In this document: one piece after another, positions 1 to 64,000 of the stretch
How the letters are laid out: the number at the start of each line of letters is the position of its first letter
Position numbering within the stretch: position 1 is the first letter of the stretch
Sequence record: PX969468.1
Length of the DNA stretch: 64,000 bases
Reading direction: 5' to 3' (one strand)
Source of the DNA: a phage
Position numbers and translations under genes: made by a program
The notes under the pieces: model-generated
The model's database searches: none
The model's input: only the letters and a program-made list of their open reading frames with translations
Told to the model about the DNA's origin: nothing

Positions 1-44
1 TGACAGTTTACAACCTGTCTGACGATACAGTTAACTATCTGGAT

Positions 45-797
45 ATGCATCAGGCTGATGCCCTTGCAGTTATGTTTGAAGCTGGCTATGATAATGAGAA
101 CCAGTTGATATTCTCCGGAACTGTGGAGTTTGTTGAAGACAGGTGGGAAGGTCCGACCAGAAAAACTAAGTTCATCTTTGGGGATGGTACTGAGAACATC
201 ATTAAGTGCCAAAGCACAAGATCTTATCAGAAAGGCACACCTCTGAACTCTGTGCTTAATGACCTACTGAAGGATATGAACTTGCCAAAAGGTAGGGTTG
301 TGGGTTTTGGAAACCAGACCCTGCAATACTCTATGGCTTTCTCTGGAAACACTGCAGAGAACCTCCGCAGGTTTGCAAGACTGACCAATTCAACATTTAG
401 CGTTCAGGATGGAGCTTTGTATTGGACCAAGGTTGGAAAAAGGTTCAAAGACTCTGTGTTTGAAATAAGTGCAGAGTCTGGGATGCACGGATCGCCTACC
501 CCTAAAAACCCAGAACCTGCTAAAAAACGAAAAGCTAAAGCTGCTGCCAAAGGTGGTTCGACATCTAAAAAGAAAAAGAAAAACCCGAGAGAGGATGTTG
601 GTCTTACTGTAACCACATGCCTTAACGGAGCTATCCTCCCAGAGTCCACTATTTATCTTAAAAGCAAGCAATATACAGGCTTCTATAAGGTGATCACGGT
701 GCATCATAAGGGCACCATAGAAGGCGGTGATTACACTACAGAGCTTGGCCTTGGGGAAACAGTGGGTGGAGTTGTTGACAAAACTGAGGAGGTATAA
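45..797 (+). CDS. phage structural protein (baseplate region) with Lys-rich linker; frame is open to the window start so the gene may begin upstream
   Basis: 250-aa ORF directly upstream of and abutting the spike-like gene; KKRKAKAAAKGGSTSKKKKK low-complexity linker; no stop codon between position 3 and the ATG at 45. Confidence 0.4.
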   Translation: MHQADALAVMFEAGYDNENQLIFSGTVEFVEDRWEGPTRKTKFIFGDGTENIIKCQSTRSYQKGTPLNSVLNDLLKDMNLPKGRVVGFGNQTLQYSMAFSGNTAENLRRFARLTNSTFSVQDGALYWTKVGKRFKDSVFEISAESGMHGSPTPKNPEPAKKRKAKAAAKGGSTSKKKKKNPREDVGLTVTTCLNGAILPESTIYLKSKQYTGFYKVITVHHKGTIEGGDYTTELGLGETVGGVVDKTEEV

Positions 798-1474
798 TGG
801 CAATAAATAGGAAAGATGCTGCTGTAAGATCCTTTATAGAAAAAATAATGAGGGACTACCACACCAGCATCAGGGCCAGAGTTGTCAGTGTTGACTACAG
901 TATTCCTTCTGCAGCCGTGCAGCCAATAGCTGAAACCACGTTTGATGACGGAGATGTGGAGAGATACCCTCTTATCTATGACGTTCCAATTCAGGTGATG
1001 TCTGCAAACAGCGGAAAGGCAAGGTTAACACTTCCTATTAAGGCTGGAGATGTTGTAGGATTGCAGTTTTCAGAGAGAAATGAAAACAATAACGACGATC
1101 AACAAACTCACGGCCTGTTTCCAGGGTGGGCAATCACCTCTGTTCATTCAGACTCAAACGCCTTACAGATCGATCCTGATAATGTAGAGTTATGGAATGA
1201 TAGGGTTTATTTTAAACTGACACCTTCTGGCGATTTTGAGCTTCAAACACCTGGTGGGACATTACGGTGCGACAGCAGCGGGGAGTTTTCTTTCACTAAC
1301 GGGGCTGCCAATTTGCGAGCTGCTGTGGATGGGAATATCAGAATGAATGGTGCTACAATAGACCCATCTGGTAGAATTATAACTGCTGCTGGCGTGGATT
1401 TGGATTCATTCTATGCAGAATATAAAGGTCATACCCACTCTTGCCCTGATGGCGAGACAAGTGGACCGCACTAA
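797..1474 (+). CDS. baseplate central spike protein (gpV/gp5 OB-fold-like)
   Basis: ATGA overlap with upstream gene; OB-fold-like motif IKAGDVVGLQFSERN; His/Cys-rich C-terminal tip GHTHSCPDGETSGPH resembling metal-binding spike apex. Confidence 0.45.
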   Translation: MAINRKDAAVRSFIEKIMRDYHTSIRARVVSVDYSIPSAAVQPIAETTFDDGDVERYPLIYDVPIQVMSANSGKARLTLPIKAGDVVGLQFSERNENNNDDQQTHGLFPGWAITSVHSDSNALQIDPDNVELWNDRVYFKLTPSGDFELQTPGGTLRCDSSGEFSFTNGAANLRAAVDGNIRMNGATIDPSGRIITAAGVDLDSFYAEYKGHTHSCPDGETSGPH

Positions 1475-1486
1475 TAGAGGGCTTTC

Positions 1487-2203
1487 ATGGCTACGCTTTA
1501 TAGTGATATATTGATGGACCCACAGACAGGCGATTTGGCGATAGACAAAGGTCTTGAGTTGATAGATTCAAACCAGGTAAGTCTGCGCCAGCGCTTGTGG
1601 ATGAGGTTTAATACGTGGAAGGGGAGCTGGTACTTTGACGAACTGTTTGGCTTCCCTTATATGGACTTTCTCAGTAAGAAGGTCATGAAGACTGTTCTTG
1701 ATAACAAGATTATGGAAGTGGCAAGACAAGAGCCGGATGTGCTAAACATCATAAACTTCCAGTCTACCATGGACCGAAGATCGAGAACATACCAAGCGTT
1801 CTTTGAGGTTGTTACCAAAGAGAACGAGATTGTAAGGCTGGCTTTCGTAGGTCTTGATCAGTTCACCTACCCACAACCTGATTCTGGGACAACCTCTCTC
1901 TGTGATGATGAGGGTTGGATTAAGTGGGCTAATAAACTGTACTACCTGATCAACTTCAGATTACCTAGAACCGGAGATGCTACATGGTGGAACCAGTATG
2001 CTGGTCCTGAGATGGAAAACCCGATCCCTGTAGGCTCTCTGTTGACTCAGGATAAAGATCTGCTGATGACTGAGGCAGAACAAACCATTAACCGCAATAC
2101 CTGGACACTTGCTCCAGATGAGCGCGAATACTCTGGTGTTATTGCTACCTCCAATGATGAGGCTATTGCCAACCAGTCTGGTCGTGCTATTGATGTTAAC
2201 TAA
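1487..2203 (+). CDS. putative baseplate wedge protein (gpW/gp25/Mu gp46-like)
   Basis: position after spike gene; N-terminal GDL...KG.WYFDELFGFPY pattern typical of small baseplate wedge proteins; assignment tentative. Confidence 0.3.
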   Translation: MATLYSDILMDPQTGDLAIDKGLELIDSNQVSLRQRLWMRFNTWKGSWYFDELFGFPYMDFLSKKVMKTVLDNKIMEVARQEPDVLNIINFQSTMDRRSRTYQAFFEVVTKENEIVRLAFVGLDQFTYPQPDSGTTSLCDDEGWIKWANKLYYLINFRLPRTGDATWWNQYAGPEMENPIPVGSLLTQDKDLLMTEAEQTINRNTWTLAPDEREYSGVIATSNDEAIANQSGRAIDVN

Positions 2204-2212
2204 GGAGAAATC

Positions 2213-2881
2213 ATGGCTGTAGCTTATCCTACAATACCAATTCCAGATCTTGAAGATGCAGAAACAGTCCTGAGTGATGACTTCTTGGTTGTCAACCAGA
2301 CTGATGGGACAAGAAAGGCTAAGATTGACGATGTTGTCAACGATCTTAGCATTACTAAGATAGTCTATTTCACAGATGGTGGCTATCTTAAGAGCAAGAA
2401 GGACTTTGCTTATGACCCAGAGACTAAGCGCTACTACACGTGGAACGGGGATTATCCTAAAATAATCCTCCCAGACTCCACTGTAGAGGGTGCTGGGGGT
2501 GTGTCTGCAAATGCATGGTCTGTTTTTGGTGAGCTTGCTGCAACTTCTTATGGCAGAATAGTTGATTACGGATCTATCGGCGGTCAGCTTGATATGGATC
2601 TTGAAGTTGCGGATACCTTTAAGGTTCGACTAACTTCAAATACCACAATCTCTTTTGAAAATCAAACAGAAGGTCTTGAAGGTGTGGCGAGAACTATAAC
2701 CGTATGCATTACTCAGACCTCTGGCGGCAACAAAGTCTACTGGCCTGATAATGTTAAATGGGCCTACGGAAGAGATCCTATCCTAACATTTACAGCTGGT
2801 GCAACAGATATTTTCAAGTTGGAAACCTACGACAACGGGTTAACTTGGTACGGGGCACTGATCATCGCAGGAGCTATCTAA
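2213..2881 (+). CDS. fiber-related protein sharing N-terminal anchor domain with the 5516..9316 fiber
   Basis: N-terminal ~110 aa align with N-terminus of 5516..9316 (DDFLVVNQTDGTRKAKIDDVV vs DDYLVVQQPDLTRRVKIGDVV; DFAYDPE vs DFAYFEE). Confidence 0.45.
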   Translation: MAVAYPTIPIPDLEDAETVLSDDFLVVNQTDGTRKAKIDDVVNDLSITKIVYFTDGGYLKSKKDFAYDPETKRYYTWNGDYPKIILPDSTVEGAGGVSANAWSVFGELAATSYGRIVDYGSIGGQLDMDLEVADTFKVRLTSNTTISFENQTEGLEGVARTITVCITQTSGGNKVYWPDNVKWAYGRDPILTFTAGATDIFKLETYDNGLTWYGALIIAGAI

Positions 2882-2882
2882 G

Positions 2883-5480
2883 ATGCGTATTCAACACAAC
2901 ATTGATAACGTATTTCAGATGATTGAGGGGCACAGGAAGTGCCTCGATAACAACACAGGTATTACCAACACCTCTACACAAAATAGGCTAGTAAACCCTG
3001 ATGGTCTTATAGCTGCAGGGTGGGCAGGTAATAAGATAAATAATGATTGGGCAATGCATGAGTCCCAAGCTGTGTTGATTCTGGGATACATTGAAGCATA
3101 CAGGGCATCGAAAAGCGATTTCTATCTGGATAGGGCAAAAGATGCTTGGGAAGCTTACAATAGTCATCTTCTGGGTGCATATGCTGTAGAAAGTAAAATG
3201 CAAAGATTGTCCCACTACCCTCTATCCACAGACGGGGTTCCATCACATGGTGGGTTTAAAGATGTGGTGGTGTCTTTTACCAATGGTAGAGGAAAAATCC
3301 CAACTGGATCTCCGACATGGGGGGAATACCTGGACAAGGCATTCCAAGCGTATAACGGTGTGTTAGGAAGAAACACTGTAGACTCTGATGTTTACGGTGG
3401 CACAGATGCTAACCCAGATTGGACAACATCCGGATTAAGTTGGTGGGTTGAGTGGTACATAGCATGGGATGGTAACCGCTATTGGGCTAACGGTAGCATA
3501 GCCGACAGTGGTCATACGTCTGTAGAGTTCGGCACAATCCAATTACAAGATAAGGGTGTTACAGGCAGCCACAAGGTGACCTATTGTGTAAGATTACCTC
3601 AAGAGCAGGGTGGATCGGTGATACCTGCAGGATCCCCTGTAATTGTAAATCCTATAAACGTGGTTGCAGATAATCAGGCCCCAGAGCTGGACGGGGAAGA
3701 AATGTGGTGTGACGCTTGTTATCAACTCTACACCTTGACAGGTGAGGAAAAGTATTACACCGCGTTTAAACAGTCTTACAACAAGTTGCTTAATTTCAGT
3801 GATATAAACGCCTACGACAAGCTGTTTAGAAAGACCACGTTGATTAAGGCACCGTTCACGGATGGTACTTGTCTTGTTGCAGGAACAGTTCCTGTCATGA
3901 GCAGGGACAGTGACGGGTATATCAATTTTAGAATGAACGCACGCCAGCCTTGCGAAATAATTCAAAAAGGGACTACATACAAAATAGGCAGAGATGCTGA
4001 AATTGTTATGAATTTCGGAGGAGAAGGGGTTCTGTTCCAGCCGCATTTCATCCTTAACGATGGCAACAATAACAAAAAACAGTACAGGATAGGGGTTCCT
4101 TTTGGAGGGGCAGAGGTAACAGAAGTAGTTGCCAAGGTCACTGATTTCGTAGAGGTAGTTGGTAAAGACGGTAATCCGTATCTCTTACCTAAAGAGGAAA
4201 ACATTGCCGTAAGCGGTGGTGCTAGTGTCAGTATGCAGTATGATACCGACATTTACAACCACTCTGACAACTTCACCCGTTGTAATATAGCAAGAGGCAA
4301 AGTAACTTTCAATTTTGGAAGAGAGATTTCTTTAAACTCAGTAACTTATCGATCAGATGATGAGATGGTAAGGGTCAAATTTCTTGACAAAGACAGGTGG
4401 TTATGGTATGCTGATCTATATGCCACTAATGGACAATGGATAACAGAAACTCTTACTCTAGGAGATTTCAAACTAGATCCGACACAACCTCATCACACCG
4501 AAGAAGAGATTAAACCTTTCTTTGCTAATCCTAAGGGGCTCACCTCTGTAGATTTCAGCCTAAGCGACAGACAGATAGGTAATGGCTTGTTTGATCTGTA
4601 TTGCGTCAACACACTGCCGCAATTTTATATTGCAGATAGAGATGCTTATCTAATCTGGTTTAGCGTATGGATGGCAAGCAAGACAGAATCAACCGCTAAG
4701 GTTGGCGATTGCTATGTCAGAAACTACAAGCAAGGTGCATACAGGCACACACCGGGTGTGTTCCCTGCCGGAAAGGTGATAGATAAGGAAAACTATCTCT
4801 TAGAGGAAAGGCCAAATTGGCCCTACCCTGGCATGCAATACCCAGCAGTCTACTGCATGGGTGCAGAAAACATAGATCGCCATAGATTGTCAAATACAAT
4901 AGGCTTTCTGTATGACGCTCAAGTCTGGTATAATAATACATTTAAGACAGAGGGTCCAGTTGCCTCACGTTATGTATGGCAAAGAGGTAATGAAGGGTTG
5001 ACTGGTTGGTGGGAGATGGTAGATAACTCTAAGCTCCAGTCAAGATCTTTTGTTGCTGCGTGCCGCACAATATATGAGCTCAAGAAACATAAAGAACCTG
5101 TTGATGAAAGACTATTCCTGTTCTGCCAGAAATGGGCATGGTTCCTCAACAGATTCCAGTCATCTCATTCAGGAAATCTGCCTACAGACTTTAACACCTC
5201 TGGGGGATATTCTTATCAGGACAGAGGAGACAGGATGTGGGTGGTAGGTGAATGGCTTGCAGGTTGCTGCTGGCTAGGTCTGTGCGGGTATTCAGAGACA
5301 ATACCTCAAATAGATATTGTTGTGGAAGCCTGTGTGAAGCTACTGCAAAAGCACCACTTCATTAATGGGGATAATATTTTAAACGGCTGCTGGGCAGTTT
5401 CTGACCCGGTTGGCTATCACTCTGGCGAAATCCTTCGCGGTCTAGGTCTTTATGCTCAATACCGTGGATTGTACCTTTAA
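2883..5480 (+). CDS. large tail-associated protein, possibly alpha/alpha-toroid glycosidase-like (candidate depolymerase)
   Basis: 865-aa ORF, Trp/Tyr-rich helical segments (ESQAVLILGYIEAYRASKSDFYLDRAKDAWEAY; DPVGYHSGEILRGLGLYAQY) reminiscent of six-hairpin glycosidases; hairpin plus T-run downstream at 5485-5503. Confidence 0.3.
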   Translation: MRIQHNIDNVFQMIEGHRKCLDNNTGITNTSTQNRLVNPDGLIAAGWAGNKINNDWAMHESQAVLILGYIEAYRASKSDFYLDRAKDAWEAYNSHLLGAYAVESKMQRLSHYPLSTDGVPSHGGFKDVVVSFTNGRGKIPTGSPTWGEYLDKAFQAYNGVLGRNTVDSDVYGGTDANPDWTTSGLSWWVEWYIAWDGNRYWANGSIADSGHTSVEFGTIQLQDKGVTGSHKVTYCVRLPQEQGGSVIPAGSPVIVNPINVVADNQAPELDGEEMWCDACYQLYTLTGEEKYYTAFKQSYNKLLNFSDINAYDKLFRKTTLIKAPFTDGTCLVAGTVPVMSRDSDGYINFRMNARQPCEIIQKGTTYKIGRDAEIVMNFGGEGVLFQPHFILNDGNNNKKQYRIGVPFGGAEVTEVVAKVTDFVEVVGKDGNPYLLPKEENIAVSGGASVSMQYDTDIYNHSDNFTRCNIARGKVTFNFGREISLNSVTYRSDDEMVRVKFLDKDRWLWYADLYATNGQWITETLTLGDFKLDPTQPHHTEEEIKPFFANPKGLTSVDFSLSDRQIGNGLFDLYCVNTLPQFYIADRDAYLIWFSVWMASKTESTAKVGDCYVRNYKQGAYRHTPGVFPAGKVIDKENYLLEERPNWPYPGMQYPAVYCMGAENIDRHRLSNTIGFLYDAQVWYNNTFKTEGPVASRYVWQRGNEGLTGWWEMVDNSKLQSRSFVAACRTIYELKKHKEPVDERLFLFCQKWAWFLNRFQSSHSGNLPTDFNTSGGYSYQDRGDRMWVVGEWLAGCCWLGLCGYSETIPQIDIVVEACVKLLQKHHFINGDNILNGCWAVSDPVGYHSGEILRGLGLYAQYRGLYL

Positions 5481-5515
5481 CATAGGGGGCTGTTTGCCCC
5501 CTTTCAGGAGAAAGA

Positions 5516-8500
5516 ATGGCTGATATTAAAGTTGTCAGAATTGAATCTCTTCCTGCCACTACCGCAGTGACAGAGGATGATTACCTGGTTGTTCAACAAC
5601 CAGACCTGACTCGTCGTGTAAAAATTGGCGATGTTGTCCATGTTGATGGGACTGTTTCTCATGTAATCTCCTTTAAGGAAGGTGGTAAGTTAAACGGCCC
5701 AATGGATTTTGCCTACTTCGAAGAGGAAGACCTCTACCTGCGTTGGAAAGGCGAATTTCCACACACTGTTCCTGCACTGTCTTCACCGTACTCCGATGGT
5801 GGGATTACTGACGCTGCATGGATGGTATATACAGATCCGTCCTTAAGGGAGGAGCTGGAATCTACCATTGGCGCATCTATGATCATGACAGCCGAAGGGC
5901 AGTCTGTCCAGGATGTAATGGATGTTACTGTTCAGACAGCTAACGATGCTAAAGCCCTTGCACAGCGTGTAGATTTTGGTACAGTGCACACTGTAGGCGA
6001 TGTTATTCACCTTGATAACTTTGTTGGCCCTGCAGTTATTGAAGAGGGAAGAACTACCAACTACCCTTCTGTAGCAGCTGGTGAAAAATTTCTGAATGGT
6101 GTGGTATCTCGTCGTGATACTACAACTGTTGATGGTATTTTCCGTGGCGCTACTTCAGGAGCCATGTATACCATTGCAGTAACCAACGGTGTGGCAACAA
6201 CAAAAAGAATAGCACTTCGTGATGAATTTAAACGCCTAGAGGCAAATACCCCAACAAGAACAGTTATCCGTGCTGGAGATGACTTAAACACGGCAGGGTA
6301 CTTGCAGCTTGACGCAACAGGCCGTTGGGGCATGTGGAACCAACAAACAGCCTCGTGGCAACCTCTTGCTATAGAGCAAGGCGGTACAGGTGCCAGGGAT
6401 GCCGCAGGTGCACGCATTAACTTGGGGGCTTTCTATAAGCAACGTGCAGCCCTTGAGCCAAATTTCAATATCAATAACTTGACTGGTAATCAGGATGGTG
6501 TATACTACCAACCGATGACTGCTTATGCAACCGAGGCAAATGGTTACCCTGCAGGTTCTGGTGCTGGTCACTTGATTGTTTGGCAGAACAATGCTAACGG
6601 CGGTACAGGTTGTCGTCAGGAATACTATCCATTCTCTAACGTAGATGTTTGGTATTTGAGAACCTATCAGGCCAACACAAACCAGTGGACTGCATGGCAG
6701 CCGATGGTCAGACCTCGTAACGATGATACCTTTAGATCGCACATCGGTCTTGGGCCTAGAAATACCCCTACCTTCGGGCACCTTTACCTGTCTCAAAGTT
6801 CTGCTGATGTTAAGTCGGCATCAGGTATTGTTAACGGGGACAAATACAGTGCTGACGGTGTCCTTGAGCACGGGTATAGGATCTACTCTGAAGTAAGAAA
6901 CGACAATAAGGCTTGGTTGACAATCCACCTACACAAAGGTGCAAAAGGATCTGAAACTCATAGATATTTGGGTTTCCGCGAAGACGGTGTATTAGACTGC
7001 CCTAAATACATGCAGGTTGGGGATCTTACTGGTCAGCTGACAAACTGGGGACTTGGAGAGTGGATCCGTAGTTCAGGGGCAGAAAGAGGCTTCTGGGGGT
7101 CTAAGAAAGCCGCCAAGATGGTTGTCTGGGATGGTGGGATGGACGAATCCGGTAACGGCACTCTGGAATGGGGTGTTTATAACAACCGGAAGGCCAAGTG
7201 GGAACCTTTACCTCAAGCCGCAGGCGGCACTGGGGCTACAACTTTAGCAGATGCTCAGAATCTGTTCAAAGTTCCTATAGCAGCAGGTGTAAAAGACTTC
7301 TTGACACTGCCAAGAACCGCAGGGATGGAAGATGGGAAATACTACCCAATTATCGTTAGAACAGATCCGTATTACGCCCCTTCGACAGGTACAGATATTA
7401 CCATAGTCACCAGGTCTTCATCTGGAAATGACCCTATGAACTGTGCCACCCTGCAGTGTCACTATAGAACTGGTGGCTGGACGGACAGGGGAGACTCTTT
7501 CTACGGGGTAGTAAATTTCTACCAGAATGAAAAAGCACTTCTTGGGATGGTTGCTCCAACAAGGGGTAAACAAGAGTATGTTGCTTTCTATGTAGAGGCT
7601 CGTGCTTTCCCTGTCAGCATATACGCAAGTAGAAATGTTGTCGAAGTGTTTACCAGAGAGCAAGATTACCAGGTCGGGGCTGTAACAGACAATCAGGATG
7701 GGGTTAAGTTCGTTGCACCTCTTCAGTCAGCAGATTTGAATCTTGCTATTCTTGGAGATAACAACACCAATACCAGACCTATTGTTGACTTCAAAGGTAC
7801 TTCAGGGTTCTACACTGGTGGCGGCACACAGTGGCACTATATAGGCACTGCTGAGCGCTATGCTGTGATGAGCAAAATGAATATGCCAAAAGTCGAGCTA
7901 TGGGCAGACGGCCTTGACTATTTGTGCTACGGCAGTCCTAGAAAGGCGTTATTCTCTAATGCAGGATTCCAGTGTGCATCCGATGGGACAGAGGATCTGA
8001 CTAACGGTACGTTTACCTCTAAATGCGGTAATGGTGCTGGTCTCAAAGGTCAGGCAGAGTTCAGATCTACTCCAGAGGCTGGTCAAGTTATTGTTCGTGA
8101 TGTTGTAGGTTCTGCTCACAGATTCTACAACTTCAACAAAGATGGCACTTTCTCAGCTCCTGGTGGTTTTGTATGCCACACAGGTGCAGACTGGAACAAC
8201 CAGTTCGGGAATAACAACCCTTCTAAAATAATGGCTGGTAACGTCAACGGACCTGAAGGTTCCATGGTTGTAGCAGGGTTGTCGGTTGGTTTTTCTGGAA
8301 ACTACGCTTTCCAGATGGCAGGTCGTTTAGACCAGCTGTACACTCGTTCCATAGAGCAGGGAAACCACAGAGCGTGGAACAAAGTTATTCAGCACCGTGG
8401 TCAAGGGTTGGGAACTAATGACCTTAACGACTACAAAGGAGATAGAGAGGGTTTTTATCATCAGGAGGCCAATGCTCAAGCCGCACTTGATAGAAACTAC

Positions 8501-9316
8501 CCATGCTCTCAGGCAGGTACTCTCCTTGTCTATAGAAACTATGTCAACGTTCCAGAGAGTTGCGTACAGGAATATACAACATATCTTGGAGAAAAATTCC
8601 TGCGTTATGGAACAACGATAGGTGGTGTTTTCACATGGGGCCATTGGCAGCAGCTTGGCGGTAAGGGTATCACTTTAAAAACTCAAGGGTCCAATCTTGA
8701 ACCTGAGTTCACAATACACACAGGTGGTGGTACTGATGTTACCAACACTTCGAACATGCCTTCTAATACAGGCAGGTTGTACTATTGGGGTGATGGCGCT
8801 GATAGGAAGAATGTGTTTGAGTTTCAGATAAGTGATAACTCAACAGCCGCCAGCTGGGTATTCCACTGCGGAGCTAAGGCAGATGAGGCTAAATCAAGAT
8901 ATTTTGCTGTCAACGGCACGGTAGAATGTACCACTGTTAGCCAAAGTTCCGATAGAGACCTGAAGGATAATATAGAGGTCATACCTAACGCTCTGGAAGC
9001 AATTAGAAAGATGAAAGGCTATACCTACACCTTGAAAGAGAATGGTATGCCTTATGCAGGCGTGATTGCTCAAGAGGTTATGGAAGCATTGCCAGAGGCA
9101 GTAGGATCTTTCGTGAAAAGGAAGGAAATAGAAGGTCCTACTCAAGACGGTATTCCTCTGATGACCGAGGAAAGGTTCTATAACGTTGACTACGCAGCTG
9201 TAACAGGCTTGCTTGTCCAGGTTTGCAGGGAACAGGACGATAAAATAACCGCCCTTGAGGAGCAGGTTAAAAAATTGACAGAGGTTGTTACTGGATTGCA
9301 AGAGAAACTGAAGTAA
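5516..9316 (+). CDS. tail fiber/tailspike with C-terminal S74 intramolecular-chaperone autoproteolytic domain
   Basis: 1266 aa; C-terminal SDRDLKDNIEVIPNALEAIRKMKGYTYTLKENG...GVIAQEV hallmark of peptidase S74 chaperone domain followed by coiled coil; strong RBS; terminator downstream. Confidence 0.75.
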   Translation: MADIKVVRIESLPATTAVTEDDYLVVQQPDLTRRVKIGDVVHVDGTVSHVISFKEGGKLNGPMDFAYFEEEDLYLRWKGEFPHTVPALSSPYSDGGITDAAWMVYTDPSLREELESTIGASMIMTAEGQSVQDVMDVTVQTANDAKALAQRVDFGTVHTVGDVIHLDNFVGPAVIEEGRTTNYPSVAAGEKFLNGVVSRRDTTTVDGIFRGATSGAMYTIAVTNGVATTKRIALRDEFKRLEANTPTRTVIRAGDDLNTAGYLQLDATGRWGMWNQQTASWQPLAIEQGGTGARDAAGARINLGAFYKQRAALEPNFNINNLTGNQDGVYYQPMTAYATEANGYPAGSGAGHLIVWQNNANGGTGCRQEYYPFSNVDVWYLRTYQANTNQWTAWQPMVRPRNDDTFRSHIGLGPRNTPTFGHLYLSQSSADVKSASGIVNGDKYSADGVLEHGYRIYSEVRNDNKAWLTIHLHKGAKGSETHRYLGFREDGVLDCPKYMQVGDLTGQLTNWGLGEWIRSSGAERGFWGSKKAAKMVVWDGGMDESGNGTLEWGVYNNRKAKWEPLPQAAGGTGATTLADAQNLFKVPIAAGVKDFLTLPRTAGMEDGKYYPIIVRTDPYYAPSTGTDITIVTRSSSGNDPMNCATLQCHYRTGGWTDRGDSFYGVVNFYQNEKALLGMVAPTRGKQEYVAFYVEARAFPVSIYASRNVVEVFTREQDYQVGAVTDNQDGVKFVAPLQSADLNLAILGDNNTNTRPIVDFKGTSGFYTGGGTQWHYIGTAERYAVMSKMNMPKVELWADGLDYLCYGSPRKALFSNAGFQCASDGTEDLTNGTFTSKCGNGAGLKGQAEFRSTPEAGQVIVRDVVGSAHRFYNFNKDGTFSAPGGFVCHTGADWNNQFGNNNPSKIMAGNVNGPEGSMVVAGLSVGFSGNYAFQMAGRLDQLYTRSIEQGNHRAWNKVIQHRGQGLGTNDLNDYKGDREGFYHQEANAQAALDRNYPCSQAGTLLVYRNYVNVPESCVQEYTTYLGEKFLRYGTTIGGVFTWGHWQQLGGKGITLKTQGSNLEPEFTIHTGGGTDVTNTSNMPSNTGRLYYWGDGADRKNVFEFQISDNSTAASWVFHCGAKADEAKSRYFAVNGTVECTTVSQSSDRDLKDNIEVIPNALEAIRKMKGYTYTLKENGMPYAGVIAQEVMEALPEAVGSFVKRKEIEGPTQDGIPLMTEERFYNVDYAAVTGLLVQVCREQDDKITALEEQVKKLTEVVTGLQEKLK

Positions 9317-9323
9317 CTGTTCT

Positions 9324-9349
9324 GCCCTCGCTTCGGCGGGGGCTTTTTG
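9324..9349 (+). terminator. rho-independent terminator (UUCG tetraloop hairpin plus T-run)
   Basis: gccctcgc-ttcg-gcgggggc followed by tttttg directly after stop codon at 9314-9316. Confidence 0.7.
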
Positions 9350-9355
9350 TTTGTA

Positions 9356-9384
9356 TTGCGTATTAACTCAAAATCTGGTAAAAT
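9356..9384 (+). promoter_or_regulatory. sigma70-like promoter with extended -10 (TTGCGT-N17-TAAAAT, TG at -15/-14)
   Basis: motif caaaatYTGGTAAAATA shared with 14866-14894 and 21197-21225. Confidence 0.45.
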
Positions 9385-9415
9385 AGCTATCATGATTGTT
9401 TAACCTGGAGGCACA

Positions 9416-10006
9416 ATGTTTTTATGGGAAAGGCCTAGATACCTTCCAGATATTAGATTGGAGCTGCTGGCAGATATTGTTACGTTTAAAAGTCCGTTTA
9501 CAGGTAAAACGCAAAAAGTGACCTATGCCACACCTAACTGGAAAGGCACTTTGACGGTTTCCAATATCAGCGAGTCACAGCTGCTAGAGCTTAAGAGCTT
9601 TGTTGATCAGGTGTATAAAGATGGGAACATTTTTCTTATTAAAACGTACGGTCACTCAGTAACAGCTAATGAGCCAATCGCCCTTGGGCCTACTGGTAAC
9701 GACGATTTTTTGAAGACGGTCGGATGGGAGCCAAACAGAGACATAGCCAGAGCTGGGGATAAAATATCTGTCAATGATGAATTGAAAGTGGTAACAGCTC
9801 CAGTGCGCAGCGATGGTGTTGGGTCTGCTGTCATAAGCATATCCCCAAGACTTAGAAAACCTATTGCCGCAGGGGACACTATGAAGATAATAACTCAATC
9901 CCCAAAGGGTAGGTTTCATATCAGAGATATTTATAAAATTAAGCAAAAAGTCGATGCTATGCAAAAAGGTGATAATATAGTTATCAACTTCTTTGAGGAT
10001 TTCTAA
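9416..10006 (+). CDS. hypothetical tail/baseplate protein
   Basis: 196-aa ORF with RBS (ggagg) in structural operon; weak resemblance of KGTLTVSNISES to lambda gpL-type motif, not relied upon. Confidence 0.35.
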   Translation: MFLWERPRYLPDIRLELLADIVTFKSPFTGKTQKVTYATPNWKGTLTVSNISESQLLELKSFVDQVYKDGNIFLIKTYGHSVTANEPIALGPTGNDDFLKTVGWEPNRDIARAGDKISVNDELKVVTAPVRSDGVGSAVISISPRLRKPIAAGDTMKIITQSPKGRFHIRDIYKIKQKVDAMQKGDNIVINFFEDF

Positions 10007-10007
10007 G

Positions 10008-10559
10008 ATGATTAGAGCGCCATTAGATAATTTATTTCTTGAAAAGCTGGAGCTTGATAGTGTTGAGATCTTAATTGCTGCAAAGCTAGAGCTACCAACA
10101 GGTACTGTCAGGGTGTGCTCAGGAACTGGTGTTGTGGTGATTGAGGGGCAACATTTTATAGGGATAGGTGGATCAGCAACATTGACCGCTGTGTCTGAGA
10201 AAGATGCCACCAACTTCGGGTCTGTGGTAGCAACATTGAACGGGTTTGATCCAAAGTATGTAGGTGATCTGCTGAAGACGGAGTATTCGGGTTGTCGTGC
10301 CACGTTGTATATCACAGCTATGGAGAATGGTTTACCTGTTACAACCAATGGCTTGTTTGACGGCCTTATAACAGACATGGCTATTCAGACAGGGGAGAAT
10401 AGTGCTTTGTCCATATCCATATCTTCCATCTTCAACAGCTGGTTAAGAGGTTTTCCTTATCGGTACACAGAGGAGAGCCATAGCTCAAGAAACGATAATG
10501 ACAGATTTTTTAAATATGTGGATCAGGTGGCAAGCCGCCCGATCATTTGGGAGGTTTAA
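10008..10559 (+). CDS. hypothetical tail/baseplate protein
   Basis: ORF track starts at TTG 9993; ATG at 10008 with GAGGA RBS chosen; in structural operon. Confidence 0.35.
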   Translation: MIRAPLDNLFLEKLELDSVEILIAAKLELPTGTVRVCSGTGVVVIEGQHFIGIGGSATLTAVSEKDATNFGSVVATLNGFDPKYVGDLLKTEYSGCRATLYITAMENGLPVTTNGLFDGLITDMAIQTGENSALSISISSIFNSWLRGFPYRYTEESHSSRNDNDRFFKYVDQVASRPIIWEV

Positions 10560-10984
10560 TGAGCACACACCCTCGTTTAGTGGACTGGCAAGAAAGATTG
10601 TGGAAAGTGTTTGACGAAGAAGCCACCGTCCCGTTTGAATGGGGATTCCACGATTGCTGCACTTTTGCGGCTAAGTGTGTTGATGCCCAATACGGAACAG
10701 ATTTTCTTTCTAACTTTGAAGGAACGTATAAAACAGAGTTGGAAAGCAAGAGATGGTGCATGCTTCGTTTCAAAACCACACATCTGCCTACTATTTTTGA
10801 TCTCTTTTTGACTCGATTGGATACTCCTAAACAGGTTCAGCGTGGTGATATTGTTATTTTCGAAGGTCTGAACGGGCTCACCGCTGGTGTGTTCTGGAAC
10901 AACCAGATTTGGGCGAAAGGTGATAAAGGGATCTTTATGTTCGACATGAAAGATTCTATCGTTGTTGATGTCTGGAGGTATTAA
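10559..10984 (+). CDS. hypothetical tail-associated protein (possible papain-like Cys motif FEWGFHDCC)
   Basis: TAATG-coupled start at 10559; ORF track start 10547 is TTG; motif FHDCCTF and GDIVIF weakly NlpC/P60-like. Confidence 0.3.
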   Translation: MSTHPRLVDWQERLWKVFDEEATVPFEWGFHDCCTFAAKCVDAQYGTDFLSNFEGTYKTELESKRWCMLRFKTTHLPTIFDLFLTRLDTPKQVQRGDIVIFEGLNGLTAGVFWNNQIWAKGDKGIFMFDMKDSIVVDVWRY

Positions 10985-13900
10985 TGCCAATTGCAATGAT
11001 TGATAACATCGTTGCTTCTGCAAGATCTTCGAGCTATGACTGGAACGCATCCAAGGCAGCTCTGGCTGACAGCCTGAACACTGTTACCACCAGAACCCTT
11101 GATAAGATTTTCGAAGGCAACAAATCTTACAGAAGTCAACAAGATAGACAAAAACTTCTCAGATCTTCTGCTGCACCTTGCTCTGTAGTATATGGGAAGA
11201 CACGTACATCTGGATTGCTTGCGTTTTTAGAGCAGGACAGGGACAGAACCCTTCATTGTGCTATTGTTCTTGCCAATCATCCCTTGGAAGGTATAGAAGA
11301 TATACTTATCGACGGTAATCCTATTTCCTCGTATGGGGATTTGGTATCGTGGGAGTTGCATAACGACAGGAAAACCTCTGATCCTTTCATGGGCACACAC
11401 TGCCCTTCGTGGTCACCAGACATGATAGGTAGAGGGATCAGTTGGCTACGTGCCAGCTTTAAGTTTGACCCTAACAAGTTTCCTTTTGGGTTGCCAAACG
11501 TTACACTTGTCAAGGTTGGTAAAAAATGTTATGATCCTCGTATCAGTAAAGAGGTGTATACCAACAACGCTGCCTTGGTGATTCTGGACTATCTAAGAAC
11601 GTACCTTAAATGTCCTGACGAAACCATCAACTGGGAGTCCTTCAAGGAAGCTGCCAACATATGCGACGAGGCTGTAAAAAACGCGGACGGAACCAGTGAG
11701 CGCCGTTACACCATTAATGGTGAGTTCGACATGGACGAAGCACCAGCAAGTATTATGGCAGAAATGCTGAAGGCTTGTGGTGCAGATCTTAGCTATGTAG
11801 CTGGCAAATACGGTCTGCTGGTAGGTGCATACTATGGCCCGGCAACAATGACACTGAGTGAGGACTGTGTTTGCGGTGAGGTTAAGATCTATCCTGAAGC
11901 CTCCTTCGACAAAAGATCAAACACAATAACTGGGAGATTCACCAGTCCAACCAAAGGGTATTCTGAAACAGACTTCCCATCGGTGTTCGTACCTGAATGG
12001 GTAGAGAAGGACGGAGAAAGAAAGATAATTGATATAGATTATCGTTTTGTTACCAGTCCTTATCAGGCTCAGCGTGTTTCCGCAATATTCTTAAGACGTG
12101 CCAGAGCTGGCAGGATTATTGAAGTAACCTGCAATATGCGGGGTTTTAAATTTAAGCCTGGGCGTTACGTTACGATGGACCTCCCAAGTATTGGTATAGT
12201 GGGCCAAGAAATGAGGGTTCTTGAATGGGAGTTCACCAAAAAGGGCGGTGTCAAGGTAAAACTCCGTCAAGATGCTAAAGAGTGGAATGATGCCACAGGG
12301 CAACTTCCGGATTCTGGAGATGTGGATATTCCGATATCCCCGTCCGGTGTAGCTCAACCGCAAAACTTCAGATACTCTGTTCTTCAAGCTGGGGAAGTAA
12401 CTCATGGTGTTTTGGCTTGGGACAACGTTGGAACTTATGCTCAAAATATTGTGCAGGTAAGAAAGAACGGAGAGATTATTTGGACAGCGCAAACAGTCGA
12501 GCAGTTTGTCCGCGTAGAAGGATTGACCAAAGGGTCATATACAGCAACCGTGGTTGCAACATCTTATAAGGGTGGTGTATCTCCAGAAGCCTACTGCGAG
12601 TTCAACATTCAAGCACCTGAAGCTCCTGTTTCTGTAGAAGTTAAGCAGGGATACTTTGCTATCACCTTGATTCCGCACAGCAGGGACTTAGCAAGTGTAA
12701 GCACCCAGTATGATTTTTGGACATCTGGTATGACAAGGTTGCCTGACACAAGTGATGCAACCGTTACTTCAAAAGCCACCCGTATGGGTGTTGGTTCAAC
12801 TTGGACATCTGAAGGTCTGCAGAACGATAAGATTTATTATTGGTATATTCGAACCACAAACGCTTTTGGTAGTTCTCAGTTTGTAGAATGCGCTGCACGC
12901 TGCTACACCTCTATTGAAGATTTGATGCCTCAGATAGATGCTGAATTTAAAAAGACAGAAACTTATAAAGAGTTGATGAGCACTTTAGATTCCTCTATCG
13001 AGGAGGTTGAAAATCGTGTCATAGAGCTTAACAAGTACATGGACGGAAGGGTAGATGAGGCATTCCAACAACTTGGAGATAGGATAGGTGCGGTAGTTAC
13101 AGAGACAACTCAGAAGTTTGAGGATGTCAATGGAAATATCACAGCTCTGGATAGGAAACTTGTTGCTGCACAGAACAAGTTCACCAACGATCTGAACACT
13201 GAAAGTGGAAGACTGGCATCCCTGATCGAGACAACCAATAAAGCAACCACTGATCTTCTGAACAAAAAGACAGAGGCTTTAGACGAGAAATTGGTTGCAG
13301 CCAAAGGGGAGTTGGTAGAACAAATAAGTGGTGTGGAGAGCGGATACCTTGCCGGAGATAAAACTCTAGATGGCAAGATCAATACCCAGAGAACGGAACT
13401 TGATGCAAGCATCTTAAGCACCAACCAGGCGACAGTGGATCTTCTCAACAGGACATCTGAAACTCTGGATCAAAAGATCAGTCAGACAAACGCGACGGTA
13501 TCTAAGAACTATACCACCCTTGATGGTAAGATAACTACCGCAAAAACTGATCTCAATACCTTGATTGCCAATACCAACAAGGCCACCACAGATTTGTTGA
13601 ATCAGAAAACCTCTGCACTGTCGGAGCAGATAACTTCTGCACGTGGGGAAATTTCTACCAACAAACAGGCGATTAAGGATTTAGATGGGAAGCTGACCTC
13701 CACAAAAACAGCACTGGACGCTACAATCTCCGATACCAACAAAGCAACCGTGGATCTTATTAACGGCACAGCGTCAGCTATTCGTCAAGAACTTGCTGTT
13801 GCTAAGCAGGAGATCATTGATGATGTCGGTGATGTGTCAGAGCTTAGAGCTGCAGTAGCTACAACATCTAAGGCTGTGACAGACTTAGAGGGCAAAGTAA

Positions 13901-14823
13901 ATGCTCAATGGGGCACAAAAATACAGGTAGACTCCGCAGGGAATAAGTATGTGGCAGGTATCCAGTTAGGCATGGAAGGCTCTGGAGGCCAAGTTCAGTC
14001 ATATTTCATGGTTAGCGCAAACAACTTTGCGGTATACAACCCAGGCAATGGAACAGCAACCCTTGCTTTCGCAATCAAGAACAACCAAGCGTTCTTGAAA
14101 GACGCTTTTATAGAGAACGGCACGATCTCTTCTGCCAAGATCGCGCAAGAAATTTCGTCAAACAACTACGATGGCAATGGGTACCACAAATACGGTTGGT
14201 ATATTAACAAGAACGGGCACGCCCAGTTTATGGATGTGTGGGTGAAAGGTAACATCAACGCTAGTGCAGGTAACTTCACAGGGGCAGTTAACGCTACCAG
14301 TGGCACCTTCCGTGGAGATGTTTATGCCAACAATGGTAGCTTTAGAGGAACCATAGATGCAACAGGAGGTACATTCCGTGGACGTGTAGAAGCTTCCGTT
14401 ATCCGTGCTAACCAGTTCGAAGGTGCGATTGTTGCACACAGGACTTACGGAGATTGTGCTCCAGTATACAACTCCCAGCAAAGGGTTTGCCGTTGGAGGT
14501 GGAGATATGTAGATAACGTTTCAGGTCAGGGTAAGAACGTAACATTCTTCTTTAAACTGAATGGTACTCTTGCCAGCTCCCAGCTTAACGTTTGGATAGC
14601 CGGACATCAAATCCTTGCAGGCAAGAAGTACGGAAACGACAACAACGGCATGTGTGCGGTAGGGATAACAGGTCTTGGTGAACAAACTATAGACATTATC
14701 GTCGAGATTTACACACCATGGTCAACGTCAAGTGTGACAGGGGTTACAATATCTTGTCCAACCGTAATAGTTAGTCGTTCAAACTCTAGCCTCCAGGGAC
14801 CTTGGAACGAGTCTCATGACTAA
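10984..14823 (+). CDS. long tail fiber-like protein with internal coiled-coil repeat array and GxFxG-repeat tip
   Basis: 1279 aa; about five ~40-aa repeats (LDGKITT.KT.L...I..TNKATTDLLN.KT.AL) then repeated G(N/T/S)F(T/R)G motifs; TAATG coupling to upstream gene; terminator downstream. Confidence 0.5.
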   Translation: MPIAMIDNIVASARSSSYDWNASKAALADSLNTVTTRTLDKIFEGNKSYRSQQDRQKLLRSSAAPCSVVYGKTRTSGLLAFLEQDRDRTLHCAIVLANHPLEGIEDILIDGNPISSYGDLVSWELHNDRKTSDPFMGTHCPSWSPDMIGRGISWLRASFKFDPNKFPFGLPNVTLVKVGKKCYDPRISKEVYTNNAALVILDYLRTYLKCPDETINWESFKEAANICDEAVKNADGTSERRYTINGEFDMDEAPASIMAEMLKACGADLSYVAGKYGLLVGAYYGPATMTLSEDCVCGEVKIYPEASFDKRSNTITGRFTSPTKGYSETDFPSVFVPEWVEKDGERKIIDIDYRFVTSPYQAQRVSAIFLRRARAGRIIEVTCNMRGFKFKPGRYVTMDLPSIGIVGQEMRVLEWEFTKKGGVKVKLRQDAKEWNDATGQLPDSGDVDIPISPSGVAQPQNFRYSVLQAGEVTHGVLAWDNVGTYAQNIVQVRKNGEIIWTAQTVEQFVRVEGLTKGSYTATVVATSYKGGVSPEAYCEFNIQAPEAPVSVEVKQGYFAITLIPHSRDLASVSTQYDFWTSGMTRLPDTSDATVTSKATRMGVGSTWTSEGLQNDKIYYWYIRTTNAFGSSQFVECAARCYTSIEDLMPQIDAEFKKTETYKELMSTLDSSIEEVENRVIELNKYMDGRVDEAFQQLGDRIGAVVTETTQKFEDVNGNITALDRKLVAAQNKFTNDLNTESGRLASLIETTNKATTDLLNKKTEALDEKLVAAKGELVEQISGVESGYLAGDKTLDGKINTQRTELDASILSTNQATVDLLNRTSETLDQKISQTNATVSKNYTTLDGKITTAKTDLNTLIANTNKATTDLLNQKTSALSEQITSARGEISTNKQAIKDLDGKLTSTKTALDATISDTNKATVDLINGTASAIRQELAVAKQEIIDDVGDVSELRAAVATTSKAVTDLEGKVNAQWGTKIQVDSAGNKYVAGIQLGMEGSGGQVQSYFMVSANNFAVYNPGNGTATLAFAIKNNQAFLKDAFIENGTISSAKIAQEISSNNYDGNGYHKYGWYINKNGHAQFMDVWVKGNINASAGNFTGAVNATSGTFRGDVYANNGSFRGTIDATGGTFRGRVEASVIRANQFEGAIVAHRTYGDCAPVYNSQQRVCRWRWRYVDNVSGQGKNVTFFFKLNGTLASSQLNVWIAGHQILAGKKYGNDNNGMCAVGITGLGEQTIDIIVEIYTPWSTSSVTGVTISCPTVIVSRSNSSLQGPWNESHD
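13080..13810 (+). repeat. in-frame tandem repeat array (coiled-coil repeats) inside fiber gene; boundaries approximate
   Basis: repeated peptide NKATTDLLN/NKATVDLLN/NQATVDLLN at regular ~40-aa spacing. Confidence 0.5.
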
Positions 14824-14829
14824 CAGTAA

Positions 14830-14858
14830 AGCCCCGCTTCGGCGGGGTTTATTTTTAT
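14830..14858 (+). terminator. rho-independent terminator (UUCG tetraloop)
   Basis: agccccgc-ttcg-gcggggtt then tttatttttat after stop at 14821-14823. Confidence 0.7.
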
Positions 14859-14865
14859 GCTCGGA

Positions 14866-14894
14866 TTGACTATTGTTACAAAATTTGGTAAAAT
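14866..14894 (+). promoter_or_regulatory. sigma70-like promoter TTGACT-N17-TAAAAT with TG extension
   Basis: ttgact at 14866-14871, taaaat at 14889-14894, preceded by tg. Confidence 0.5.
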
Positions 14895-14927
14895 ACCTTG
14901 TAGAGATTTTCATACCGGAGGAGTGAC

Positions 14928-16418
14928 GTGGCTAAGTATGGATTGACAGAGGCTGGTTTCGTTATACCAACCCTAAATGACCTAATCGTTGAAACTAAGC
15001 AAAGCCTGATCCGTGCTTTTGGCGAAAACTTCAACGTACAGAGTAACTCCGTTGCAGATAAGCTGACCACTATCTTCAACGAGCGAGAGTATCAACTTAT
15101 TCTTATGGCAGCATCTGTATACGCATCGCAGACGCTGTATGGGGCAGAAGGTATTTACCTGGATGAGCTTCTTGGAAGACAGGGTATTTACCGAAGAGGC
15201 CGTTCTAAATCATCAGGTACCTGCCAGTTGACAATCAACACAACTGTGCCGTACAATATGATTTATGATTCCAAAACTTATACGCTGGACAGTGGCAACT
15301 TTGTTCTTAGCAACGATGTGCAGGTGGCGGGAAATCTTATTGCTCACAGAATAAACGCTCCAGACCTAAGAATTGGGAAATACAACTTTCAAATTACCAA
15401 CCAGACAGACGGAAGTATCAAAACAAAAAGTTTGGTTTTAACAGATAAGGCTCTGGACTCTTCTGATTTGCCAAGCTTTTACGGCGAGATTAAGCAATTC
15501 ATTGTCGATAATACAACCCTGCTGAATGATGATTTAATTCAGATAGATATGTTGACAGGGACGTTGTGGATAGGGTACAATTCGAATCTTGATCAGGTTG
15601 GACTTAATAGCAGGGTAGATTTCAGAGTATCCCCGATTGTAGGGGAAAGAACTATCACCCTAGATGTTATCGCTAACGAGGCTGGTGAGCTGTCAAGAGA
15701 GGCAGAAACCGTGACAACAATGTCACCTACTCCCAGCGGATTTATCAAGCTTACCAACCGAGAAAGATTCAATGAGGGTAGGGATGTTGAGAAAGACTCT
15801 GAGTATCGCTTAAGAGCTTCCAGCACTAAACAGCTGACATCTAAAGCTACCCGTCCTGCAATCCTTAGCGCTGTAAGCGAGGTGAAAGGTGTTGAAAAAG
15901 TAAGAGTGTTCTCTAACAACACCGATAAAACGGATGTGAAAGGTATACCACCTTATAAGTTTCAAGTGGTGGTGTTTGGTGGTGCAACAGAGGATATCTG
16001 TCAGGCGCTGTATCAAACCATAGCTTGCACAAACAGAACTTATGGGAATATCTTCTACGATATTACCACATCAGACGGTCAGACTGAAAGGATTTATTAC
16101 TCCAAGGCAAATACCTACCGCCTAGATGTAAGAATTACCTACTCAGGTGCTGCGCTTTCCACAACCGAAAAAGATGCCATTGTAGAGGCTCTTTTGCAGG
16201 TTGTTAACGGACTGGATGTTGCAGATACGTTGTACAATATCCAATTGGTTGGTGCTGCATCGGCTGCTGTGTCAATAGGCAGATTTAACAGACTTGTAAT
16301 TCAAGTCAAACCTGTGGGGGCCTCTGATGAAGCTTACACTACAAACGATATTGTTGCAAACATGACTGAGGTGTTTGACCTAGACGAAAGTAATATAACT
16401 TTCCAACAAACTATTTAA
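14928..16418 (+). CDS. baseplate J-like protein (P2 gpJ / T4 gp6 family)
   Basis: GTG start with GGAGG RBS; N-terminal pattern (FG...SNSVADKL...ASVYASQTLYGAEGIYLDELLGRQGIYRR) typical of Baseplate_J family. Confidence 0.55.
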   Translation: MAKYGLTEAGFVIPTLNDLIVETKQSLIRAFGENFNVQSNSVADKLTTIFNEREYQLILMAASVYASQTLYGAEGIYLDELLGRQGIYRRGRSKSSGTCQLTINTTVPYNMIYDSKTYTLDSGNFVLSNDVQVAGNLIAHRINAPDLRIGKYNFQITNQTDGSIKTKSLVLTDKALDSSDLPSFYGEIKQFIVDNTTLLNDDLIQIDMLTGTLWIGYNSNLDQVGLNSRVDFRVSPIVGERTITLDVIANEAGELSREAETVTTMSPTPSGFIKLTNRERFNEGRDVEKDSEYRLRASSTKQLTSKATRPAILSAVSEVKGVEKVRVFSNNTDKTDVKGIPPYKFQVVVFGGATEDICQALYQTIACTNRTYGNIFYDITTSDGQTERIYYSKANTYRLDVRITYSGAALSTTEKDAIVEALLQVVNGLDVADTLYNIQLVGAASAAVSIGRFNRLVIQVKPVGASDEAYTTNDIVANMTEVFDLDESNITFQQTI

Positions 16419-16429
16419 GGCGGTGAGAT

Positions 16430-17116
16430 ATGGCAGAGATTAAGTCGGATGTCAACCACATCCACACTCTGCCAGATTTTGTTCAGGGAGGTCTTGATTA
16501 CCTGCCTGGGGATTTTCTGGCTGAGAAGGTTAATTTAGTCACATTCTTAACCGTGTACCTTAAAAGGTTGGAGAATGTTGATAAAATACTGGTAGGCTTG
16601 GCTGAAGGAAGATTGCTTAACAATGCCAGCGGGAGATACCTTGACGAAGTTGGTAATCAACTTGGTATCCTTAGGAATGGTCTTTCAGACGCGGATTTTC
16701 GTGCTACGCTGATTATTCAGCAGGCAGCATCATCAAGAGGTGGTACTCGCGAAGATGTCATCTCCACCTTACGACAGTTGTTCGGAAGAGATAATTTCGA
16801 TACGTGGAAAGGTGACAATTTCAGGTTTGACATAAACATTAGAAAAACTTGCTTTGACATATTGCAGTCTATCGACCAGATCTTAGATATGCTGCCATTG
16901 CCTTGTCATTTGCGTCTTACGGAATCGCAAGGGCAAGCTTTTGGTTTTGAAGGGGACTCTGCAGCTCTCGGCTTCGGATCAGTGTGGGAAGAAAACCAGT
17001 TCGGGGTTGGTGGGTTGGCTACTTTGTTATATGTTCCTGACGTAAGACCTGATTGGGACACCACAACTATTTATTGTGAAAGTATTACAGTAAACGCAAC
17101 TAGACAGGAGGGTTAA
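16430..17116 (+). CDS. baseplate wedge component (DUF2612/gpI-like)
   Basis: follows baseplate J gene; motif GRYLDEVGNQLGILRNGLSDADFRATL resembling DUF2612 baseplate proteins. Confidence 0.4.
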   Translation: MAEIKSDVNHIHTLPDFVQGGLDYLPGDFLAEKVNLVTFLTVYLKRLENVDKILVGLAEGRLLNNASGRYLDEVGNQLGILRNGLSDADFRATLIIQQAASSRGGTREDVISTLRQLFGRDNFDTWKGDNFRFDINIRKTCFDILQSIDQILDMLPLPCHLRLTESQGQAFGFEGDSAALGFGSVWEENQFGVGGLATLLYVPDVRPDWDTTTIYCESITVNATRQEG

Positions 17117-19188
17117 TGGCAATAGCTGTTTTTAAACCTTACCGTGATTACTCTACAATGGCTGCACGGTTTCATTACCGCACAGTTCAAGATACTGCAG
17201 TTCCAGGTAGGGATTATGATCATGTTGAGGGTGATATAACTATTCCGGTTGGGGCAACCAGTATTGAGATTCCTGTAGAAATTGTTGACAAATTGCCAAA
17301 CAGGTTGCCAAGAAGCTTCTTTATGGAGTTTTCATCAAACTCCCAAGGGGTTATGATTGGAACACAAAGAGCGAAATGTACAATAGTTTCAGATGAGAAT
17401 CTTGACAGAATATCTTGGGATACCGTTGAGGAGAGAATGTTTCACCCAAGATACTGGGTTACAACCACACAGCAGACTGAAAGCACCTGTATTGTTGCGG
17501 ATAATAACTGCTGTATTAACCGTTTAGTGTCAAGAACATATGGAGGCATGGCTGGGTGCATTTGGGAAACAGTTGACAAGTATGACCATTTCGGTATTGG
17601 ATTTGATGATCACTACGAGATGAGAAACACCAAGCTTTGGTTCAGAATGTCAATAACCAATGCCAGCAACTTTTCCACCCCTGAAAAGATGATTATGACT
17701 GTAGACCTTGTTGATGGTACAATCATCTATGTTCCTTTAGCTCAATATGCTGTCAGCATCTCAGAGGATAAGAATGTTGCAGAAATTCATATTGATTTCG
17801 AGGACTGCGTCGGGATGGACCAGAACAACAACATGATGGGTGTTGATCCTCGGCAGGTGAGAAGGATTCTAATACCACTTATGCCTAAAGATTGGGTAGG
17901 TAATAGCACAGACCCGAGAACGGAAAATGTAGAGTGTGAGCTGCGTCTAGATCTGCTTCAGCCGGACACAGGCTGGAAAATGATGCAACTTAACAATATC
18001 CAGGTGAAAGAGCACGACGTCGGGATCTGCACAGCATATGACGATATGTGGAACGTATCCCCTTTAAGGGTGTTGAGCAATATCAAGCGCCTTGGCTATA
18101 CCGGAACCATAAATCATTATGTTGGTATGAGTCATTATTATGACTACACATGGTCAGGAACCCAATGGTCTATAAACAAAACAGGGGCTCTAAACGCTGC
18201 AGCTTATAAATGGCATGATGATTTTATGTACAATGCCAAACGACATGACTTCGACGTTATGCAGTCTGTAAGCTTTGAGCTTTATAGCGATGCCTGCCCG
18301 TTGGAATGGACCCAGAGAGACTGGAACGATAACTATGCTAAAACAGGCTATACGCCTTGTAGTTACCTCCTGTCTCCAACCATTGAAGAGGGTATGAATT
18401 TCCTTACTGCGGTATTTAAGAATTTTGCATCAGCCGCTATGAGAAACAACCTGCCAGTGATTATGCAGATTGGTGAACCGTGGTGGTGGTTCAATACCGA
18501 TACTCGTAAGCCTTGTATTTATGACTACCCTACAAAGCAGGCGTTTTATGATGAGACTGGTGAATATGCACTAGACATTGGGACTATTGACGATCCTAAA
18601 ACTGGCGGTGTTTATGACAAGTATGTAGCATTTTGTCGTGGTAAGCTTGGCGCTCGTATTGCAGCCATTTCAAAGGCAATAAAAGCACACGCTGCATCGG
18701 CTCAGATGACAGCTTTACTGTTTTTCCCCACTATTATGGAAACCGAGCTTACGCAAAAACTGAACCTTGCTGACCAATATAAAAAGGAAGCAGGTGCTCT
18801 TGATTTCTTCTGCACTGAGTGCTACGATTGGGTGATGCAGGGAGGTATTGAAAAGGCAAAAGAGTCTGTAAACATACCTATCGTTAAGTTAGGTTGGAAA
18901 CCGTCTGAAATACAATACCTTGCAGGGTTCGTTCCTAGCAAAGAGCTTGCTCCGGTATATGGCTACGACCCAACCAGGAATTACCAAGAATTTTTATGGA
19001 GATGTATTTGCGGAAACATGGCAACCATAGAGTATAGATACCCTGAGGTAAAACAGTATGTGTGGGCATACCCGCAAGTAATGTCTGACAGCATCACTGT
19101 TACCGCTAGAGATTCTACCGTGCTTCATATGGGGCAGGTTGCTCTGAAAGGGTATGTAGAAGATGTTGTCCCGCCAGACTTCTCATAA
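17116..19188 (+). CDS. structural protein with N-terminal Calx-beta-like domain; possible TIM-barrel glycosidase (candidate depolymerase)
   Basis: Calx-beta-like DTAVPGRDYDHVEGDITIPVGATSIEIPVEIVD; later QIGEPWWWFN and FFCTECYDW resemble glycoside hydrolase acid/nucleophile motifs; tentative. Confidence 0.3.
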   Translation: MAIAVFKPYRDYSTMAARFHYRTVQDTAVPGRDYDHVEGDITIPVGATSIEIPVEIVDKLPNRLPRSFFMEFSSNSQGVMIGTQRAKCTIVSDENLDRISWDTVEERMFHPRYWVTTTQQTESTCIVADNNCCINRLVSRTYGGMAGCIWETVDKYDHFGIGFDDHYEMRNTKLWFRMSITNASNFSTPEKMIMTVDLVDGTIIYVPLAQYAVSISEDKNVAEIHIDFEDCVGMDQNNNMMGVDPRQVRRILIPLMPKDWVGNSTDPRTENVECELRLDLLQPDTGWKMMQLNNIQVKEHDVGICTAYDDMWNVSPLRVLSNIKRLGYTGTINHYVGMSHYYDYTWSGTQWSINKTGALNAAAYKWHDDFMYNAKRHDFDVMQSVSFELYSDACPLEWTQRDWNDNYAKTGYTPCSYLLSPTIEEGMNFLTAVFKNFASAAMRNNLPVIMQIGEPWWWFNTDTRKPCIYDYPTKQAFYDETGEYALDIGTIDDPKTGGVYDKYVAFCRGKLGARIAAISKAIKAHAASAQMTALLFFPTIMETELTQKLNLADQYKKEAGALDFFCTECYDWVMQGGIEKAKESVNIPIVKLGWKPSEIQYLAGFVPSKELAPVYGYDPTRNYQEFLWRCICGNMATIEYRYPEVKQYVWAYPQVMSDSITVTARDSTVLHMGQVALKGYVEDVVPPDFS

Positions 19189-19200
19189 TCAGGAGATAAA

Positions 19201-20241
19201 ATGTCAAAACCTAGTTTTCCATTAGAGATTTGGGCAGAGGAGGATCAGGTTCTGCCTAACACCCACAGACAGAACAGGCTACGCCCGATTGATGATTTGT
19301 GGAGAAAAGGTTGGGATCTTGGTCAAAAGCCCTCATGTGAAGAACTTAACTATATTTTCAATATGCTCGGAACTTGGGCAAAATACATTGCTGACGAGCA
19401 GATCCCCGCTCAAGAAGGCCGTTATCTGGTACGCGATAATAACTTGAGTGATCTTTTGAACATCCCTGTTGCCCGTAGAAACCTTGGGATTATTACTAAG
19501 GAAGAGGCAGACGCCAGGTATGTAAAAGTTACAGGTGATACAATGACAGGCCCATTGGGTTTGCAACGTATCAACTTTAAAGCTGCCGAGACAGACAGGG
19601 CTTGGATAGAGACAACTATTGGCCCAGATAAGACAACTCTCGACTTTGGGTTAAGTGATAATATTGGGTCGTTTGATGATGGTGGTACATCTACAGTAGA
19701 TGCGTTTCGTTGGAGATTTCAGCCAACTCAGCCGGATATCAATCCGGAGTTCACTTTGATGTACCTTAACGCGATCACGGCTAACCGTGCGCTGTTGAAA
19801 GTGGTAGGCAATGTTGAAGTTGTCGATAACATGAGGTGCAATAACCTTACTATTAGCAATACAGCAACATTCACCAACTGTAATGTGGCTAGTCAGTTGA
19901 CGGCTGGGTCAGTGTATGTTAATGGTGGTACAAGTTGTGACAGTATGGTTGTAAGAAGTCAGCACTGTGTTGTCGGTAACAGAAATGTGGTGCGCTCTGT
20001 AAATGGAGTGACGGCTAACGGTAACGGTGATGTAACAATCACTATCCCGCAGACAGGTGTGCAAGACATCAGAATCGGTGCAAGACTTGTTGACGGCGTT
20101 TCCGAATCTCCAATTCGCAACGGCTACGTTGTCACAGGCTGGCATTTCGGTGACAAAAAAGAGATGCGTGGTTCAACCTACTGGGCAGGACCTTTACAAA
20201 AACTTGTAAATGGTCAATGGATCACTGTTAATTATGCATAG
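19201..20241 (+). CDS. tail fiber protein (short fiber, copy 1)
   Basis: classic tail-fiber motif ARRNLGIITKEEADARYVKVTGDTMTGPL; followed by Tfa chaperone gene; paralogue of 21253..22299. Confidence 0.7.
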   Translation: MSKPSFPLEIWAEEDQVLPNTHRQNRLRPIDDLWRKGWDLGQKPSCEELNYIFNMLGTWAKYIADEQIPAQEGRYLVRDNNLSDLLNIPVARRNLGIITKEEADARYVKVTGDTMTGPLGLQRINFKAAETDRAWIETTIGPDKTTLDFGLSDNIGSFDDGGTSTVDAFRWRFQPTQPDINPEFTLMYLNAITANRALLKVVGNVEVVDNMRCNNLTISNTATFTNCNVASQLTAGSVYVNGGTSCDSMVVRSQHCVVGNRNVVRSVNGVTANGNGDVTITIPQTGVQDIRIGARLVDGVSESPIRNGYVVTGWHFGDKKEMRGSTYWAGPLQKLVNGQWITVNYA

Positions 20242-20255
20242 ATCGGAGGACTAGC

Positions 20256-20840
20256 ATGAAAATACTTCAAGAGTTTAAACTTTACCAACCGGGATCTGGC
20301 GAATACCACGCCAACAAGGAAACCAAAGAGCTGACCCCTCAAGAGGTTGAGGATTACACCGCATACACTGGGTATTTTTTACGTAATGATGATGGCGATT
20401 GGTATGTGCAGTCACGAACATTACGACAAGAAAATCCGGGTTGTATCTTCCTACTTGTTGACGAGAAGGGAATTCTTAAGACATCTACAGAAGAGCCTGA
20501 TGCCTTATGGCCTGCTCCAGGTCTTCGTGTGGTTATCGCCAAAAAAGAAGAGGTACCAGAAAACATTATGCTTCACCACGACGCTTTGCGTTTAGTTGGT
20601 GATGAATTTGTCACAGATAATGAATTCTTTGTTCAACAGGCAGAGGGTGTCATAGAGACAGAACTTGCTTGGGCTACTGCTAGAATTGGTGCCTATCAAG
20701 ACATGATTGACCTTGAATATGATCTTACTGATGACCAGAAACGTAACATCAGAGATTTGAAAATGTACAGGGTAAAACTTCTTGAAATAGATACATCTAA
20801 AGCCCCTGACATTTTCTTCCCGGAGCGACCTACCCTCTAA
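20256..20840 (+). CDS. tail fiber assembly chaperone (Tfa family)
   Basis: C-terminal YRVKLLEIDTSKAPDIFFPERP matches conserved Tfa/Caudo_TAP C-terminus; immediately downstream of fiber gene. Confidence 0.7.
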   Translation: MKILQEFKLYQPGSGEYHANKETKELTPQEVEDYTAYTGYFLRNDDGDWYVQSRTLRQENPGCIFLLVDEKGILKTSTEEPDALWPAPGLRVVIAKKEEVPENIMLHHDALRLVGDEFVTDNEFFVQQAEGVIETELAWATARIGAYQDMIDLEYDLTDDQKRNIRDLKMYRVKLLEIDTSKAPDIFFPERPTL

Positions 20841-20851
20841 GAGGAGGTGTT

Positions 20852-21166
20852 GTGGAGTTGGATTTGGCGGCATTGTACGGTATCTGCATGGGTACCGTTG
20901 TCCCGATCTGTGTATGGGCTTTCAACCAGTGGCACACCAAATGGAAAGGCATTTCCAAGAGGTTGGATGAACTGGAGAAAGACCTCATCTTAGTGAAAAA
21001 CAGTATGGTTACAAAAGATAAACTTGATTCCGTTATCGAGACCCGGTTAAGCAAGCTAGAGGCCGATATTAACGACCTTAAGCAGGATGTCAGGACAGAT
21101 GTCTCCGGCATCCGAGCTGATGTACAAAAGATTTTGCACATGCTTGTAGAGCATAGTAAAAGGTAA
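20852..21166 (+). CDS. small membrane-anchored coiled-coil protein
   Basis: GTG start after AGGAGG; N-terminal hydrophobic helix (LYGICMGTVVPICVWAF) then coiled coil. Confidence 0.3.
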   Translation: MELDLAALYGICMGTVVPICVWAFNQWHTKWKGISKRLDELEKDLILVKNSMVTKDKLDSVIETRLSKLEADINDLKQDVRTDVSGIRADVQKILHMLVEHSKR

Positions 21167-21196
21167 ACAAAGGTCAGGACGGAAAGGACTCCGTTC

Positions 21197-21225
21197 TTGC
21201 ATTTTGTTTCCTAAAGTGTTAAAAT
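21197..21225 (+). promoter_or_regulatory. sigma70-like promoter TTGCAT-N17-TAAAAT with TG extension, upstream of second fiber paralogue
   Basis: ttgcat 21197-21202, taaaat 21220-21225; preceded by weak hairpin plus T-run at about 21177-21196. Confidence 0.45.
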
Positions 21226-21252
21226 AGTCCTAAGGAATTTTCTCAGGAGAAC

Positions 21253-22299
21253 GTGATGACTAAACCAGTTATCCCTCTTGATATTTGGGCCAATCAGGAT
21301 GTTGTGCTTGAAAATACGGGAGAATTGAATAAGTCTCAACCAAAAAAAGAAGAGAGATTGAAAGGTTGGGATATGACACAAAGAGTGGCATGTGAAGTTG
21401 TTAACTTTGAACTTCACATGCTTTCTGCGTGGTTAAAGCATTTAACAGAAGATGTTGTCCCAGGATGGGATAATAGATTCTTAAGGGTCACTAATAATCT
21501 AGCAGACGTTCCAGACAAAGCTGCTGCACGTCAAGTTCTCAATGTATACTCGCCTGAAGAAATGGACGATCTGTATGTTGACAAGTCTGGAGACATAATG
21601 ACTCAGACTCAAACTTTAGGCCTTCAAAGAATCGAGTTTGCATCTGCGTCAACAGACAATGCGGCAATATATACCACCATAACCTCAGACAAGACGATGA
21701 TGGATTTCTGGATTATGGACAACATCGGTGGTGCTGACGGCACAGATCTTGATGATCCTTCTCACCAAATAGACGGGTTCCGTTGGAGATTTCAGCCTTC
21801 TGGTGGGCAGCCTGTGTTTTCGGCTATGAAGCTCAATGCTATAACTGCCAACCGTGCAAGACTGGCTATTCAAGGAAATCTTGAATGCAACGATGCAAAA
21901 AGTTCCTCTGCAAATGCCAATGCAGTTACTATACCAAGAGCCACTGTTAATGGTCAACAATCCTGTGGAAGCGCTCAAATAGGTGGAAGAGTTGATTGTA
22001 ACGATGAAACCGTCAGGGGCCAATATGCAACAGTTGGTGGAAGAAACGTGGTCCGTAGGGTAAATGGTAACAGCGCAGACGGTAGTGGTAACCTTACTAT
22101 TCCTATGCCTAGTAGGGGTGTTGAAGATGTAAGGATAGCAAACCGTTTCAGAACCACCTACAGAGAATCAAGAGTATACCCTGGGCATGTAATGTGCTCC
22201 GGCAATTACGCCTATAAACACCCGTATCAGGGCGACTATTGGACTGGAGCCATTCAAAAATTTGTAAATGGTCAATGGATCACTATATCTTATGCTTAA
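21253..22299 (+). CDS. tail fiber protein (short fiber, copy 2; paralogue of 19201..20241)
   Basis: alignable end to end with 19201..20241 (PLEIWAEEDQVL vs PLDIWANQDVVL; FRWRFQP; LNAITANRA; C-terminal KLVNGQWITVNYA vs KFVNGQWITISYA); central region diverged. Confidence 0.7.
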   Translation: MMTKPVIPLDIWANQDVVLENTGELNKSQPKKEERLKGWDMTQRVACEVVNFELHMLSAWLKHLTEDVVPGWDNRFLRVTNNLADVPDKAAARQVLNVYSPEEMDDLYVDKSGDIMTQTQTLGLQRIEFASASTDNAAIYTTITSDKTMMDFWIMDNIGGADGTDLDDPSHQIDGFRWRFQPSGGQPVFSAMKLNAITANRARLAIQGNLECNDAKSSSANANAVTIPRATVNGQQSCGSAQIGGRVDCNDETVRGQYATVGGRNVVRRVNGNSADGSGNLTIPMPSRGVEDVRIANRFRTTYRESRVYPGHVMCSGNYAYKHPYQGDYWTGAIQKFVNGQWITISYA

Positions 22300-22310
22300 A
22301 AAGAGGGTAA

Positions 22311-22577
22311 ATGAAATTAACTCAGTTTTTATGGGGGTTGGTTGCAGCATCTGATGACCCTACGAAAGTGTCCCAATCTAAGCTATGGTCAAACATAGGC
22401 ATGGCAGTGATGACTGGGGTGTTTATTCATATGGGGTACAATGATACGCTTCCTGAATGGTATGCGTGGATATATGCACCTTCAGTAGCCTGCCCCCAGC
22501 TTATTAGCAAATTCATCTCGCTCCGGTGGGGTTGCCAGCACCCTGACCACGTTAAAAACGAAGAGCAAAAAGCTTAA
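22311..22577 (+). CDS. hypothetical small protein with hydrophobic segment
   Basis: 88-aa ORF with RBS (agagggtaa) between fiber genes. Confidence 0.3.
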   Translation: MKLTQFLWGLVAASDDPTKVSQSKLWSNIGMAVMTGVFIHMGYNDTLPEWYAWIYAPSVACPQLISKFISLRWGCQHPDHVKNEEQKA

Positions 22578-22586
22578 GGAGAAATC

Positions 22587-24332
22587 ATGGCGCAAGACAT
22601 GACAAGCTTCGAGCAGGCGGTAGATCAAGTAATTGTTGATTCTGAACGTTTGCACTTGATTGTCAACGGTAACGCTGTGGATGAAGTTGTCGTAGAGGAT
22701 GGGACCACCATCCCTACGGTACGAAAAGCCATGCTTGACACCCTTTATTTTAAAACGCCACCAATCCCTTGGGCGTATGGTGCATCCACAACAGTTTTTA
22801 ACCAGTTGTATGAGTTTAAAGGGGATACAGGCACTCAGTGGTGGTATGCCCCAGCAGCATCAAAATCTAACCCGGTTAGGATGCCAGCAGATCCTTCACA
22901 ATCTCCGAACTGGAGATTATATACCGATTCTGCAGTAATGGCAAAATACTACGCAAAACTTAACAGTCCAAGGTTCGAAGGTGACCCGAGAGCACCTACA
23001 CCTCCAATGGACGATAAGTCCGAGTCTATAGCAAACACAGAGTTTGTTGTTGACTATGTGGATAGTATATTCAAAGCCATGGAGGGGATGAAAGTAACTG
23101 TAGGGTCTTTGGTAGTAAAAGGTCTTACAGAACTGGCTAACACCATAGTTGGTGGCACCCTTACCATACACGGGCCTGTTAATGGAGCGGATTCTACTGC
23201 ACGCTTCAGGAACCTAATCCTTACTGCAAATACTTCTACACTAACTTTTGCGTGGAGCGATCCTAAGCATGCCGACTGGAGAAGCACAGAGCTGCAACCT
23301 CATGAAGTATCCACCCACAGAGTTATAGCCGACACTATAACCTCTGGGAAACCAGTGGCTAATAACAACGATGTGCATTTTGACGGTCTAGGTAATAACT
23401 TTTTTGACTACGTGTACATTCGTGGTAATGCCATGAAGGCAGCAACCGAACCGACATTGCAGGTCGATGGGACCACTAGGGTTAAGAACCTTGAGGTGAC
23501 AGGTACCGTTACAGGGATAACCTACTCTGTCGATGGCACCATGATCTACCCTAGCTATATTGAAAGCACGGGTGACGCATTAATAAATGGTGATTTGGAG
23601 GTTGGCGGGTCTGTAGTTATTCGAGGTACGGCCTCTATCCAAAACATAGCTCTGAATACTCTCAGAGTCAATGAGCGTGCAACTTTTGAAGGAGAAGGGC
23701 TTACAGCCAACAAAGGTGTAATTACCGAGCTGACAACCACCACTTTAACTGCAACAACTGCAAACTCTGAAAACTGCAACGTTACCAGAAACTTGCAGGT
23801 AAATGGGGATGTTAGTTTAAACGCAGCAGGTACGGGCACCACCTACCTTCACAACCTTGAAATATCCGGCACAGTGACTGGTTGGCTGCCAGACTTCTCT
23901 AATGTCAACTTTGTCTGTAATGGTATTAACTCTAGTGGTAAGATAACCACCTCTCAAGAAATTGAGGCTGGTAAAACCATCACTGCCCCTACTTTCCACG
24001 CAGGGAAGGTAGATTTCGATTTAGAGGAGGTTGACGCGTCCAGTGGGACATGGACACCTAACGGGCAGGCCAGTATGTATGTTGTCCACGCTAAAGGGGA
24101 TTTTACAATAGGCCAATGGCCTGGAACATCGGCTGAAGATAAACCTTACCCGTTTACTGCAATCATCTATGTCATTCAAGATGCCGTAGGCCACAACGTG
24201 ACTTTGCACGATAAATATGCCATACTGTCGGCTACCCCTGTTATTAACAACAAAGCCAACAGCGTCACCTTGCTACAATTGACATATTGTGGTGTTGGTG
24301 ATATCGTAGATGTGGTTATTGCACAACGTTAA
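22587..24332 (+). CDS. tail fiber/tailspike-like protein
   Basis: 581 aa, Thr/Gly/Asn-rich beta-rich repeats (VTGTVTGITYSVDG; LTATTANSENCNVTRNLQVNGDVSLN); RBS; terminator downstream. Confidence 0.4.
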   Translation: MAQDMTSFEQAVDQVIVDSERLHLIVNGNAVDEVVVEDGTTIPTVRKAMLDTLYFKTPPIPWAYGASTTVFNQLYEFKGDTGTQWWYAPAASKSNPVRMPADPSQSPNWRLYTDSAVMAKYYAKLNSPRFEGDPRAPTPPMDDKSESIANTEFVVDYVDSIFKAMEGMKVTVGSLVVKGLTELANTIVGGTLTIHGPVNGADSTARFRNLILTANTSTLTFAWSDPKHADWRSTELQPHEVSTHRVIADTITSGKPVANNNDVHFDGLGNNFFDYVYIRGNAMKAATEPTLQVDGTTRVKNLEVTGTVTGITYSVDGTMIYPSYIESTGDALINGDLEVGGSVVIRGTASIQNIALNTLRVNERATFEGEGLTANKGVITELTTTTLTATTANSENCNVTRNLQVNGDVSLNAAGTGTTYLHNLEISGTVTGWLPDFSNVNFVCNGINSSGKITTSQEIEAGKTITAPTFHAGKVDFDLEEVDASSGTWTPNGQASMYVVHAKGDFTIGQWPGTSAEDKPYPFTAIIYVIQDAVGHNVTLHDKYAILSATPVINNKANSVTLLQLTYCGVGDIVDVVIAQR

Positions 24333-24341
24333 TATATCTGA

Positions 24342-24366
24342 CCGCTCCTGACGGGGCGGTTTTCTT
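24342..24366 (+). terminator. rho-independent terminator
   Basis: ccgctcc-tgac-ggggcgg followed by ttttctt. Confidence 0.6.
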
Positions 24367-24380
24367 ATCTGGAGAACACA

Positions 24381-27300
24381 ATGCTTCCAATCCCTTTGCT
24401 AAAACTTGGTCGTCATTTCCTCGATAAGAGGGGTGGAGTTAAGGAACTTGCTGTTCTGTCATACCCAATAGACAACAGTGACGGTACAAGCACTACAGTG
24501 CCATATGTAAATAGCTTAGCCATACTTTTTGACGACGGTCAACTCAATATTACAGGTTACAACAGGTTCGGGGAGTGCAGGACTGGAGATCTTGACACGA
24601 TAAACTACCCAAATGAGGCTGCCTGGAACGTTGATCATGTGTGGAGAGCAGACCGTGCGTTTGTGATCCGAACTTTTGATAATCAGTTTTTCTACATCGG
24701 CTGCACTGCAGGGCTTATTGGATCTGATGCTGCAGGTGGTAATGATGTTTGTGTAAGGGAGTGGACACCTCTTCCTGAACAGATTGTTAAAGGGTTGCAC
24801 CTTGACACCCACCCGGAGCGCCTTGTTGAGGTGATGGGTGGTATTAACAACACTGTCTGGGTTATTGCAGAGGCAGAAGGCACAGGCATACTGAATCTGT
24901 ATGGGTCTGGTAACAACACCTACGGATCTTTGCATGTAGATAAAAATCAGCATGCAACCCCTGTAAAGATCGGTGAGACATCGGAAAATCCTGAAACAGG
25001 CCCTTGGAAAAACCCAAGCATTAACTGCGAGGTGCATGACAACTCTGTTATTTTCGGTGGTCCTAGAGGTTTCTGGATTGCTGGATACGACTTTCTGAGA
25101 AATAACAGTAGAAACGACCTTGTTTGGCCTCCTGTGCAGATTACTCGTAACGATTTGAGAGGCATTCCTGCAGATGAGGAGTGGAAAGGGTTTATGTGTG
25201 GTCCTAACGGGGCAATAATTGCCACACAGAGGATGCACAAACCTAATGACCAGCAGCTTGTTAACGTATTCTACGGGCAAGACGTCTGGGGAGATGACAC
25301 ATGGCGTTCCTTAAATATCACCTACACCCATGAGGTGATAATGGCTCGTGGATACGGCACAAGTGGCATTTTCTTCAATAATGGCACTAAGCAGTATCGT
25401 GGGTTCTCTCGCAACTTGTGTAATGATATTGGTGCACAATCTGCAAACAATAGCCCTAGGGCCAATTTTATCCACTATCAAGCTCTTGCTACAGCTAAAT
25501 ATGTTGAGCAACGCCTGCCAGTTAGCTGGACAGAGAGTGTTTATTTCCAAGGCATCCACAGAGAAGGTTTCTTAGGGACCTTTACTGTTGTTAATGGTAA
25601 ACTTTGGTGGTCAGGCATCCCGAGGGGAAGTTTTGCAGGATCTAACAACCTGTTTGGCGGCAGACTTAATAGTCAGGGGTTCACAGAGGTTCCTGAGAAT
25701 TGGTATAAAAATGTCCCAGTAGACAGTTGGGGTGTTGATGATATTTTCGATGTTAACGGTGTTAGCAGCGTTAGCAATATCTACATTGGTGACACGGTCA
25801 AGATGAAACTGAAGCCTCAGCCAGAGGGGGCTACGTTCATTATTGACAAAATTGAACTGGTAAATGCTGCAGGCACGGTTGTTACAGATGCAAATTACCA
25901 ATTCTCCACCAACTGGAACCACGGTGGGGCCAACGAAGTTGTTGTTACCCAATATAACAGAAATGTTAACAGACGTGGACTGTACTCTGTAAAAATAACC
26001 TATCATGACAAACATGGCACAGGCAGAACCCACACAACAAGGACTTTGAACTGGAACACTATCGTCCCAGCGTACCCGTCTGATGGTAAATGGCATACTG
26101 TCGGTAGAAACAAACAGTTCCATGTCAACGATACTGTATACTTTGGGTTGAATGCCGCCCAGCCTGCAGTAGAAGGGGATACATCGTATATGGTCAGACT
26201 CCATAGAATGGATGCTGGATCAGTAACTTATGATGTTACTCAAGAGATTTATAATCAGCGACGAAATACCTATGATAACTTGGTGCAGACACAGGCCTTA
26301 TGGGAGTTCAACCCAAACGGCAGAGGTGGTAAAATGTTGCAGGTCAATGAACAAAACTGGACATCGTTGACTGTTCACGAACACCAAAACCCTTGGCCTG
26401 ATCCTGGAAAACCTAACTCTGGTGCTCGTACACTGAAAATTGTCAGCCATGATGTAGGGTATTTCGGAATACGCTGGGAAGCTACAGTAAGATATGCTGA
26501 TGGGACAACAAACAACATAGGGATCACTCTTGGTGGCACTAGTGAGGATAACTCACTGAAAATTGCCTACACCCCTAGAGGCATCTCTATTGACAATATG
26601 GATGTTGTTCGCAACGGTTACGGCGATGTGAATGTCAAAGTTACTCTTGGCGAACATCTTGGTGGGGAAAGGATCATCATGTATGCCTTTGATCATGACC
26701 CTCGCACCAATGGAACCTATGCAGACCAAGCATGGAGTTACCTGATAAGCGCACCTGAGCCAAATACTAAAGAATTCTACTATGGTATGAAGCGAGATGT
26801 GTGCAAGAAAACAGGAACACATGACTGGATTGCTATCTGCGTTAAAGATGAGCGCACAGCTTGGGATGAGCCTGTTAACAGATGGTTCATAGGTATTCCT
26901 ACCAGAAGTGATAAGTATGTCGCAGAGTATATTGTATGCATGGGCGGTACCAACCTGAACATGTGTTGGAACGAAGATGTAAACAAATACTCTGATTATG
27001 ACTATATGAGGGATTACTCTTGCAATCTGTGGTTTAACCAAACTACAGGTTACCCTCCGCGTCAGGCAAGGGTAAATCCTGCAATCTTTACAGATACTCA
27101 GGTTTTCTTGACAAAACAGGCCAACGAGGTTCAGACCTTCAAGAATAAATACGATCCTAACAAGTGGTTCTACAACTGTTACGGCGCATTTTTCTGGGGC
27201 CCTGGTGAGTTACCTGGTGGAGGATCTTGCTTGAATGAGGCAACTTACGCCAGTGACTACATCATGGGGCAGGTCAAGAAGTATAAGATAATTCCCGGTC

Positions 27301-30008
27301 CTGAAACTCTGGGTAATGCCGTTGACCCTTATATCATCATGACTGCACTGAGATCCAACATGGACGGGACATCCATGTCTATGCAAATTCCGGTAACAAA
27401 CGGGTACAAACGTGTTGTGATGATCATTAAGTGCGACTTAATAGGTAAACAAGTTCTTGCAGAAAACGGGACATCCACACATCCTTTTGAGGTTGCTCTG
27501 CACTATCAGTTTGCTGACTCACCTTTTGCAGGCGATAAGAGAATATCTGATACAGATGCACAGCGTTGTAAGAAAGTATTGTTGGGTGCAGGTTGGTGGT
27601 GGTATGAGTTTGATTTAACAGACAAATTCACCGACACGTCTAAAGTTGTAACAGGACTTCGTCTAGACCTTGGTGAGAACATGCACAAAGCTGTTTGTGA
27701 TGGCACCTATGGTGACCCTACAATATACCTAAAATATATTTCTTTTGAGCATCCGGAAGATGTTGTCTACGGTCCAAAACTGAGATTGTTTGGCAGTTGG
27801 ATTGCAAAAGATAGGGTAGGGATGGGTAAGAAGGTGAGAGGGTTCTTGGTTGATGCAGGAACAGAAGACATGCTGGTTAATGCAGTATGGCCTGAATTAC
27901 CCGGGACTCAGTGGAACAACTCAGCCAAATCTATAAACTGGTTTAACATTCATAGAGCCATGTGGACCACCAACTGCTACTTGTGGAGAGAGCTTAACGA
28001 TCAGGCCTTTGGCTTCAGCGATGGTAGAAGGATGGCGATCATTTGCTGGACAACACTGCAAAGATGTTATGACCATGACTACGAGATTGGGGGCAGGGCA
28101 TGGAAAAATATCAGGGACAGAATCATAACCAATTTTGCAGACGACAACGGTGGTGGAGCACATAACTTTGGCACAAGCCGACTCATCCATTTGAACGGAT
28201 CCTCAGCCTACAAGAAAGAAGGTTACTCTGGGTCTATGATCGAGTGGGGTCTGGTGAAAGATGCTCGCGTATTGATGGGCCAGCAACTTGCTGCCGCAAT
28301 AGGTCCCAGCGCAGTGCAGTCGGTTAAACCAGCGTGGTTCGATATTCCAATATGGTCATCTGGAACACCAGGAACTGCTGCAATCAATCCTACTACCGGG
28401 GATCTGGAAATCTCTTGGGAGGACTTGAAGCAGGTTGGGGGCTGGGATAAGACAGGGTACCAGGTGCAATGGTGGAGGTCTGACGGATCGTTAGCTGCTG
28501 ATGAGTTTGTTAAGGACAACTTCTACACCATGCCCTCTGCAAAAGCACAACAACTGTTCGGTCAGTCTACCCCGTCAACGATCACCATGTCCATGTGCTG
28601 TAAAGACAACAGGACTGGAGCTTTGGGCCCAAGGGTTGCTAAAGTTTTCTCAGGTATCAAATGGAATCTTCCTGTTCAAAGTGTTGCATGGAAGCAAATA
28701 GGCGATAACAAGCTGCTAGTTACCCCAGCTTGTCAGTTCAACGCAACTCTTAACGTTGATCCTGCTGTTGCGGCAAACTCAGCTAAAGCTTCTGACTTCT
28801 CTGTGTCTAACACTGCCATGGCAGATGTGAGGAAGATTGACACGCTGAACGCCAGAATTACCTGTAAAAACACTTATGGCACATTTCAGATCATCAACAA
28901 CTTCACAGACGCGGATTCTAAGGTAGTGAGGACAGCAAGCCAGACTCTGAGTTTAGGAACTCTGGCCTATGCGGCCCTGATCACTGAACAGTCAGCAACA
29001 CTCCAAGGGGGTGGTGTAGGCAAGTCCATTACAACACCTGTGTGGAAGCCAAATGAGTGGGTTGTGTTTGATTTGACCGTGGACTTCTCCAGCGATAATA
29101 ACTGGACATGGGTAAGGAATTGCTTGTCACAACTGATGGGTGGTCCAAGCTCCGTTAGTGATAGCCACTACTCCACTGACCCGAGTGTGTTTCAGGTGGG
29201 TAAAACTCACCCGGAGACTGGAGCAACGTTGCCTGACAGGAAGTATGCTTTGGTTTGCATCTCTTACGGGAAGGCAGATGTCACCTTCTCAGGGACACAC
29301 ACTTATAACGGAACCTACAACTTCTCAAGGAAGTATAGTCTCAAAGCAGGGAACATTATAGACGAGGTTGGTGTGCTGTATAATCCTGGCAACGGCATAG
29401 GGATTGTGGGCGGTAAACTGCAGATGCAGGAACCTTCTATTACCCCTTCCAACGTATCCGGGATTAGAAAGACTTGGGAAAGTAGTAATACCAACATTGC
29501 AACAGTGGATGCCACCACAGGGCTGGTAACATTTAAAGCTACTGGGAATGTCACCATAAAGTTTGTAGTTACAGATGATGCAGGCCGCAAAACGTCTTCA
29601 ACATCGTTTACTGTCAGACAGATGGCACCTCAGTGGTTTATTTGGGAAGGAAATCCTCTTGACGGGGCTTACCCTAGACCTGCAGGAACGTCCAATATGA
29701 GGGTCTTTACCGGTCCGGTCATGAACAATCCGACCACAACCACCAACCCTACATTTTTTGGTGCTTACATACCTGAAATTATTGGCCTACCAAGGAACCA
29801 GATACAACTGCTTTTCGGAGCAGGTGTTGATGGTCTAGCCACTTTTGGGTACAGTGACAACATTGATGCAGCCAGAAGCTCGGGTTGGATTGGATTTAAG
29901 TTTCAGTGGAACCCTGGTGGTAGAACATTAGGTGTTGCAAGCATAGGTGTTATGCTACCTGGTGACCAGCAATACCATCTCGAAGCTTATACAAACTTCC
30001 CTAGTTAA
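24381..30008 (+). CDS. giant (1875 aa) virion-associated protein with N-terminal RCC1/beta-propeller-like repeats and C-terminal Big_2 Ig-like domain
   Basis: GSGNNTYGSLHV-type RCC1-like repeats near N-terminus; Big_2-like segment SNVSGIRKTWESSNTNIATVDATTGLVTFKATGNVTIKFVVTDDAGRKTSSTSFTV near C-terminus; last gene of rightward structural block. Confidence 0.5.
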   Translation: MLPIPLLKLGRHFLDKRGGVKELAVLSYPIDNSDGTSTTVPYVNSLAILFDDGQLNITGYNRFGECRTGDLDTINYPNEAAWNVDHVWRADRAFVIRTFDNQFFYIGCTAGLIGSDAAGGNDVCVREWTPLPEQIVKGLHLDTHPERLVEVMGGINNTVWVIAEAEGTGILNLYGSGNNTYGSLHVDKNQHATPVKIGETSENPETGPWKNPSINCEVHDNSVIFGGPRGFWIAGYDFLRNNSRNDLVWPPVQITRNDLRGIPADEEWKGFMCGPNGAIIATQRMHKPNDQQLVNVFYGQDVWGDDTWRSLNITYTHEVIMARGYGTSGIFFNNGTKQYRGFSRNLCNDIGAQSANNSPRANFIHYQALATAKYVEQRLPVSWTESVYFQGIHREGFLGTFTVVNGKLWWSGIPRGSFAGSNNLFGGRLNSQGFTEVPENWYKNVPVDSWGVDDIFDVNGVSSVSNIYIGDTVKMKLKPQPEGATFIIDKIELVNAAGTVVTDANYQFSTNWNHGGANEVVVTQYNRNVNRRGLYSVKITYHDKHGTGRTHTTRTLNWNTIVPAYPSDGKWHTVGRNKQFHVNDTVYFGLNAAQPAVEGDTSYMVRLHRMDAGSVTYDVTQEIYNQRRNTYDNLVQTQALWEFNPNGRGGKMLQVNEQNWTSLTVHEHQNPWPDPGKPNSGARTLKIVSHDVGYFGIRWEATVRYADGTTNNIGITLGGTSEDNSLKIAYTPRGISIDNMDVVRNGYGDVNVKVTLGEHLGGERIIMYAFDHDPRTNGTYADQAWSYLISAPEPNTKEFYYGMKRDVCKKTGTHDWIAICVKDERTAWDEPVNRWFIGIPTRSDKYVAEYIVCMGGTNLNMCWNEDVNKYSDYDYMRDYSCNLWFNQTTGYPPRQARVNPAIFTDTQVFLTKQANEVQTFKNKYDPNKWFYNCYGAFFWGPGELPGGGSCLNEATYASDYIMGQVKKYKIIPGPETLGNAVDPYIIMTALRSNMDGTSMSMQIPVTNGYKRVVMIIKCDLIGKQVLAENGTSTHPFEVALHYQFADSPFAGDKRISDTDAQRCKKVLLGAGWWWYEFDLTDKFTDTSKVVTGLRLDLGENMHKAVCDGTYGDPTIYLKYISFEHPEDVVYGPKLRLFGSWIAKDRVGMGKKVRGFLVDAGTEDMLVNAVWPELPGTQWNNSAKSINWFNIHRAMWTTNCYLWRELNDQAFGFSDGRRMAIICWTTLQRCYDHDYEIGGRAWKNIRDRIITNFADDNGGGAHNFGTSRLIHLNGSSAYKKEGYSGSMIEWGLVKDARVLMGQQLAAAIGPSAVQSVKPAWFDIPIWSSGTPGTAAINPTTGDLEISWEDLKQVGGWDKTGYQVQWWRSDGSLAADEFVKDNFYTMPSAKAQQLFGQSTPSTITMSMCCKDNRTGALGPRVAKVFSGIKWNLPVQSVAWKQIGDNKLLVTPACQFNATLNVDPAVAANSAKASDFSVSNTAMADVRKIDTLNARITCKNTYGTFQIINNFTDADSKVVRTASQTLSLGTLAYAALITEQSATLQGGGVGKSITTPVWKPNEWVVFDLTVDFSSDNNWTWVRNCLSQLMGGPSSVSDSHYSTDPSVFQVGKTHPETGATLPDRKYALVCISYGKADVTFSGTHTYNGTYNFSRKYSLKAGNIIDEVGVLYNPGNGIGIVGGKLQMQEPSITPSNVSGIRKTWESSNTNIATVDATTGLVTFKATGNVTIKFVVTDDAGRKTSSTSFTVRQMAPQWFIWEGNPLDGAYPRPAGTSNMRVFTGPVMNNPTTTTNPTFFGAYIPEIIGLPRNQIQLLFGAGVDGLATFGYSDNIDAARSSGWIGFKFQWNPGGRTLGVASIGVMLPGDQQYHLEAYTNFPS

Positions 30009-30020
30009 CAGGAGGCAAAT

Positions 30021-30050
30021 AAAAAGGGGGCCAGACGGCCCCTTTCTTTT
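30021..30050. terminator. bidirectional rho-independent terminator between convergent gene blocks
   Basis: aaaaaggggcc-agac-ggcccctttcttttt: GC stem flanked by A-run and T-run. Confidence 0.65.
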
Positions 30051-30055
30051 TATAA

Positions 30056-30256
30056 TTAGTAATATTCCCAACACGACCCATCTTCAGACGGCTGGACACG
30101 CTTACCTTCATGATCGACATAGGTGTAACCACAGCCTTCACAGATAACAGGGGCCGCATAACCTTCCTTCCACTGGTCCTCTGTGATCAGTCCTTTCAGA
30201 TCTCCGCAGTCACGACCAAACAACTCTTCAGAACAATCTTTGCAAAAATCAGCCAT
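30056..30256 (-). CDS. small zinc-ribbon protein
   Basis: 66 aa with CKDC...C..C...CEGCG cysteine pairs. Confidence 0.4.
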   Translation of the reverse strand: MADFCKDCSEELFGRDCGDLKGLITEDQWKEGYAAPVICEGCGYTYVDHEGKRVQPSEDGSCWEYY

Positions 30257-30259
30257 TTC

Positions 30260-30667
30260 TCAGTCCTCGCATTTAACAAATTTTTCTACAGATCCACCAA
30301 GCACAGCTTGTTGTTTAATGGCACTTTCTTCATCATAGTGGGTAGATTTATGTTCCGTACCTCCAAACTTACCTGTGTGGAAGGTGTGCACCCAAATCTC
30401 TTTAGGAAGGGATTTATTCTCTTCCTCCACCAACTCCCACATACCCCACAAGTGATCTGTGATATCTCTGATGAAATATCCCTCACCGAGGTTTGTATTC
30501 ACACTATAAGCTGATTCGTGATCTCCGCAAATATAACGGAAGGCAGTGTACTCTTTACCTGGTGTGAAGTGAGTGTCCATTAGTATAGCTGTTAAAGAAT
30601 AAGGGTCTCGAAAGCCTAAGAACTTTAGTTTAACAATTTCGACATTTACATCCGCAAGATTATCCAT
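30260..30667 (-). CDS. hypothetical protein
   Basis: ORF track start 30706 lacks RBS; internal ATG at 30667 is preceded by GAGGAG. Confidence 0.4.
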   Translation of the reverse strand: MDNLADVNVEIVKLKFLGFRDPYSLTAILMDTHFTPGKEYTAFRYICGDHESAYSVNTNLGEGYFIRDITDHLWGMWELVEEENKSLPKEIWVHTFHTGKFGGTEHKSTHYDEESAIKQQAVLGGSVEKFVKCED

Positions 30668-30831
30668 GACGATCTCCTCTGTTCGGTTGGTGAGATAATC
30701 ATACATAGATCTGGTGTTGGTGTCAAGTTTAATTTTAAGCGATTCTGGGGAGGTATTTTGTTCAGGAGGGTAATCACACAGGGTAGGGCAATTTATGAAG
30801 GCACAGGCCTCGTTTGAGGCCTTAAAATAGG

Positions 30832-31212
30832 TTATGACGCTTTGACGTAGCGCTCTGACAAAGCTGGGAAGCCAAAAGCAGTACCTATACTACCGTATGC
30901 TACCCACCAGTGAAGTTCATCGTGACACCATTTTCCGATCAGGAAGGTGCTGGGGTAGCGGGTCAGTATTTTGGCATAAGCTTTAGGGTCTGCATCCTCT
31001 GGGATAATGATACTTGGAACATCTTTGTTATGACCACAGCAGCAGTTTAGAGTTTTCAATCCTGCCGCCCATAGACTCATGATAGGCTTAGCCATGCACT
31101 TATCAAGGCACACACGTTTTTTGCCGTCACGGAGCTTTTTAGGCACATCAACGATAACATTTTGATGCTTGGCACCTTTCACTTTCCAATTATAGGATTT
31201 ACACTTGCACAT
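30832..31212 (-). CDS. hypothetical Cys/His/Trp-rich protein
   Basis: 126-aa ORF (CKCKSYNW...NCCCGHN...WCHDELHWW). Confidence 0.4.
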   Translation of the reverse strand: MCKCKSYNWKVKGAKHQNVIVDVPKKLRDGKKRVCLDKCMAKPIMSLWAAGLKTLNCCCGHNKDVPSIIIPEDADPKAYAKILTRYPSTFLIGKWCHDELHWWVAYGSIGTAFGFPALSERYVKAS

Positions 31213-31409
31213 TTAATCAGTCTCCATCTAGAAAGCAATACTTTACTTAAAATCTTTGTCACCTATTACGATTGCACGAATCCACTCATTGTGATGTTCA
31301 ATGGCGGTAAGATGTAACATAATGCAGTGATTGTCATTACCAAACACGGTGCGGTAAGCTTTAGCAGCACCATGATATAACTTCCACATCAGGTAATGAT
31401 ATCTTCGCC

Positions 31410-31883
31410 TCATGGCTCTTTCTCCGGTTCAGGATCTGGGTAATCTTCAATAATAAAGGGCCATCCGTTCCGCTTAGCCTCAGACTTGTACTCAATCTCC
31501 TTCATTGCAAACTCTAACTGATTTTTAGCCGGAATACATGCCGGAGAATCATCCACCCAGATGTCAGGGTAGATATCGAACTGCGCCAGGTAGGCTGCCT
31601 TCTGCACACCGCCTGTATAGAACACACCTACGTCCAACTCTTTGCGCCAATACTCAATGTCCACGTTGTCTTGAGTGATGAATCGGAAAGTCACAAGGTA
31701 TACTGTCCACCCTTCCTTTTTCAAGTCCCTAATCAGACGGGAGAAGATGAAAGGACTCGCATTAAATGTTCCATCAAAGTCAATGGCAATGATGTGTGTG
31801 CCGTGGCGAGTCTCGTATGGATTGCTTGTGGTAAGATTACTGTAGTTAAAAGGAACTTCTTCCCCGCAGTAGCTGTAGTCCAT
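31410..31883 (-). CDS. HAD-superfamily phosphatase-like protein (candidate nucleotidase)
   Basis: HAD motif I IAIDFDGT, motif II-like LVTF, C-terminal WVDDSP; ATG at 31883 preferred over GTG at 31889. Confidence 0.5.
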   Translation of the reverse strand: MDYSYCGEEVPFNYSNLTTSNPYETRHGTHIIAIDFDGTFNASPFIFSRLIRDLKKEGWTVYLVTFRFITQDNVDIEYWRKELDVGVFYTGGVQKAAYLAQFDIYPDIWVDDSPACIPAKNQLEFAMKEIEYKSEAKRNGWPFIIEDYPDPEPEKEP

Positions 31884-31885
31884 AT

Positions 31886-32161
31886 TCACACCTTCTCGTT
31901 GATAAATTTACGGGCGGTTTGGTGAGTTGTTTCTGCTGTCTTCAGAATGATATTAATTTTATTGTCAAGATCATTCATCTCTGCAGTTAATTCAGGAATC
32001 TCTCCAGCATGCATAGTGAAATCATACATAGACATGCCCAGAATCTCATTGATGCGACGGTTGCATTCTGCAGCACGCTGGTTCATTTTCCAAGCTAATA
32101 CCAAAGCCTCCTGCGTAGCCTCTAGTGCAAAGTCTAATACGTCGGCCTCTTCTTTCGTCAT
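31886..32161 (-). CDS. hypothetical protein
   Basis: 91-aa ORF, helical/charged. Confidence 0.35.
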   Translation of the reverse strand: MTKEEADVLDFALEATQEALVLAWKMNQRAAECNRRINEILGMSMYDFTMHAGEIPELTAEMNDLDNKINIILKTAETTHQTARKFINEKV

Positions 32162-32216
32162 CTCAGTCTCTCCTGTTGTATTGTTGGTAGGTGCATGAAC
32201 ACCTTATATCTCACTT

Positions 32217-32783
32217 TTATTCAAACTGCAATAGCAAGTCCACCACCGCACTAGGCCTGTCAACAAATTCCCCAGGTCCACATGCCCATAGAGGGTATCC
32301 ATCAACATACCGCCATATCCAACCTGCAGTGTGAAGCTCAAGCAGGGCAGTGCCGTCCTTACTGTCAACCACCCTTTCCCACAGTGTTGGGCAGCGAAGC
32401 TTGAGAATCGGATCACCCCCCTTATACCCGTCCATGTAGATGCCCATTGCAAAGTTCAGCATCATCTTTTTGTGCACTGATCTCTTACTGAGAGTGCTCA
32501 TCACTTCCTCTTTGTGAATGTTTGTAAGCTTCTCTTTGGCTACCCGCAGATCGTTGCAACCATTGTTCAGCAGATCTTCCAGACACTTGATCCGAAGGTC
32601 GTGAATGTCTTTGTCGTGTACCGTTGGCACAGGGTCGTAGCGGTATAGCACTGTTGATACAAGGTTGCTCGGGTGTGGGTCTGACAGCAACCCATAACCC
32701 CAATACTCTTCTGTATCTGAAAGGACAATACACCCAATGTCTCTGTCAAGCTTTCCTGTGTTGTAAGCCACATTGACCGCCAT
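32217..32783 (-). CDS. hypothetical protein
   Basis: 188-aa ORF in leftward early block. Confidence 0.4.
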   Translation of the reverse strand: MAVNVAYNTGKLDRDIGCIVLSDTEEYWGYGLLSDPHPSNLVSTVLYRYDPVPTVHDKDIHDLRIKCLEDLLNNGCNDLRVAKEKLTNIHKEEVMSTLSKRSVHKKMMLNFAMGIYMDGYKGGDPILKLRCPTLWERVVDSKDGTALLELHTAGWIWRYVDGYPLWACGPGEFVDRPSAVVDLLLQFE

Positions 32784-32785
32784 GA

Positions 32786-33031
32786 CTATAGCTCCACTAA
32801 CAAAGTGCTTTCAAAGTGCCGTTCATGCAGACCGTTGTAAGGGACCACTTCTACAACGCCATCACGGACATATGGGGCCATCATAGTAGTATAATCTCCA
32901 AACGGGTTGGTATTGTCACTAACCACAACCACCTTCTGCCCTTCCTTGGCAGAGTGCCAGATAGACCTGCACTTCATCAGGTGTTCGAGAGTTCCTGGTA
33001 AAATTTTGTTACGTTCTTTACGGGTCTTCAT
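32786..33031 (-). CDS. hypothetical protein
   Basis: 81-aa ORF tightly packed with neighbours. Confidence 0.35.
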   Translation of the reverse strand: MKTRKERNKILPGTLEHLMKCRSIWHSAKEGQKVVVVSDNTNPFGDYTTMMAPYVRDGVVEVVPYNGLHERHFESTLLVEL

Positions 33032-33477
33032 AACAGGTATAGCTCCTTATGAAAGTAGTCTTTTAATTTCTCACTGAGAAACTTCTTGATACCTTCCTCT
33101 AAAGTGTTTTCGATGTAGTCCAGCTTAACTGCTTCGATGGACATATCATAGATCGCCAGCTCTAAGCTGTCAAGTCCCATCATAGCATGAACCATAAGAT
33201 TTTCATCTTCAGATACATTCAGGGGACTTCCTATAACATCTGTAGGGAGGATAGTTTCCCAATTATTCTGGGGGGTAGTTCTCCCGCCATCCACTTTACG
33301 GCGCAGTTCGAAGGTGTTCTTAGTGTAGAACACTTCATAAGAAACGATACGACTATCGCTCTCATAATAAACGAAGTTCAGGTAGGAGCCTAGCCGCAGT
33401 CGGCAAACTTCTACCCCAAACCATTGTTTCTTATAAGAATTCAGGCTAATGCTGTCGCATTCACGTTTGCTCAACAC
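33028..33477 (-). CDS. hypothetical protein
   Basis: 149-aa ORF, 4-nt overlap with downstream gene. Confidence 0.35.
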   Translation of the reverse strand: MLSKRECDSISLNSYKKQWFGVEVCRLRLGSYLNFVYYESDSRIVSYEVFYTKNTFELRRKVDGGRTTPQNNWETILPTDVIGSPLNVSEDENLMVHAMMGLDSLELAIYDMSIEAVKLDYIENTLEEGIKKFLSEKLKDYFHKELYLL

Positions 33478-33492
33478 GGCTCTCTCCTTTTG

Positions 33493-33726
33493 TTAATCTT
33501 CGTAAATCAGGATTTCTGCTTTAGGTTTTCGTGCTTTCAGGTCCAGCTCTATCCAGTGCACCATAGCTGTTTCAAGAAAAACAGCTTGGATGCATCCGTC
33601 CTCAGCGTGCCCCACCAACATAACAAGATCTTCACCTTCGTCATCTGCATCACGAACATACAGAATCTCTCCAGATTCAAAGTCTTTCACAACCTGATTG
33701 CTGGATAATTTACGAATTTTTGCCAT
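33493..33726 (-). CDS. hypothetical protein
   Basis: 77-aa ORF. Confidence 0.35.
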   Translation of the reverse strand: MAKIRKLSSNQVVKDFESGEILYVRDADDEGEDLVMLVGHAEDGCIQAVFLETAMVHWIELDLKARKPKAEILIYED

Positions 33727-33727
33727 A

Positions 33728-33991
33728 TCAGAAACCCTCTAAAAAGCTCTTGTAGAAAATAATTTCAGTGTCCACACCTGTCACGATCTTATCGTTTCGG
33801 ATCTCATCTGTGAGGTAGGTGTCAAAACGCAGAACCTGTGTGGTGTTGTCACACATCCACTCAGCTGTGACCATTGCGAAAATCTTAGCATCTTCATTAT
33901 CTGGTGTGAATGTTACCACCTCACCGCACTTAAACTTTTCGATAGGTTGAGTGTTGGCTTTCGGTTCTGCGATAGTGATTTTTGTGGTCAT
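33728..33991 (-). CDS. hypothetical protein
   Basis: 87-aa ORF. Confidence 0.35.
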   Translation of the reverse strand: MTTKITIAEPKANTQPIEKFKCGEVVTFTPDNEDAKIFAMVTAEWMCDNTTQVLRFDTYLTDEIRNDKIVTGVDTEIIFYKSFLEGF

Positions 33992-34257
33992 TACTCTTCC
34001 TCCATAGTTTCACCAAATACTTCGATACGAGCATCGAGCTCGGTTGCTTTCAGCTCCCCAACAAAATCTTTTAGTTCTTTCTCGTCCAGATCGTAAGCCC
34101 ACACACAAGAAGAACATGCAGATTTCACAATCAGCAGCGTAGATATACGGCCTGACTCCGTGATCATGCTCACAATGGTTCCTACAGGGAACGTGTTGAT
34201 AGCTTTTTTAACTGGGCGTTCAGCTTTGATTACTACCTCTGTTGCCATAAATAACAT
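33991..34257 (-). CDS. hypothetical protein
   Basis: 88-aa ORF. Confidence 0.35.
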   Translation of the reverse strand: MLFMATEVVIKAERPVKKAINTFPVGTIVSMITESGRISTLLIVKSACSSCVWAYDLDEKELKDFVGELKATELDARIEVFGETMEEE

Positions 34258-34263
34258 CCTCTC

Positions 34264-35757
34264 TTACTTAGCGTACTCGATTAATTCCACAGTTTTCCCA
34301 AAGCTCGGAATATAATTTTTATTATACCCTTCGGTGAGAACCCATAGAGTATCGTACTTTTTCCACTTGTTGTCAACAGCCTTTTGTTCAAAGTTATGCT
34401 CAAAGTATAGGTCGGTCAGGACGATGACATCTTTTGCATTCGGTATGTTAGCATCCAGATACTCGAACACGCAAGCAGCTGTTGTGCCCCATGTTGAGTG
34501 GACCTCATAGTTGATCATCTCGTCTATGTTGCCGCGAGTGTATACTTTAACCTCTCCAACCTCAGTTGACCAACAGAACATTGTAACCTTAAACTCTTTA
34601 TACAGATTGCACAATCCTGTGATTTCATTGAACATTTTCTTTAAAGTTCTTTGAGAGATCGAGCCAGAAACGTCCAAAGCCACCACAATATCTATAGTGT
34701 TTTCCGGATTACGACCAGGAACAATAACGTGTTGGTTCTTGTTTATAGCTCCGACTTTTCGCATTGTGCTGGTCAAAGACCCAGATCGGCGACCAGGTTT
34801 TCTGTAGGTCAGTTCGGCCTTTCTTTTAGACAACATACGCTGCTTGATGATGTCTATATAATTGATTACAGGCTTACCTCTATTCTTGACAAACTCACGA
34901 ACCGCCTCAGGGCAACGACCTCCGGAAGCTTGCATTGCTGCCTCAAGCATGTCACCAGAGTCCTGCATGGCCTGATCTTTATCAGATTGGCTGATTACAG
35001 GTTGTGGCTGATCATACCCCATCGCCTTTCCAAGATCATCACTAGTGCCACCGTTACCACTCATGTGATCGTCGGTTTGTCGTTTATCTCCTTGAGAGTT
35101 CTCGCCTTTACCGTTCTTACTTTTACCGCTATTCTGATCTCTTTGCTTATCAAGAACCGCATAGACGTTCTCAGCAATCCATCCATGGAACCTCATGTCA
35201 CAGTAGCAACTAGCTAAGAAGCCAAAAGACTTACCTTTTACAAACGTAGTGCTTTTCCCCTTCGGGAAGAAAACACAAGGGGGCTTGCTAAAGTCAACCA
35301 CAAGACCTGTGTTGATAACATGATCACAGGCAATATTGAACAGCTCCGGCTCAAAACTTTTGCCACGGACCAGATGATCACAGATAATATGCCCCACCTC
35401 ATGCGATAGAAGAAATGCCACCTCTTTCACAGATTTTGGGGAATAGAAAACCTCAGCCATCTCAAACTGCTTGTCAGTCAAAGATGCTTTAAGAATGGTT
35501 TTGCGCTCATCCGCCAATCCCATAATGAACTCAGGGCTGTAATAAATGCGTTTATGGTCTGTTGCCATGGTGGAGCACCATGTGTGGTTTTCTACGAACT
35601 GCAACCCTGACAACAGTGTGCCATAAAACGGCAGTTTTTCAAGAAGATACATACGTGCTGCCTGCAGCATTCGCAAGGCGTCATCTTTTTGTGCGGCAAT
35701 GATTTCTGAACTTCTGCTATCCATTAAAACTCCAGAAGGGGCCTTGGCCCCTGTCAT
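34264..35757 (-). CDS. VWA-domain protein with N-terminal putative zinc-metallopeptidase domain (DUF2201-like; MoxR-partner type)
   Basis: HExxH motif (LSHEVGHIICDH); VWA MIDAS motif (IVVALDVSGSIS) and later VIVLTD; TAATG coupling to upstream gene. Confidence 0.65.
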   Translation of the reverse strand: MTGAKAPSGVLMDSRSSEIIAAQKDDALRMLQAARMYLLEKLPFYGTLLSGLQFVENHTWCSTMATDHKRIYYSPEFIMGLADERKTILKASLTDKQFEMAEVFYSPKSVKEVAFLLSHEVGHIICDHLVRGKSFEPELFNIACDHVINTGLVVDFSKPPCVFFPKGKSTTFVKGKSFGFLASCYCDMRFHGWIAENVYAVLDKQRDQNSGKSKNGKGENSQGDKRQTDDHMSGNGGTSDDLGKAMGYDQPQPVISQSDKDQAMQDSGDMLEAAMQASGGRCPEAVREFVKNRGKPVINYIDIIKQRMLSKRKAELTYRKPGRRSGSLTSTMRKVGAINKNQHVIVPGRNPENTIDIVVALDVSGSISQRTLKKMFNEITGLCNLYKEFKVTMFCWSTEVGEVKVYTRGNIDEMINYEVHSTWGTTAACVFEYLDANIPNAKDVIVLTDLYFEHNFEQKAVDNKWKKYDTLWVLTEGYNKNYIPSFGKTVELIEYAK

Positions 35758-36809
35758 TATTTAACGTGCTTGAAAATACCAGCCAACTCGGTCATTGTCA
35801 TGCGGGTGGTCTTCATAAGGTCTGTCATAGCCTTCTCCATAATTGGAGATACTACCATAAAGTTACCTTTGGTGAAACCTTTATTCCAATCGGTCACTAA
35901 TAGTGGTTTAAGTCCGGTCCCGAGACGCTCACCAGTTAAAGCACAACATTTTCGAATATACGTGCTCTTAAACTGACTGAATGACAGATCAACTTTCATA
36001 CCTGCATCGTAGAACGTCTGGCAATAGAAAGTGTAAGCTTTGGCAATCTCAACATCGTCAGGCAGTGCAGGAACCTCTTCTGTAAGCTCTTCTTCGGCCT
36101 CTTGAGGCTCTTTTTCCTCTTCGTGATCCTGTTGCATCATTTCTTCAATCTCTTCTGTTACAGGCTCATTTACGATGTCAGAAATGTGCTTGTTGGCTCC
36201 ACGATTAGCCATGAAGTTTTTAAAATCCTGCATTGGTGACATATCTTCCTCCCATTCTTCGTCAAAGAGTGCTAGTTTATCCTCTTCCGTTCCATATTGC
36301 AAGATGAAATCTTCAAAAGTGTAATCACCTTTCAATTTCTCCATACGCTCTTCGCTCAGGTGGAGCATCATCTGCTGGACAATTTTTCGATCAGTTTTGT
36401 CTTTAATCAAGACTGCGGTCTTTTTATCTACCAGACAGTCCTTTAGAGAGTTGCATCTCAATCCCACCACACAACAATTATCAACAGCATAAGGACCTTC
36501 ATCATCTATCCGCTCTAGGGAGGGGTAGAAAGGATTTCCCAGTCCGTTTTCATCTGTGTGCATGTCGAAAGGTATAAGGGTATAGTCGCACACCCCCTCT
36601 CCTAAAAGTTTTTTACCAAATAGGAGGTATTCTTCCCATGACAGGTTGAACTCTATATCTCGTTTCCGTGCATTATTTTGTTTGCGTCTGTATTTTTTGA
36701 GCAAGCGCTCTAACTCTTCTGGTGTATAATATTTTTCAAGATTCATGAGTTGTCTCTCGTGCTCTGTAAGTGAAGAAATCTTATCAATTGTCTCAACAGA
36801 TGTCAACAT
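35757..36809 (-). CDS. acidic hypothetical protein with two copies of an HNH_3-like motif (Arg in place of first His)
   Basis: PSLERIDDEGPYAVDNCCVVGLRCNSLK and PLLVTDWNKGFTKGNFMVV; long Glu-rich linker; first gene of leftward block. Confidence 0.4.
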   Translation of the reverse strand: MLTSVETIDKISSLTEHERQLMNLEKYYTPEELERLLKKYRRKQNNARKRDIEFNLSWEEYLLFGKKLLGEGVCDYTLIPFDMHTDENGLGNPFYPSLERIDDEGPYAVDNCCVVGLRCNSLKDCLVDKKTAVLIKDKTDRKIVQQMMLHLSEERMEKLKGDYTFEDFILQYGTEEDKLALFDEEWEEDMSPMQDFKNFMANRGANKHISDIVNEPVTEEIEEMMQQDHEEEKEPQEAEEELTEEVPALPDDVEIAKAYTFYCQTFYDAGMKVDLSFSQFKSTYIRKCCALTGERLGTGLKPLLVTDWNKGFTKGNFMVVSPIMEKAMTDLMKTTRMTMTELAGIFKHVK

Positions 36810-36819
36810 CAAAAACGTG

Positions 36820-36848
36820 TTGACTTTACTCTAAATCTCCGATATAGT
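36820..36848 (+). promoter_or_regulatory. sigma70-like promoter TTGACT-N17-TATAGT driving rightward early block
   Basis: ttgact 36820-36825, tatagt 36843-36848, in divergent intergenic region. Confidence 0.5.
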
Positions 36849-36888
36849 GCACCCATTCGAAAGAAAACTAACATAGGAGCACTCACTC

Positions 36889-37788
36889 ATGGCAAATCTT
36901 AACAGTTTTAGTACGCGGTGGAAACAGGACATAACAACCAATCTTTCAGCTGGGGACATCCTTTCTGCAATTTACGAGGCTTTAGATGATAAAGCTACTT
37001 CAAAAGCGGTTTGTACCAACCCACTAATTCCTATAGTGATGAAGGTGATTGAGCGTAGATTGGTATCGGGGTCTGATAAGTGGACATATTTAGATAATGA
37101 AGGACACACCTATTCCAACGGGTATGTCGATATAAAAGTAGAATACGCGGTATCATACCGCCGGAGCGGTTCTGTGACTTTCAACTTTTCTGGAGGTTTT
37201 CGATCTCTGGCAACTTCACCTTTTGTTTCCTCAGAAGAGAAGTTTGAACTTCCGTTCCTTTGGATGATGGCTAACGCGACAGGAAAAACCCCCGTGAGCA
37301 TTCGCGTAAAATACAACTACAACGGGTCCAGTAAGATCTATGCCGAGAGTATCTCAGCAAGTTTTTATTTTGTGATGGGGGATGGAATCCTCAAGCACAT
37401 AAAGATGTGCGATATGCATGATGTTATAAATGAAGTGACTGATAAGAATGTTTTAGTGAAGGACCTCAACAATTTCTATACACCTGGGGACTATTACGTC
37501 AACCGCCCACTGTGCATCTTTAATGCCGCACACCCTTTAGGTGAATACCTGATCGTTAATAGTGACATTGCTAACAACATTTTTGAACTGGCAAGAGTAC
37601 AAAATGAGGTATTGACATCCTGCAAAAGTGGTGATAAATTTACTGATGAAGAGATGGGTGTTTTAGAAATGATGGGGTATAAATGCAGTCTTTGGGTAGA
37701 TGAGGTGTTTAATGACTACATCTACGGACAGGATATTTACCCGTTAAAGAAGTATACTGATACAAGTTTAATTTATGCGGGGATTTGA
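36889..37788 (+). CDS. hypothetical protein
   Basis: 299-aa ORF, first gene of rightward block. Confidence 0.45.
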   Translation: MANLNSFSTRWKQDITTNLSAGDILSAIYEALDDKATSKAVCTNPLIPIVMKVIERRLVSGSDKWTYLDNEGHTYSNGYVDIKVEYAVSYRRSGSVTFNFSGGFRSLATSPFVSSEEKFELPFLWMMANATGKTPVSIRVKYNYNGSSKIYAESISASFYFVMGDGILKHIKMCDMHDVINEVTDKNVLVKDLNNFYTPGDYYVNRPLCIFNAAHPLGEYLIVNSDIANNIFELARVQNEVLTSCKSGDKFTDEEMGVLEMMGYKCSLWVDEVFNDYIYGQDIYPLKKYTDTSLIYAGI

Positions 37789-38063
37789 CTATGATGAAGG
37801 CATGTGGTAATGTATATTACGTCGGTGAGCATGTTCAGGCAGACAGTGTGTGGAAATCTATTAAGTCCACCACTGACGATGCCTTTCTGAGTGGACTATG
37901 TTTCCCCAATCCGGGAGACATCCTCCCTCACCCTGGAGATTTTGTTATCAACAAGATGGACGGTTATACCGTGTGCCTGATGGTTGAGAAAATCTTTTTA
38001 GACACTAGGCACAATCACCGTCTTGTGTTAAAATTTCAAGAATGTAAAATGACAATTGCCTAA
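37785..38063 (+). CDS. hypothetical protein
   Basis: 92-aa ORF, ATGA overlap. Confidence 0.35.
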   Translation: MTMMKACGNVYYVGEHVQADSVWKSIKSTTDDAFLSGLCFPNPGDILPHPGDFVINKMDGYTVCLMVEKIFLDTRHNHRLVLKFQECKMTIA

Positions 38064-38076
38064 GGAGGCCTTACCT

Positions 38077-38433
38077 ATGTCTAAAGTTACTTATCGTGCA
38101 GCTATTTACTGCAATGAACACCCAATCAATAATGATGGTCACTGCCTTTTTAAAGAAAATCAGTTGGGCTGTATTGTCCTACCTGATGAAGGGGAAGGTT
38201 ATCTGATTGCATTGACAGGGTTTGAGCCTGAAGCTCTGGAAGCCAATCTGGACTACCTGGTAGAAGAGGGTGCTGCAGACCTGGTTGCTAATGGCCTCTC
38301 CGTAAGCCTTGACGAAGTGGAGCGCTTCATGGGCAATTACCGTGTAGTGCGGGAGTTTACTATCGATGTGGAAACTCCAGAGTGGGGTAGCACTGAAACT
38401 AATGCCGAAGAAAAAGAAGAGGAGGTAGAATAA
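38077..38433 (+). CDS. hypothetical acidic protein
   Basis: ATG at 38077 follows AAGGAGG; ORF track start 38056. Confidence 0.35.
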   Translation: MSKVTYRAAIYCNEHPINNDGHCLFKENQLGCIVLPDEGEGYLIALTGFEPEALEANLDYLVEEGAADLVANGLSVSLDEVERFMGNYRVVREFTIDVETPEWGSTETNAEEKEEEVE

Positions 38434-38690
38434 TGAAAGTACAGATCTTGACTAATGCCGAGAAGATGTTTATTGAAGATACACCTTTTGAAGCTGGTGA
38501 GCTACAGTTTGTTTATTTTGTTGACTTAGATAAGGTGTTTCCTGCACTGAATCTGGGTCTGGATGAAGTTCCTCATAAGGTTTTGTGCCAAGTTGTTCGT
38601 GCCTTAGCGGCAGAGGGGGAGTTCCGCACCCTTCAAGATGTCCAGACCTACGGGTATCTTGAACTACAACGAGAAGAAGAGGTGGACTGA
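38433..38690 (+). CDS. hypothetical acidic protein
   Basis: 85-aa ORF, ATGA overlap. Confidence 0.35.
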   Translation: MKVQILTNAEKMFIEDTPFEAGELQFVYFVDLDKVFPALNLGLDEVPHKVLCQVVRALAAEGEFRTLQDVQTYGYLELQREEEVD

Positions 38691-38692
38691 TA

Positions 38693-39073
38693 ATGGCACG
38701 GTGGAAGACAACAGTTGACCTTCATGATCAGTGGTTAGGACGCATCACTGAAGACGGGAAACTAGTGGAGTGGGACAATAAGCATGTTAGCGAGTTGGCA
38801 AGCATTGTGGCTGGCAAGTTACGCTCCAAGTTCCCTGAACAACTGGATCCTGATAATTCAAAGTTCGATCCTGAGTTGGAGGATGTTGTATACTACTTCG
38901 ATACCGTGGATGACTACGATGCGTGGTTTGCAGCACGAGAGCTTTACCCACAAGGCTCTGCTATGCGCCAGATGGAAGAAGATTATCCTCCGTGCGAGCA
39001 ATTTAATAGCGCAATGACTTGCCTCTACGATTGGGCAGATAAGAACCTTGTCTGGATTCGGACTGCATTCTAG
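38693..39073 (+). CDS. hypothetical protein
   Basis: 126-aa ORF. Confidence 0.4.
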   Translation: MARWKTTVDLHDQWLGRITEDGKLVEWDNKHVSELASIVAGKLRSKFPEQLDPDNSKFDPELEDVVYYFDTVDDYDAWFAARELYPQGSAMRQMEEDYPPCEQFNSAMTCLYDWADKNLVWIRTAF

Positions 39074-39079
39074 CAGGTA

Positions 39080-39382
39080 GTGGCAAGGATGCCACTTAAA
39101 AGAGTAATAAACATGTTATACCAGAAACACGAACTTTGTGCAGAAAAAGAGTTAAATTTTGACAAAGTTATCCACAGATATTGTTATGGAAAAACCGGAA
39201 GACAACTAAGAAGATGCACTCCAGCATTCTTTCACCCCAGCAGGCGGCTAAGTCCTGAAGAGGCGACAGCAGAAAGGGTTGCATACAACTGGGAAGTTGT
39301 GTACGATATTGACAGATCCGATGTGACATCTGTTTTGGAAAACTTTGAAAACACTTACACACAAGTAGAGGATTTTTACTAA
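39080..39382 (+). CDS. hypothetical protein
   Basis: 100-aa ORF. Confidence 0.3.
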   Translation: MARMPLKRVINMLYQKHELCAEKELNFDKVIHRYCYGKTGRQLRRCTPAFFHPSRRLSPEEATAERVAYNWEVVYDIDRSDVTSVLENFENTYTQVEDFY

Positions 39383-40566
39383 TGTCAAGAAACGTATTTG
39401 AAAGTGGTCAAATCACTGTCCGTGAGTTGCCAGCTATCATTCAGTTTGCCCAGCGTCATAACCGATCTGTCCTGATTTTAGGACCAATGGGTGTGGGAAA
39501 GAGTCAGGTGATGAAGCAGATCGCTGATAATATGTTCGGTGAGCGAGATGACAACCTGGTTGACGTGCGGCTGTCAGATAAAGATCCTGCCGACTTATCT
39601 GGGCTACCTATCCCTGTAGAAGCTGATGGAACTACACGTACAGTGTTTGCAATTCCAGAATTTTGGCCTGCAGATCCGAACTGGAGCGGAATTATCTTTC
39701 TGGATGAGCTTACTCATGCAGATAACTATCTGCAAAAGGTTGCAATGCAGATTATGCTCGACCACAAGTGCGGCACCTATGCATTCCCTAAAGGCTCTGT
39801 TTTTGTGGCTGCGGGTAACCGTTCTACAGATGGTGCTGTTCTTTCGGCGCTCGAAGCTCCTCTGGCTAACCGCTTTATCATTGTAGAGGTTACAAGCAAT
39901 GCAGAGGTGTTTATTGAGGACTACGCATTCCTCAACGGGGTTCACTCCTCTGTAATTGGGTATCTGAAAAGAGTTCCATCAGCTATTGATAATTATGAGG
40001 CTATGGCTGAGATTAATTGTCCATCTTTTGCCACACCACGATCTTGGGTTGCTGCATCTGACATCTTGCACGATTTTGACAGCGGTATTATTTCTGACGC
40101 TATGGCCCGTGTTCTTCTGCAAGGTGCTATTGGTCACACTGCAGCGGTAGAGATCTGGACCTACCACACCAAGAAACGCAACTTACCGGAAATCGGTCGG
40201 ATTATGGCAGGGGGTTGCAAAGAATACGTAGGTCCTAAACAGCCAGACATCTTGTGGATTCTTGGATCTGAAGGTTGTATCGCTATTCGTAATATGATGG
40301 AAAATGCAAGTATCTCCGACGAAGATCTTGTTAGCTGTGTGGCAAACTTCCTCGATTTCCTTTGGGAAAACTTCAAGGACGAGAACCGAGATTTTGTATT
40401 CTCAGTCTTTATGGCGATGATGAAACCTAATGCCTTAGGAAATGCCTTGCTTATCGGTAAAGGTCGTGACAAGATTGTTGCTCAGCTGATCAAAGCATAC
40501 CCAAACCTGATGAAGATTGTAAAAGAGTTTGGTGAAGAGTTTAGCGCCATTTTGGCTAAAGCTTAA
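39382..40566 (+). CDS. AAA+ ATPase, MoxR/RavA-like
   Basis: Walker A LILGPMGVGKSQ, Walker B IIFLDELTHA; size and layout of MoxR-class ATPases; VWA partner at 34264..35757. Confidence 0.7.
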   Translation: MSRNVFESGQITVRELPAIIQFAQRHNRSVLILGPMGVGKSQVMKQIADNMFGERDDNLVDVRLSDKDPADLSGLPIPVEADGTTRTVFAIPEFWPADPNWSGIIFLDELTHADNYLQKVAMQIMLDHKCGTYAFPKGSVFVAAGNRSTDGAVLSALEAPLANRFIIVEVTSNAEVFIEDYAFLNGVHSSVIGYLKRVPSAIDNYEAMAEINCPSFATPRSWVAASDILHDFDSGIISDAMARVLLQGAIGHTAAVEIWTYHTKKRNLPEIGRIMAGGCKEYVGPKQPDILWILGSEGCIAIRNMMENASISDEDLVSCVANFLDFLWENFKDENRDFVFSVFMAMMKPNALGNALLIGKGRDKIVAQLIKAYPNLMKIVKEFGEEFSAILAKA

Positions 40567-40575
40567 GGAGGTTGT

Positions 40576-40956
40576 ATGGCTAAAGTAGGTAAGCGGGGAA
40601 ACTACCTGGTGGTATTGACCGAGGAGCCGGAGAAGGAGTACGAATGCAGCTCCACTTGCGTGATCGATATCCGAGAAAAAGATGTAGATGAAATCTGGTT
40701 TAAAATATTGGACGCTTGCGATAGCAGTGATTATTTCTTCATCTATGTCAACGATAAGGCTGGGTTCTTCCATGACGACGGAGAGTTGCCGTATGAAATC
40801 TATGAACTTGTAGAGGCTTGCCATCGTGGAGATGCGGAGTTGTTTGGCCTACGGCTGAAAAGCGGTAAATTCTTCTATCAAGATGAGTGCATGAATCTTC
40901 ATAACTTTGTAGAGGGAACTTGCAACGATGGAGAGATTTTGGCACACTACGATTAA
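40576..40956 (+). CDS. hypothetical protein
   Basis: 126-aa ORF with RBS (aaggagg). Confidence 0.4.
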   Translation: MAKVGKRGNYLVVLTEEPEKEYECSSTCVIDIREKDVDEIWFKILDACDSSDYFFIYVNDKAGFFHDDGELPYEIYELVEACHRGDAELFGLRLKSGKFFYQDECMNLHNFVEGTCNDGEILAHYD

Positions 40957-40968
40957 TTTCTAATACCA

Positions 40969-40994
40969 CCCCGCTTCGGCGGGGATTTTCTATT
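40969..40994 (+). terminator. rho-independent terminator (UUCG tetraloop)
   Basis: ccccgc-ttcg-gcgggg then attttctattt. Confidence 0.65.
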
Positions 40995-41004
40995 TGGAGT
41001 TATT

Positions 41005-41505
41005 GTGAAAATTAAGATCTTTGCTATTATTTTGAGCGCATTTTTATCGCTGCCTGTTGTTGCAGCACCAAAACAAAAAGTATATCATACTTGCAAGCCC
41101 TCAGATACTAAGGAAAACATTTTGGCATGTAATATCTACAGGGAAGCTAGAGGGGATGGCACGATGGGTATGCTGGCATCTGGGTTTGCCACATTAAACA
41201 GGAAATCTCACCCTAAATACCCAGACACTATAAGAAAGATTGTCTACCAACCTAACCAGTTTTCGTGGACAAACCACGGCAAAACTTTTAAGGTGACAGA
41301 AAAAGATTCATGGGATCACGCTAAAAGTCTTGCAAAGATGCTTCTAAAGGTCTATAATAACAACCATGTTGCATACATGGCTATGGACATAACAGGTGGA
41401 GCAACACACTACCATACAACCAAAGTACTACCGAAATGGGCAAAAAAGATGCAGAGGACAGCTCAATTCGGGAGCCATATCTACTACAAGGAGCGCAATA
41501 AATGA
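41005..41505 (+). CDS. secreted cell-wall hydrolase, SleB/Hydrolase_2 family
   Basis: GTG start with RBS; N-terminal Sec-type signal peptide MKIKIFAIILSAFLSLPVVAAP; motifs NIYREARGD...ATLNRKSHPKYPDTIRKIVYQPNQFSW. Confidence 0.7.
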   Translation: MKIKIFAIILSAFLSLPVVAAPKQKVYHTCKPSDTKENILACNIYREARGDGTMGMLASGFATLNRKSHPKYPDTIRKIVYQPNQFSWTNHGKTFKVTEKDSWDHAKSLAKMLLKVYNNNHVAYMAMDITGGATHYHTTKVLPKWAKKMQRTAQFGSHIYYKERNK

Positions 41506-43484
41506 TTGTAAACAGTAATGAAACTAAAGCAGTGCTAACCGGAAATATGGAGGTCACCAGGGGCTCAATTTCTCTTAACAAAGAGACTTTTGGGCTAATC
41601 ATTAAAGGGATTTACGAAGATAAGGTGCTGGCAAGCTGCCGTGAACCAATCTTCAATGCTGTGGACTCTCATGTTGAGTCTGGACGGGGTGATGTGCCGA
41701 TCATTATTCACTCTCCTACAGACCTTGAACCATACTTCTTTGTGCAGGACGTTGGATTGGGCATGTCAGAAGAGATGGTCCGCAACACTTTCATGAACCT
41801 CGGTGAGTCAACCAAGCGCAACAGCAACGCTCTGGTTGGCAATAAAGGTGTTGGTTCAAAGGCTCCGTTCAGCATGGTGGACACTTTCGATGTTATCAGT
41901 GTGCACAATGGTATTGAAAGCACATATCTATTGTTCTTGGATCAGGGTATCCCAAACGTTACCAAGATCCGCGAGCGGAAGACTGAAGAGCACAACGGGG
42001 TAAAAGTTCAGTTCCATGTTAAGAAAGAGCATGTTCTGAAATATCGCACTGCTATTGCGTCATGCCTACGCTATGCAAAGTTTCCGTTTACCGTTACCGA
42101 CCCTATGACCAGTAAGATGCTGGAAGGTGACAAGGTTGAGGCGCAGTATCGCTACGAGAAAGATGGTTGGAAAATGACTATCCTGAAAGGTTATACCAGC
42201 TCTGATGAGAGCCGTGTGGTGATGGGACACCAACCTTACCGCTCTAAGTTTCTGGAAACATTGACAGACTACCCTGCAATCTGTGTAGAGATCCCTATCG
42301 GGGATTGCAATATTAACCCTGGGCGCGAATGGACCATAGAGGGGCACGACGATGGTGGATTCCAGGATCGCCTGGAGGCCTTTGTCAAAGAAGGTATACG
42401 TCTTCGTGGGGCAGAAGTTGTTGCAGAACTGGAGACGGCAAAAACCTCCGCAGAAGCACGTGAAATGATGAAGAATAGTGGGGTGTTCGGACACATCTTC
42501 GGCAAAAACTTTATGTGGAACCGTTGGGAAGAAACAGGACTTGGAGACTTAGGCGATTGTGAAATTTTCGCTGGCGGCTTAAATAAAGGCCGCATAGGCT
42601 ATGCTCGTTATGGAAAGTCAGAGTTCTTACGGGGAGTCTATTTAGTATTTAACGACGGAGACGGCAAATATAACCGAAATAAGTGTAACTACTTAAGCGA
42701 GATCACCGGACGCAACGTTTTCTATTGCCGTAACACGGATCTGGTGGAAGAGTTTAAAGAAGCGGCACACCACCCGTTCTTTGCAGATACAGTCAAATTG
42801 TTATCAGAGCTCCCTCGCCGACCTGTCAAGAAAGGTGAAACAAAAACTCGTTATGAGCCAGGCTATTGGGTTAAAAAACTTGAGAAGGATGGTTACTTCC
42901 GCCGTGAGCGTATTACTAAGGCAGAGTTCCGGAAGATTAAACACTGCATCCCTTATGAGGGTGATATCCAACGTGGAAGTTGTTGGCTGGGGCAGATGAG
43001 TAACATCTACCAGCAAGATTATGACCGTGTACGTGCGGCACTTCAGATTCCTGAAGGTGAAGATCTGTATCTGGTATCTGAATCTCGTCTGCTTTGGACT
43101 GATCCTGATTGCCAGTATGTTACAGAGAAGAATGTGGAGCACCTGTTGAAAGAGGATGCTTGGAAATTCTTACTGACCCGTGCAGCAAATGAGACTTCTT
43201 ATGACAGCCTGTATAGACAATTAGGGAAAATTATTCCCATGCAAGATTTTGGAAATTATCGGCCACATTTCCACAAGTGGGAAGGTAACACCACGTGGAA
43301 GCACAGTGAGCTAAATCATCGTGCCAAAATCTTAATCGCCAACCGAGTTAAATGCGGGAAGGCCTATATTGCAAGATTGGAAAAGAAATACCCACTTTTG
43401 AAGCATGTAGGCTTGAAATATTGGGACACTCCTGCTATGATTGAATACCGTGAACTGATCGATACAAAGAATAACATCAAATAA
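41502..43484 (+). CDS. rIIA: rIIA-like protein (GHKL ATPase N-terminal domain)
   Basis: N-terminus alignable with T4 rIIA as recalled: REPIFNAVDSH, DVGLGMS, GNKGVGSKAPFSMVDTFDVISVHNG; followed by rIIB homologue. Confidence 0.8.
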   Translation: MIVNSNETKAVLTGNMEVTRGSISLNKETFGLIIKGIYEDKVLASCREPIFNAVDSHVESGRGDVPIIIHSPTDLEPYFFVQDVGLGMSEEMVRNTFMNLGESTKRNSNALVGNKGVGSKAPFSMVDTFDVISVHNGIESTYLLFLDQGIPNVTKIRERKTEEHNGVKVQFHVKKEHVLKYRTAIASCLRYAKFPFTVTDPMTSKMLEGDKVEAQYRYEKDGWKMTILKGYTSSDESRVVMGHQPYRSKFLETLTDYPAICVEIPIGDCNINPGREWTIEGHDDGGFQDRLEAFVKEGIRLRGAEVVAELETAKTSAEAREMMKNSGVFGHIFGKNFMWNRWEETGLGDLGDCEIFAGGLNKGRIGYARYGKSEFLRGVYLVFNDGDGKYNRNKCNYLSEITGRNVFYCRNTDLVEEFKEAAHHPFFADTVKLLSELPRRPVKKGETKTRYEPGYWVKKLEKDGYFRRERITKAEFRKIKHCIPYEGDIQRGSCWLGQMSNIYQQDYDRVRAALQIPEGEDLYLVSESRLLWTDPDCQYVTEKNVEHLLKEDAWKFLLTRAANETSYDSLYRQLGKIIPMQDFGNYRPHFHKWEGNTTWKHSELNHRAKILIANRVKCGKAYIARLEKKYPLLKHVGLKYWDTPAMIEYRELIDTKNNIK

Positions 43485-43494
43485 GGAGACCAAG

Positions 43495-44700
43495 ATGATT
43501 TTCATCTACGAACATTTCAAAACTCGTAAAGAAGCACGCGACCGCCGTGCAGAACTTGAGAAGAAAGGTTTCACATGTGCCATTGAGAAAGGTGACACAA
43601 CCTGGACACTGGCAGTGGGTGCCCCAGAATTGTTCGATCCTGACCGTGACAGCGTCTGCTACACCCGTGAGGATTTTGAAACCCGTGAAGAGGCCCGTCT
43701 ATTTCGATATGGGCTGGAAGATAACGGTAAGTACGCCATGATCTTAGACTTAGGCGAAGGTTCCGTTAAACGTTGGGGCGTGATATACCCACTGTGTGTT
43801 GTTCACGGTGTGGGGTTTACTGGGGTAGCAATCAAGTCAGAAGAACCTTTAGTAGAAGTCAAAGATCCGGTGCTGGAAGTGGTGAGCAGTGTGTCTCAGC
43901 AACAGACTCGAAGCATCGAGCCTTTGGTAGTTATTTGCGGGGAACTCCTCCAGATCACCTGCAACGAAGGAATTTTTGAAATTCGCCGCAGCGAAAGTGA
44001 GGAAGTTTACCAGAAAGTCTTCGACCATATCTCTGTTCAGGAATATGATGAGGCAATTGGTGAAATCCTTGTCTGGCTGGAACGCAAGAATGAGTTCACC
44101 ACACTTGCAGACAACCTGATCATGAAAGATGGTAAGCTCTACTACTACGGTGTAGAGATGCGATCCACCATTGCAAAGAAAATTGAGAAAGATTATGCAG
44201 ACGGAACGCTGGATGACCGCTATGTGAAATTCCTCGTTCGCCTGCTACGCAATCCTTCTGCAAAATCTGTAAACATGCTCTACGATTTTATGCAGGCCAA
44301 TGATATTCAGATTGCAGAAGATGGTCGAATCATTTGCTACAAAGGGGTTCAGTTTAACGGCAGCAAGTGGGTGGATTGTCACAGTGGTAAAGTTCCACAA
44401 TACCAGGGTGCTTTTGTATCCATGCCTCGTAACTTTGTAGAGGATGATCCGGAAGCTGCGTGCTCCTATGGCTTACACTGCGCCAGCAAAGAGTATGCAA
44501 AGAGCTACGGCACTGTAATGACTGTTATGGTTGATCCTGCAGATGTGGTTAGTGTGCCATACCAACACAATAGCGCTAAGTGCCGTGCATGCCGCTATGA
44601 GATTGTGGTAGCTCCGGAAGCACGCAAAGATGGAGACCCTATTGAATATGTAGTTGATCGTGACGGTAACACTATCGACATTCTTTACGAGGAGGCGTAA
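43495..44700 (+). CDS. rIIB: rIIB-like protein
   Basis: C-terminal half aligns with T4 rIIB as recalled (LYDFMQANDIQIAEDG; DCHSG; SMPRNFVEDD; GLHCASKEYAKSYG; DVVSVPYQHNSAKCRACRYEIV). Confidence 0.85.
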   Translation: MIFIYEHFKTRKEARDRRAELEKKGFTCAIEKGDTTWTLAVGAPELFDPDRDSVCYTREDFETREEARLFRYGLEDNGKYAMILDLGEGSVKRWGVIYPLCVVHGVGFTGVAIKSEEPLVEVKDPVLEVVSSVSQQQTRSIEPLVVICGELLQITCNEGIFEIRRSESEEVYQKVFDHISVQEYDEAIGEILVWLERKNEFTTLADNLIMKDGKLYYYGVEMRSTIAKKIEKDYADGTLDDRYVKFLVRLLRNPSAKSVNMLYDFMQANDIQIAEDGRIICYKGVQFNGSKWVDCHSGKVPQYQGAFVSMPRNFVEDDPEAACSYGLHCASKEYAKSYGTVMTVMVDPADVVSVPYQHNSAKCRACRYEIVVAPEARKDGDPIEYVVDRDGNTIDILYEEA

Positions 44701-46070
44701 TGGAAAAAGGGCAGTATGATGTAGGCACAGATGCTGCCCTCGTTGCAATCATGAGCGGTGAGAATGTCTTCGTTTCAGGACCCGCAGGTTGTGGGAAGAC
44801 GTACCTCATCAACATGATCCAGTCAATGTATGGAGACTCTTGCATAACGGTTGCCCCGACAGGGGTAGCCGCTTTAAACGTTAATGGAGCAACAGCACAC
44901 CGAACCTTCGATCTTGCAGCAGGTGTGAGCATGGAGTCAGACTGGACCGCAATAAGGGAAAAAACAGCAAAGCCTTTGAAAAGCAAGGCATTTACCATCC
45001 TAATTATCGATGAAATCTCTATGATCCGTGCTGATAAGTTTATAGAGATGGATAGGAAACTCCGCTTCCTTCGAAAAAATGACAAACCTTTCGGGGGCAT
45101 ACAGGTCATATTGTTTGGCGATTTTTACCAGGCACCTCCTGTTGTCTCTTCTATGGAGAAGGAAGCCTACTTCAACTTCTACCATACGGACCTATGTTGC
45201 TATACCGAATCTTGGAAAGAGCTTGACCTCCACAACATAGCCCTAATAGATCAGTTCCGACAGGAGTCTATTCGATTCGCCACAATGCTCAACTGTGTTC
45301 GTGAGGGTCGTCGCATAAAAGAGGTTGTAGCAGAGCTTAATGCTCGCTGTTACAAAGGTGGTGTACCAACAGACGCTCTCACAATTTGCGCCACCAACAA
45401 ACAAGCAGAGGAAGTGAACAGAAGGTTCTATGATGCCATCAACGCCCCAGAGAAGGTATACACTGGTGAAATGAAGGGTAAGTTTCCCTCCACCTTGCCA
45501 GTTGAGCAGGAGATGAAGTTGAAAATTGGCATGAAAGTTATGATAACCGCCAACGATGTTGACCCGACGCACAAAGTACCTTATTATGTTAACGGAACAC
45601 GTGCCACGATTGTTAAATTTAAGAACAAGGCAGTGGTGGTAGAGCTTGAAGATGGAACACAGGTTGACATAGAGCAGAGGTTGTGGGAGAATAACGAGTA
45701 TAAGCCATCTCAAAGATACAACATTGCAGAAAGGAAGATGGAGAAGTTTATAGAGAGGGTAGTGATTGGATCATACAAGCAACTTCCTCTGAAATCTGGG
45801 TATGCCGTAACATCTCATAAAAGTCAAGGACTTACGCTAGATTGTTACAACCTGGACCTTGGAAAGAACGGAGCTTTCTCTCCTGGGATGACGTATGTTG
45901 CTTTGAGTCGAGTTAAGACAATACAAGGAATAAACTTGTTGCGTCCACTAAGAGAAGTTGACATTATTGTTGACCCGCGAGTCGTAGAGTTTTACAATAC
46001 AACATTCCCTGACTTAGACAAAATTGTCAGGAAAGATTTTGAAACCAGAGCAGAAGAGGGGGACGTATGA
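44700..46070 (+). CDS. dda: SF1B DNA helicase, Dda/PIF1/RecD-like
   Basis: Walker A GPAGCGKT; IIDEISMI; ILFGDFYQAPPV; C-terminal VTSHKSQGLTLD and TYVALSRVK. Confidence 0.8.
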   Translation: MEKGQYDVGTDAALVAIMSGENVFVSGPAGCGKTYLINMIQSMYGDSCITVAPTGVAALNVNGATAHRTFDLAAGVSMESDWTAIREKTAKPLKSKAFTILIIDEISMIRADKFIEMDRKLRFLRKNDKPFGGIQVILFGDFYQAPPVVSSMEKEAYFNFYHTDLCCYTESWKELDLHNIALIDQFRQESIRFATMLNCVREGRRIKEVVAELNARCYKGGVPTDALTICATNKQAEEVNRRFYDAINAPEKVYTGEMKGKFPSTLPVEQEMKLKIGMKVMITANDVDPTHKVPYYVNGTRATIVKFKNKAVVVELEDGTQVDIEQRLWENNEYKPSQRYNIAERKMEKFIERVVIGSYKQLPLKSGYAVTSHKSQGLTLDCYNLDLGKNGAFSPGMTYVALSRVKTIQGINLLRPLREVDIIVDPRVVEFYNTTFPDLDKIVRKDFETRAEEGDV

Positions 46071-46408
46071 GTTTGTGGAGAAATATAGTTAACTACGTGT
46101 GTGGCAATCCAACTCCTGAAGAGAAGGATGTTGTGATTCACGATTTTACTAAAAGATCTCGTGAAAAAGACCTACTGCTAACAAAGGTGACTGATAAAGA
46201 TCCTGCAGTAGGGGACTGGGCAGGTTTTGCGTTTACATCGGACAAATACACCTTTAACAAAGGTGACTATCTTGTTGTAGATTTTAACGAAGACATTGAT
46301 GGTGCTGAACCCTACTATCAGACCCTTATTATTGCAGGGTGCGTTGATCTCTCTGCAGGCATGCACAGTTTGATTCTTTTTGAGCTTGACTCTGAAGACC
46401 TTCAGTAG
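46067..46408 (+). CDS. hypothetical protein
   Basis: 113-aa ORF, ATGA overlap. Confidence 0.35.
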   Translation: MSLWRNIVNYVCGNPTPEEKDVVIHDFTKRSREKDLLLTKVTDKDPAVGDWAGFAFTSDKYTFNKGDYLVVDFNEDIDGAEPYYQTLIIAGCVDLSAGMHSLILFELDSEDLQ

Positions 46409-46468
46409 TAAGATGTTAGTCTAAAGGGGAGGCACTCCTCCCCACAAAAACTAAGGAAGCACTAAACG

Positions 46469-46771
46469 ATGAAACGTTATAAACCATACACTTTTGAAAT
46501 CGATTTCGAACTTGACGATATGTTTACTGTGGAAGCTCAAGCAGTTGTCCAGTTGCCAGACTCGGAGTGCCGTGACTCTGATGTTGACTATTACGGATTT
46601 AGACAAATTACCGATGTGCGTGTTTACCACAACGGTGAAGAGGTGGACTTCCACCAACTGCCAAACGATATGCGCTACTCAATTTACAAACGTGCAGCCC
46701 GTGAACTAGAGTCCTATCTGGATGCAGCGACGACAGCAGCTGCATTTGCTGAAGAAGTTGGAGGTTTCTGA
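46469..46771 (+). CDS. hypothetical protein
   Basis: 100-aa ORF. Confidence 0.35.
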   Translation: MKRYKPYTFEIDFELDDMFTVEAQAVVQLPDSECRDSDVDYYGFRQITDVRVYHNGEEVDFHQLPNDMRYSIYKRAARELESYLDAATTAAAFAEEVGGF

Positions 46772-47166
46772 TGATTACAGGTGTGAAGATTATCCAATAC
46801 CACTTAACCAAATTGGAAGATGCTGAAAAAGAGCTTGCAGAAGTTCTGAATAGTGGATATACTTTGCTATCATGCGCCTGCTCAGATACCTACGCTGTGT
46901 GGACACTTACCCGGAAGGAAGAGCCTGCATGGGTCTTGGTGCCAAACCCTAAGATTATTAGTGAGGTGGATGACTACCCTCAGGACGGCCTGCCAGAAGA
47001 CTGGGAAGTATGGGAAGGTGGTGAAAACCCTGCACCAGGTAAGTGGGTAAAATATAAACTACGTAGTGGTGCACAGTACGCTGACTACTCTGATAACCTA
47101 GACTGGAGTCATTCTTCACTAGGATCGTCTGCAAGTTCATATGATATCGTTGCTTTTCAGGAATAA
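46771..47166 (+). CDS. hypothetical protein
   Basis: 131-aa ORF. Confidence 0.35.
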   Translation: MITGVKIIQYHLTKLEDAEKELAEVLNSGYTLLSCACSDTYAVWTLTRKEEPAWVLVPNPKIISEVDDYPQDGLPEDWEVWEGGENPAPGKWVKYKLRSGAQYADYSDNLDWSHSSLGSSASSYDIVAFQE

Positions 47167-47178
47167 GGAGAAGGTAGT

Positions 47179-47661
47179 ATGTCAGATTTTATGTGGAAAG
47201 TAGGTTATGCCTCTCCTGAAATGTGCGAGGCTTGCTTTGTAAAAATAGGCCGCGAGGATATTGACAAAGTGATCTTTAAGTTTCGTGATGTATCTGTGAT
47301 CGGCAACCGAGTGCTTAAGCACTTAAAGAATCTGAAGCTCACCAAAAAGAAGTTCTTCGGACTTTTCGAAGAGAAAGTTGATGCTTGGACCCATTGCATT
47401 CAGGAAGCTAAATCTCACTACAGTGCTATCGTTACCCCAGAACGGGTAGCCAAGATGGAAGGATTCATCAACAGCACAGAGTTTGAGTGCCTAAAGGCTG
47501 CCCTTAATAGTTATCCAAAGTGCCTCAAACACCTTGACAAGTATGTAGAAAAGGATGGGGAAATGTATCTCACCCTGGATGCATACTATGAGATGCAAGA
47601 AATTTTAAATTTAGATTTGACATTGGTATCCACCGAGTATACAATAGGTATCCGGGTTTAA
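47179..47661 (+). CDS. hypothetical protein
   Basis: 160-aa ORF with RBS (aaggagaagg). Confidence 0.4.
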   Translation: MSDFMWKVGYASPEMCEACFVKIGREDIDKVIFKFRDVSVIGNRVLKHLKNLKLTKKKFFGLFEEKVDAWTHCIQEAKSHYSAIVTPERVAKMEGFINSTEFECLKAALNSYPKCLKHLDKYVEKDGEMYLTLDAYYEMQEILNLDLTLVSTEYTIGIRV

Positions 47662-47667
47662 CACTAG

Positions 47668-47695
47668 GCCCTGCCCGAAAGGGTGGGGCTTTTTG
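47668..47695 (+). terminator. rho-independent terminator (GAAA-loop hairpin), duplicated at 58665
   Basis: gccctgccc-gaaa-gggtggggc then tttttg. Confidence 0.6.
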
Positions 47696-47712
47696 CATTA
47701 GGAGACAGCAAA

Positions 47713-48477
47713 TTGAAATTTATCTATAAAGAACACTACCACAAAGGTGTTGTGTGGAGTCTATTTGACGGATCTGGCGGTGCAGTCATTGACTGGGCAA
47801 AAGCTGGATATCTGTGCCTGTGCTTTAACGCAGAAGGTGCTGACCACGGCAGTTATGCAGAGGTGATCACCGATCATCCAAATATTCACTATGTAGATTA
47901 TTGGATTGATCCATGGTTCCCTCAGGAAACTTTCTGCATGTACCCAGCTCCGGACTTTGTTCTTGCATTTCCTCCGTGCACGCATTTAGCGGTATCAGGT
48001 GCTGCACATTTTAAGAAAAAGCTGGCTAAGGATCCTTTGATCCAAATTAATGCTGTAAAGGATGCTCGGGTTGCGGAAGAGCTGGGAGAGATTTACGATT
48101 GCCCGTGGCATGTAGAGAATCCTGTTGGTGTTATGTCCACACTGTGGCGCAAACCTGATTACCGTTTTCATCCTTCTGACTATGGCGGGTATTTACCGGA
48201 GGATGATGTAAACCCCTGGTTTCCTGAATTTATAGCTCCACGTGATGCCTATCCAAAAATAACTTGCGGCTGGATAGGTAATGGATTTATAATCCCGGCC
48301 ACAAAACCTGTCCCGCAAATAGTTGACGCGGTTAGCGGGTATTCCATGCAACACGCCAAGCTGGGTGGAAAGAGTGCAAGAACGAAGATGATCCGAAGCC
48401 TCACACCACGTGGCTGGGCAAAAGCCGTATTCTTAGCAAACGAGCCTGTAGTAAGGAGCAGAATTAATGGGAAGTAA
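47713..48477 (+). CDS. DNA (cytosine-5)-methyltransferase-like protein
   Basis: motif I-like SLFDGSGG, motif IV-like FPPCTHLAVSG, motif VI-like HVENPVG; ORF track start 47683 lies inside the terminator hairpin, so TTG at 47713 after AGGAG is used (uncertain). Confidence 0.4.
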   Translation: MKFIYKEHYHKGVVWSLFDGSGGAVIDWAKAGYLCLCFNAEGADHGSYAEVITDHPNIHYVDYWIDPWFPQETFCMYPAPDFVLAFPPCTHLAVSGAAHFKKKLAKDPLIQINAVKDARVAEELGEIYDCPWHVENPVGVMSTLWRKPDYRFHPSDYGGYLPEDDVNPWFPEFIAPRDAYPKITCGWIGNGFIIPATKPVPQIVDAVSGYSMQHAKLGGKSARTKMIRSLTPRGWAKAVFLANEPVVRSRINGK

Positions 48478-50545
48478 ATTTATGGCATCTGCATACAACC
48501 GTTTCGGTGAGCCAAACCCGAAAGCAACTAAGTATAAAAGTGGGGGAAGTGTGAAACGAGACTATCGTGATGAAAAAGAAGTTGAAACTGTAGAGACTGT
48601 TTTAGAAAATACTAAAATTGTCCCTGTCCCACAACAAAATATCGGTCTGATGGCTGCACAATATTTTGGTGTGCGATCAGCATTGTCCCAAGAAGACGGT
48701 GTGACAGTCACTGCAACATATTTCCCATATTACGACCGCTACGGAAATCTGTCCGGTTTCAAAAAGCGTGACTGGACGATTCCTAAAGAGCAAAGGGGCC
48801 ATTTCTCCGTTGTTGGCATCGTAAAGGCCAACTCCCAGATGTTTGGTCAAAAGCTGTGTGCATCTTCCAACAACCGTAAGCAGATTAACGTTTGTGAGGG
48901 AGAAGGTGATGTTATTGCAGCATGGCAGGCTGCATATCAGATACAAGTAAAAGGGATTCTCACCAACGCTAAAGCCCCGGCAAAGGTGAAGCAGTGGGCT
49001 AAAGAGGTCCAGGACGGGATCGACGCAGTTATCAACGGTGGTGATCTGGCAGGAAAACCCTGCCTGCCTTTTGTTGGAATTAACTGTGGATGTGCAAACG
49101 CAGTAGATACTTTTGCAAACAATGAGAAGTTTATCCGTAGCTATGGAACAGTTGTGCTGGCAATGGATAACGATGCAGCTAACGAGGTAGAGAAGCAAAA
49201 ACACGTCATTAAAGGTGTTGAGGCCACGCACAATATCGCAGCATTTTTGATGGCTGATAACGTTTACCACGTAGAATACCCTGGTGAAGTAAATGACCCT
49301 GACGGTGTAAAAGATATCCGAGACATGCTGAAGGCTAAAAAGCTGGAAGATATTGTCAACATGTTCCGGCACCCTGTTAAATATGTGCCTGATGCTGTGT
49401 CGGATTTAGAAGACTTCTCTATCGAATCTTTGCGGAAAAAGACTTCCAACGGGGTAGATATCAGCGCAGAGTTCCCAAAACTGCAAAAAATGCTAAAAGG
49501 CTTGCACAAAGGGACACTTGTAATGCTTACAGGTCCATCAGGAGGCGGTAAAACAACTGTAGCTAAAAAACTGGAACACTGTATTGCAAGATACCTAATG
49601 GACCCGACATGCCAGAAGGCTGATGACTACGAAGAGGATGATCGTCTATGTATGATCCATCTTGAGGAGGACCCAGAGGAAGCAATTAACTCCTTGTATG
49701 CAAACCAGTTAGGGTTCGATGTTAAAGAGTTTGTTGAAGATCCTAGCCAGTTTTTAACTGATCAAGAACACGCAGAGATTCACCAATCATGGGCAAAAGC
49801 TGGAAAAATCAAAGTGTTCAAACATTTCGGGTCTATTCCGGTGGACGAGTTGATTACCAAGCTTAAGCAAATGGTTTGCCTGTACCATTGTCGTTATATT
49901 GTACTGGATCACCTGTCCATGGTAATTTCAGGGCTTAATGTTAAGGATGAGCGAAAAGAACTGGACATAGCTATGACCCAACTGGCTGCGTTTTGTAAGC
50001 AGTTTAATGTGTTTATCTTGGTGATCGCTCACCTCAAACGTACAGAGATTGTGCCTCCTAAAGACAAGGATGGTAACCCGTTACCTTTCTGGTATCCTGT
50101 GCGAAAAGAGAATTTGCGAGGATCGGCTGGGCTTGAACAGTTGAGTTGGGTAGTTATAGGTGTCGAGGCCGAAGAAATGGTGGATCGTTCTCGTGGACGT
50201 GTCCGTCTGGTAGGTCTTAAAAACCGTCCAGCAAAAACTTTAGGTATTGCTGACACTTTGGTTATGGACCCGCATACAGGTAAGTTCCATGATGCCAGTA
50301 ATTGGTACTGGGACAAAGAAATGCAAATGTTTACAGATGGAGAAGGTGGGGAGGTTGTTTGGAGACCTCAGGCTATGTTTGAGGATCAGGAGCATGCAGT
50401 TGTAGAAACACCTATGGGCAAGGTTGTGGCTGATAAGGTTGTAACTCCTACTGTTAAGCCTGTTGACACGCAGGAAGACCTCCAGTACGATGATCCGTCC
50501 TCTGACCCTGTTCCTGGTTTTGAAGACGATGAAACACCTTTTTAA
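48467..50545 (+). CDS. DNA primase-helicase (T7 gp4-like; Toprim plus DnaB-family helicase)
   Basis: Toprim-like CEGEGDVIAAWQ and VLAMDNDAANE; helicase Walker A LTGPSGGGKTT, Walker B YIVLDHLS, AHLKR. Confidence 0.75.
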   Translation: MGSKFMASAYNRFGEPNPKATKYKSGGSVKRDYRDEKEVETVETVLENTKIVPVPQQNIGLMAAQYFGVRSALSQEDGVTVTATYFPYYDRYGNLSGFKKRDWTIPKEQRGHFSVVGIVKANSQMFGQKLCASSNNRKQINVCEGEGDVIAAWQAAYQIQVKGILTNAKAPAKVKQWAKEVQDGIDAVINGGDLAGKPCLPFVGINCGCANAVDTFANNEKFIRSYGTVVLAMDNDAANEVEKQKHVIKGVEATHNIAAFLMADNVYHVEYPGEVNDPDGVKDIRDMLKAKKLEDIVNMFRHPVKYVPDAVSDLEDFSIESLRKKTSNGVDISAEFPKLQKMLKGLHKGTLVMLTGPSGGGKTTVAKKLEHCIARYLMDPTCQKADDYEEDDRLCMIHLEEDPEEAINSLYANQLGFDVKEFVEDPSQFLTDQEHAEIHQSWAKAGKIKVFKHFGSIPVDELITKLKQMVCLYHCRYIVLDHLSMVISGLNVKDERKELDIAMTQLAAFCKQFNVFILVIAHLKRTEIVPPKDKDGNPLPFWYPVRKENLRGSAGLEQLSWVVIGVEAEEMVDRSRGRVRLVGLKNRPAKTLGIADTLVMDPHTGKFHDASNWYWDKEMQMFTDGEGGEVVWRPQAMFEDQEHAVVETPMGKVVADKVVTPTVKPVDTQEDLQYDDPSSDPVPGFEDDETPF

Positions 50546-50603
50546 TGTTTAACCAAGAGTGGGAGGGGTAGTACAACCGCCTCCCCTTTAAGGAGAACAC
50601 TTT

Positions 50604-53027
50604 ATGAGTATGTATAGCTTCGATTTTGAGGCCTCTGGGCTTTTGGAAGATCCAGACCTTTATTATCACTGCGGCCTGTTTAAAGCGTTGAATAAGAACC
50701 GTTTTATGCTGTTCCTTCCTCTAAATGACCGCACACACTACTCCGAGGAGGATATAGAAAAGGCTAAGAACTTCATTCTGGCAAAGAAAACTCTTTATAA
50801 AGATTTTGAAGTTCGCATAGCAGATTTTTCAGAGTTGGAAGGTTGGCTTACAGGAAATTCTGACTGGTCACCAACAGCTTTGAACTGCCATAACTGCTAC
50901 AGTTATGACTTTATGCTGATGGAAAGATTATCTGGTATTCATTTTGATATGTTCCGTGATCCTAAATGTATGGGGACTATCAACGATCACCAGGTTAACC
51001 TGTTTGATACGTTGGCGATGAGCCGAATCTTGTGGCCTGATCGCCCTTTACCAAAAGGTTGTCCGGACTCTGTATTCAACCCGGTTACTAAGAAAATGCA
51101 GCCTGTTGGTCCTCACGGCCTTATGGCATGGGGCTACGCCCTTGGTAACCAGAAAGTTCAAATTGATGACTGGCGCGATCTTCCGTTATGGAAGTATGTG
51201 GATCGTGTATTTGAGGACGTTATCATCCAGGAGCTGCTCTGGAAAGAGCTGGTAGCGGAATCAAAAGGTGTATTCTACGGCAAATCTGACATGCAGAACT
51301 TTATGTACGATCCTGCCAAAGAGAAGCCGAAAGGGTTCAAGAAGATCACCTGGAAGAACGCATTACGTCGAGGCATGTTGCAGCACTTCCTGATGGAGCT
51401 GCAGGCCCGTCAGGGTGTATACTTCGACATAGATGGAGCTATTGCTTTACGTGACCGTTGCGATGCGTGGATGAAAGAAATCGCTGATCGTGTTGAACCA
51501 CAACTGCCTTTAAAAGAGCTGTCAATGTCTCAGCGGCCCAAGTTCCCTGAAAAGCCGTTTAACCAAGATGGGACAATCTCTAATAATGGTTGGAAATGGT
51601 TAAAAGATAAGCTTGGCTATCCTGTGGACATGAGTGCTTTAGAGTTCAAAGCCCCACCTAAGCGAGCATTTACCTCTACAGGAGATGTCAGTAAGATGGG
51701 GATAAAATGGTGTGAAGAGATGGGCTGCAAAGACCACGATAAGATGGCTGATTTCTTGAGAGGCTATATTAAGGGCACCTCCACACCACAACCTTTACCT
51801 AAAGAGCTAATGGATCAGGCAATAAGTGATCTACAGCAGAAGCGAATGCCGGACTGCAAGATACCTATGAAAATCAGCAATCAGGACGACATTAAGCGAT
51901 ACCTGATCAGTGCTGGTTGGCTTCCGACAATGTGGAGAACTAAGGATGTAACTAAAGACAGCAAGAAGAAAGCTTTACCTGATGCAGATGTTGATGCACG
52001 AGTATATGCATATATGGACGAGCTTTTGGAGTCAGAGTATTGTGACCTAATTATCAACTTCTGGAACAAAACTGATGCTAAGTTCCAGACAACCGTGCAC
52101 AAGTTCCGAAGCTTTCCTAACTCCGAAAGGATTAAAAAGGAAGTATTCGGGAAAATACGTAGAAAAGCTAGGGCACTTATTACTTCTCCGCAACTGAAAG
52201 ATACGTTTGGACACCTGTGTCCGAATCTTGAAAAATTGAACGGAGAGATGGCTAAAGATATCGTCTTATGGTTATCATTGCGAAACCGCAGATCGGTACT
52301 TGATCCAATCAAGGAGGATAAGGTTGACACTGGTCTTCTTAATCACCCACGTTTGAAGATTGACCATAAGCTTCCTGCTAAAAGCTCTGGATTAACAAAC
52401 ACTTCCAGACAGAAACACAGTATTTGTGCAAACATGCCTAAACCCTCTCCTAAAGTGGTTATGGGTAAAGAGATGCGTAGCTTGTGGGGTGTTCCTCCAG
52501 GATACTTTGAGATCGGTATCGACGGGTCCAACTTAGAGCAGCTTATCGGGGCTTGGGGTGCCTTTGAGTTCGACAACGGCCTGTATTACGATGTTGTAAG
52601 TAACGGAGACGCACACCAAAACAATGCTGAGGCATATACAAAAGTAGCAGGCAGAGAGGTGTCCCGTAACGACGGTAAACCTATCACGTATGGGGTTATG
52701 TACGGGGCACAAAAAGATAAAGTTGCAGATATGCTGGACATCTCTCCAGAGTTGGGACAAAGGGTAATCGATGCGCTTTGGGATGCCAACCCTGGTCTTA
52801 AGGGCCGTAAAGAGGATCTGGAGAAATTCTGGGAAGCAACGGGTAAGAAGTTTATCTACTCTTTTGATGGTCATGCCATCTGGACCCGATCTAAACACTC
52901 TTTACTTAATGCATACCAACAGAATGGTGGTGCATCGCTGTGTGACTTAGTTGGGATACTCATGCACCACCAAATGGTGAAGCGTGGGTGGTACGATGAA
53001 GGTGTTCGTCGTATTATTTATTACCAT
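50604..53027 (+). CDS. DNA polymerase, family A (T7 gp5-like), exon 1
   Basis: exo motif FDFEASGL...HCG; FDTLAMSRIL; GPHGLMAWGY; motif B RNDGKPITYGVMYGAQ; exon ends after His codon of motif C (IIYYH), then in-frame stop inside the intron. Confidence 0.85.
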
Positions 53028-53303
53028 AAATAACATTGTGGCTTCATAGAGTAATCTATGTCGAATAACCTCTTTAACTGCGGGAAGCCTAAACCTTATG
53101 GCAAGGTAATCCGCAACGAAGCGCTCAAAAGAGCGAACGCTCAGAGGCCATTCCGAAAGGAAGTAGACCAGCAAGTGCGGTCGAAATGGGAGGATTCCTG
53201 TGGTTGCTTATCATAGGAATATGAGATGGTCCGATCCTACGTGAAAACGTATGGCTATGCACGTAATGGTGCGGGGTAGCTTAACGACCTACCTGAACTA
53301 TTG
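53028..53303 (+). mobile_element. group I self-splicing intron (ORF-less, 276 nt) in the DNA polymerase gene
   Basis: 5' exon ends in U (ccaT) pairing with IGS gtgg at 53038-53041; intron ends with G at 53303; P/Q/R/S-like core elements in order (ctgcgggaag at about 53078; aatccgcaac at about 53108; ctcagaggcca at about 53140; gagatggtccg at about 53222); splicing restores HDE. Confidence 0.75.
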
Positions 53304-53657
53304 GATGAGTACCAACTTCAAGTGCCTGACACACCGAAGTATAAGACTGTGTACACCTTCGACACAATTGAAGAACTGGAAGCATTTAAGGCAGAACAGG
53401 AGGCCAAACTTCATGTGTTCGACGGTCATAAGTACAAAAAGGCACGCAAAGATGAGGACGGAAACGAAGTAGTTGACAGGGACGGAAACACGGTGTACGA
53501 TCCTATCCTGAACGATGACGGAAAGCTTGAACTTATCTGGAGCCCTGTGGGCGAAATGGTGGTGCATTGCTTCTGGCAAGCTTCTAAAATGATGGGCGTT
53601 CCGTTCCAGATCACAGGTGAATACTTGTGTGGTCGTAACTGGGGCGATTGTCACTAA
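53304..53657 (+). CDS. DNA polymerase, family A, exon 2
   Basis: begins DEYQLQV completing motif C as YYH-DE; C-terminus ...GRNWGDCH ends in His as T7 DNAP does; ORF track lists it as 53301..53657. Confidence 0.75.
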   Translation, partial: DEYQLQVPDTPKYKTVYTFDTIEELEAFKAEQEAKLHVFDGHKYKKARKDEDGNEVVDRDGNTVYDPILNDDGKLELIWSPVGEMVVHCFWQASKMMGVPFQITGEYLCGRNWGDCH

Positions 53658-53706
53658 TGTAAACTATCAACACACGGAAGTGTTGTTAGATAGAGAGGAG
53701 ACTTTT

Positions 53707-53991
53707 ATGGTAGTAGAACCGACAAAAACATTTACCTCCATGACTATTCCTGTTATTATGCAGGTAGAGTGCGTTCAGGTGTCTCAAGTGTGGCCAGGTA
53801 CTAAAATTCCAACAGGGCCTGATTTCTTTCAGGTCGGCAAAGTGTATAATGTCTGGAAGGCACCGGATTGTTACCCTTTCATTAAAGATGACCGTGGAAT
53901 GTTATGGTATCTGGGAAATGATTTGACACTGCATCTTGGAAATGCTATTATTGCAGTGTTCCGGCTCAACAAGAAGGAGGCAGATCAATGA
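53707..53991 (+). CDS. small protein, paralogue family A member 1
   Basis: ATG at 53707 after GAGAGGAG; core FFQVGKVYNVW...IKDDRGMLWYL shared with next two genes. Confidence 0.4.
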   Translation: MVVEPTKTFTSMTIPVIMQVECVQVSQVWPGTKIPTGPDFFQVGKVYNVWKAPDCYPFIKDDRGMLWYLGNDLTLHLGNAIIAVFRLNKKEADQ

Positions 53992-54215
53992 CAACTTTGG
54001 TTAAAGCGACGTTTGTAGAAGAAAAGATGACAGACCTGTCATTCTTTGAAGAAGGTAAGGTCTACAAGGTTTACTACGATAAGGATCGCAGGAACAATAT
54101 GATCGAAGACGAGGAAGGTGTTGCCTGGTTTATCTCCCATCTGGCAAATGGTGAGTATCATATCTATGGAACCACCCTACTTGCCAAGTTTGTAGCTGTT
54201 GAAGAGGATCTATGA
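53988..54215 (+). CDS. small protein, paralogue family A member 2
   Basis: FFEEGKVYKVYY...IEDEEGVAWFISH; ATGA coupling. Confidence 0.4.
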   Translation: MTTLVKATFVEEKMTDLSFFEEGKVYKVYYDKDRRNNMIEDEEGVAWFISHLANGEYHIYGTTLLAKFVAVEEDL

Positions 54216-54406
54216 AAGTAAAGTATCTGGCTGAAGGTATGAGTAGGTATTTTACCCTCGGAGAGGAGTATTGGCCCTTTACGGAAAATGGAGATGTATA
54301 CGTGAAGGATGACCAAGGTGTGCCGTGGTTTCTGCACCATAATGGGTTGGGGTATTCCATCTACTGCGGTGCAGTGAACAACACAACCCTTGCAGAGTTT
54401 GTCTAG
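54212..54406 (+). CDS. small protein, paralogue family A member 3
   Basis: YFTLGEEYWPF...VKDDQGVPWFLHH; ATGA coupling. Confidence 0.4.
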   Translation: MKVKYLAEGMSRYFTLGEEYWPFTENGDVYVKDDQGVPWFLHHNGLGYSIYCGAVNNTTLAEFV

Positions 54407-54416
54407 AGGAGGCAGA

Positions 54417-54788
54417 ATGTTAGTAAAAGGTACCCACACAGTCAAGCAACGTATTGAAGTTGAGATCGATGATTGTGAGCTGAAGCATATTTTGCGGTCA
54501 TGCTCCAACGTTTTGCTCCTTAGTATTCTCCAGGAGCGAGCGGAGAACGAGTTCTTAAATGCACTGGCAGGTCGCCCCGGTGACTTCTGTGTGCGTAAGC
54601 GTGGTGACAACAAGTCATGGTTGTGGGAAATCGATGCCGACTGGGATTACCACAAAAATGAGGGTATAGATGAGCCTATTCGTGAATTGACAGACAAAGA
54701 GATTCAGATGTACAATGAAGTTTGTCATTGGGCAACACGCCAACAAATTTACCTCGACCCTGTGTGGCTGATTGAAAATAGCCATTGA
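54417..54788 (+). CDS. hypothetical protein
   Basis: ATG at 54417 after AGAGGAGG; ORF track start 54390. Confidence 0.4.
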   Translation: MLVKGTHTVKQRIEVEIDDCELKHILRSCSNVLLLSILQERAENEFLNALAGRPGDFCVRKRGDNKSWLWEIDADWDYHKNEGIDEPIRELTDKEIQMYNEVCHWATRQQIYLDPVWLIENSH

Positions 54789-54864
54789 CAAGAAGTAAGA
54801 TTAGATATAAGATGCTTCACACAAACAGAGCGTTGATTTTTAAATAACCAAGGAGACTGCCAAG

Positions 54865-55119
54865 ATGAAAATCACTTTGAAGCCAGAAGAAGTTGCAAAT
54901 GACCGAGCTTTTAAGGATTGCACAGTCGGTGCAATTTATGAAGCAGAGTTTTGTGAGAACCCTCTGGTAAAAGCCCTTCTGGAAGAAGGGGCCCCTTTAT
55001 CACAAGAAGAGATTGATGAGCTGGAAAACTCAGCACAGTGCCTTACCTTTAAAGACGATGAAGGAGACTCTGTCTTGTGCACTGTTAACGAAGTAGTTTT
55101 TGTAAAACCTGAACATTAA
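54865..55119 (+). CDS. small acidic protein, paralogue family B member 1
   Basis: KPEEVANDRAFKDCTVGAIY...FKDDEGDSVLCTVNEV, similar to 55183..55443 and 56142..56387. Confidence 0.4.
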   Translation: MKITLKPEEVANDRAFKDCTVGAIYEAEFCENPLVKALLEEGAPLSQEEIDELENSAQCLTFKDDEGDSVLCTVNEVVFVKPEH

Positions 55120-55122
55120 TAC

Positions 55123-55151
55123 TTGACAACAGTGATAGGGCCTAATATAAT
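55123..55151 (+). promoter_or_regulatory. consensus sigma70 promoter TTGACA-N17-TATAAT with -10 inside a palindrome
   Basis: ttgaca 55123-55128, tataat 55146-55151; palindrome atagggcc-taatataa-tggccctat spans the -10. Confidence 0.55.
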
Positions 55152-55182
55152 GGCCCTATCAAAACGAAAGGGGACCACAGCA

Positions 55183-55443
55183 ATGACTAAACAATATCAA
55201 CGAATTAAAGCCAAGGTTAAGCCAGACTATCTGGAGAAGGACTCTGCTTTTCGGGACTGCACAGCGGACAAAGTTTACACAGGGGCCGTCCTGTTGAACG
55301 ATGAACTTGAAGTAGATGTTCTGGGTAAAGAGGCCGTTATCGAGGATGACAACGGTGACTGTGTTTTCTGCACCACACGGGAGCTAGAAGTTTTAGAATA
55401 CTTCGGTGAAATCTTCAACTCCTTAGACGAAGAGGAAGCGTGA
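55183..55443 (+). CDS. small acidic protein, paralogue family B member 2
   Basis: ATG at 55183 after aaagggga; ORF track start 55123 (TTG) would overlap the promoter; KPDYLEKDSAFRDCTADKVY...IEDDNGDCVFCTTREL. Confidence 0.4.
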   Translation: MTKQYQRIKAKVKPDYLEKDSAFRDCTADKVYTGAVLLNDELEVDVLGKEAVIEDDNGDCVFCTTRELEVLEYFGEIFNSLDEEEA

Positions 55444-55832
55444 TGAAAAATATTTGGGATATTGATATCTTTGAAGCCTCTAAGCTTGACGGTGCTGATG
55501 GAGTGATTATGGTGTCTGATGGCAAGGCAACACTAACTTCCGGAGATACCATCTATGCCTTGGACGAGCTGGCGCTTCTGAAATCTACCGGTAACACTTT
55601 AGAGGAGCGTCTTCAAGGCTTCGCCTTCAAAGAAGGCACAAATACCGCCATGATGGGTACCACACGGACAGTCCAGGTTGGTAACGGTGTCTATATGATC
55701 ATTGCTGTGTGTCCTAAATTCAGCAACGTCAACAAAGATGATGCTGACGCTGTCAACGATGTGGTTGTTCTCTTCGTGGGTGACGCTATGGCAGACCTGA
55801 TGAATGCAGGAGAAGCGGCAAATGAAGACTGA
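55440..55832 (+). CDS. hypothetical protein
   Basis: 130-aa ORF, ATGA overlap. Confidence 0.35.
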   Translation: MMKNIWDIDIFEASKLDGADGVIMVSDGKATLTSGDTIYALDELALLKSTGNTLEERLQGFAFKEGTNTAMMGTTRTVQVGNGVYMIIAVCPKFSNVNKDDADAVNDVVVLFVGDAMADLMNAGEAANED

Positions 55833-56124
55833 AAACATTACCCCAGCAGGGTTCTTAAAAGTATACCGTGAACTGCTATATACTACAGAGGACAGTGTTC
55901 TAGAGTATCCAGAATATCTTTTGCTGTATAAGTATCTACAGGAAGCTGGTGAAAATCTGCCAGTTAGTGCAGAAGGTGGTCCGAACTGGATATACAGCGC
56001 ATGGAGAAAGGTTGACATTCTCCCAGATCCAGGTAAAGATATGGTAGTTTGGCAGCTTATCAACAACATCGGGATTCCAATCTTCGATGAAGCTGTTAAA
56101 ATCTATTTTGAACTTGACGATTAA
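55804..56124 (+). CDS. hypothetical protein (start uncertain; ATG at 55822 possible)
   Basis: 106-aa ORF overlapping upstream gene end. Confidence 0.3.
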   Translation: MQEKRQMKTENITPAGFLKVYRELLYTTEDSVLEYPEYLLLYKYLQEAGENLPVSAEGGPNWIYSAWRKVDILPDPGKDMVVWQLINNIGIPIFDEAVKIYFELDD

Positions 56125-56141
56125 TATCAGGAGACCTTAAG

Positions 56142-56387
56142 ATGGCTGAAGCAGTTGCTCGCGCGGGACAGAAAGTACGTTGTGTTGAAGTAGGTTTTGG
56201 TGGTAAAGGGTGTCAAAACTTGACTCAAGGTAAGGAATACGCTGTTATTTCTGGTGGTGGCGACGAAAGTATTGTGTTCGAGGGCCACATCCTGGATGCT
56301 GAAAACTTTGAAATCTTTGACGACGATGGGGATCCGATCACCTGCCTGCTGGACGGGAATTGGGGAACTTTCGAAGTGATTGGCTAA
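56142..56387 (+). CDS. small acidic protein, paralogue family B member 3
   Basis: KVRCVEVGFGG...FEIFDDDGDPITCLLDGNW shares the DD-GD-C core. Confidence 0.35.
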   Translation: MAEAVARAGQKVRCVEVGFGGKGCQNLTQGKEYAVISGGGDESIVFEGHILDAENFEIFDDDGDPITCLLDGNWGTFEVIG

Positions 56388-56397
56388 CAAATACCTA

Positions 56398-56426
56398 TTG
56401 TAATTTACAGAAGGGGATGCTAAAAT
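56398..56426 (+). promoter_or_regulatory. sigma70-like promoter TTGTAA-N17-TAAAAT with TG extension
   Basis: ttgtaa 56398-56403, tgctaaaat 56418-56426. Confidence 0.45.
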
Positions 56427-56470
56427 AGTGTCTCCTTCTATGTTGTTCAAATAAAATCGGAGATTCCATA

Positions 56471-56836
56471 ATGGAACAAATGAACGATCAAGCGTCGGTT
56501 GCGATGAACGAGCAAGAACAACCTCAAGAATTTTTCTTAGGGTTAAGTAAAGATCAAGTGTCTCTTCTGCTAGTGCTTTCTTCTTTCATGGGAAGACTTC
56601 AGGAGCTCACACAACAACCGGAGGCTGAACAATTATTTCAGGCTCTGCGTGAAGAAGAAAAATATCGTCGTTTGGACTATGCCTTAGGTTGGGTAGCTCA
56701 ACAACGAGATATGCTGATGGCCCTCTCTGGGACCACAAGTTTTGCAATGGGCCTGTTGGCTCAAGTTCAGGACAAATTAATTCAAGCAGGGTTTGCACAC
56801 ACGGCAAACACTAACGAAGAACAAGGAGACAAATAA
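56471..56836 (+). CDS. hypothetical protein
   Basis: 121-aa ORF with RBS (ggagattcc). Confidence 0.4.
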   Translation: MEQMNDQASVAMNEQEQPQEFFLGLSKDQVSLLLVLSSFMGRLQELTQQPEAEQLFQALREEEKYRRLDYALGWVAQQRDMLMALSGTTSFAMGLLAQVQDKLIQAGFAHTANTNEEQGDK

Positions 56837-58062
56837 TGAGCGTTATTCAACAATTCGCTAACCCGATGAATCCGCGTGAAACTGTTTTACTGGCTCACGG
56901 CATGATCAAGCGTGTTAGCATCAAGCCTATCAAAGGTGCTGATCCTACAACAGGTATTAAAACCACTGTGTGGCAAGGTAAGAAAATTGAGTCCAGCCAC
57001 ACCATCTCTTTACTGATTTCTGAACTGGATTCCTCTGATAACCTACTTCAAGGTGGTGAAGAAGTTTGGATCAGTATGGGCGATAAGCTGCTTAAACCGG
57101 GTCATCAAGACTCTGTCTCTGTTAAAATTGATGACAAGTGGGAAACCGTAACGCCAGGATGGATCGTAAATATCCCTTTGAAGGCAAACGAGCATAACGG
57201 TAAGACCTACTACAAAGGCTCACTGGCTAAGATGGTTAAGCTGGGTGCAGGAGAGGCTCCAGCAGCGACTCAGCAGCAAAAACCGCAACAAGGTGCACAA
57301 TCACAAGGCCAGAAGCAGAAACATCAGCAGAATGCCAATCAGGACGTTTTACGCATCTATGGTGATGTGACTCAGATTGTTGGCAACGTGGTTACTGTTA
57401 ATGACCACAAGATTGGCGAAGGTGCTATGGTTGTAACTGATGAGCAGCTTAAAGACCTGGTGGTAGGTGGTCGTGTTGCAGCCATTGTTGACAAAGACAC
57501 CGGAAACATTATCAGTGGTTTCAAGGCCTATCCTCCTAAGGCAGAGAACGGCACTCAAGGCTCTGGTGGCAAGCGTAAATCCTCTTACGACCCTATCGGT
57601 GTGGAAACGGGGCATAGCATCAATGCGTTGCAAATCATCCTGGATCGCGGGTTTAAGGTAGACGACCCACTAGGAGTGGCTAAAACACTACACGTAGTCA
57701 CTATTGAGCTTAAGAAAGAGTATGCTCAAGCCACCAACCGAACTGAAGATGAAGTAGGTGCCAGTGTCGGTAATGCGGTGTTGAACGCTTGTCGCCGTAT
57801 TGACAAGAAAACGAAAGTTGATGATTTTGCAGCGGCAATTACTGCAGAAGCAAAAGATGTCTTGACTAATCTGGCTGAGCCGTTGTACGATTGGATCAAG
57901 AACGGTGCTGGGTCAACTGACCATCAAGAACCTCAGGCTGCCAAACAGGAAGCAGCTCCACAGCAAAACACTGTAGACGCTCCTCCTGTAAATGATGAGG
58001 AAGATGACCCAATGGATCAGAATCCAGCACAGTATGAGTTCGATGACTCGATCCCCTTCTGA
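56836..58062 (+). CDS. single-stranded DNA-binding protein-like (SSB-type acidic C-terminal tip)
   Basis: Gln/Gly-rich linker then acidic tail ending DEEDDPMDQNPAQYEFDDSIPF, resembling canonical SSB DDDIPF tip; sits in replication module. Confidence 0.5.
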   Translation: MSVIQQFANPMNPRETVLLAHGMIKRVSIKPIKGADPTTGIKTTVWQGKKIESSHTISLLISELDSSDNLLQGGEEVWISMGDKLLKPGHQDSVSVKIDDKWETVTPGWIVNIPLKANEHNGKTYYKGSLAKMVKLGAGEAPAATQQQKPQQGAQSQGQKQKHQQNANQDVLRIYGDVTQIVGNVVTVNDHKIGEGAMVVTDEQLKDLVVGGRVAAIVDKDTGNIISGFKAYPPKAENGTQGSGGKRKSSYDPIGVETGHSINALQIILDRGFKVDDPLGVAKTLHVVTIELKKEYAQATNRTEDEVGASVGNAVLNACRRIDKKTKVDDFAAAITAEAKDVLTNLAEPLYDWIKNGAGSTDHQEPQAAKQEAAPQQNTVDAPPVNDEEDDPMDQNPAQYEFDDSIPF

Positions 58063-58070
58063 GTCCAGTT

Positions 58071-58649
58071 ATGAAATGCAAACGTTGTGGGGAGGACAAG
58101 GAGGCCTCCGACTTCTATACCAGCAACAAATCAACGTGCAAAGAGTGTTGCAAGAAGGCCAGTAGAGAGTCTGACCAATTTGCTAGAGACTCTTCAGAAA
58201 AAGGTGTAATACGCGTGTTGTACAAGGCTCAAAAGTGCAACAGCAAGCAAAGAGGTCACCCTCCTCCGACTTACACCAAGAAAGAGTTTAAGGATTGGCT
58301 ATACCTAAACGGTTACAAAGAGTTGTATGACCAATGGGTAGCCAGCGGATACGACAAAAGGAAAAAGCCTTCTTGTGACAGGATAGATGATTTCAAAGGA
58401 TACTCTTTTGATAATATCCGTTTAACGACTTGGGGAGAAAATAAAGACAAGCAGACAGAGGATATTCTATTGCATAGAAGCACCAGCGGTAGACGGTGTA
58501 AAAACGTAAGAAGGCTGGACAGGAATGGCAACATTCTCAAAGAGTGGGTATCTCACAACTCTTGTAGGAGAGAAACCGGAATATGTGTTGATTACTACAT
58601 TCATGAAAAAATTCCAGCCCCCGATGGGTACTTCTATGAATACTTTTAA
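58071..58649 (+). CDS. HNH_3-like endonuclease-family protein (zinc ribbon plus HNH-like motif with Arg at first His position)
   Basis: CKRCG...CKECC zinc ribbon; PSCDRIDDFKGYSFDNIRLTTWGENKDK resembles the HNH_3 core. Confidence 0.4.
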   Translation: MKCKRCGEDKEASDFYTSNKSTCKECCKKASRESDQFARDSSEKGVIRVLYKAQKCNSKQRGHPPPTYTKKEFKDWLYLNGYKELYDQWVASGYDKRKKPSCDRIDDFKGYSFDNIRLTTWGENKDKQTEDILLHRSTSGRRCKNVRRLDRNGNILKEWVSHNSCRRETGICVDYYIHEKIPAPDGYFYEYF

Positions 58650-58664
58650 CACCTAGTTAACATA

Positions 58665-58693
58665 GCCCTGCCCGAAAGGGTGGGGCATTTTTG
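58665..58693 (+). terminator. rho-independent terminator, second copy of the 47668 hairpin
   Basis: gccctgccc-gaaa-gggtggggc then atttttg; same flanking context (aacac..tag upstream, aggaga RBS downstream). Confidence 0.6.
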
Positions 58694-58711
58694 TATAAGG
58701 AGATCTGAAAA

Positions 58712-59128
58712 ATGACATTAGAAGATATCATTGTTAAACCTGAGAACTATAACCAATACAATCTATCAACCCAATCTGTGGACCTTGGATGCGCCACTGT
58801 CAGTGCGTGGCTGGTTAACGGAAAAGAGTTGGATAAATGCTTAGAAGCTCACATGACTGTGAACAAGTTCCTTGATGAAAATACTCACTGGCTGGAAGGT
58901 GCAGGTGTATACGCTTCGTGGCTAGAGAGTATGGGATTTGACTACCAATCTGAAGAGGGGTGGTGGAGCTATCTGGCTATCTGTCCAGAGACATTGCAAT
59001 GCTTCATGAAATATTCTGAAGATTTGGAGTACCGGGCGGTGGTTGACAGTGCTATTGCTCGTTATAGCCGTAAACCTTTTTCCCACGACATTAAAACTGT
59101 GGAAGAATTTGTTGAAGTTTTCTGTTGA
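58712..59128 (+). CDS. hypothetical protein
   Basis: 138-aa ORF after RBS (taaggagatc). Confidence 0.4.
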   Translation: MTLEDIIVKPENYNQYNLSTQSVDLGCATVSAWLVNGKELDKCLEAHMTVNKFLDENTHWLEGAGVYASWLESMGFDYQSEEGWWSYLAICPETLQCFMKYSEDLEYRAVVDSAIARYSRKPFSHDIKTVEEFVEVFC

Positions 59129-59224
59129 CACAGGTTGTAAGGTGTGCAATTATAACCTTGTAGAGCTGGAGGATGTGATGAACGAAGAAAACTGGGATGT
59201 GTAACTAACAGGAGGCCACTGCCC

Positions 59225-59422
59225 ATGATTTATCGAATCCGTGTGAGAGAAGATGCACCAGGTTGTTACTTTGACTGGCGTGGGTGGTGGTTTCTCCACC
59301 CAATGGATGGACTCACAGATAGAATGCTGGATGCTGCCCTTTACACAGATACCGACATAGAGTATAATCTTTACTTGAAAGATGGTATCGATAACGGCCT
59401 GTTTGAAGCAATTCCTGCGTAA
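59225..59422 (+). CDS. hypothetical small protein
   Basis: 65-aa ORF with RBS (caggagg). Confidence 0.3.
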   Translation: MIYRIRVREDAPGCYFDWRGWWFLHPMDGLTDRMLDAALYTDTDIEYNLYLKDGIDNGLFEAIPA

Positions 59423-59487
59423 GAGAATGTGATCGCCATGTTTTATGATCTTCCTGTAGCACCACCTATTGATCCTGGAGAACTACG

Positions 59488-59907
59488 ATGATTTATGAAA
59501 TGCCAAAATTGATCCGTGACGATGCCCAAAACCACACCATTATTATGGGTAAACGCATGAATATCCTTTGCCGTAACGATTTCTGTGGTGTAGAATACGT
59601 TGCAGACTACTTCGGTGAGAATGGTAAACACCCTGTTCAGTTCTTCCTTGACCATGAGGATAACATTATCTGGGAGTTTGAAACTGAAGATATCCGCAAC
59701 CTCTTCATCTTCCTCGGTGTCAAGGTTAAGGCCAATTTCGCGGAAGGTGAGTGCGACGATTGTGGATTTTATGAGGTGACAGACTTCTATCTCCCGAGTG
59801 GCAAGAACCTTTACTATGAGAGTCACTTCGGAAACACCAACATGCCTCAAAGCTGGGAAGAATTTTTCAGTATCGTAGAAGAGGAGCTGGCATACCGTGA
59901 TTATTGA
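59488..59907 (+). CDS. hypothetical protein
   Basis: 139-aa ORF. Confidence 0.4.
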   Translation: MIYEMPKLIRDDAQNHTIIMGKRMNILCRNDFCGVEYVADYFGENGKHPVQFFLDHEDNIIWEFETEDIRNLFIFLGVKVKANFAEGECDDCGFYEVTDFYLPSGKNLYYESHFGNTNMPQSWEEFFSIVEEELAYRDY

Positions 59908-60355
59908 TACTGTAAAGGGAGATTTAATCTCCCTTTTTAAGAGCGGTGCTGGTCACCTAATCCACGGTTGTAACTGCTTCCACACAATGGGTAAGGGCAT
60001 AGCAAAACAGATTGCCCGTGAGTTTCCTCAAGCATTGTCAGCCGACAAAGAGACCAGACACGGTTGCCTAAGTAAACTGGGTGCGTTCTCCCGATGGGAG
60101 CACTTATCTCCGAGAGGTATTGTCTACGGAATCAATCTGTATACTCAGTTCTACCCAGGGCCTAATGCTGAATATTTCTCAATCCTGAAAGGCTTTGAGC
60201 TAGTCAATGAGGTATTCGAGGGATCGACTTTACCATTCTACATCCCTAAGATCGGATGCGGTATAGGCGGTTTGAAGTGGGAGCACGTAGAGGACGTTAT
60301 TAACCTCGCCACTTTTGATATAGATATTATCGTGGTGGAGTACAAAGAGTGTTGA
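59897..60355 (+). CDS. macro-domain protein (ADP-ribose-binding/processing fold)
   Basis: GHLIHGCNCFHTMGKGIAKQI matches macro-domain Gly-rich loop 1; LPFYIPKIGCGIGGLKWE matches second loop; GTG start after GAGGAG. Confidence 0.55.
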   Translation: MIIDTVKGDLISLFKSGAGHLIHGCNCFHTMGKGIAKQIAREFPQALSADKETRHGCLSKLGAFSRWEHLSPRGIVYGINLYTQFYPGPNAEYFSILKGFELVNEVFEGSTLPFYIPKIGCGIGGLKWEHVEDVINLATFDIDIIVVEYKEC

Positions 60356-60380
60356 CAGCTGACTTTTGAGATGGTATAGT
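60352..60380 (+). promoter_or_regulatory. sigma70-like promoter TTGACA-N17-TATAGT
   Basis: ttgaca 60352-60357, tatagt 60375-60380. Confidence 0.5.
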
Positions 60381-60411
60381 CACCACAACGATTGAGAGAG
60401 GGAGCACCACT

Positions 60412-60612
60412 ATGGAGACTAAAATCTTAATTCTGGCTGTGATAGATACGACCGAAGGGGCCGTGTTCGAATCTGCAGGAGGGTATTTCTACCTGCCCTA
60501 CGGAAAAATAACTTCCGAACCGAGTAAAGATTCAATCCTTAAAGTGTTCCCTTGTGCTTTCTGGCTGGAGATTCTGGTAGAAGATTGCAGAGGATTGGGG
60601 AGAGAATTATGA
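60412..60612 (+). CDS. hypothetical small protein
   Basis: 66-aa ORF after RBS (agagggag). Confidence 0.3.
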   Translation: METKILILAVIDTTEGAVFESAGGYFYLPYGKITSEPSKDSILKVFPCAFWLEILVEDCRGLGREL

Positions 60613-60803
60613 GAAACAAGAAAGAGCTTTACTCTGGCGAGTGGATCAACGATCAACAGGTCGGAGAGGTAACCTGCTTCCGGTGTTTTACTCGGTACAA
60701 TCTTAAAACTGCACCAAAAAGTGTTCCAAAGACTGACGGTTATTACATAAAAGAACCTCATTGCCCAAAATGTAAATGCCGATTGTACTGGAGCAATCTA
60801 TAA
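60609..60803 (+). CDS. small zinc-ribbon protein
   Basis: ATG at 60609 after ggggagag; CFRCF...CPKCKC; ORF track start 60552. Confidence 0.35.
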   Translation: MRNKKELYSGEWINDQQVGEVTCFRCFTRYNLKTAPKSVPKTDGYYIKEPHCPKCKCRLYWSNL

Positions 60804-60807
60804 GAGG

Positions 60808-60835
60808 TTGACATCTGAAAACTGCAGTGTATAGT
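60808..60835 (+). promoter_or_regulatory. sigma70-like promoter TTGACA-N16-TATAGT
   Basis: ttgaca 60808-60813, tatagt 60830-60835. Confidence 0.5.
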
Positions 60836-60866
60836 ATACACATAAACTAACAGAGAGCGATGTATT

Positions 60867-61058
60867 ATGGTAATTTTTAACCGGGATGGTATCATAGTTA
60901 GACAGCACCCGTTCCTTGAATACTATCAAATTGAGCAATGGTGCTACGGGGATTGCAGTCACTCTTATGGGCAAAGTTGGGGATATCGCACAGTTTTTGA
61001 ATCAACAGACCTTGACAAAGTAAGACAGAAAGTTTTAGAACTTATTAACAACAAGTGA
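60867..61058 (+). CDS. hypothetical small protein
   Basis: 63-aa ORF. Confidence 0.3.
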   Translation: MVIFNRDGIIVRQHPFLEYYQIEQWCYGDCSHSYGQSWGYRTVFESTDLDKVRQKVLELINNK

Positions 61059-61068
61059 GTATCGTGCC

Positions 61069-61401
61069 ATGGTAACATTGGAAAGACGTAAAGCTATCGC
61101 CGCCACACTGGCAGACATCTTTTGGGATTGCAACTTAAAAGATACTCGAAATTGTGGCGCATCTGTAGATGTATTATTCCCACGGCCCACCATTGTTGCA
61201 ATGGGAAACCTGCTCGATGTGGTATATGGAGCATGGGACAAGGAAGGTGGATTCTATATCTGGCAACCTGACTACGGGACTTGGAAAGAGGTTAGTGGTT
61301 CTTCGGACTTCACTCCTGCAGTGGCTAAAATGGATAGCTGGAAAATCTATGTCGGTAACGACATGGAACTGAAAGGCGAAATTGTTTACTGGTTACCTTA
61401 A
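61069..61401 (+). CDS. hypothetical protein
   Basis: 110-aa ORF. Confidence 0.35.
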   Translation: MVTLERRKAIAATLADIFWDCNLKDTRNCGASVDVLFPRPTIVAMGNLLDVVYGAWDKEGGFYIWQPDYGTWKEVSGSSDFTPAVAKMDSWKIYVGNDMELKGEIVYWLP

Positions 61402-61422
61402 GAAAGTCCAGGAGATAAAGTT

Positions 61423-61668
61423 ATGAACAAAGGGTGGACATTTGTAGACGGCGTTAAAAACATGCCTCTAGGAAAGTATATTGTAGCCATGGCAGATGAG
61501 AATGGCAATGTGGATTTCGGAGCTTGCGAGGTTGTTCTTGCAGGATCTGGTAACTATGTGGACAAAACCGGGATAATTAACGGTCAGTTCTACTTTGATC
61601 ACAACCCTGTTGTAGCGTATATGGCTATGCCAGAGTTCAAGTTCCCAAAGGAGGGTGCAGATGTTTAA
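61423..61668 (+). CDS. hypothetical protein
   Basis: 81-aa ORF with RBS (caggagataaag). Confidence 0.35.
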   Translation: MNKGWTFVDGVKNMPLGKYIVAMADENGNVDFGACEVVLAGSGNYVDKTGIINGQFYFDHNPVVAYMAMPEFKFPKEGADV

Positions 61669-61858
61669 GCTTAAATCTGCATGGAACATCGCTGTGGGGG
61701 ACGAGATCCGTATCCCAGGTGGAAAGACCATTATGAAGATATCTCGTATCGAGTACGAAGGTGATCGTGTATTTCATATCTTTGCAGAGGATGGTCGAGA
61801 AATTTATATACAGGCAGGCTCTCACATCTATATTCGTAAGAAAGGGGACGACAAATGA
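61655..61858 (+). CDS. hypothetical protein
   Basis: 67-aa ORF overlapping neighbours by a few nt. Confidence 0.35.
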   Translation: MQMFKLKSAWNIAVGDEIRIPGGKTIMKISRIEYEGDRVFHIFAEDGREIYIQAGSHIYIRKKGDDK

Positions 61859-62181
61859 CAGAGATCATCGTTTCAACTGCAGGGTATGTATTCCTGACAA
61901 TCATTGCGCTGGCTATTCTGGTGGCGGTGTATGGATTTGTTATCCTGCCCATTCTTGAGACATTTAGTTTGTGTCGGTGTTGGAGAAAAGCTTACGGTCC
62001 ACAACCATGGAAGGACTGGCCCCACCTGGTGCGCTTAGCGTTCTCTTATGCTTACGATCACTCCAGCAGTGCATGCATAACCGGATACCACGCCCACAAC
62101 TGGAGCTGGGAAGGGTTGAGGAAATGGAATGTTACAAAGACCATACCTCTGCGCATGTACAAAGGAAAAAGGAGGGATTGA
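61855..62181 (+). CDS. small membrane protein
   Basis: N-terminal hydrophobic segment GYVFLTIIALAILVAVYGFVILPIL. Confidence 0.35.
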   Translation: MTEIIVSTAGYVFLTIIALAILVAVYGFVILPILETFSLCRCWRKAYGPQPWKDWPHLVRLAFSYAYDHSSSACITGYHAHNWSWEGLRKWNVTKTIPLRMYKGKRRD

Positions 62182-62825
62182 TGGGGATACCTGTTAAAGA
62201 CAGAAAAATATGTGGTCGTGGAGTAAACGATTTAAAAGACAAAGTCCCAATGTACCAATCTGTTAATGGTAAGAGAGTACCAGAACCTCACTATGCTACA
62301 TGGAAAGCATTATTCCAGAGGTGCTACGGCGATAACTCAAAGTACCATACAGGTTGTGAAGTTGTAGAAGATTGGTGGTTGTTCTCAGAATTCTGGAAAT
62401 GGATGGATACACAAGAGTGGAAAAGAGACGCTAAGAAGTTCACTCTTGACAAAGACCTGAAAATCCCCGGAAACAGAATATACTCCCCAGAAACATGTAT
62501 GTTTGTTCCACCACAAATAAACACCTTATTTGGCATAAGACAGGCAGCACGAGGGGATTTACCTTTGGGTGTGACACTTAGAAAAGATGTAAACAAGTAT
62601 CTCGTGCATTGTCATCAAGATGGAAAAATTGTTCATGGTGGTCATTTCGATGATCCGCAGATAGCACACAAGGTGTGGCAAGAAATGAAACTTGAGGAGA
62701 TGAAGCTTCAAGCTATTAAAAACAAAGATGAGATTTGGCTGTTCGCCATTAAACGTGCAATAACTATCCTTGAGAATGATTTGAAAAATAATAAGGAGAC
62801 TATAACATTGGTGAAATTTATTTAA
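62181..62825 (+). CDS. AP2-domain protein, homing-endonuclease-like architecture
   Basis: ATG at 62181 after AAAGGAGGGA (ATGA overlap); C-terminal AP2-like segment GVTLRKDVNKYLVHCHQDGKIVHGGHFDDPQIAHKVWQE; upstream part of the 61971 ORF judged non-coding. Confidence 0.45.
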   Translation: MGIPVKDRKICGRGVNDLKDKVPMYQSVNGKRVPEPHYATWKALFQRCYGDNSKYHTGCEVVEDWWLFSEFWKWMDTQEWKRDAKKFTLDKDLKIPGNRIYSPETCMFVPPQINTLFGIRQAARGDLPLGVTLRKDVNKYLVHCHQDGKIVHGGHFDDPQIAHKVWQEMKLEEMKLQAIKNKDEIWLFAIKRAITILENDLKNNKETITLVKFI

Positions 62826-62889
62826 GATATTTATGGTGGTATTTATTTTAAAATTATAAAAATTTTAGGTGATGAGGGAAAATATGTAA

Positions 62890-63340
62890 TGGATTTTCCC
62901 TTATTTATCAGATATTTGCAGATATTTGGAAATCCTTAGAAAATCAGAAAATGGATCGAAAACTAAAATGGATTTTTCAGAGTAGGCGCGACAAGCTGAA
63001 TAACTCATCCTATCGTTTGCACCATATTCCAGGCCACCATTATAGATTTCCCACACATGCTAACCTCCCTCTACTAGAACTTCCTCCACTTACCCTTGAC
63101 CTTCTATGGTAACAATCTAACCACTATCTTGAAGTTGCGGTGCAGCTTTCCAGGTACTCGATCTACTTTTCATTTCAGGGCTTGGATTTTCTGAAAATTT
63201 TTCTCGATAAATTTCTCAGTACTCGATCTGTTTTTCGTTTTCTGAATCGGATTTTCTGGAAATCGTTCCGGATCTAGGCCTGAAATTTTTAGGGACGAAA
63301 TCGATTTTTCGTTTTCAGAAATGGATTTTTAAAATTTCTA
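62890..63340. repeat. AT-rich array of direct repeats and ATTTTC/GAAAAT palindromes (iteron-like)
   Basis: tandem cagatatttg x2 (62908-62927); ~66-bp units at about 63150 and 63216 each containing agtactcgatct...ggattttctgRaaat; palindrome attttc-tg-gaaaat at 63185-63197. Confidence 0.6.
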
Positions 63341-63442
63341 TATGGGAATATTTTAGTGGATACTATTTTATAGGAAATTGTTACGGAGGGTAATTAGCGT
63401 GCTAATTAAATTTATTAAATGCGAGGAGTTCTCATTTAGAAT

Positions 63443-63461
63443 TTTGAATGATAATCATTCT
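63443..63461. promoter_or_regulatory. Fur-box-like palindrome, copy 1 (15/19 to GATAATGATAATCATTATC)
   Basis: ttgAATGATAATCATTcTC. Confidence 0.3.
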
Positions 63462-63578
63462 CGTTTGCAGAATAACGGGCAGGCCCGGTGATTGTCTCCC
63501 GGCCCCTACTGCCCCGGCTTGTTATTATAGTAACACACAGGACAAAGAAAGCAAGAAGTTTTTGCATAAATTTTTAGA

Positions 63579-63597
63579 CGATAATGATAATCGTTCT
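63579..63597. promoter_or_regulatory. Fur-box-like palindrome, copy 2 (17/19 to GATAATGATAATCATTATC)
   Basis: GATAATGATAATCgTTcTC; both copies followed by ...tgcag and a GC-rich segment ccggtgRttgtctccc. Confidence 0.35.
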
Positions 63598-63675
63598 CAT
63601 TTCATGCAGCGCCCATCCCCGGTGGTTGTCTCCCCCGTCACCGGTGCCTGCCGTCCTTTCGATATGTATATTGTG

Positions 63676-63998
63676 CCACCTGGCGGGGCCGCTGTCAACA
63701 CTTTTCAAAAAATTTTTTCTAACCTGATGCGCTAACCGCTGCAACCTGGCGGGGCCAGCCTGGCAGGACCTAACTGACCAGGTAGGGGAGAATGAAGGCT
63801 TGCAAACCTGGTGGGCCTATGCTATAGGATAGGTAACAATTGAAGAGGAGGTACAAAAAATGAAAGGTAATATATGATCCCCCTGGAAAATGTAGCTATT
63901 AATGACACTGAGGCTATCGCCCTGGTTGAAAAGGCTATGGCGGGAGCGTTGGAACATAAAGAAGAGTACGAAAAAATGATGGTTAACCTGGCAGGGGC
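63676..63998. repeat. GC-rich iterons AACCTGG(C/T)(G/A)GGG(C)C, four copies
   Basis: ccacctggcggggcc (about 63676), caacctggcggggcc (about 63741), aaacctggtgggcc (about 63802), aacctggcagggg (about 63984). Confidence 0.5.
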
Positions 63999-64000
63999 GG
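63873..64000 (+). CDS. hypothetical protein, 5' partial (runs off window end), preceded by 5-codon micro-ORF
   Basis: ATG at 63873 opens MIPLENVAINDTEAIALVEKAMAGALEHKEEYEKMMVNLAGA...; GAGGAGG RBS serves an upstream MKGNI micro-ORF (63859-63876) overlapping the start. Confidence 0.3.

Follow-up and report, generated by a model that had tools for sequence, protein, structure and literature searches.

A giant 208-kDa gp27-type protein of rV5-like Escherichia coli phages, a candidate tail-associated accessory adhesin

Gene locus and flanking signals

The window, i.e. the whole analysed stretch of 64,000 nucleotides (sequence record PX969468.1), is of a Vequintavirus (rV5-like myophage), and its largest ORF, with runners-up of 1,279 and 1,266 aa, is the gene at 24381..30008. 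The coordinates, plus strand and length of 1,875 aa were exactly those of the first-pass annotation, and the start codon is ATG. An open frame of 5.6 kb cannot have arisen by chance. The gene is already known, as it was sequenced and annotated earlier as rV5 gp27 and as the BASEL lateral tail fibre, and its product is the uncharacterised 208-kDa gp27 of rV5-like E. coli phages.

24340..24361, plus strand: terminator-like hairpin between the upstream 581-aa fibre gene and the giant ORF
24381..30008, plus strand: giant gene (1,875 aa, 208.4 kDa, pI 6.3), ortholog of rV5 gp27, Bas59 bas59_0040 and Bas54 bas54_0041
30024..30045, either strand: bidirectional intrinsic terminator whose GC-rich stem of 9 bp lies between an A-run and a T-run, ending convergent transcription units

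A GGAG Shine-Dalgarno sequence (24371-24374) lies 6 nt upstream of the ATG, and a promoter-like site was found at 24279-24307. The hairpin at 24340..24361, at a position matching that of a terminator annotated in phage Alma, may lower read-through into the giant gene. Upstream of the giant gene are those for baseplate wedge, short fibre, chaperone and glycosidase fibre; the giant gene has the same orientation as the structural genes and is packed tightly with them. As had been proposed, it closes the structural block: it is the final plus-strand member of the baseplate/tail-fibre block, the ORFs beyond are on the minus strand, and the GC skew flips sign at ~30 kb. The bidirectional terminator expected downstream was likewise recovered, the hairpin at 30024-30045 scoring as a terminator on either strand and corresponding in position to a bidirectional rho-independent terminator annotated in the rV5 GenBank record.

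Family, allelic variation and selection

The giant protein matched phrog_15684 with 4,422 bits over practically its entire length (aa 1-1874 against profile positions 1-1877 of 1,878), and full-length, collinear homologs with 92-98% amino-acid identity were present in 110 phage records. Identity to Bas59 bas59_0040, annotated in BASEL as "lateral tail fiber protein with intimin domain", was 95% at the nucleotide and 97.9% at the amino-acid level. The orthologs rV5 gp27 (ORF27, ABI79098), bas59_0040 and bas54_0041 share the locus and flanking terminator, and differ from the window protein at allele level only. The block-final position with a convergent terminator was found for the phrog_15684/rV5 gp27 orthologous group; the gene of a 40%-identical metagenomic homolog is in the same position, as are Phapecoctavirus ukendt gp231 and 4MG_038.

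Strong purifying selection acts on intact copies over their full length, with dN/dS of ~0.05 (0.04-0.07). Disrupted alleles occur naturally in deposited isolates, as amber mutations in nomine (W82amber) and magaca (Y617amber), and as frameshifts in Alma, JES2013 and EI-SP-GF. Conservation is highest over aa 1-450 and lowest over aa 1450-1875, with aa 1450-1600 as the most divergent stretch family-wide; this polarity of conserved N-terminus and variable C-terminus is that of tail receptor-binding proteins. The tip domain beyond aa 1750 is dimorphic: among 114 records, 38 carried a tip at least 95% identical to that of the window and 76 a tip at 60-80% identity, placing the window in the minority and rV5 (~63% identity) in the majority allele. 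Phage YN3 is ~100% identical to the window protein through aa 1750, and 50-74% identical beyond it.

Domain architecture

Domains and regions were delimited on the basis of profile searches and of AF2 models, which were run on both halves of the protein with a shallow alignment of 16-17 sequences (mean pLDDT 50 and 55).

24381..24974, plus strand: N-terminal shared module (aa 1-198; hhalign 99.8%), a proposed virion-docking module
24438..25700, plus strand: putative diverged RCC1-like beta-propeller (aa ~20-440), the most conserved part of the family
25725..26660, plus strand: approximately three beta-sandwich (Ig-like) domains (aa ~449-760; moderate-confidence model)
26661..27260, plus strand: orphan region (aa 761-960), without detectable homologs or a confident model
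27273..27755, plus strand: CBM-like beta-jelly-roll (aa ~965-1125; confident model)
27756..28370, plus strand: mainly helical region (aa 1126-1330; low-confidence model)
28374..29360, plus strand: FN3/Ig-like beta-sandwiches (aa ~1332-1660; model pLDDT 60-88)
29424..29579, plus strand: Big_2, bacterial Ig-like group 2 domain (aa 1682-1733; model pLDDT 80-93)
29631..30005, plus strand: C-terminal tip domain (aa 1751-1875, 125 aa), present in two forms across Vequintavirus genomes and swapped by recombination

The N-terminal RCC1-like repeats of the first-pass annotation stood up indirectly, through homology to RCC1-positive proteins, and not in direct profile searches. The RCC1 Pfam profiles (PF00415, PF13540, PF25390) gave no match at E<=1 on the whole protein, and RCC1_2 reached only a sub-threshold 13.7 bits (E 0.058) on the aa 1-450 fragment; in the homologs P0003 and P0010, PF25390 was returned at E ~1e-3, far under its 150-bit cut-off. 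When the family was aligned by hhalign with the P0020-P0026 group, aa 1-198 matched at 99.8% (E 2.7e-30) and aa 393-440 at E 1e-5. This group has clear RCC1 signals, namely PF00415 with 22-36 bits (cut-off 21.7), PF25390 with E 1e-9 to 1e-12, and phrog_4219 with E 7.5e-34. About seven x-G-x-N/D-x-x-G repeats were recognised by eye near aa 59, 107, 175, 235, 299, 341 and 412. In hhalign self-comparison, the window family gave no significant signal for these seven repeats (best off-diagonal E 0.15), and the group-B proteins gave a weak one (E 0.004-0.06). Taken together with the low-confidence AF2 model of the region, this transitive homology makes a diverged RCC1-like propeller the best explanation of the N-terminal ~440 aa.

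The first 198 residues, which open with a conserved peptide of ~16 aa (M-[LF]-P-[IF]-P), are the sole part held in common with proteins outside the family. The proteins sharing them are positional counterparts of 390-890 aa, termed 'tail protein', from Phapecoctavirus, Seunavirus and Cronobacter, Salmonella and Klebsiella relatives. This pattern of conservation suggests that the module probably has a docking role, and the propeller would most likely be a platform for protein-protein docking. No signal peptide or transmembrane segment was evident at the N-terminus on inspection of the sequence.

The predicted C-terminal Big_2 domain was borne out, as PF02368 matched aa 1682-1733 with 33.5 bits against a gathering cut-off of 22.8; it is this domain to which the "intimin domain" of the BASEL annotation refers. 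The model of aa ~965-1125 displayed fold similarity to characterised CBMs, and the jelly-roll fragment gave no match to Pfam CBM families at E<=10. Weak homology connected aa 1218-1419 (nt 28032-28637) with phi92 gp153 (E 9e-6, 25% identity) and with phrog_32204 'tail protein' (E 1.3e-3). Sequence searches of the PDB, with the single protein and with the 16-sequence profile, returned Ig-like matches or none. In an exhaustive phmmer search of aa 1-1200 against 1.84 billion representatives, aa 200-1200 had no relatives outside the family, and word-index searches with the N-terminal 460 aa and the C-terminal 125 aa retrieved essentially self-fragments.

Neither a beta-helix nor a long coiled coil, as possible trimerisation elements, was present in the two low-confidence AF2 models. 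Profile searches identified no Peptidase_S74 or chaperone domain, and the next gene downstream is on the opposite strand and is not a chaperone gene. With no trimerisation element found, the giant protein may not be a canonical 'fibre'.

Virion evidence and dispensability

The Bas54 ortholog bas54_0041 tolerates transposon insertions and is not required for plaques to form on E. coli K-12 (bioRxiv 10.1101/2025.11.20.689424), the K-12 receptor-binding protein being encoded by another gene (bioRxiv 10.64898/2026.04.02.716166; PMC8594841). Adsorption to K-12 proceeds via the deacetylase-domain fibre (NGR/ECA glycan) and the short fibres (LPS core).

In MudPIT analysis of rV5 virions, locus 27 was represented by 3 peptides and 9 spectra with 3.1% coverage; the three peptides ranked poorly and were semi- or non-tryptic, and similar scores were reached in that table by two proteins that are probably non-structural (PMC3606486 Table S5). 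Of nine annotated fibres, cryo-EM of Bas49 and Bas54 showed only three near the baseplate (PMC12143355). In the phi92 structure the related gp152 and gp153 were not placed, and in the literature on phi92, phiTE, Bas49/Bas54, W70 and CB7 no homolog of the giant protein had been located or characterised.

Proposed function and alternatives

The first-pass annotation had offered a giant adhesin, a decoration protein or a fibre. From these, a tail-associated accessory adhesin or side fibre is favoured and capsid decoration less so, on account of the gene position and the N-terminal module shared with same-locus 'tail proteins', and of the variable C-terminal tip together with the CBM- and Ig-like folds. 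We consider the chances somewhat better than even that the giant protein is a Vequintavirus gp27-type accessory virion adhesin or side fibre, present in low copy number and binding surface glycans. The conserved N-terminal module would dock the protein, probably in few copies, to the baseplate periphery or to another fibre, and a stalk of domains arranged as beads on a string would push the CBM- and Ig-like domains outward, together with the variable tip. The projected domains might then attach, in a weak and reversible manner, to environmental glycans or to the surface polysaccharides of particular hosts; this would raise adsorption or widen the host range and take no part in the contraction trigger. 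Most likely, the protein is an optional sugar-binding side appendage that matters for the natural host range and is not needed on laboratory E. coli.

A more specific and clearly more tentative proposal is that the protein forms, with its shorter Phapecoctavirus and Seunavirus counterparts, a distinct class of non-trimeric side appendages, in which a single polypeptide would comprise an RCC1-like propeller dock, a glycan-binding arm of >1,400 aa and an exchangeable tip. The dock, i.e. the propeller together with the M-[LF]-P-[IF]-P peptide, would be seated at the baseplate periphery, and the appendage would constitute a fourth adsorption device in addition to the three trimeric fibres that cryo-EM has shown, and one that only some hosts make necessary. 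Being flexible and sub-stoichiometric, it could have been missed by symmetric reconstructions.

Enzymatic activity is an unlikely alternative, according to which the protein would be a virion-borne depolymerase with a novel catalytic domain in aa 761-960 or in the helical aa 1126-1330, and with the CBM- and Ig-like domains targeting it to the substrate. The AF2 models were unusable over both of these regions as well as over aa 235-435, and these stretches might harbour an enzyme.

Capsid or neck decoration in the manner of T4 Hoc or T5 pb10, with a head-displayed Ig-like array sticking to mucus or glycans, appears improbable. Ig-like (Big_2) domains are a typical feature of Hoc-like decoration proteins, head and packaging is the class of phrog_215 'structural protein with Ig domain', and BFVD matches include Hoc and Ig-bearing major head proteins; these matches to head proteins, however, reflect the generic fold only. 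The giant gene is dispensable, like Hoc, and no baseplate-proximal fibre density has been assigned to its product, but in every relative examined the gene ends the baseplate/tail-fibre operon well away from the head genes. Moreover, 'tail protein' is the annotation of the PHROG families to which the N-terminal homologs belong, the direction of the conservation gradient is that of receptor-binding proteins of the tail, and in rV5 an abundant protein, gp61, is already dedicated to decoration.

Least probable is a late-expressed non-virion protein, cell-associated or released as a decoy or as a lysis-time adhesin for debris or receptors, with the MS peptides as contaminants: the very weak MS support at the level of non-structural proteins in the rV5 dataset, the formation of infective virions without the gene, and the terminator-like hairpin setting it apart from the fibre operon would fit, but the gene shares orientation and tight packing with the structural genes, its N-terminal module is common specifically to same-locus 'tail protein' PHROG families of related phages, an export or membrane signal is not evident at the N-terminus, and in the related phage W70 proteins annotated as RCC1 are genuine constituents of the virion (PMC11370258).

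The rV5-like phages, with their broad host range, are candidates for use in therapy and biocontrol, and the "Swiss-army-knife" set of fibres that they carry has been assigned only in part. The giant protein is the largest protein of these phages, and strong natural constraint combined with penalty-free loss on K-12 is what one would expect of a factor for host range or environmental adhesion. Its N-terminal RCC1-like module as a probable docking adaptor, its mid-chain CBM-like domain and its two tip alleles make it a tractable target and together suggest a possible scaffold for host-range engineering.

Comparison with known systems

In comparison with eukaryotic and bacterial RCC1-like proteins (RCC1, RCC2, the HERC2 RLD, UVR8 and Kti13), the signal of the window protein remains below Pfam thresholds, and the Ran-GEF function of RCC1 is not expected for it. 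The Ig-array adhesins, i.e. the N4 gp65 non-contractile sheath, T4 Hoc, the C-terminal domain of lambda gpV and the R4C 'Megatron', have no sequence homology to the window protein, which differs from them both in its attachment module, the RCC1-like propeller, and in its locus. Likeness to intimin/invasin is confined to ~50 aa of Big_2, a ubiquitous fold, and unlike these and the Lig-type adhesins the window protein is devoid of LysM, a beta-barrel anchor and a C-type-lectin tip; a strict intimin-like adhesin was therefore rejected, the Big_2 domain alone being shared.

In phi92, gp152 at the same locus retains the Ig domains and, of the conserved N-terminal peptide, the first 16 aa, whereas deletion has removed the propeller and the gene has been split into gp152 and gp153. 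The published similarity of LL12 gp27 to the N-terminus of the phi92 colanidase gp150 (PMC7229145) was not reproduced by tblastn at E<=10; the same search of phi92 gave the gp152/gp153 relationships instead.

Among the closest systems outside the family are the phrog_11922 'tail proteins' of Phapecoctavirus, Seunavirus and relatives (e.g. ukendt gp231, 4MG_038, P0020-P0026), which are likewise encoded last in the tail-fibre block. These proteins of 390-890 aa are homologous to the window protein in the N-terminal peptide and the RCC1-like propeller (30-46% identity over aa 1-198, and the last blade), continue with Ig-like domains, and have clear Pfam signatures of RCC1 and of Big_2 (2x). The distal parts of these proteins, e.g. 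DUF285/BspA-like repeats, are unrelated to the window protein, which in turn carries ~1,400 extra residues without counterpart in them.

Location and genetic setting

The largest ORF of the window (24381-30008, + strand, 1,875 aa; runners-up 1,279 and 1,266 aa) starts with ATG, carries GGAG 6 nt upstream, and encodes a protein with a predicted mass of 208.4 kDa and pI of 6.3, in which G, T, N and W are abundant. As claimed in the first-pass annotation, it closes the structural block: it is the last + strand gene of this block, it is followed by - strand ORFs and a change of sign in GC skew, and the hairpin behind it was scored as a terminator on both strands. According to PHROG matches, the + strand block before it encodes baseplate wedge, baseplate protein, short tail fibres, fibre chaperone and glycosidase-type fibres. 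The following signals frame the gene.

Within 24279-24361, between the 581-aa fibre gene and the giant ORF: promoter-like site TTGACA-17-TATCGT with TG upstream
24340-24361, directly upstream of the giant ORF: strong terminator-like hairpin GACCGCTCC-TGAC-GGGGCGGTT, then a T-run; a terminator is annotated here in the phage Alma record
24381-30008, + strand: giant ORF
30024-30045, both strands: terminator hairpin AAAAAGGGGGCC-AGAC-GGCCCCTTTCTTTTT; in the rV5 GenBank record, the corresponding site is annotated as a bidirectional rho-independent terminator

A low expression level of the giant protein could be set by the promoter-like site and hairpin on its 5′ side.

Within the block, two paralogous short tail fibre genes (19201-20241 and 21253-22299, both phrog_4465) flank the chaperone gene (20256-20840, phrog_136). 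Such a Mu gpS/gpU-like arrangement has previously been described for Vequintavirinae. Downstream, annotations conflict for two - strand genes (34264-35757 and 35757-36812): both are labelled "HNH endonuclease" by PHROG (phrog_1314, phrog_3118), and their BASEL orthologs are named "putative metallopeptidase" and "anti-sigma factor". The homolog in L009 matches Pfam DUF2201_N/DUF2201. For a nearby MoxR-type ATPase gene (39382-40566), the HIDEN-SEQ preprint reports that the Bas54 ortholog, bas54_0063, has an anti-defence function (bioRxiv 10.1101/2025.11.20.689424).

Identity and family

The giant gene is already known as a member of the rV5 gp27 family, sequenced and annotated before, since the protein is orthologous to rV5 ORF27/gp27 (1,878 aa) and aligns along its entire length with phrog_15684, a family of unknown function. 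It shares 95.4% DNA and 97.9% protein identity with bas59_0040 of Escherichia phage EduardKellenberger (Bas59, Vequintavirus), and full-length orthologs of 92-98% aa identity occur in ca. 110 rV5-like genomes, annotated as "hypothetical protein", "Ig-like domain-containing protein" or, in BASEL, "lateral tail fiber protein with intimin domain". The family is narrow, with 15 clusters at 90% identity extending down to 40% identity, and its most divergent member lies on a fully syntenic Vequintavirus-like contig. About 15 GenBank records of "Campylobacter phage" (MG0656xx, host C. jejuni) also carry the gene at full length with ca. 93% aa identity, and these are probably mislabelled or contaminant genomes.

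Domain architecture

The C-terminal Big_2 segment seen on first reading was recovered by Pfam profile search, scoring 33.5 bits (cut-off 22.8) over aa 1682-1733. Sequence matches in PDB were confined to intimin and Sap Ig domains over the same ca. 50 residues, which explains the "intimin domain" label.

The N-terminal RCC1-like repeats of the same annotation escaped direct detection by Pfam, with no RCC1 hit at E≤1 on the whole protein and RCC1_2 at E 0.058 on an N-terminal fragment, but found indirect support. Outside its own family, exhaustive phmmer search (query aa 1-1200 against 1.84 billion representatives) returned only six clusters (P0020-P0026, 391-891 aa), shorter "tail proteins" from the same locus in Phapecoctavirus, Seunavirus and relatives, which share only aa ~1-198 with the giant protein. 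These pass the Pfam RCC1 cut-off (22-36 bits against 21.7), match PF25390 "RCC1-like domain" (E 1e-9 to 1e-12) and match PHROGs annotated "regulator of chromosome condensation" (E 7.5e-34). Profile-profile comparison aligned aa 1-198 with this group at 99.8% probability, and aa 393-440 collinearly with group positions 360-405 (E 1e-5); thus both ends of a ca. 440-aa domain correspond, and the middle alone has diverged. About seven "G-x-N/D-x-x-G" repeats were located by eye from aa 45 to 430, and a statistical self-repeat test was not significant. On sequence comparison, the N-terminus is likely a diverged RCC1-like propeller.

In phage W70 (Septuagintavirus, related Vequintavirinae), three genuine virion components (W70_237-239) bear RCC1-type "chromosome condensation" annotations and were read as DNA-packaging helpers (PMC11370258). 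By analogy with the RCC1-like module at the tail locus, they may rather act as external appendages or adaptors.

Structural models placed the following domains in the rest of the chain; mean pLDDT for aa 761-1875 was 55.

aa ~449-760: about three Ig-like sandwiches
aa ~965-1125: beta-jelly-roll, CBM-like (pLDDT 70-85)
aa ~1332-1425, ~1510-1570, ~1590-1660: FN3/Ig-like domains, confident parts of the model
aa 1682-1733: Big_2 domain (pLDDT 80-93)
aa 1770-1875: beta-rich C-terminal domain, moderately confident

Apart from a weak similarity between aa 1218-1419 and phi92 gp153/phrog_32204 "tail protein", neither aa 761-960 nor aa 1126-1330 had relatives outside the family. None of the methods used recovered an enzyme fold or family, but the models are unreliable for aa 761-960 and helical aa 1126-1330. 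A depolymerase whose novel catalytic domain lies concealed in these two regions is improbable, and would be compatible with an adhesin.

Conservation and exchange of the tip

Conservation in the family is highest over aa 1-450 and lowest over aa 1450-1875. The last 125 aa occur as two alleles within Vequintavirus, the window allele in 38 records and the rV5 allele (ca. 63% identical) in 76. Phage YN3 is ca. 100% identical to the window through aa 1750 and thereafter carries the other allele, which indicates exchange of the tip by recombination; no other gene was found to carry it. Tail receptor-binding proteins show this polarity, in which a conserved N-terminus is followed by a variable, exchangeable C-terminus.

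Dispensability and purifying selection

In Bas54 (phage MaxBurger), the ortholog bas54_0041 (94.2% aa) tolerates disruptive transposon insertions (HIDEN-SEQ; bioRxiv 10.1101/2025.11.20.689424), and the gene is therefore dispensable for K-12 infection and for formation of infective virions. The same study reports different fibre genes, not named in its text, as conditionally essential on clinical isolates. Disrupted or fragmented orthologs also occur in deposited genomes.

nomine (L010, MN850649; E. coli K-12 MG1655 for isolation/propagation): W82 TGG->TAG, window 24624-24626
magaca (L011, MN850612; same strain and use): Y617 TAT->TAG, window 26229-26231
Alma, JES2013, EI-SP-GF: frameshifting deletions
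ime, V18, APECc02: ortholog annotated in pieces

Part of the indels may be sequencing errors; the two amber alleles, from independent isolates, fit dispensability on K-12. There, the deacetylase-domain fibre (17116-19188, + strand) serves as primary receptor-binding protein, with the LPS core as terminal receptor (PMC8594841; bioRxiv 10.64898/2026.04.02.716166; PMC7229145). Intact copies of the giant gene show dN/dS of 0.04-0.07 over the whole length, so the protein is functional in nature.

Virion association and proposed role

Mass spectrometric support for the giant protein in the virion is weak: for locus 27, MudPIT of rV5 recorded 3 peptides in 9 spectra, a coverage of 3.1%; these peptides are semi- or non-tryptic and of poor rank, and likely non-structural proteins score alike (PMC3606486 Table S5). 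Cryo-EM of Bas49 and Bas54 resolved three of the nine annotated fibres (PMC12143355).

The initial proposal of a giant adhesin, decoration protein or fibre was narrowed toward a tail-associated adhesin, decoration being less favoured. The best-supported reading, held with modest confidence, is an accessory adhesin or side fibre present on the virion in low copy number. The conserved N-terminal peptide and the propeller would dock it at the tail periphery, with the Ig/FN3 chain as a flexible stalk; to judge by their folds and the way they vary, the CBM-like domain, Big_2 and dimorphic tip may bind surface or environmental glycans reversibly and aid adsorption on non-K-12 hosts. Hoc-like capsid decoration is unlikely given the receptor-binding polarity of the chain, and a non-virion protein, compatible with the poor rV5 peptides, is the least probable reading.

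To the known gene, this analysis adds the hypothesis of an RCC1-like docking module, the CBM-like domain, the dimorphic tip, natural knockouts and strong purifying selection.

Comparison with related tail loci

Phapecoctavirus ukendt gp231 (890 aa), Seunavirus 4MG_038 (567 aa) and the genes of their relatives likewise stand at the end of the fibre block and share only the N-terminal module with the giant protein. In phi92 (L005, NC_023693), gp152 (21321-21929) corresponds to the Phapecoctavirus-type protein with the whole propeller deleted, so that the first 16 aa and the two Big_2 domains remain, and gp153 (22096-22983) is a separate ORF lacking an RBS. The two are halves of one 655-aa "tail protein" family (phrog_32204), look like a decaying gene at the giant gene's locus, and were not placed in the 2026 phi92 structure. 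In addition, the N4 gp65-like family phrog_15324 ("tail sheath and receptor binding protein") has matches in phi92 gp153 (aa 119-293) and in the window's 690-aa deacetylase-domain fibre (aa 285-344), suggesting that small modules have been shuffled between the fibre genes of this supergroup of phages.

Neither a trimerisation element nor a chaperone for the giant protein was found, a slight hint that, unlike canonical fibres, it may be monomeric; a non-trimeric, propeller-anchored class of phage appendage is a tentative proposal that we consider rather doubtful.

Follow-up and report, generated by a model that had tools for sequence, protein, structure and literature searches.

Layout of the locus

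The window, that is, the whole stretch of 64,000 nucleotides of PX969468.1 analyzed here, belongs to an rV5-like Vequintavirus, an E. coli phage of the rV5 group. Two of its genes, encoding a MoxR-class AAA+ ATPase and a fusion of a zincin-like metallopeptidase domain with a VWA-like domain, lie on opposite strands (Table 1). A preliminary description had reported both ORFs as split and divergently transcribed with a gap of about 3.6 kb, which the ORF coordinates bear out (3,624 bp, from 35757 to 39382). Only one start was corrected: the longest ORF of the VWA-peptidase begins at 35757, but it is Met12, at 35724, that all homologues conserve and that annotated relatives use as their start. The ATPase is the orthologue of rV5 ORF4 and of bas54_0063 of phage Bas54 (392 of 394 residues identical, 99%), with the same locus layout in Bas54, and the VWA-peptidase is the orthologue of bas54_0055 (478/486 identical, 98%) and of N4 gp25. 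Both genes are already annotated in sequence records, and the type of pair as well as the ATPase phenotype have been published; the split module is therefore not new.

Table 1. Features of the ATPase and VWA-peptidase loci. Positions are those of the window.
Feature	Position	Strand	Basis or remark
Zincin-like metallopeptidase (DUF2201_N)-VWA-like (DUF2201) fusion, predicted, 486 aa	34264..35724	-	Conserved Met start
MIDAS aspartate, LTDL	34408..34419	-	D449 invariant, T448 nearly invariant
MIDAS threonine loop, WGTT	34480..34491	-	G424, T425 invariant
MIDAS DxSxS (DVSGS)	34660..34674	-	D362, S364, G365, S366 invariant
HExxHxxxxH metal-binding/catalytic motif, HEVGHIICDH	35374..35403	-	H119, E120, H123, H128 invariant
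Srd-like "anti-sigma factor" gene	35757..36746	-	First gene of leftward unit, directly upstream of VWA gene; context
Back-to-back sigma-70-like promoters, predicted	36778..36848	both	Motif match; promoter P11 of the rV5 record lies here (Kropinski et al.)
100-aa ORF	39080..39382	+	Stop overlaps ATPase start codon by one base; context only
MoxR-class AAA+ ATPase gene, 394 aa	39382..40566	+	ORF list; phrog_1297 "ATPase" (E 9e-111); AAA_3/AAA_5 homologues; predicted fold
Walker A, GPMGVGKS	39481..39504	+	G37, G39, K40, S41 invariant
Predicted helix-2 insert beta-hairpin, residues 75-90	39604..39651	+	AlphaFold strands 75-81, 84-90
Walker B, IIFLDE	39691..39708	+	D108, E109 invariant
AAGNR...LANRF: sensor-1 Asn146, candidate arginine finger Arg164	39808..39876	+	Both invariant
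Arg220 (ATPRSW), candidate sensor 2	40039-40041	+	Invariant; position in AAA+ fold
Terminator-like hairpin CCCCGCTTCGGCGGGG, then T-run	40969..40984	+	One gene downstream of ATPase gene

Between the two genes we found a pair of divergent promoter-like sequences, TTGACA-17-TAAGAT on the minus strand (36806 to 36778) and TTGACT-17-TATAGT on the plus strand (36820-36848), with 13 bp between the -35 boxes. These predicted promoters would drive both units, the leftward one with the VWA gene in second place and the rightward one with the ATPase gene in seventh. The two genes thus flank one bidirectional promoter and are therefore probably still expressed at the same time, in the early phase of infection; both units are non-late, and rIIA, SleB, and replication genes are among the neighbours. 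The Srd-like gene is regarded as context of the module. The label "ATPase", which the 100-aa ORF bears in some records, is an annotation spill-over.

Domains and motifs of the two proteins

The VWA protein passes the Pfam gathering thresholds for an N-terminal peptidase domain (PF13203, DUF2201_N; 99 bits, cut-off 23.2; residues 99-325) and a C-terminal VWA-like domain (PF09967, DUF2201; 43.7 bits, cut-off 26.4; residues 357-492), in this order. This agrees with the architecture initially read from the ORF, an HExxH-bearing N-domain followed by a VWA domain with a DVSGS MIDAS, and careful alignment showed both motifs to be intact. The HExxHxxxxH residues are invariant across 17 family sequences, down to 22% identity, and the VWA fold carries a complete MIDAS (DxSxS ... 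T ... D). We therefore predict a zincin-like peptidase, of the COG3864 type ("predicted metal-dependent peptidase" with a VWA-like domain); the profile similarity around HExxH to M48/HtpX/BepA-type zincins is weak (E 0.04-0.7). The closest solved folds of the VWA domain include the NorD VWA and the MDN1 MIDAS domains, and the model of this small DUF2201 domain shows no obvious finger-like extension. Literature searches returned no report of a biochemically characterized protein combining DUF2201_N and DUF2201.

The ATPase contains Walker A (GxxGxGK[ST]) and Walker B (hhhhDE) motifs that are invariant among 19 homologues. In contrast to the VWA protein, it stays below every curated Pfam cut-off (AAA_5, 16.8 bits versus 22; AAA_3, no match). 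However, homologues at 33-36% identity (E about 1e-44) carry precomputed PF07726 (AAA_3) and PF07728 (AAA_5) matches, some of which are weak or faint. The family profile matched best to the AAA modules of Midasin (E 4e-9), and a search with the single sequence matched only the P-loop region of Clp ATPases. NorQ and CbbQ are MoxR ATPases, and NorQ and CbbQ2 occupied ranks 1-18 when the predicted fold was searched with Foldseek (E 4e-8 to 1e-6). The AlphaFold model (pLDDT 81.5) places the two strands of the helix-2 hairpin between beta2 and Walker B and a short pre-sensor-1 hairpin at about residues 129-135, before beta4, and thus contains both predicted inserts. Taken together, the homologues, the profile search, and the predicted fold support the earlier assignment to the MoxR class, of the helix-2-insert clade, in place of a direct HMM match, with MoxR/Midasin-type proteins as the closest relatives rather than a different AAA+ clade. 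By analogy with NorQD, the helix-2 hairpin may be the counterpart of the NorQ element that grips the VWA "finger", and the roles proposed for Asn146, Arg164, and Arg220 follow from their positions in the AAA+ fold.

Gene order in related phages and origin of the split

Both proteins aligned with high confidence to a pair of phage N4 in hhalign comparisons, the ATPase to gp24 (probability 99.9, E 6e-37) and the VWA-peptidase to gp25 (probability 100, E 4e-58). The N4 pair has the same domain architecture, including HExxH and a DxSGS MIDAS, and is likewise located near rIIA. However, the N4 genes are adjacent, codirectional, and only 167 bp apart, and their products are shorter (352 versus 394 aa for the ATPase, 380 versus 486 aa for the VWA-peptidase, the latter being longer in rV5-type phages through insertions before HExxH and in the linker). 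The VWA-like gp25, which has orthologues in N4-like phages, is mislabelled as "HNH endonuclease" in RefSeq. An identical two-protein architecture occurs in group 2.2 jumbo phages such as RaK2, for which a MoxR AAA+ - vWA(N-terminal metallopeptidase) "chaperone-cochaperone" pair has been described (Iyer, Anantharaman, Krishnan, Burroughs, Aravind 2021, PMC7824862). RaK2-type phages were among the tblastn matches for both proteins, with adjacent genes at 33136-34428 and 34516-35784. Overall, more than 650 deposited phage genomes contain modules of the N4 gp24/gp25 type, among them those of N4-like, rV5-like, and jumbo phages.

That an architecture of this kind normally partners MoxR ATPases, as stated in the preliminary description, is well founded for this family. 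The VWA gene lies immediately downstream of the ATPase gene and in the same direction in 69 of the 71 IMG/VR loci with enough room, in all three informative MAG loci, in four metagenome contigs, and in N4, Certrevirus CR8, and jumbo phage RaK2. In A5-4 the linkage is kept with an HNH gene in between, and one viral contig (L076) has the ATPase gene but lacks a VWA gene over a distance of 10 kb. In phage records, the two genes show closely similar distributions over host genera. Adjacency is thus the ancestral state, and it provides indirect support for a hexameric ATPase with the VWA protein as its putative partner; this arrangement is usual in the family but is not needed for function.

The split layout is common to rV5, nom, Bas54, Bas55, Ro1, and GAP31 and to the genera Vequintavirus, Mydovirus, and Seunavirus. 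CR8 and the split genera have a conserved block in common that runs from the HD-phosphohydrolase gene to the ATPase gene. In the window, the SleB and helicase genes are found on the side of the ATPase gene; in CR8 they are on the opposite arm. The split is best explained by an inversion. In a single-inversion scenario, the ancestor would have carried the ATPase gene followed by the VWA gene, and in the lineage of the three genera a promoter-proximal block ending at the ATPase gene would have been inverted, which would have left the two genes on opposite sides of the bidirectional sigma-70 promoter. In each of the split genera examined, both genes have been retained, with their catalytic residues all preserved. 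Within Vequintavirus, the dN/dS values of the ATPase gene (0.012-0.017) and the VWA gene (0.022-0.033) indicate strong purifying selection on both.

A proposed counter-defence role for the pair and its alternatives

The statement in the preliminary description that the function of such pairs in phages is largely unknown has been overtaken by a transposon screen (HIDEN-SEQ) of Bas54 (Escherichia phage MaxBurger), published as a preprint (10.1101/2025.11.20.689424). These functional data come from a different phage whose proteins are 98-99% identical. On E. coli K-12, insertions were recovered at 60 of 64 TA sites in the ATPase gene and 81 of 86 in the peptidase gene; thus, both are non-essential. 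On E. coli CFE311, the ATPase gene was fully depleted (log2FC -7.23, q=0), and a clean deletion of it rendered Bas54 sensitive to cloned DS-28, a defence system of CFE311, in a K-12 background (10.1101/2025.11.20.689424). According to the supplementary table, the peptidase gene bas54_0055 was also depleted on CFE311 (log2FC -2.20, q=0.009), which is far weaker (about 4.6-fold versus complete loss) and was obtained on a clinical strain that differs from K-12 in many respects, the cloned DS-28 data having been obtained with the ATPase deletion (10.1101/2025.11.20.689424). The preprint authors did not follow up this weaker depletion or connect bas54_0055 with the ATPase. Polar effects are argued against because the flanking genes, the Srd-like orthologue (log2FC -0.08) and bas54_0062 (+0.24), the orthologue of the 100-aa ORF, were not depleted (10.1101/2025.11.20.689424).

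On balance, these data make it somewhat probable that the two genes are halves of one conserved phage module, homologous to N4 gp24/gp25, that acts early in counter-defence. Such a module would be dispensable in the laboratory host; the ATPase would be needed to overcome DS-28, and the VWA-peptidase would contribute on CFE311. The "finger-in-pore" model of NorQD provides the mechanistic template. As in the working model for NorQ-NorD, CbbQ-CbbO, and Midasin/Rea1, where a VWA domain docks in the AAA+ pore and its MIDAS binds the target, an ATPase hexamer would hold the VWA domain at its pore, the MIDAS would bind an acidic residue of the target protein, ATP hydrolysis would remodel this target, and the fused peptidase might cleave it. 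However, identity to these systems is only 15-20%, NorD and CbbO lack a peptidase domain and function in the insertion of metals or the activation of Rubisco, and the phage pair differs by an additional C-terminal helical region in the ATPase model (about residues 270-394) as well as by the VWA finger that its model does not show. A similar combination of a MoxR ATPase with an effector-bearing vWA protein, occasionally a metallopeptidase, is known from vWA-MoxR conflict systems of multicellular bacteria, but these are host-side and ternary, with VMAP, FtsH, or a beta-propeller as third component (Kaur, Burroughs, Iyer, Aravind 2020, PMC7159879). No third component was conserved beside the phage pair in the metagenome contigs and the CR8 locus examined, and a PADLOC search gave no significant match.

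The very unequal phenotypes on CFE311 (-7.23 versus -2.20) also bear on whether the pair still works as a unit. The preprint authors paired the ATPase not with the peptidase but with bas54_0140, a second gene linked to DS-28, which encodes a 99-aa protein outside the window (log2FC -5.48; 10.1101/2025.11.20.689424). The ATPase may thus be largely independent of the VWA protein, or may work with a different partner. An uncoupling of the pair after the inversion, with the ATPase acting alone or with a new partner such as bas54_0140 and the VWA-peptidase in a separate, minor role, would fit these data, the loss of translational and transcriptional coupling between the genes, and the contig with a solitary ATPase gene. 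Nevertheless, we consider it rather unlikely, since the split genera have retained both genes with their catalytic residues, purifying selection is equally strong on both, the two shift in the same direction on CFE311 while their neighbours do not, and characterized MoxR ATPases typically work via a VWA partner.

The position of the VWA gene in an early region, directly downstream of the Srd-like anti-sigma gene, would also suit an early protease-chaperone acting on a host protein, for example a transcription or envelope factor, in host takeover or housekeeping, or a chaperone for metal insertion, like CobS/CobT or NorQD. Among solved structures, the best matches to the ATPase fold, NorQ and CbbQ, are maturation and activation chaperones, and for the peptidase the CFE311 screen cannot tell defence from other strain differences. 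In this view, the phenotype on CFE311 would be indirect. We consider it improbable: the ATPase deletion is specifically sensitive to DS-28 when this system is cloned into K-12, on K-12 no fitness cost is seen, the adaptor has a peptidase domain instead of a CobT- or NorD-like N-terminal domain, and no candidate metalloenzyme client is encoded nearby in the window.

A chaperone and protease for folding or processing of structural proteins, as proposed for the jumbo-phage pairs (Iyer et al. 2021, PMC7824862), as known from the archaeal virus ATV and its MoxR-VWA pair, and as the conservation of the pair across many large virulent phages might suggest, is very unlikely for the split, non-essential, and counter-defence-linked genes of the rV5 group, as both tolerate insertions at about 94% of their TA sites in Bas54 on K-12 while structural genes tolerate none, both belong to non-late units, the phage has its own prohead protease, and the N4 pair has genes such as a dCTP deaminase gene and rIIA as neighbours, the 8-kb stretch examined containing no annotated structural gene.

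Returning to the counter-defence module, we tentatively raise the possibility, itself doubtful, that the N4 gp24/gp25 type is a general ATP-driven, MIDAS-targeted protease with which phages degrade or disable host immune proteins, with DS-28 as its first known target. If true, it would rank among the most widespread counter-defence machines of phages and would be the first MoxR-VWA system with proteolysis as its output. In addition, the split rV5 layout and the unequal phenotypes would then show that the ATPase is also able to act through a second adaptor.

Class assignment and architecture of the two proteins

The preliminary description had proposed, from the sequence alone, a MoxR-type AAA+ ATPase gene and a gene for a VWA-domain metallopeptidase, split and on opposite strands. 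ORF calling recovered both genes, which are transcribed divergently with 3,624 bp between them (see table), and both the observation and its interpretation proved correct. The pair as such is already known: the genes are annotated, the type of pair is published, and a function of the ATPase has been reported.

Features of the divergent locus and its surroundings (window coordinates)
Feature	Position	Strand	Description
VWA-peptidase	34264-35724	-	zincin-like DUF2201_N, then VWA-like DUF2201 (Pfam)
MoxR-class ATPase	39382-40566	+	394 aa
Minus-strand promoter	between the two units	-	TTGACA-17-TAAGAT
Plus-strand promoter	between the two units	+	TTGACT-17-TATAGT
Srd-like gene (longest ORF)	35757-36812		labelled 'anti-sigma factor'
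'Putative alpha 1-3 fucosyltransferase'	36889-37788		rV5-derived label
Small ORF	39080-39382		100 aa; one-base overlap with the ATPase start codon
Orthologue of bas54_0051	33028-33477		
Orthologue of bas54_0068	about 44670-46067		helicase

The ATPase contains the Walker A (GPMGVGKS) and Walker B (IIFLDE) motifs. Its direct HMM matches were all below the cut-offs (AAA_5, 16.8 bits against a curated cut-off of 22), and the single sequence matched Clp proteins in the PDB over the P-loop only, so that the MoxR assignment was not to be presumed. Matches to Clp, sigma-54, STAND, DpdH, and BrxF proteins in Pfam, NCBIfam, PADLOC, and single-sequence PDB searches were sub-threshold P-loop matches and were rejected as evidence for a clade; the family profile and the predicted structure were therefore used instead. 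Among the thousands of relatives found in the database search, those that align over 85% of the length at 33-36% identity have Pfam hits to AAA_3 (the core of MoxR) and to AAA_5. In an alignment of 19 homologues, G37, G39, K40, S41, D108, E109, N146, R147, and R164 are invariant, as is P219-R220 within an ATPRSW motif. The family profile found its best solved-structure match in the AAA modules of Midasin (E 4e-9). The AlphaFold model (pLDDT 81.5) places a beta-hairpin (residues 75-90) after beta2 and before Walker B, and a second, short one ahead of sensor 1; the best 18 PDB matches of the model in Foldseek were NorQ and CbbQ2, which belong to the MoxR ATPases (E 4e-8 to 1e-6). On the basis of homologues, profile, and model, we accept the protein as MoxR-class, although its own score lies below the curated Pfam cut-off. 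PADLOC returned no match at all with the VWA protein and no significant one with the ATPase, and thus gives no support for classing the pair with known host defence systems.

The VWA-peptidase matches DUF2201_N, a putative metallopeptidase domain (E 4.7e-28), followed by the VWA-like DUF2201 (E 3.7e-11), both above the Pfam threshold. The expected motifs were found as HEVGHIICDH and DVSGS, and both sites are intact: the HExxHxxxxH residues (H119, E120, H123, H128) and those of the MIDAS, the metal-site motif of the VWA domain (D362, S364, G365, S366, G424, T425, D449), are invariant in 17 sequences with identities down to 22%. Translation likely starts at Met12 (35724), because homologues invariably begin with this residue and the annotated genes of relatives start there; position 35757 is merely the start of the longest ORF. 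Searched alone, the protein had no PDB sequence match, and its family profile matched the integrin alphaX I-domain (E 3e-7). The peptidase part gave weak profile matches to zincins of the M48, HtpX, and BepA type without structural placement, and peptidase activity is therefore a prediction.

Over the 7 kb around the pair, the sequence shares 95-97% identity with more than 100 genomes of Vequintavirus, among them rV5, O157 typing phage 4, and the BASEL phages. These records already give the plus-strand gene the name 'MoxR ATPase'; the minus-strand gene goes under 'metallopeptidase', 'VWA-like domain containing protein', or, in error, 'HNH endonuclease'. The latter name is widespread (phrog_1314 and many RefSeq records, including N4 gp25 at 2165-3307 of locus L097; also L098 7986-9422), and 'DNA repair ATPase' was found as a second wrong label. 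By Pfam domains, motifs, and fold, the product is a zincin-VWA protein without an HNH domain, and the 'HNH endonuclease' label should be corrected in genome annotation. In the rV5 reference (DQ832317), the gene is split into the overlapping CDS ORF12 and ORF13 (4265-5726 of locus L001, corresponding to window 34264-35724); since the window, nom, Bas54, and Bas55 each hold a single intact ORF of 486 aa, the split in this old record is probably a frameshift or sequencing error. The small ORF before the ATPase is itself named 'ATPase' or 'MoxR ATPase' in phrog_13164 and some GenBank records; this looks like annotation spill-over, because no domain is detectable. Its Bas54 orthologue is dispensable on the E. 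coli clinical isolate CFE311 (10.1101/2025.11.20.689424). The fucosyltransferase label had no support in Pfam, NCBIfam, or PADLOC, and the only match of that product was a PHROG family of unknown function. Sixteen 'Campylobacter phage' records (MG0656xx, host Campylobacter jejuni) are 95-100% identical to window 34000-41000, one of them with an ATPase 100% identical to that of the window; the assigned host is likely a mis-assignment or contamination.

Adjacency in relatives and origin of the split

The architecture of the VWA-peptidase had been described as one that normally partners a MoxR ATPase, and gene order in relatives agrees. In N4, the homologues gp24 (ATPase, hhalign E 6e-37) and gp25 (VWA-peptidase, hhalign E 4e-58) are neighbours. 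When 80 IMG/VR loci with an ATPase relative were scanned with HMMs of both families, the VWA-peptidase gene lay directly downstream on the same strand in 69; nine contigs were too short to tell, and two had room but no VWA gene. One contig (IMG/VR 3300048042_000013) encodes a full-length ATPase homologue of 28% identity (9947-11185 of locus L076), and the 10 kb to each side of it hold no VWA-peptidase gene; this is a second, independent case of separation or loss. The same adjacency occurs in four metagenome contigs, three MAG loci, RaK2-type jumbo phages, and Certrevirus CR8, where the stop-to-stop gap is 17 bp and 67 bp separate the annotated genes. Phage A5-4 has a gene for an HNH homing endonuclease (6285-6779 of locus L008) exactly between the two, which suggests a hotspot of insertion or rearrangement at the junction.

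In the phage collection, the host-genus distributions of the two proteins are nearly alike (813 and 674 records). Scanning one genome per bacterial or archaeal species with the ATPase alignment yielded only four loci, all in MAGs; by this single narrow pattern, the subfamily looks phage-borne. No literature was found that joins DUF2201 with MoxR, or N4-like phages with von Willebrand, and the CRISPRi-ART paper (SUSP1, thought to be rV5-like) mentions neither MoxR nor an ATPase, VWA, or metallopeptidase.

The divergent arrangement, with a gap of 3.6-4.4 kb, is found in rV5, nom, Bas54, and Bas55 (Vequintavirus), Ro1 (Mydovirus), and GAP31 (Seunavirus), and adjacency is retained in A5-4 and CR8 of the same subfamily. 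Because the outgroups are adjacent, the split arrangement is derived. CR8 has the order bidirectional region, HD phosphohydrolase, four small genes, ATPase, VWA, with SleB, helicase, and primase on the other arm. In the window, the ATPase gene shares its arm with SleB, rIIA, helicase, and primase, and the VWA gene is on the opposite arm; in Ro1 and GAP31, the HD-to-ATPase block still precedes the ATPase gene. We infer that these changes of arm go back to a single inversion, which took in the promoter-proximal block up to and including the ATPase gene.

Expression and selection after the split

The two units are separated by sigma-70-like promoters arranged back to back (36778-36848), whose -35 boxes are 13 bp apart. 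Kropinski et al. placed the two genes in units 10-1-238-164 and 11-26, apart from the late genes; together with the promoter pair, this makes joint early expression of both genes plausible. The GC skew of the window is negative from about 30 to 36 kb and positive again past about 38 kb, and this change (window 30000-37000) matches a minus-strand gene block ending at the bidirectional promoter. The longest ORF of the Srd-like gene would take in the minus-strand promoter, and its start is therefore probably Met23 (36746). The product matches PHROG families of HNH endonuclease, endonuclease VII, and Srd, and has no Pfam domain; its dN/dS value was an artefact of unaligned indels and was set aside.

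The dN/dS of the ATPase gene is 0.012-0.017 (against Bas54, Bas55, nom, and rV5) and that of the VWA-peptidase gene 0.022-0.033 (against Bas54, Bas55, and nom). Neither gene is decaying; for the VWA gene, degeneration following the separation was considered and rejected in view of a dN/dS of 0.02-0.03 and motifs that are all intact.

Counter-defence data and a candidate mechanism

The two proteins are nearly the same in Bas54 (Escherichia phage MaxBurger; 392/394 identical residues in the ATPase, 478/486 in the peptidase), which was subjected to transposon sequencing in the HIDEN-SEQ preprint of 2025 (10.1101/2025.11.20.689424). On K-12, 60/64 TA sites of the ATPase gene and 81/86 of the peptidase gene were hit, and both are non-essential. 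On CFE311, the ATPase gene was fully depleted (log2FC -7.23, q=0), and a clean deletion was sensitive to the cloned two-gene system DS-28 of this isolate. The supplementary table further lists bas54_0055, the VWA-peptidase orthologue ('putative metallopeptidase'), as depleted at log2FC -2.20 (q=0.009). The downstream bas54_0054 (+0.46) and bas54_0053 (+0.33) and the upstream bas54_0056 (-0.08) were not depleted, which argues against polar effects. The authors neither deleted nor discussed bas54_0055 and list no construct for it; their second DS-28 gene is bas54_0140, which encodes a 99-aa protein of unknown function and lies outside the window (10.1101/2025.11.20.689424). In the same data, the helicase gene bas54_0068 is non-essential on K-12 and depleted on CFE311 (log2FC -6.32, q=0), and bas54_0051 (log2FC -2.28) is not significant after correction. 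In Extended Data Table 8, the sheet Data S6, titled 'resampling_K-12_vs_CFE303', repeats the console line and values of Data S7, which are those of the CFE311 run, and the CFE303 comparison is thus absent from the table.

The characterised MoxR-VWA pairs NorQD, CbbQO, and Midasin offer a template for the phage module. By analogy, the VWA domain would be docked at the pore of an ATPase hexamer and held there by the helix-2 insert, and an acidic residue of a target protein would be bound at the MIDAS site; ATP-driven movement would remodel this target, which the fused zincin domain would then cut. Given the Bas54 data, the best candidate for the target is a component of host defence. The main difficulty is that the peptidase phenotype is much weaker than that of the ATPase, which leaves room for an ATPase that is partly independent of the peptidase or has a second partner. 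A role in virion assembly, which Iyer et al. (2021) proposed for pairs of this type in jumbo phages, is argued against in the present phage group by the non-essentiality of both genes and their early-region location.

What our analysis adds is the peptidase phenotype, unremarked in the published supplementary data, the explicit link of the Vequintavirus anti-DS-28 ATPase to a displaced VWA-peptidase partner, and the quantified ancestral adjacency with its likely inversion. Hundreds of virulent phages infecting enterobacteria, Pseudomonas, Vibrio, and marine bacteria have conserved the module; among them are groups in therapeutic use such as the rV5-like and N4-like phages. Its role was long unknown, and the need for the ATPase against DS-28 is the first functional handle. 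Recognising the 'metallopeptidase' 3.6 kb away as the ancestral partner of this ATPase leads to the hypothesis that a defence protein is targeted for proteolysis or remodelling, and the split arrangement provides a natural test of whether the two proteins need to be produced jointly.

Follow-up and report, generated by a model that had tools for sequence, protein, structure and literature searches.

Two phage proteins sharing a PacI-type His-Me finger domain: a proposed homing-type endonuclease and a relative of T4 Srd

The 64,000-nt stretch of DNA analyzed in this study (sequence record PX969468.1, hereafter the window) comes from a phage of E. coli that is rV5-like, and encodes two proteins, referred to here as A and B, with a motif in common. 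Judging from profile comparisons and structure models, this motif belongs to a His-Me finger (beta-beta-alpha-metal, 'HNH') domain of the PacI type, of which it makes up the active-site core. The explanation considered likely for the findings as a whole is that both proteins carry a PacI-type nuclease domain, which serves a homing-type endonuclease in protein B and a host-takeover protein of the Srd family in protein A. The variant is His-less and already known from PacI, where a Tyr assumes the role of the His, a point absent from the sequence-only reading of this DNA that preceded the present analysis. Earlier accounts of this chemistry concerned a single restriction enzyme and a handful of proteins from giant viruses, and on sequence grounds it now appears to lie at the heart of two phage families of large size: approximately 2,100 cluster representatives were retrieved with the A-family profile and at least 821 proteins with the profile of the shared domain, and no Pfam or NCBIfam model covers either family. 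The results also correct three labels used in rV5-like phages, namely 'anti-sigma factor', 'endonuclease VII' and a spurious 'HNH endonuclease' on a neighboring DUF2201 gene.

The shared domain and its resemblance to PacI

A regular-expression search over the six-frame translation of the window found the full motif at exactly two sites, one in each of the two ORFs:

36441..36524, minus strand: intact motif copy of protein A, PSLERIDDEGPYAVDNCCVVGLRCNSLK
58368..58451, plus strand: motif of protein B, PSCDRIDDFKGYSFDNIRLTTWGENKDK

When the window was shuffled 300 times, matches to the core pattern averaged 0.023 per shuffle, with never more than one, and the full pattern was not matched at all. 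If the resemblance were due to chance and the proteins were not HNH-like, it would be expected that a BLASTP comparison of A with B aligns only 16 residues (E 0.005) and that neither Pfam nor NCBIfam yields a meaningful match for the shared domain when searched with A, B and T4 Srd, as was found. This possibility is nevertheless exceedingly remote, since it is contradicted by the shuffles, by the fold predictions described below and by the profile comparisons, in which the A and B families aligned over 105 columns (hhalign probability 81.5%, E 1.1e-5) and separately built HMMs of the two families each retrieved the other protein as the sole other match among the 694 ORFs of the window (E 2.1e-7 and 2.4e-4). 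The claim of the sequence-only reading that the motif is common to both proteins is therefore real and far above chance, and a profile-profile comparison of the kind it had proposed as a check revealed a significant likeness reaching well past the motif. No Pfam HNH family was matched, even at E values up to 10, and the domain had no third copy elsewhere in the window.

The AlphaFold model of protein B (pLDDT 93.9) contains strands at residues 100-104 and 116-120 and a helix at residues 121-134, and the model of the N-terminal domain of protein A (pLDDT 83-95) has the same secondary-structure elements; for full-length A, one of five models was confident, while the other four had pLDDT values of 44-50. 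PacI was the best solved-structure match for both proteins. The profiles of the B family, the shared domain and the A family are each collinear with PacI, and phrog_1035 matched residues 1-118 of PacI (E 6.9e-10) as well as B (E 8.2e-33), A (E 1.8e-10) and T4 Srd (E 9.4e-8). A single-sequence search of the PDB with protein A found nothing, and PH1500, the sole PDB match of the full-length A-family profile, was set aside as spurious. Structure prediction, another check proposed earlier, gave a beta-beta-alpha fold for both proteins. Together with the match to PacI, this refutes the suggestion that the proteins are not HNH at all and upholds the suggestion that they represent a diverged nuclease family.

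In the passages of the literature cited here, Arg93, Tyr100 and His42 of PacI are described as catalytic and an Asp and an Asn as metal ligands (PMC13139853, PMC4081073, PMC5714182), with Arg93 occupying the canonical position of the general-base His (PMC13139853). The catalytic and metal-binding residues align with H63, D103, R104, Y111 and N124 of protein B (PacI H42, D92, R93, Y100 and N113, respectively, with N115 additionally paired with N104) and with E100, R101, Y108 and N121 of protein A. Over 163 B-type and 177 A-type domains, the D/E, R, Y, N and N positions are 96-100% conserved. The acidic-Arg pair at the end of strand 1 (D103-R104 in B, E100-R101 in A) is retained in 162 of 163 B-type and 173 of 177 A-type domains, the Tyr seven residues after the Arg (Y111 in B, Y108 in A, Y72 in Srd) in 161 and all 177, and the helix Asn corresponding to the metal ligand N113 of PacI (N124 in B, N121 in A) in 161 and 172. 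In addition, D103-R104 of B aligns with D74-H75 of I-HmuI once one loop residue is gapped; the earlier observation that an Arg sits where the general-base His is normally found therefore holds against PacI D92-R93 and, with that one-residue gap, against I-HmuI. The position of PacI His42 was located by a weak local alignment (E 0.12), in which it corresponds to H63 in B, with a His in 127 of 163 B-type sequences, and to I53 in A, with Ile, Leu or Val across the A family, mostly Ile. Of the two Cys4 zinc sites in PacI, protein B has only the first (C3, C6, C23 and C26) and protein A has neither, with C75 as the sole remnant of C-G-Y-C.

PacI (PDB 3LDY/3M7K; His-Me finger group 20, Jablonska et al. 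2017) resembles both phage proteins in having Asp/Glu-Arg for Asp-His, a Tyr at Arg+7, an Asn ahead of strand 2, and a helix metal-ligand Asn followed by a Lys, and it resembles protein B in its N-terminal Cys4 ribbon and in His42, which has a probable equivalent in B. PacI itself, a restriction enzyme from bacteria, works as a homodimer of 142-aa subunits, contains two zinc sites and has no DNA-binding tail of its own. Compared to PacI, protein B is missing the second zinc site and has an added NUMOD-like tail, while protein A has no zinc sites (the C-G-Y-C-G zinc motif survives in the A family as the vestige C-x-Y-T-G), no apparent His42 equivalent, mostly Glu for Asp, and an apparently dead tandem duplicate. 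As published, group 20 consists mainly of giant-virus members and does not include these phage families (PMC5714182). By analogy with PacI, the Asp/Glu-Arg pair that closes strand 1 would stand in for Asp-His, the Tyr at Arg+7 in the inter-strand loop would activate or provide the nucleophile in place of the missing His, and a single divalent metal would be held by the Asp/Glu together with the Asn that begins the helix.

Protein B and the distribution of its gene

The features of the protein B locus, all on the plus strand, are as follows:

58063..58649, plus strand: insertion of approximately 0.58 kb relative to endonuclease-free relatives, from aligned occupied and empty sites
58071..58649, plus strand: gene of protein B, 192 aa, proposed free-standing homing-type endonuclease
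58077..58148, plus strand: N-terminal Cys4 zinc ribbon (C3, C6, C23, C26), collinear with the first PacI zinc motif
58200..58475, plus strand: PacI-type beta-beta-alpha-metal domain, residues 44-135 (key residues R61, H63, D103, R104, Y111, N115, N124)
58503..58646, plus strand: predicted C-terminal I-HmuI/NUMOD-like DNA-binding module, from the family profile against I-HmuI 1u3e
58665..58686, plus strand: terminator-like hairpin followed by a T-run, directly downstream of the insertion and common to occupied and empty sites

Protein B is proposed to be a free-standing homing-type endonuclease. At least 90% of sequences retain the cysteines of its zinc ribbon, and its family profile matches residues 86-171 of I-HmuI (PDB 1U3E; HNH_3/NUMOD) with an E value of 2.5e-4, a C-terminal NUMOD-type module that B shares with I-HmuI and A does not. 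Homologues of B match Pfam NUMOD1 or I-HmuI_NUMOD-like, while the B protein of the window itself has no Pfam match. I-HmuI differs from B in its canonical His75 general base, its N-terminal beta-sheet DNA-binding domain and its intron-encoded gene, where B has an Arg and a Tyr instead of the His, a zinc ribbon, and a free-standing gene.

The B gene is present in 52 of approximately 120 otherwise syntenic Vequintavirus records, all of which contain the flanking sequences, and both states occur within Vequintavirus murica. The junctions of the indel are precise, falling between the gene end and the terminator, with boundaries that are ambiguous by approximately 9 bp due to the microhomology ATAC(C)TTTTAA; the empty site in phages AlexBoehm or ime reads …GATGACATACCGTTTTAACAATTAGTTAAC…. 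One member of the B family is located in a crAss-like phage. Among 11 aligned genomes (6 occupied and 5 empty), no consistent co-conversion tract was found beside the B insertion, and polymorphisms near the left junction did not sort cleanly with the presence of the B gene. As a homing-type endonuclease, B would act on co-infecting relatives whose allele is free of the endonuclease: it would introduce a nick or a break in that allele, close to the 3' end of the 408-aa gene upstream, and the B gene would then be copied in through recombinational repair.

Many related GenBank records instead annotate B as endonuclease VII, a Holliday-junction resolvase; the same label is attached to phrog_1035, and the N-terminal Cys-rich motif of B is in keeping with it. 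It is very unlikely that B is an enzyme of this type, given that neither B nor its homologues match Pfam Endonuclease_7, that B has no catalytic His, and that its tail belongs to the NUMOD type known from homing endonucleases. Furthermore, more than half of the relatives do not have the B gene, which implies that it is dispensable, a property not expected of an enzyme for packaging or resolution. The 'endonuclease VII' label was rejected for B, in which neither the family model nor the H-N-H residues with their zinc site were found.

Protein A, its second domain and T4 Srd

The features of the protein A locus, all on the minus strand, are as follows:

35757..36812, minus strand: ORF of protein A, 351 codons from TTG 36812 (phrog_3118, E 2.8e-112)
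36778..36806, minus strand: sigma-70-like promoter (TTGACA, 17-nt spacer, TAAGAT, upstream TG), identified by consensus match
36408..36725, minus strand: N-terminal PacI-type beta-beta-alpha-metal domain, residues 30-135 (invariant R51, E100, R101, Y108, N112, N121, K124)
36066..36311, minus strand: acidic linker between the two domains, with a length that differs among relatives (indels)
35760..36065, minus strand: C-terminal degenerate duplicate domain, residues 250-351, with the decayed motif KPLLVTDWNKGFTKGNFMVVSPIMEKAM at 35826..35909

The long ORF opens at TTG 36812 or ATG 36809; the true start is probably ATG 36746, which gives a protein of 329 aa. The sigma-70-like promoter is positioned within the long ORF, upstream of ATG 36746, and the equivalent place in rV5 contains the annotated promoter P11. 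Residues 185-191 and 201-250, in the linker region, have pLDDT values below 50, and these models suggest that the acidic linker is probably disordered.

The motif had been described previously as occurring twice in protein A. Residues 250-351 are indeed a true paralogous copy of the domain, as seen from the alignment of the N-terminal and C-terminal domains (hhalign 97.8%, E 1e-12), from a BLASTP match between the C-terminal copy and the N-terminal domain of T4 Srd (E 8e-4), and from the predicted helix-helix-strand-strand-helix order that it has in common with the N-terminal domain. The motif itself has decayed there, such that A contains the full motif once: the C-terminal copy is without the Glu-Arg, has Phe for Tyr and Glu for the second Asn, and its catalytic positions are hydrophobic or variable across 142 relatives. 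These replacements mark the C-terminal copy, a genuine duplicate, as catalytically dead.

Sequence comparison also places protein A in the T4 Srd family, a relationship that went unrecognized in the earlier reading. BLASTP aligned residues 30-165 of A with residues 4-133 of Srd (E 8e-8) at approximately 24% identity, in the N-terminal part only, A matched phrog_1400 (Srd) with an E value of 9.2e-11, and the BFVD structural matches of A are Srd-like proteins, which support the Srd relationship. T4 Srd (NP_049634) resembles A in its homologous N-terminal domain, with the motif SLERFDNNVGYIKGNVIAVKKKYNTFR and residues R25, E64, R65, Y72, N76 and N85, and in its placement among early/host-takeover genes, but differs in its length (248 aa), its helical C-terminal part and the lack of a detectable second domain copy. 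Protein A, which is kept in 118 of 119 relatives, is probably an early protein of the Srd family.

In related records, protein A is labeled 'anti-sigma factor' or 'HNH endonuclease'. The former label traces back to T4 Srd, itself described as a 'postulated decoy of sigma factors RpoD and RpoS', and phrog_4592 ('decoy of host sigma70') is a further match of A. It is nevertheless highly improbable that A is an anti-sigma factor or sigma-70 decoy, as the T4 record itself terms the decoy role a postulate, the matched region is a nuclease-type domain, and the sole experimental report cited, so far as the cited passages describe it, concerns RNase E (PMC13232886, PMC4980113). The label was rejected as a postulate attached to a nuclease-type region.

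According to the same passages, T4 Srd binds the N-terminal half of RNase E and stimulates host mRNA decay, and RNase E binding is reported there for T4 Srd alone (PMC13232886, PMC4980113). Carrying this function over to A is a weak step, because the identity of approximately 24% is limited to the N-terminal part and Srd has no detectable C-terminal duplicate. By analogy with Srd, protein A may take part in host takeover by speeding RNase E-dependent decay of host mRNA, with a conserved site that could perform real chemistry on nucleic acid or could serve in tight phosphate or metal binding. A literature search found no paper tying Srd to HNH or PacI; the Srd paper itself is reportedly that of Qi et al. 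2015.

Catalytic activity or inactive relics

Another potential explanation is that the domains are catalytically dead nuclease relics used as binding modules, with A acting as an RNase E or nucleic-acid adaptor and B as a DNA-binding protein. The cited passages report that T4 Srd works through RNase E binding and not as a nuclease (PMC13232886, PMC4980113), A-type sequences are apparently without the PacI His42 equivalent, and the C-terminal copy of A is certainly decayed, all of which would agree with such a role. The explanation is nonetheless unlikely, since in known inactive His-Me fingers (Smad MH1, Enpp and Tcd) the metal ligands are gone, as is the Tyr or His (PMC5714182, PMC13139853), while the D/E, R, Y, N and N positions are 96-100% conserved in hundreds of diverged sequences and have been lost in the duplicate within the same proteins. 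For example, the C-terminal domain of yeast Tcd (PDB 9HMO/9HMP), which its authors considered inactive (PMC13139853), retains neither the metal ligands nor the Tyr or His, whereas the Tyr and the ligands are kept in both A and B. Moreover, B retains all alignable PacI catalytic residues, and its gene is present or absent among relatives in a manner typical of active homing endonuclease genes. The suggestion of the sequence-only reading that these are inactivated homing endonucleases reused for DNA binding consequently stands for the C-terminal copy of A and is possible for A overall, but does not fit B, which combines the complete alignable set of PacI catalytic residues with the behavior of a mobile gene.

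Returning to the likely reading of a PacI-type nuclease domain, the Srd family looks enzyme-like in its sequence, which opens the question of whether catalysis underlies the stimulation of RNase E-dependent decay by T4 Srd. HNH-type enzymes leave 5'-phosphate ends, and the preferred entry substrate of RNase E is 5'-monophosphorylated RNA. It could be proposed, though only tentatively and with the balance leaning against it, that the Srd family, including T4 Srd and A, consists of active PacI-type nucleases and not of passive activators or 'anti-sigma factors'. If so, the Glu-Arg, Tyr, Asn, Asn site would cut host RNA or another nucleic acid to generate 5'-phosphate ends, and such cutting would explain why host mRNA decays in an RNase E-dependent burst. 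Most members carry the dead C-terminal duplicate, which could then play the part of the second subunit in a PacI-like dimer and so create a single-site pseudo-dimer.

A motif and a domain shared by two proteins

Full motif sites and the proteins that carry them
35757..36812, minus strand: open reading frame of protein A, an Srd-family protein (351 codons)
36441..36524, minus strand: full motif in protein A (sequence match)
58071..58649, plus strand: open reading frame of protein B (192 aa)
58368..58451, plus strand: full motif in protein B (sequence match)

The motif P-S-x-(D/E)-R-I-D-D-x-x-x-Y-x-x-D-N-(8)-N-x-x-K, which the sequence-only reading had described as common to proteins A and B, was confirmed in one copy per protein, and these two sites were exactly the matches obtained with the motif regex in a six-frame translation of the window. 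In 300 shuffles of the window, the core pattern matched 0.023 times on average and the full pattern not at all. Pairwise BLASTP of A against B aligned 16 residues only (E 0.005); profile comparisons showed the two families to be homologous across ~85-105 residues, with significant similarity between the A-family and B-family alignments (hhalign, 81.5% probability, E 1.1e-5). Among the 694 ORFs of the window, B was the sole other match to an HMM built from A-type sequences only (E 2.1e-7), and A was recovered in turn by an HMM made from B and its homologues alone (E 2.4e-4). No third copy of the domain was found in the window.

Residues 250-351 of protein A are a genuine duplicate of its N-terminal domain: the two halves of the A family match in profile-profile comparison (97.8% probability, E 1e-12), their order of helices and strands is identical in the predicted model, and the C-terminal half aligns with the N-terminal domain of the phage T4 protein Srd (E 8e-4). 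The earlier suggestion that A carries the motif twice therefore holds for the domain but not for the motif, which has decayed in the second copy. Across 142 relatives, the Glu-Arg, Tyr, and second Asn positions of that copy are hydrophobic or variable, and only the structural residues C290, T293, G294, D308, and N317 persist.

Relationship to the PacI-type His-Me finger

No Pfam or NCBIfam model covers the shared domain in A, B, or T4 Srd. In a search of PDB sequences, B alone matched the restriction endonuclease PacI (sCDRIDDFKGYSFDNIRLTTWGENK aligned with gvDRSDSFEGYSPQNARLACFICNR), and profiles of the B family, the shared domain, and the A family were collinear with PacI over 26-88 residues. 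The family phrog_1035 matched PacI residues 1-118 (E 6.9e-10), B (8.2e-33), A (1.8e-10), and T4 Srd (9.4e-8). According to PMC5714182, PMC4081073, and PMC13139853, PacI does not have the general-base His, the role of which is filled by a loop Tyr; it binds a single metal ion through Asp and Asn ligands, and its catalytic residues are Arg93, Tyr100, and His42.

PacI residues and their counterparts in the alignments
D92: B D103, A E100, T4 Srd E64
R93: B R104, A R101, T4 Srd R65
Y100: B Y111, A Y108, T4 Srd Y72
N104: B N115, A N112, T4 Srd N76
N113: B N124, A N121, T4 Srd N85
H42: B H63, A I53, T4 Srd not His

In each of the four proteins, the Tyr lies seven residues after the Arg. With the helix of the domain in register with that of I-HmuI, a one-residue loop gap places B D103-R104 on I-HmuI D74-H75; the assignment of Arg to the usual general-base position was therefore correct. 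Structure prediction also bore out the expected fold, with a confident AlphaFold model of B (pLDDT 93.9; strand 100-104, loop, strand 116-120, helix 121-134) and an N-terminal domain of A at pLDDT 83-95, the C-terminal domain of A being of moderate confidence and only one of the five models of A good. Foldseek searches against viral models returned Srd-like 'anti-sigma factors' and giant-virus HNH proteins, the latter consistent with the published make-up of His-Me finger group 20 as PacI plus giant-virus proteins (PMC5714182). The earlier interpretation was partly right: this is indeed a diverged nuclease family, but it belongs to an already known kind, the PacI-type His-Me finger, and does not constitute a new kind.

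Protein A and the Srd family

Features at the protein A locus
36806..36778, minus strand: sigma-70-like promoter (TTGACA, 17-nt spacer, TAAGAT) within the long ORF of A
34264..35757, minus strand: gene downstream of A, with a one-base overlap with the A stop

The long ORF of A opens at TTG 36812 or ATG 36809 (minus strand). Because the promoter, which corresponds to P11 annotated in rV5, lies within this ORF, the real start is probably ATG 36746 (MNLEKYY…, 329 aa), in agreement with the rV5 annotation and 325-aa database entries. The gene is probably early; it is the first in a leftward block, and its end overlaps the beginning of the following gene, the product of which combines a DUF2201_N putative metallopeptidase (Pfam E 4.7e-28) with a DUF2201 VWA-like domain (3.7e-11). 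The rV5 orthologue of this neighbor (gp012) is named 'HNH endonuclease' in RefSeq, which looks like a mis-propagated name, and a MoxR ATPase is annotated near it in rV5. Protein A itself is conserved in 118 of 119 relatives and is therefore not mobile; related records label it 'anti-sigma factor; Srd-like protein' (GenBank) or 'HNH endonuclease' (RefSeq).

Protein A is homologous to T4 Srd over its N-terminal 135 residues (E 8e-8), and both have the same catalytic-type residues. The 'anti-sigma' role of Srd is a postulate by the T4 record's own wording. The only experimental function traced in the literature is binding to the N-terminal half of RNase E and stimulation of host mRNA decay (Qi et al. 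2015, as cited in PMC13232886 and PMC4980113); a library search found no literature linking Srd to HNH or PacI.

A search of 1.84 billion cluster representatives with the A-family profile yielded ~2,100 at E <=0.001 and 149 at E <=1e-10, while a word-indexed search with the shared-domain profile matched at least 821 proteins, the best ranked being B-like (~160-200 aa). The acidic residue, Arg, Tyr, first Asn, and second Asn occur in 177, 173, 177, 177, and 172 of 177 A-type N-domains and in 162, 162, 161, 157, and 161 of 163 B-type domains, and an upstream Arg (A R51, B R61) is near-invariant in both families. Strict retention of the metal ligands and Tyr beside a duplicate that has lost them suggests a working site rather than a relic of the fold. 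The Srd family, of which A is a two-domain member, keeps the complete PacI-type site except His42, which suggests an enzymatic component of a host-shutoff function so far described only as protein-protein activation. Three features speak against simple PacI-like DNA cleavage: the PacI-H42 position (His in 127 of 163 B-type sequences) is Ile, Leu, or Val in the A type, A does not have the PacI zinc sites, and Glu replaces Asp in 140 of 177 A-type sequences. Protein A is best read as an Srd-like host-takeover protein with a functional conserved site that may either cut nucleic acid or only bind.

Protein B as a putative mobile endonuclease

In protein B, a Cys4 zinc ribbon precedes the PacI-type domain, which is followed by a tail. 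The ribbon cysteines (C3, C6, C23, and C26) show >=90% conservation and are collinear with the first PacI zinc motif. The tail resembles the C-terminal region of I-HmuI (E 2.5e-4), and that of B homologues passes Pfam NUMOD1 or I-HmuI_NUMOD-like. Because of this I-HmuI-like layout, B may, by analogy, act as a monomeric nickase.

The B gene is present as a single copy (90-95% identity) in 52 of ~120 related phage records, all of which contain its flanks, and both states occur within Vequintavirus murica. When six occupied sites were aligned with five empty ones, a clean indel of ~0.58 kb emerged, bordered on one side by the final codons of the upstream gene and on the other by a conserved terminator hairpin.

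Gene adjoining the insertion
56836..58062, plus strand: upstream 408-aa protein

The insert has a 3' terminus (GAATACTTTTAA) that mimics that of the host gene (GACATACCGTTTTAA): the inserted gene closes with GAA TAC TTT TAA, and the upstream gene at empty sites with ATA CCG TTT TAA (window 58630..58660). The resulting short, repeat-like microhomology at the two junctions may be a remnant of the insertion event or of the target site. Occupied genomes have two versions of the 5' end (window 58040..58110): the window type (MKCKRCGEDKEASDFYTSNKSTCKEC) comes after an upstream gene that has its own stop codon, while in the rV5 type the N-terminus is longer, the zinc ribbon contains a DGHLN insertion, and the gene overlaps the upstream gene, the reading frame of which is extended. 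The remainder of the endonuclease gene is ~93% identical between the two types, and the element is therefore mosaic. The 408-aa protein had no Pfam match; it has a Gln-rich low-complexity stretch (…QQQKPQQGAQSQGQKQKHQQN…), and the point at which its C-terminal residues differ between relatives is precisely the insertion junction.

A crAss-like phage carries a member of the B family (37% identical) in the midst of structural genes. Together with the layout, the presence and absence of the gene, and the clean indel, this fits a free-standing homing-type endonuclease; B would be an ordinary, though poorly annotated, mobile endonuclease, labelled 'endonuclease VII' or 'putative homing endonuclease' in related records.

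The window belongs to an rV5-like Vequintavirus of E. coli, and its protein A and B regions are 92-97% identical to those of phita32, FV3, V5, and ~115 other phages. Sixteen records titled 'Campylobacter phage' (MG0656xx; host Campylobacter jejuni) share 92-95% identity with E. coli Vequintaviruses in both regions; their host labels look doubtful and could stem from contamination or mislabelling. In the crAss-like contig, the genes immediately downstream of the B-family member have weak matches to crAss ring protein and MUZ, and a Cas12f1-like TnpB gene is located a few kb away.

Follow-up and report, generated by a model that had tools for sequence, protein, structure and literature searches.

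The 64,000-nucleotide stretch of Vequintavirus DNA analyzed here (PX969468.1, hereafter the window) carries a gene for a SleB-like cell wall hydrolase precursor between a MoxR-type ATPase region and rIIA, and we regard its product, with moderate confidence, as an exported, signal-cleaved, single-domain SleB-type lytic transglycosylase that is probably expressed at a low level from an early unit and is accessory to a lambda-R-type endolysin, a holin, and spanins. The observation is a re-discovery of a published annotation: Table S3 of the rV5 genome paper lists gene 2 as a “cell wall hydrolase” of 166 aa with a pI of 10.0 and PF07486, and the signal peptide, the SleB-like domain, and the noncassette position are already in print for the subfamily, with the CB7 paper describing SleB-like homologs with a signal peptide in all Vequintavirinae genera.

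The hydrolase gene and its product

A preliminary description, made from the letters of the window, had placed an ORF at exactly 41005..41505 on the + strand, and this gene is real. Its features are as follows.

40996..40999, + strand: Shine-Dalgarno sequence GGAG, 5 nt 5' of the GTG start (direct sequence reading)
41005..41505, + strand: SleB-like (Hydrolase_2) cell wall hydrolase precursor gene (ORF, Pfam, PHROG, orthology to rV5 gene 2)
41005..41064, + strand: predicted cleavable Sec (SPase I) signal peptide, residues 1 to 20, MKIKIFAIILSAFLSLPVVA, cut before APKQK (rule-based)
41065..41502, + strand: mature catalytic domain, residues 21 to 166 (146 aa, 16.9 kDa, pI 9.9), SleB-type lytic transglycosylase fold
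41092..41130, + strand: codons of Cys30 (41092-41094) and Cys42 (41128-41130), invariant among Vequintavirinae-type homologs
41143..41145, + strand: GAA codon of Glu47, predicted catalytic acid/base in a YREARGD motif, aligned with the Glu of SleB YGESRGE
41502..41505, + strand: ATGA overlap of the rIIA ATG and the hydrolase TGA, shared with navn, slur16, and rV5 (direct sequence reading)

The 166 codons, read from a GTG start, specify a 166-aa precursor of ≈19.0 kDa with a pI of ≈9.95. GTG is the only sensible start because the next in-frame Met is residue 54, past the catalytic motif, and the 501-nt gene is annotated identically in relatives. A hydrophobic 73-aa antisense ORF with an ATG start that crosses the hydrolase/rIIA junction (41381-41602, − strand) is unannotated in relatives and was set aside as probably spurious, a by-product of the coding strand.

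The SleB/Hydrolase_2 motifs pointed out in the preliminary description are borne out by a match to Pfam PF07486 (Hydrolase_2) of 68.3 bits, where the gathering cutoff is 27 (E 9.5e-19), over positions 2-100 of the 100-position profile and by a match to PHROG 938, labeled “endolysin,” at E 4.5e-27. The fold prediction is confident, and both the SleB-type catalytic fold and the conserved catalytic glutamate expected of a Hydrolase_2 member are present; Glu47 is invariant in a 16-sequence family alignment drawn from several phage families, and the QFSW, DxTxG, and PxW motifs are conserved as well. Hydrolase_2 is the only domain found, no separate peptidoglycan-binding domain being detected in the window protein, and ≈25 residues separate the signal peptide from the catalytic helix. 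Judged by its fold and its one catalytic Glu, this single-domain Hydrolase_2 enzyme is most likely a lytic transglycosylase, and the conserved Cys pair probably forms a periplasmic Cys30–Cys42 disulfide. The catalytic domain of Bacillus SleB (PDB 4F55 and 4FET), a germination-specific lytic transglycosylase, is only 21 to 25% identical to the window protein, which, unlike SleB, has neither an N-terminal PG_binding_1 domain nor a sporulation context. Because it scores 47.8 bits against the spore_SleB equivalog TIGR02869 (NCBIfam), below the cutoff of 236.5, and lacks the N-terminal peptidoglycan-binding domain, the window protein is not an ortholog of SleB proper.

The 6-kb region around the gene is 97 to 98% identical to slur16, navn, PDX, and phiWec189, with rV5 likewise close, and the gene itself is present in 116 phage records at 95 to 99.6% nucleotide identity. 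The orthologs in rV5 (gene 2), slur16, navn, and PDX have the same 166 aa, the same neighbors (MoxR-like ATPase, 126-aa ORF, rIIA, rIIB, helicase), and the same ATGA; the window protein differs from those of navn and slur16 by a single residue, L142 in place of R142. Codon 142 (41428-41430), which specifies Leu in the window, Arg in navn and slur16, and Lys in more distant homologs, adjoins the invariant Pro143 and lies near Trp145. Vequintavirus copies show 3 to 9 synonymous versus 0 to 1 nonsynonymous differences and, because synonymous differences so far exceed nonsynonymous ones, we conclude that the gene is maintained by purifying selection. That the protein is a catalytically dead or decaying remnant without function is barely credible: the unique L142 substitution at a position where relatives have R or K, beside an invariant Pro, would fit such a reading, but the ORF is intact in all 116 records, synonymous changes predominate, every signature residue is present, and the fold is confidently predicted. 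As a separate matter, at least 16 records labeled “Campylobacter phage” (MG065644-MG065690, host Campylobacter jejuni) match E. coli rV5-like phages at 96.7 to 98.1% identity along 6 kb, which suggests that this deposit includes mislabeled or contaminating coliphage genomes.

A predicted cleavable signal peptide

We scored the N-terminus by the classical n-, h-, and c-region rules, and the Sec signal peptide claimed in the preliminary description is supported by a tripartite segment that ends in a predicted SPase I site. The n-region is MKIK, with a net charge of +2; the h-region, IFAIILSAFLSL, has 12 residues and a Kyte-Doolittle mean of 2.95; and the c-region, VVA, provides a V-x-A site with cleavage before Ala21 and a Pro at −4. 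An alternative cleavage site between AA and P was ruled out, as Pro would occupy +1. Residues 1 to 20 are modeled with a pLDDT of ≈54. On the strength of this signal-like N-terminus, the window protein would be exported and cleaved.

The segment is widespread in the family, with 61 of 80 related viral-contig loci passing a strict automated test; in most of the remaining loci it is visible and was missed through the start-codon choice used, and only two loci have their start right at the catalytic helix. By this survey of predicted N-termini, the signal peptide is a hallmark of the family. Two papers independently predict a signal peptide for the Certrevirus homologs, and the literature describes the Certrevirus, Seunavirus, and Mydovirus homologs as SleB-like proteins with a signal peptide.

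Several homologs from Seunavirus, Mydovirus, and Certrevirus carry an extra Cys inside the hydrophobic N-terminus (residue 12 in L005, L013, and L006; residue 5 in P0004), within a segment rich in Gly/Ala/Ser/Thr, and also keep the two catalytic-domain Cys; the window protein is without the extra Cys. This arrangement loosely recalls disulfide-caged SAR endolysins such as P1 Lyz. That the N-terminus stays uncleaved as a SAR domain and keeps the enzyme inactive on the inner membrane until depolarization is nonetheless very improbable for the window protein. Some homologs do have an h-region Gly/Ala/Ser/Thr fraction of 0.53 to 0.60 together with the extra Cys and thereby loosely resemble P1 Lyz; the h-region of the window protein, by comparison, spans only ≈12 residues and does not look SAR-like, with a Gly/Ala/Ser/Thr fraction of 0.35; it combines a Kyte-Doolittle mean of 2.95 with the lack of an extra Cys, and the Pro and V-x-A that come after it are of the kind found in SPase I substrates. 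Moreover, T4 RI, a textbook SAR prediction, proved to have a cleavable signal peptide (PMC8385771).

We also considered and rejected a virion-associated lysin, since gp2 is not in the listed proteome and a protein bearing a Sec signal could not join virions that assemble in the cytoplasm. Gp2 is absent from the virion protein list in the main text of the rV5 paper, which is the source for its nonvirion status, a search of the rV5 supplementary files (virion proteome) for gp2 having given no match.

Genomic neighborhood and transcription

The surroundings of the hydrolase gene in the window comprise the following.

39382-40566: MoxR-like AAA ATPase, upstream of the hydrolase gene
40576-40956: 126-aa acidic ORF between the ATPase and hydrolase genes
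40969..40994, + strand: intrinsic-terminator-like hairpin CCCCGC-TTCG-GCGGGG with a T-rich tail (hairpin 40969-40984, six G-C pairs, tetraloop)
41502-43484, + strand: rIIA (PHROG 612, E 3.8e-124; context only)
43495-44700, + strand: rIIB (PHROG 609, E 7.4e-62; context only)
44700-46070: Dda/PIF1-type helicase, downstream of rIIB

The preliminary description had set the gene between the MoxR ATPase and rIIA, in a replication/rII module rather than a lysis cassette, with no holin or spanin nearby. Both neighbors are confirmed, with the correction that the 126-aa ORF intervenes on the ATPase side; the location in an early/replication transcription unit is supported, since the rV5 genome paper puts gene 2 in the unit transcribed as “genes 10-1-238-164”; and, as had been stated, neither a small membrane ORF nor a spanin adjoins the hydrolase gene in the window.

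The hairpin at 40969-40984, which ends ≈10 nt 5' of the hydrolase ribosome-binding site, is the strongest terminator-like site within 36.5-47.5 kb and, judged by its sequence, probably attenuates transcription into the sleB-like, rIIA, and rIIB genes. No sigma-70-like promoter is found between the hairpin and the hydrolase start, so that the three genes would depend on read-through or on an unrecognized phage promoter. At the other end of the gene, the ATGA overlap with rIIA is a layout typical of translational coupling.

Two further observations concern this region. A back-to-back pair of promoter-like sites at 36778-36848, TTGACT-17-TATAGT (+) and TTGACA-17-TAAGAT (−), separates the divergent genes at 35757-36812 (−) and 36889-37788 (+) and agrees with the bidirectional promoters described for the interval that separates rV5 genes 10 and 11. 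Residues 8 to 42 of rIIB give a subthreshold match to SPOR (peptidoglycan-binding; E 0.0014, 19.3 bits versus a cutoff of 21), and two SPOR-like, β-α-β-β-like repeats are apparent by eye in the N-terminus of this protein, which has no export signal.

Canonical lysis genes in near-identical genomes

The window corresponds approximately to 13.5-77.5 kb of slur16, and the canonical lysis genes of its relatives lie outside that interval.

slur16 104705-105175: lambda-R-type endolysin, 156 aa (1AM7, lambda lysozyme, E 1.5e-56; PHROG 90, E 4.7e-56)
slur16 93959-94641: i-spanin (N-terminal TM) and o-spanin (lipobox), an Rz/Rz1 pair beside terminase
127594-127821 in the record of a 97-98% identical relative: holin candidate, 75 aa, 2-TM (two hydrophobic segments; charged C-terminus)

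The slur16 endolysin has no hydrophobic N-terminus or signal sequence. It and the spanins were identified by PHROGs and by a PDB sequence search, Pfam giving no match to the endolysin and spanins of the relative. In the relatives the spanins adjoin terminase, and the holin candidate lies far away. These assignments agree with the literature, in which the rV5 genome paper names Gp89 an “obvious lysin” and gp129 a putative holin, of which our 75-aa candidate is probably the equivalent, and the CB7 paper places the spanin pair of CB7, rV5, and PVP-SE1 beside terminase, outside any cassette. The lambda-R-type endolysin is found in 110 phage records and the spanins in 119, essentially the same set as the 116 that carry the SleB-like gene. 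Directly 3' of the slur16 endolysin lies a gene for a 68-aa protein with an N-terminal hydrophobic, lipobox-like segment (105239-105445; L004 5239-5445), which belongs to PHROG 4641 (function unknown) and could be a lysis accessory, for example, a lipoprotein or an antiholin.

Because near-identical relatives encode a canonical endolysin, spanins, and a holin candidate, the SleB-like enzyme is most likely accessory rather than the sole endolysin. The idea of a secreted endolysin, put forward in the preliminary description, survives as far as a Sec-signal-bearing SleB/Hydrolase_2 enzyme is concerned and is weakened otherwise, the canonical system elsewhere that the description had named as a counterargument being largely borne out in relatives. 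The opposite assignment makes the hydrolase the principal endolysin, Sec-exported and held inactive in the periplasm until holin or pinholin depolarization, with the lambda-R-type enzyme redundant. PHROG files the family under “endolysin,” and Hydrolase_2 is, according to the literature, a common catalytic domain among lysins of phages that infect Gram-negative bacteria; both are in keeping with such a role. We consider it decidedly unlikely, however, given that a lambda lysozyme homolog, spanins, and a separate holin candidate are conserved genus-wide, and that the gene sits in an early/replication unit.

Precedents for export exist. Lys44 of fOg44 and P1 Lyz are Sec-exported or SAR endolysins that act as the sole endolysin of their phages and are encoded in lysis cassettes. 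What they have in common with the window protein is the idea of delivering a muralytic enzyme to the wall by Sec ahead of holin action, but their catalytic folds are unrelated to its own; moreover, Vequintavirus has a cytoplasmic lambda-type endolysin in addition, and no holin adjoins the hydrolase gene. Compared with a canonical holin-dependent endolysin, the window protein stands apart in its export-signal-like N-terminus and in the lack of a cassette position.

Distribution across phage lineages

We surveyed the family by tblastn against phage records and viral contigs and found a SleB-like gene in 1254 phage records; a word-indexed protein search gave 11 relatives. The lineages sampled were Seunavirus SSE121, Certrevirus PcCB7V, phi92-like ESCO9, T5-like AKFV33, Nankokuvirus RP13, Menderavirus YB07, Sugarlandvirus, and Moazamivirus 7-11, and in every one of them the neighbors are early, replication, or nucleotide-metabolism genes rather than a lysis cassette. 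The conventional endolysins that the literature gives for these lineages are diverse: M15C next to a holin in T5-like Salmonella phages, M15C in Septuagintavirus, Phage_lysozyme in Phapecoctavirus, and a T5-type peptidase in CB7. It is mainly because a conserved exported enzyme accompanies a variable main endolysin across lineages that we argue for an accessory role.

The closest of the other homologs, CB7_83, CR3_087, and P7_95 of Certrevirus, SSE121 gp087, and KB57_245, are 44 to 54% identical to the window protein and share with it a signal-like N-terminus, the Cys pair, the catalytic Glu, and the early-region position; they differ in that a small holin-like membrane ORF follows the gene and in h-regions with more Ala/Ser/Thr and one additional Cys, and Certrevirus, unlike the window, has no rIIA/rIIB. 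T5.083 and the T5-like “SleB” proteins (e.g., AKFV33 orf081) are ≈35 to 40% identical, likewise single-domain Hydrolase_2 proteins with a short signal-like N-terminus that are encoded in the early region, separately from the real endolysin–holin pair of the phage; they differ in having no rII neighbors and another Cys pattern. A signal-less homolog in Salmonella phage 7-11 was examined as a true lysis-cassette case and rejected, the three small ORFs downstream being without a transmembrane segment. A 2-TM protein is encoded two genes upstream of this homolog.

The same distribution is compatible with a nonlytic early periplasmic role, be it superinfection exclusion via wall remodeling, envelope conditioning, or action on a special substrate such as denuded glycan strands, with little or no part in final lysis. 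An early, replication, or nucleotide-metabolism location in each lineage sampled, a predicted signal peptide as hallmark, and retention across unrelated phage groups that each have a different main endolysin all favor such a role, and SleB proper is known to recognize a peptide-free muramic derivative. We nevertheless judge this role unlikely: no data point to a specific nonlytic function, the toxicity of a homolog on expression suggests a general muralytic activity, and the holin-like partner in sister genera, described below, points to lysis.

The adjacency to rIIA and rIIB, which the preliminary description found suggestive, is stable only in the closest clade. Both genes lie downstream of the SleB-like gene only among homologs of at least 48% identity (L014-L027 and L032, of 80 viral loci), a clade of Vequintavirus, Seunavirus, and Mydovirus-like phages, and rII is found near the SleB-like gene in none of ≈58 more distant viral loci. 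It is absent from this position in Certrevirus, phi92-like and T5-like phages, Nankokuvirus, and others; in Certrevirus-like loci the SleB-like gene is followed directly by the helicase. Since it is confined to the closest clade, rII adjacency is a lineage-specific synteny and not a property of the family. The ATGA overlap with rIIA is narrower still, being found only in Vequintavirus; the corresponding gap in SSE121 is 190 bp.

A holin-like ORF downstream of the hydrolase gene in sister genera

The 190-bp gap in SSE121 (NC_027351.1) contains an unannotated ORF (L005 4549-4710) whose 53 aa include two hydrophobic segments and end in a very basic C-terminus, and KB57 has a 51-aa counterpart (L013 4536-4691; 43% identity, E 9e-11). 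ORFs of 51 to 77 aa with two hydrophobic segments are found 3' of the hydrolase gene in ≈15 of the 17 non-Vequintavirus loci of the subfamily-like clade, where they start within ≈25 bp of the hydrolase stop codon or overlap it; by sequence they belong to several unrelated types, and the C-terminus is often basic. Loci with a small 2-TM ORF are L005, L013, L016-L024, L026-L030, L032, and L037; the window, L014 and L015 (both Vequintavirus), and L025 have none, and a search of the window, slur16, and navn for a counterpart gave nothing better than E 0.4. Among distant loci, a small 2-TM ORF is present in 2 of ≈45, no more common than in a control (4% at other gene ends). Because their position is conserved and their sequences are diverse, as is typical of holins, the sister-clade ORFs look holin-like; the CB7 authors had proposed holin identity for the Certrevirus downstream ORF, and the occurrence of such ORFs across the sister genera is a small new observation of the present analysis.

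These ORFs bear on the status of the hydrolase as principal endolysin, which their frequency in the sister clade, the like proposal for Certrevirus, and the toxicity of CB7_83 in E. coli would all favor. The CB7 paper reports this toxicity on expression as data not shown, and literature searches for biochemical, localization, or expression-timing data on phage SleB-like proteins returned nothing specific, nor any experiment on export, cleavage, bond specificity, or a lysis phenotype for the window protein or a close homolog. Weighing against that status, neither the window nor any Vequintavirus copy examined has the holin-like partner, and every lineage examined keeps another canonical endolysin. 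The SleB-like enzyme may act as a true lysis effector in the sister genera, and the dedicated partner may have been lost in Vequintavirus.

A model for the hydrolase and its implications

In the accessory model that we favor, the hydrolase gene would belong to the early/replication transcription unit (rV5 genes 10-1-238-164), and the upstream terminator and the GTG start would probably keep its expression low. The precursor, made with a Sec signal, would be exported to the periplasm and cut after residue 20, and the mature enzyme, probably stabilized by the Cys30–Cys42 disulfide, would use Glu47 as its single catalytic acid/base, most likely in a lytic transglycosylase attack on the glycan strands of the host wall. 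As an accessory murein hydrolase alongside the canonical lysis set encoded elsewhere, with no replacement of that set, the enzyme would most likely weaken the sacculus in advance or contribute to its dissolution, making for rapid lysis after holin triggering.

Several points count against this model. An active muralytic enzyme that is made early and exported should risk premature lysis. Bacillus SleB requires muramic-δ-lactam, which is missing from E. coli walls. The downstream holin-like gene of the sister genera could make the enzyme the primary lysis effector there. Finally, the canonical lysis genes on which the model draws are those of relatives 97 to 98% identical to the window, rather than of the window itself.

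A more speculative proposal, to which we attach little probability, is that Vequintavirinae have a second early module for envelope or lysis control, distinct from the canonical set and made up of the SleB-like gene, the positionally conserved holin-like gene, and rIIA/rIIB; Vequintavirus would have lost the small gene and translationally coupled the hydrolase to rIIA, and the rII proteins may control the enzyme. If true, this would give the membrane-associated rII proteins a concrete biochemical partner.

As the re-discovery of an annotated gene, the finding itself is ordinary and of little consequence. Its residual value lies in the pattern that unrelated large virulent phages of Gram-negative bacteria, among them Vequintavirinae, phi92-like and T5-like phages, Nankokuvirus, and others, keep a predicted exported SleB-type enzyme beside a conventional endolysin. 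The question at stake is whether phages routinely preload the periplasm with a second wall-cutting enzyme, one that may be regulated by rII or by small downstream membrane proteins.
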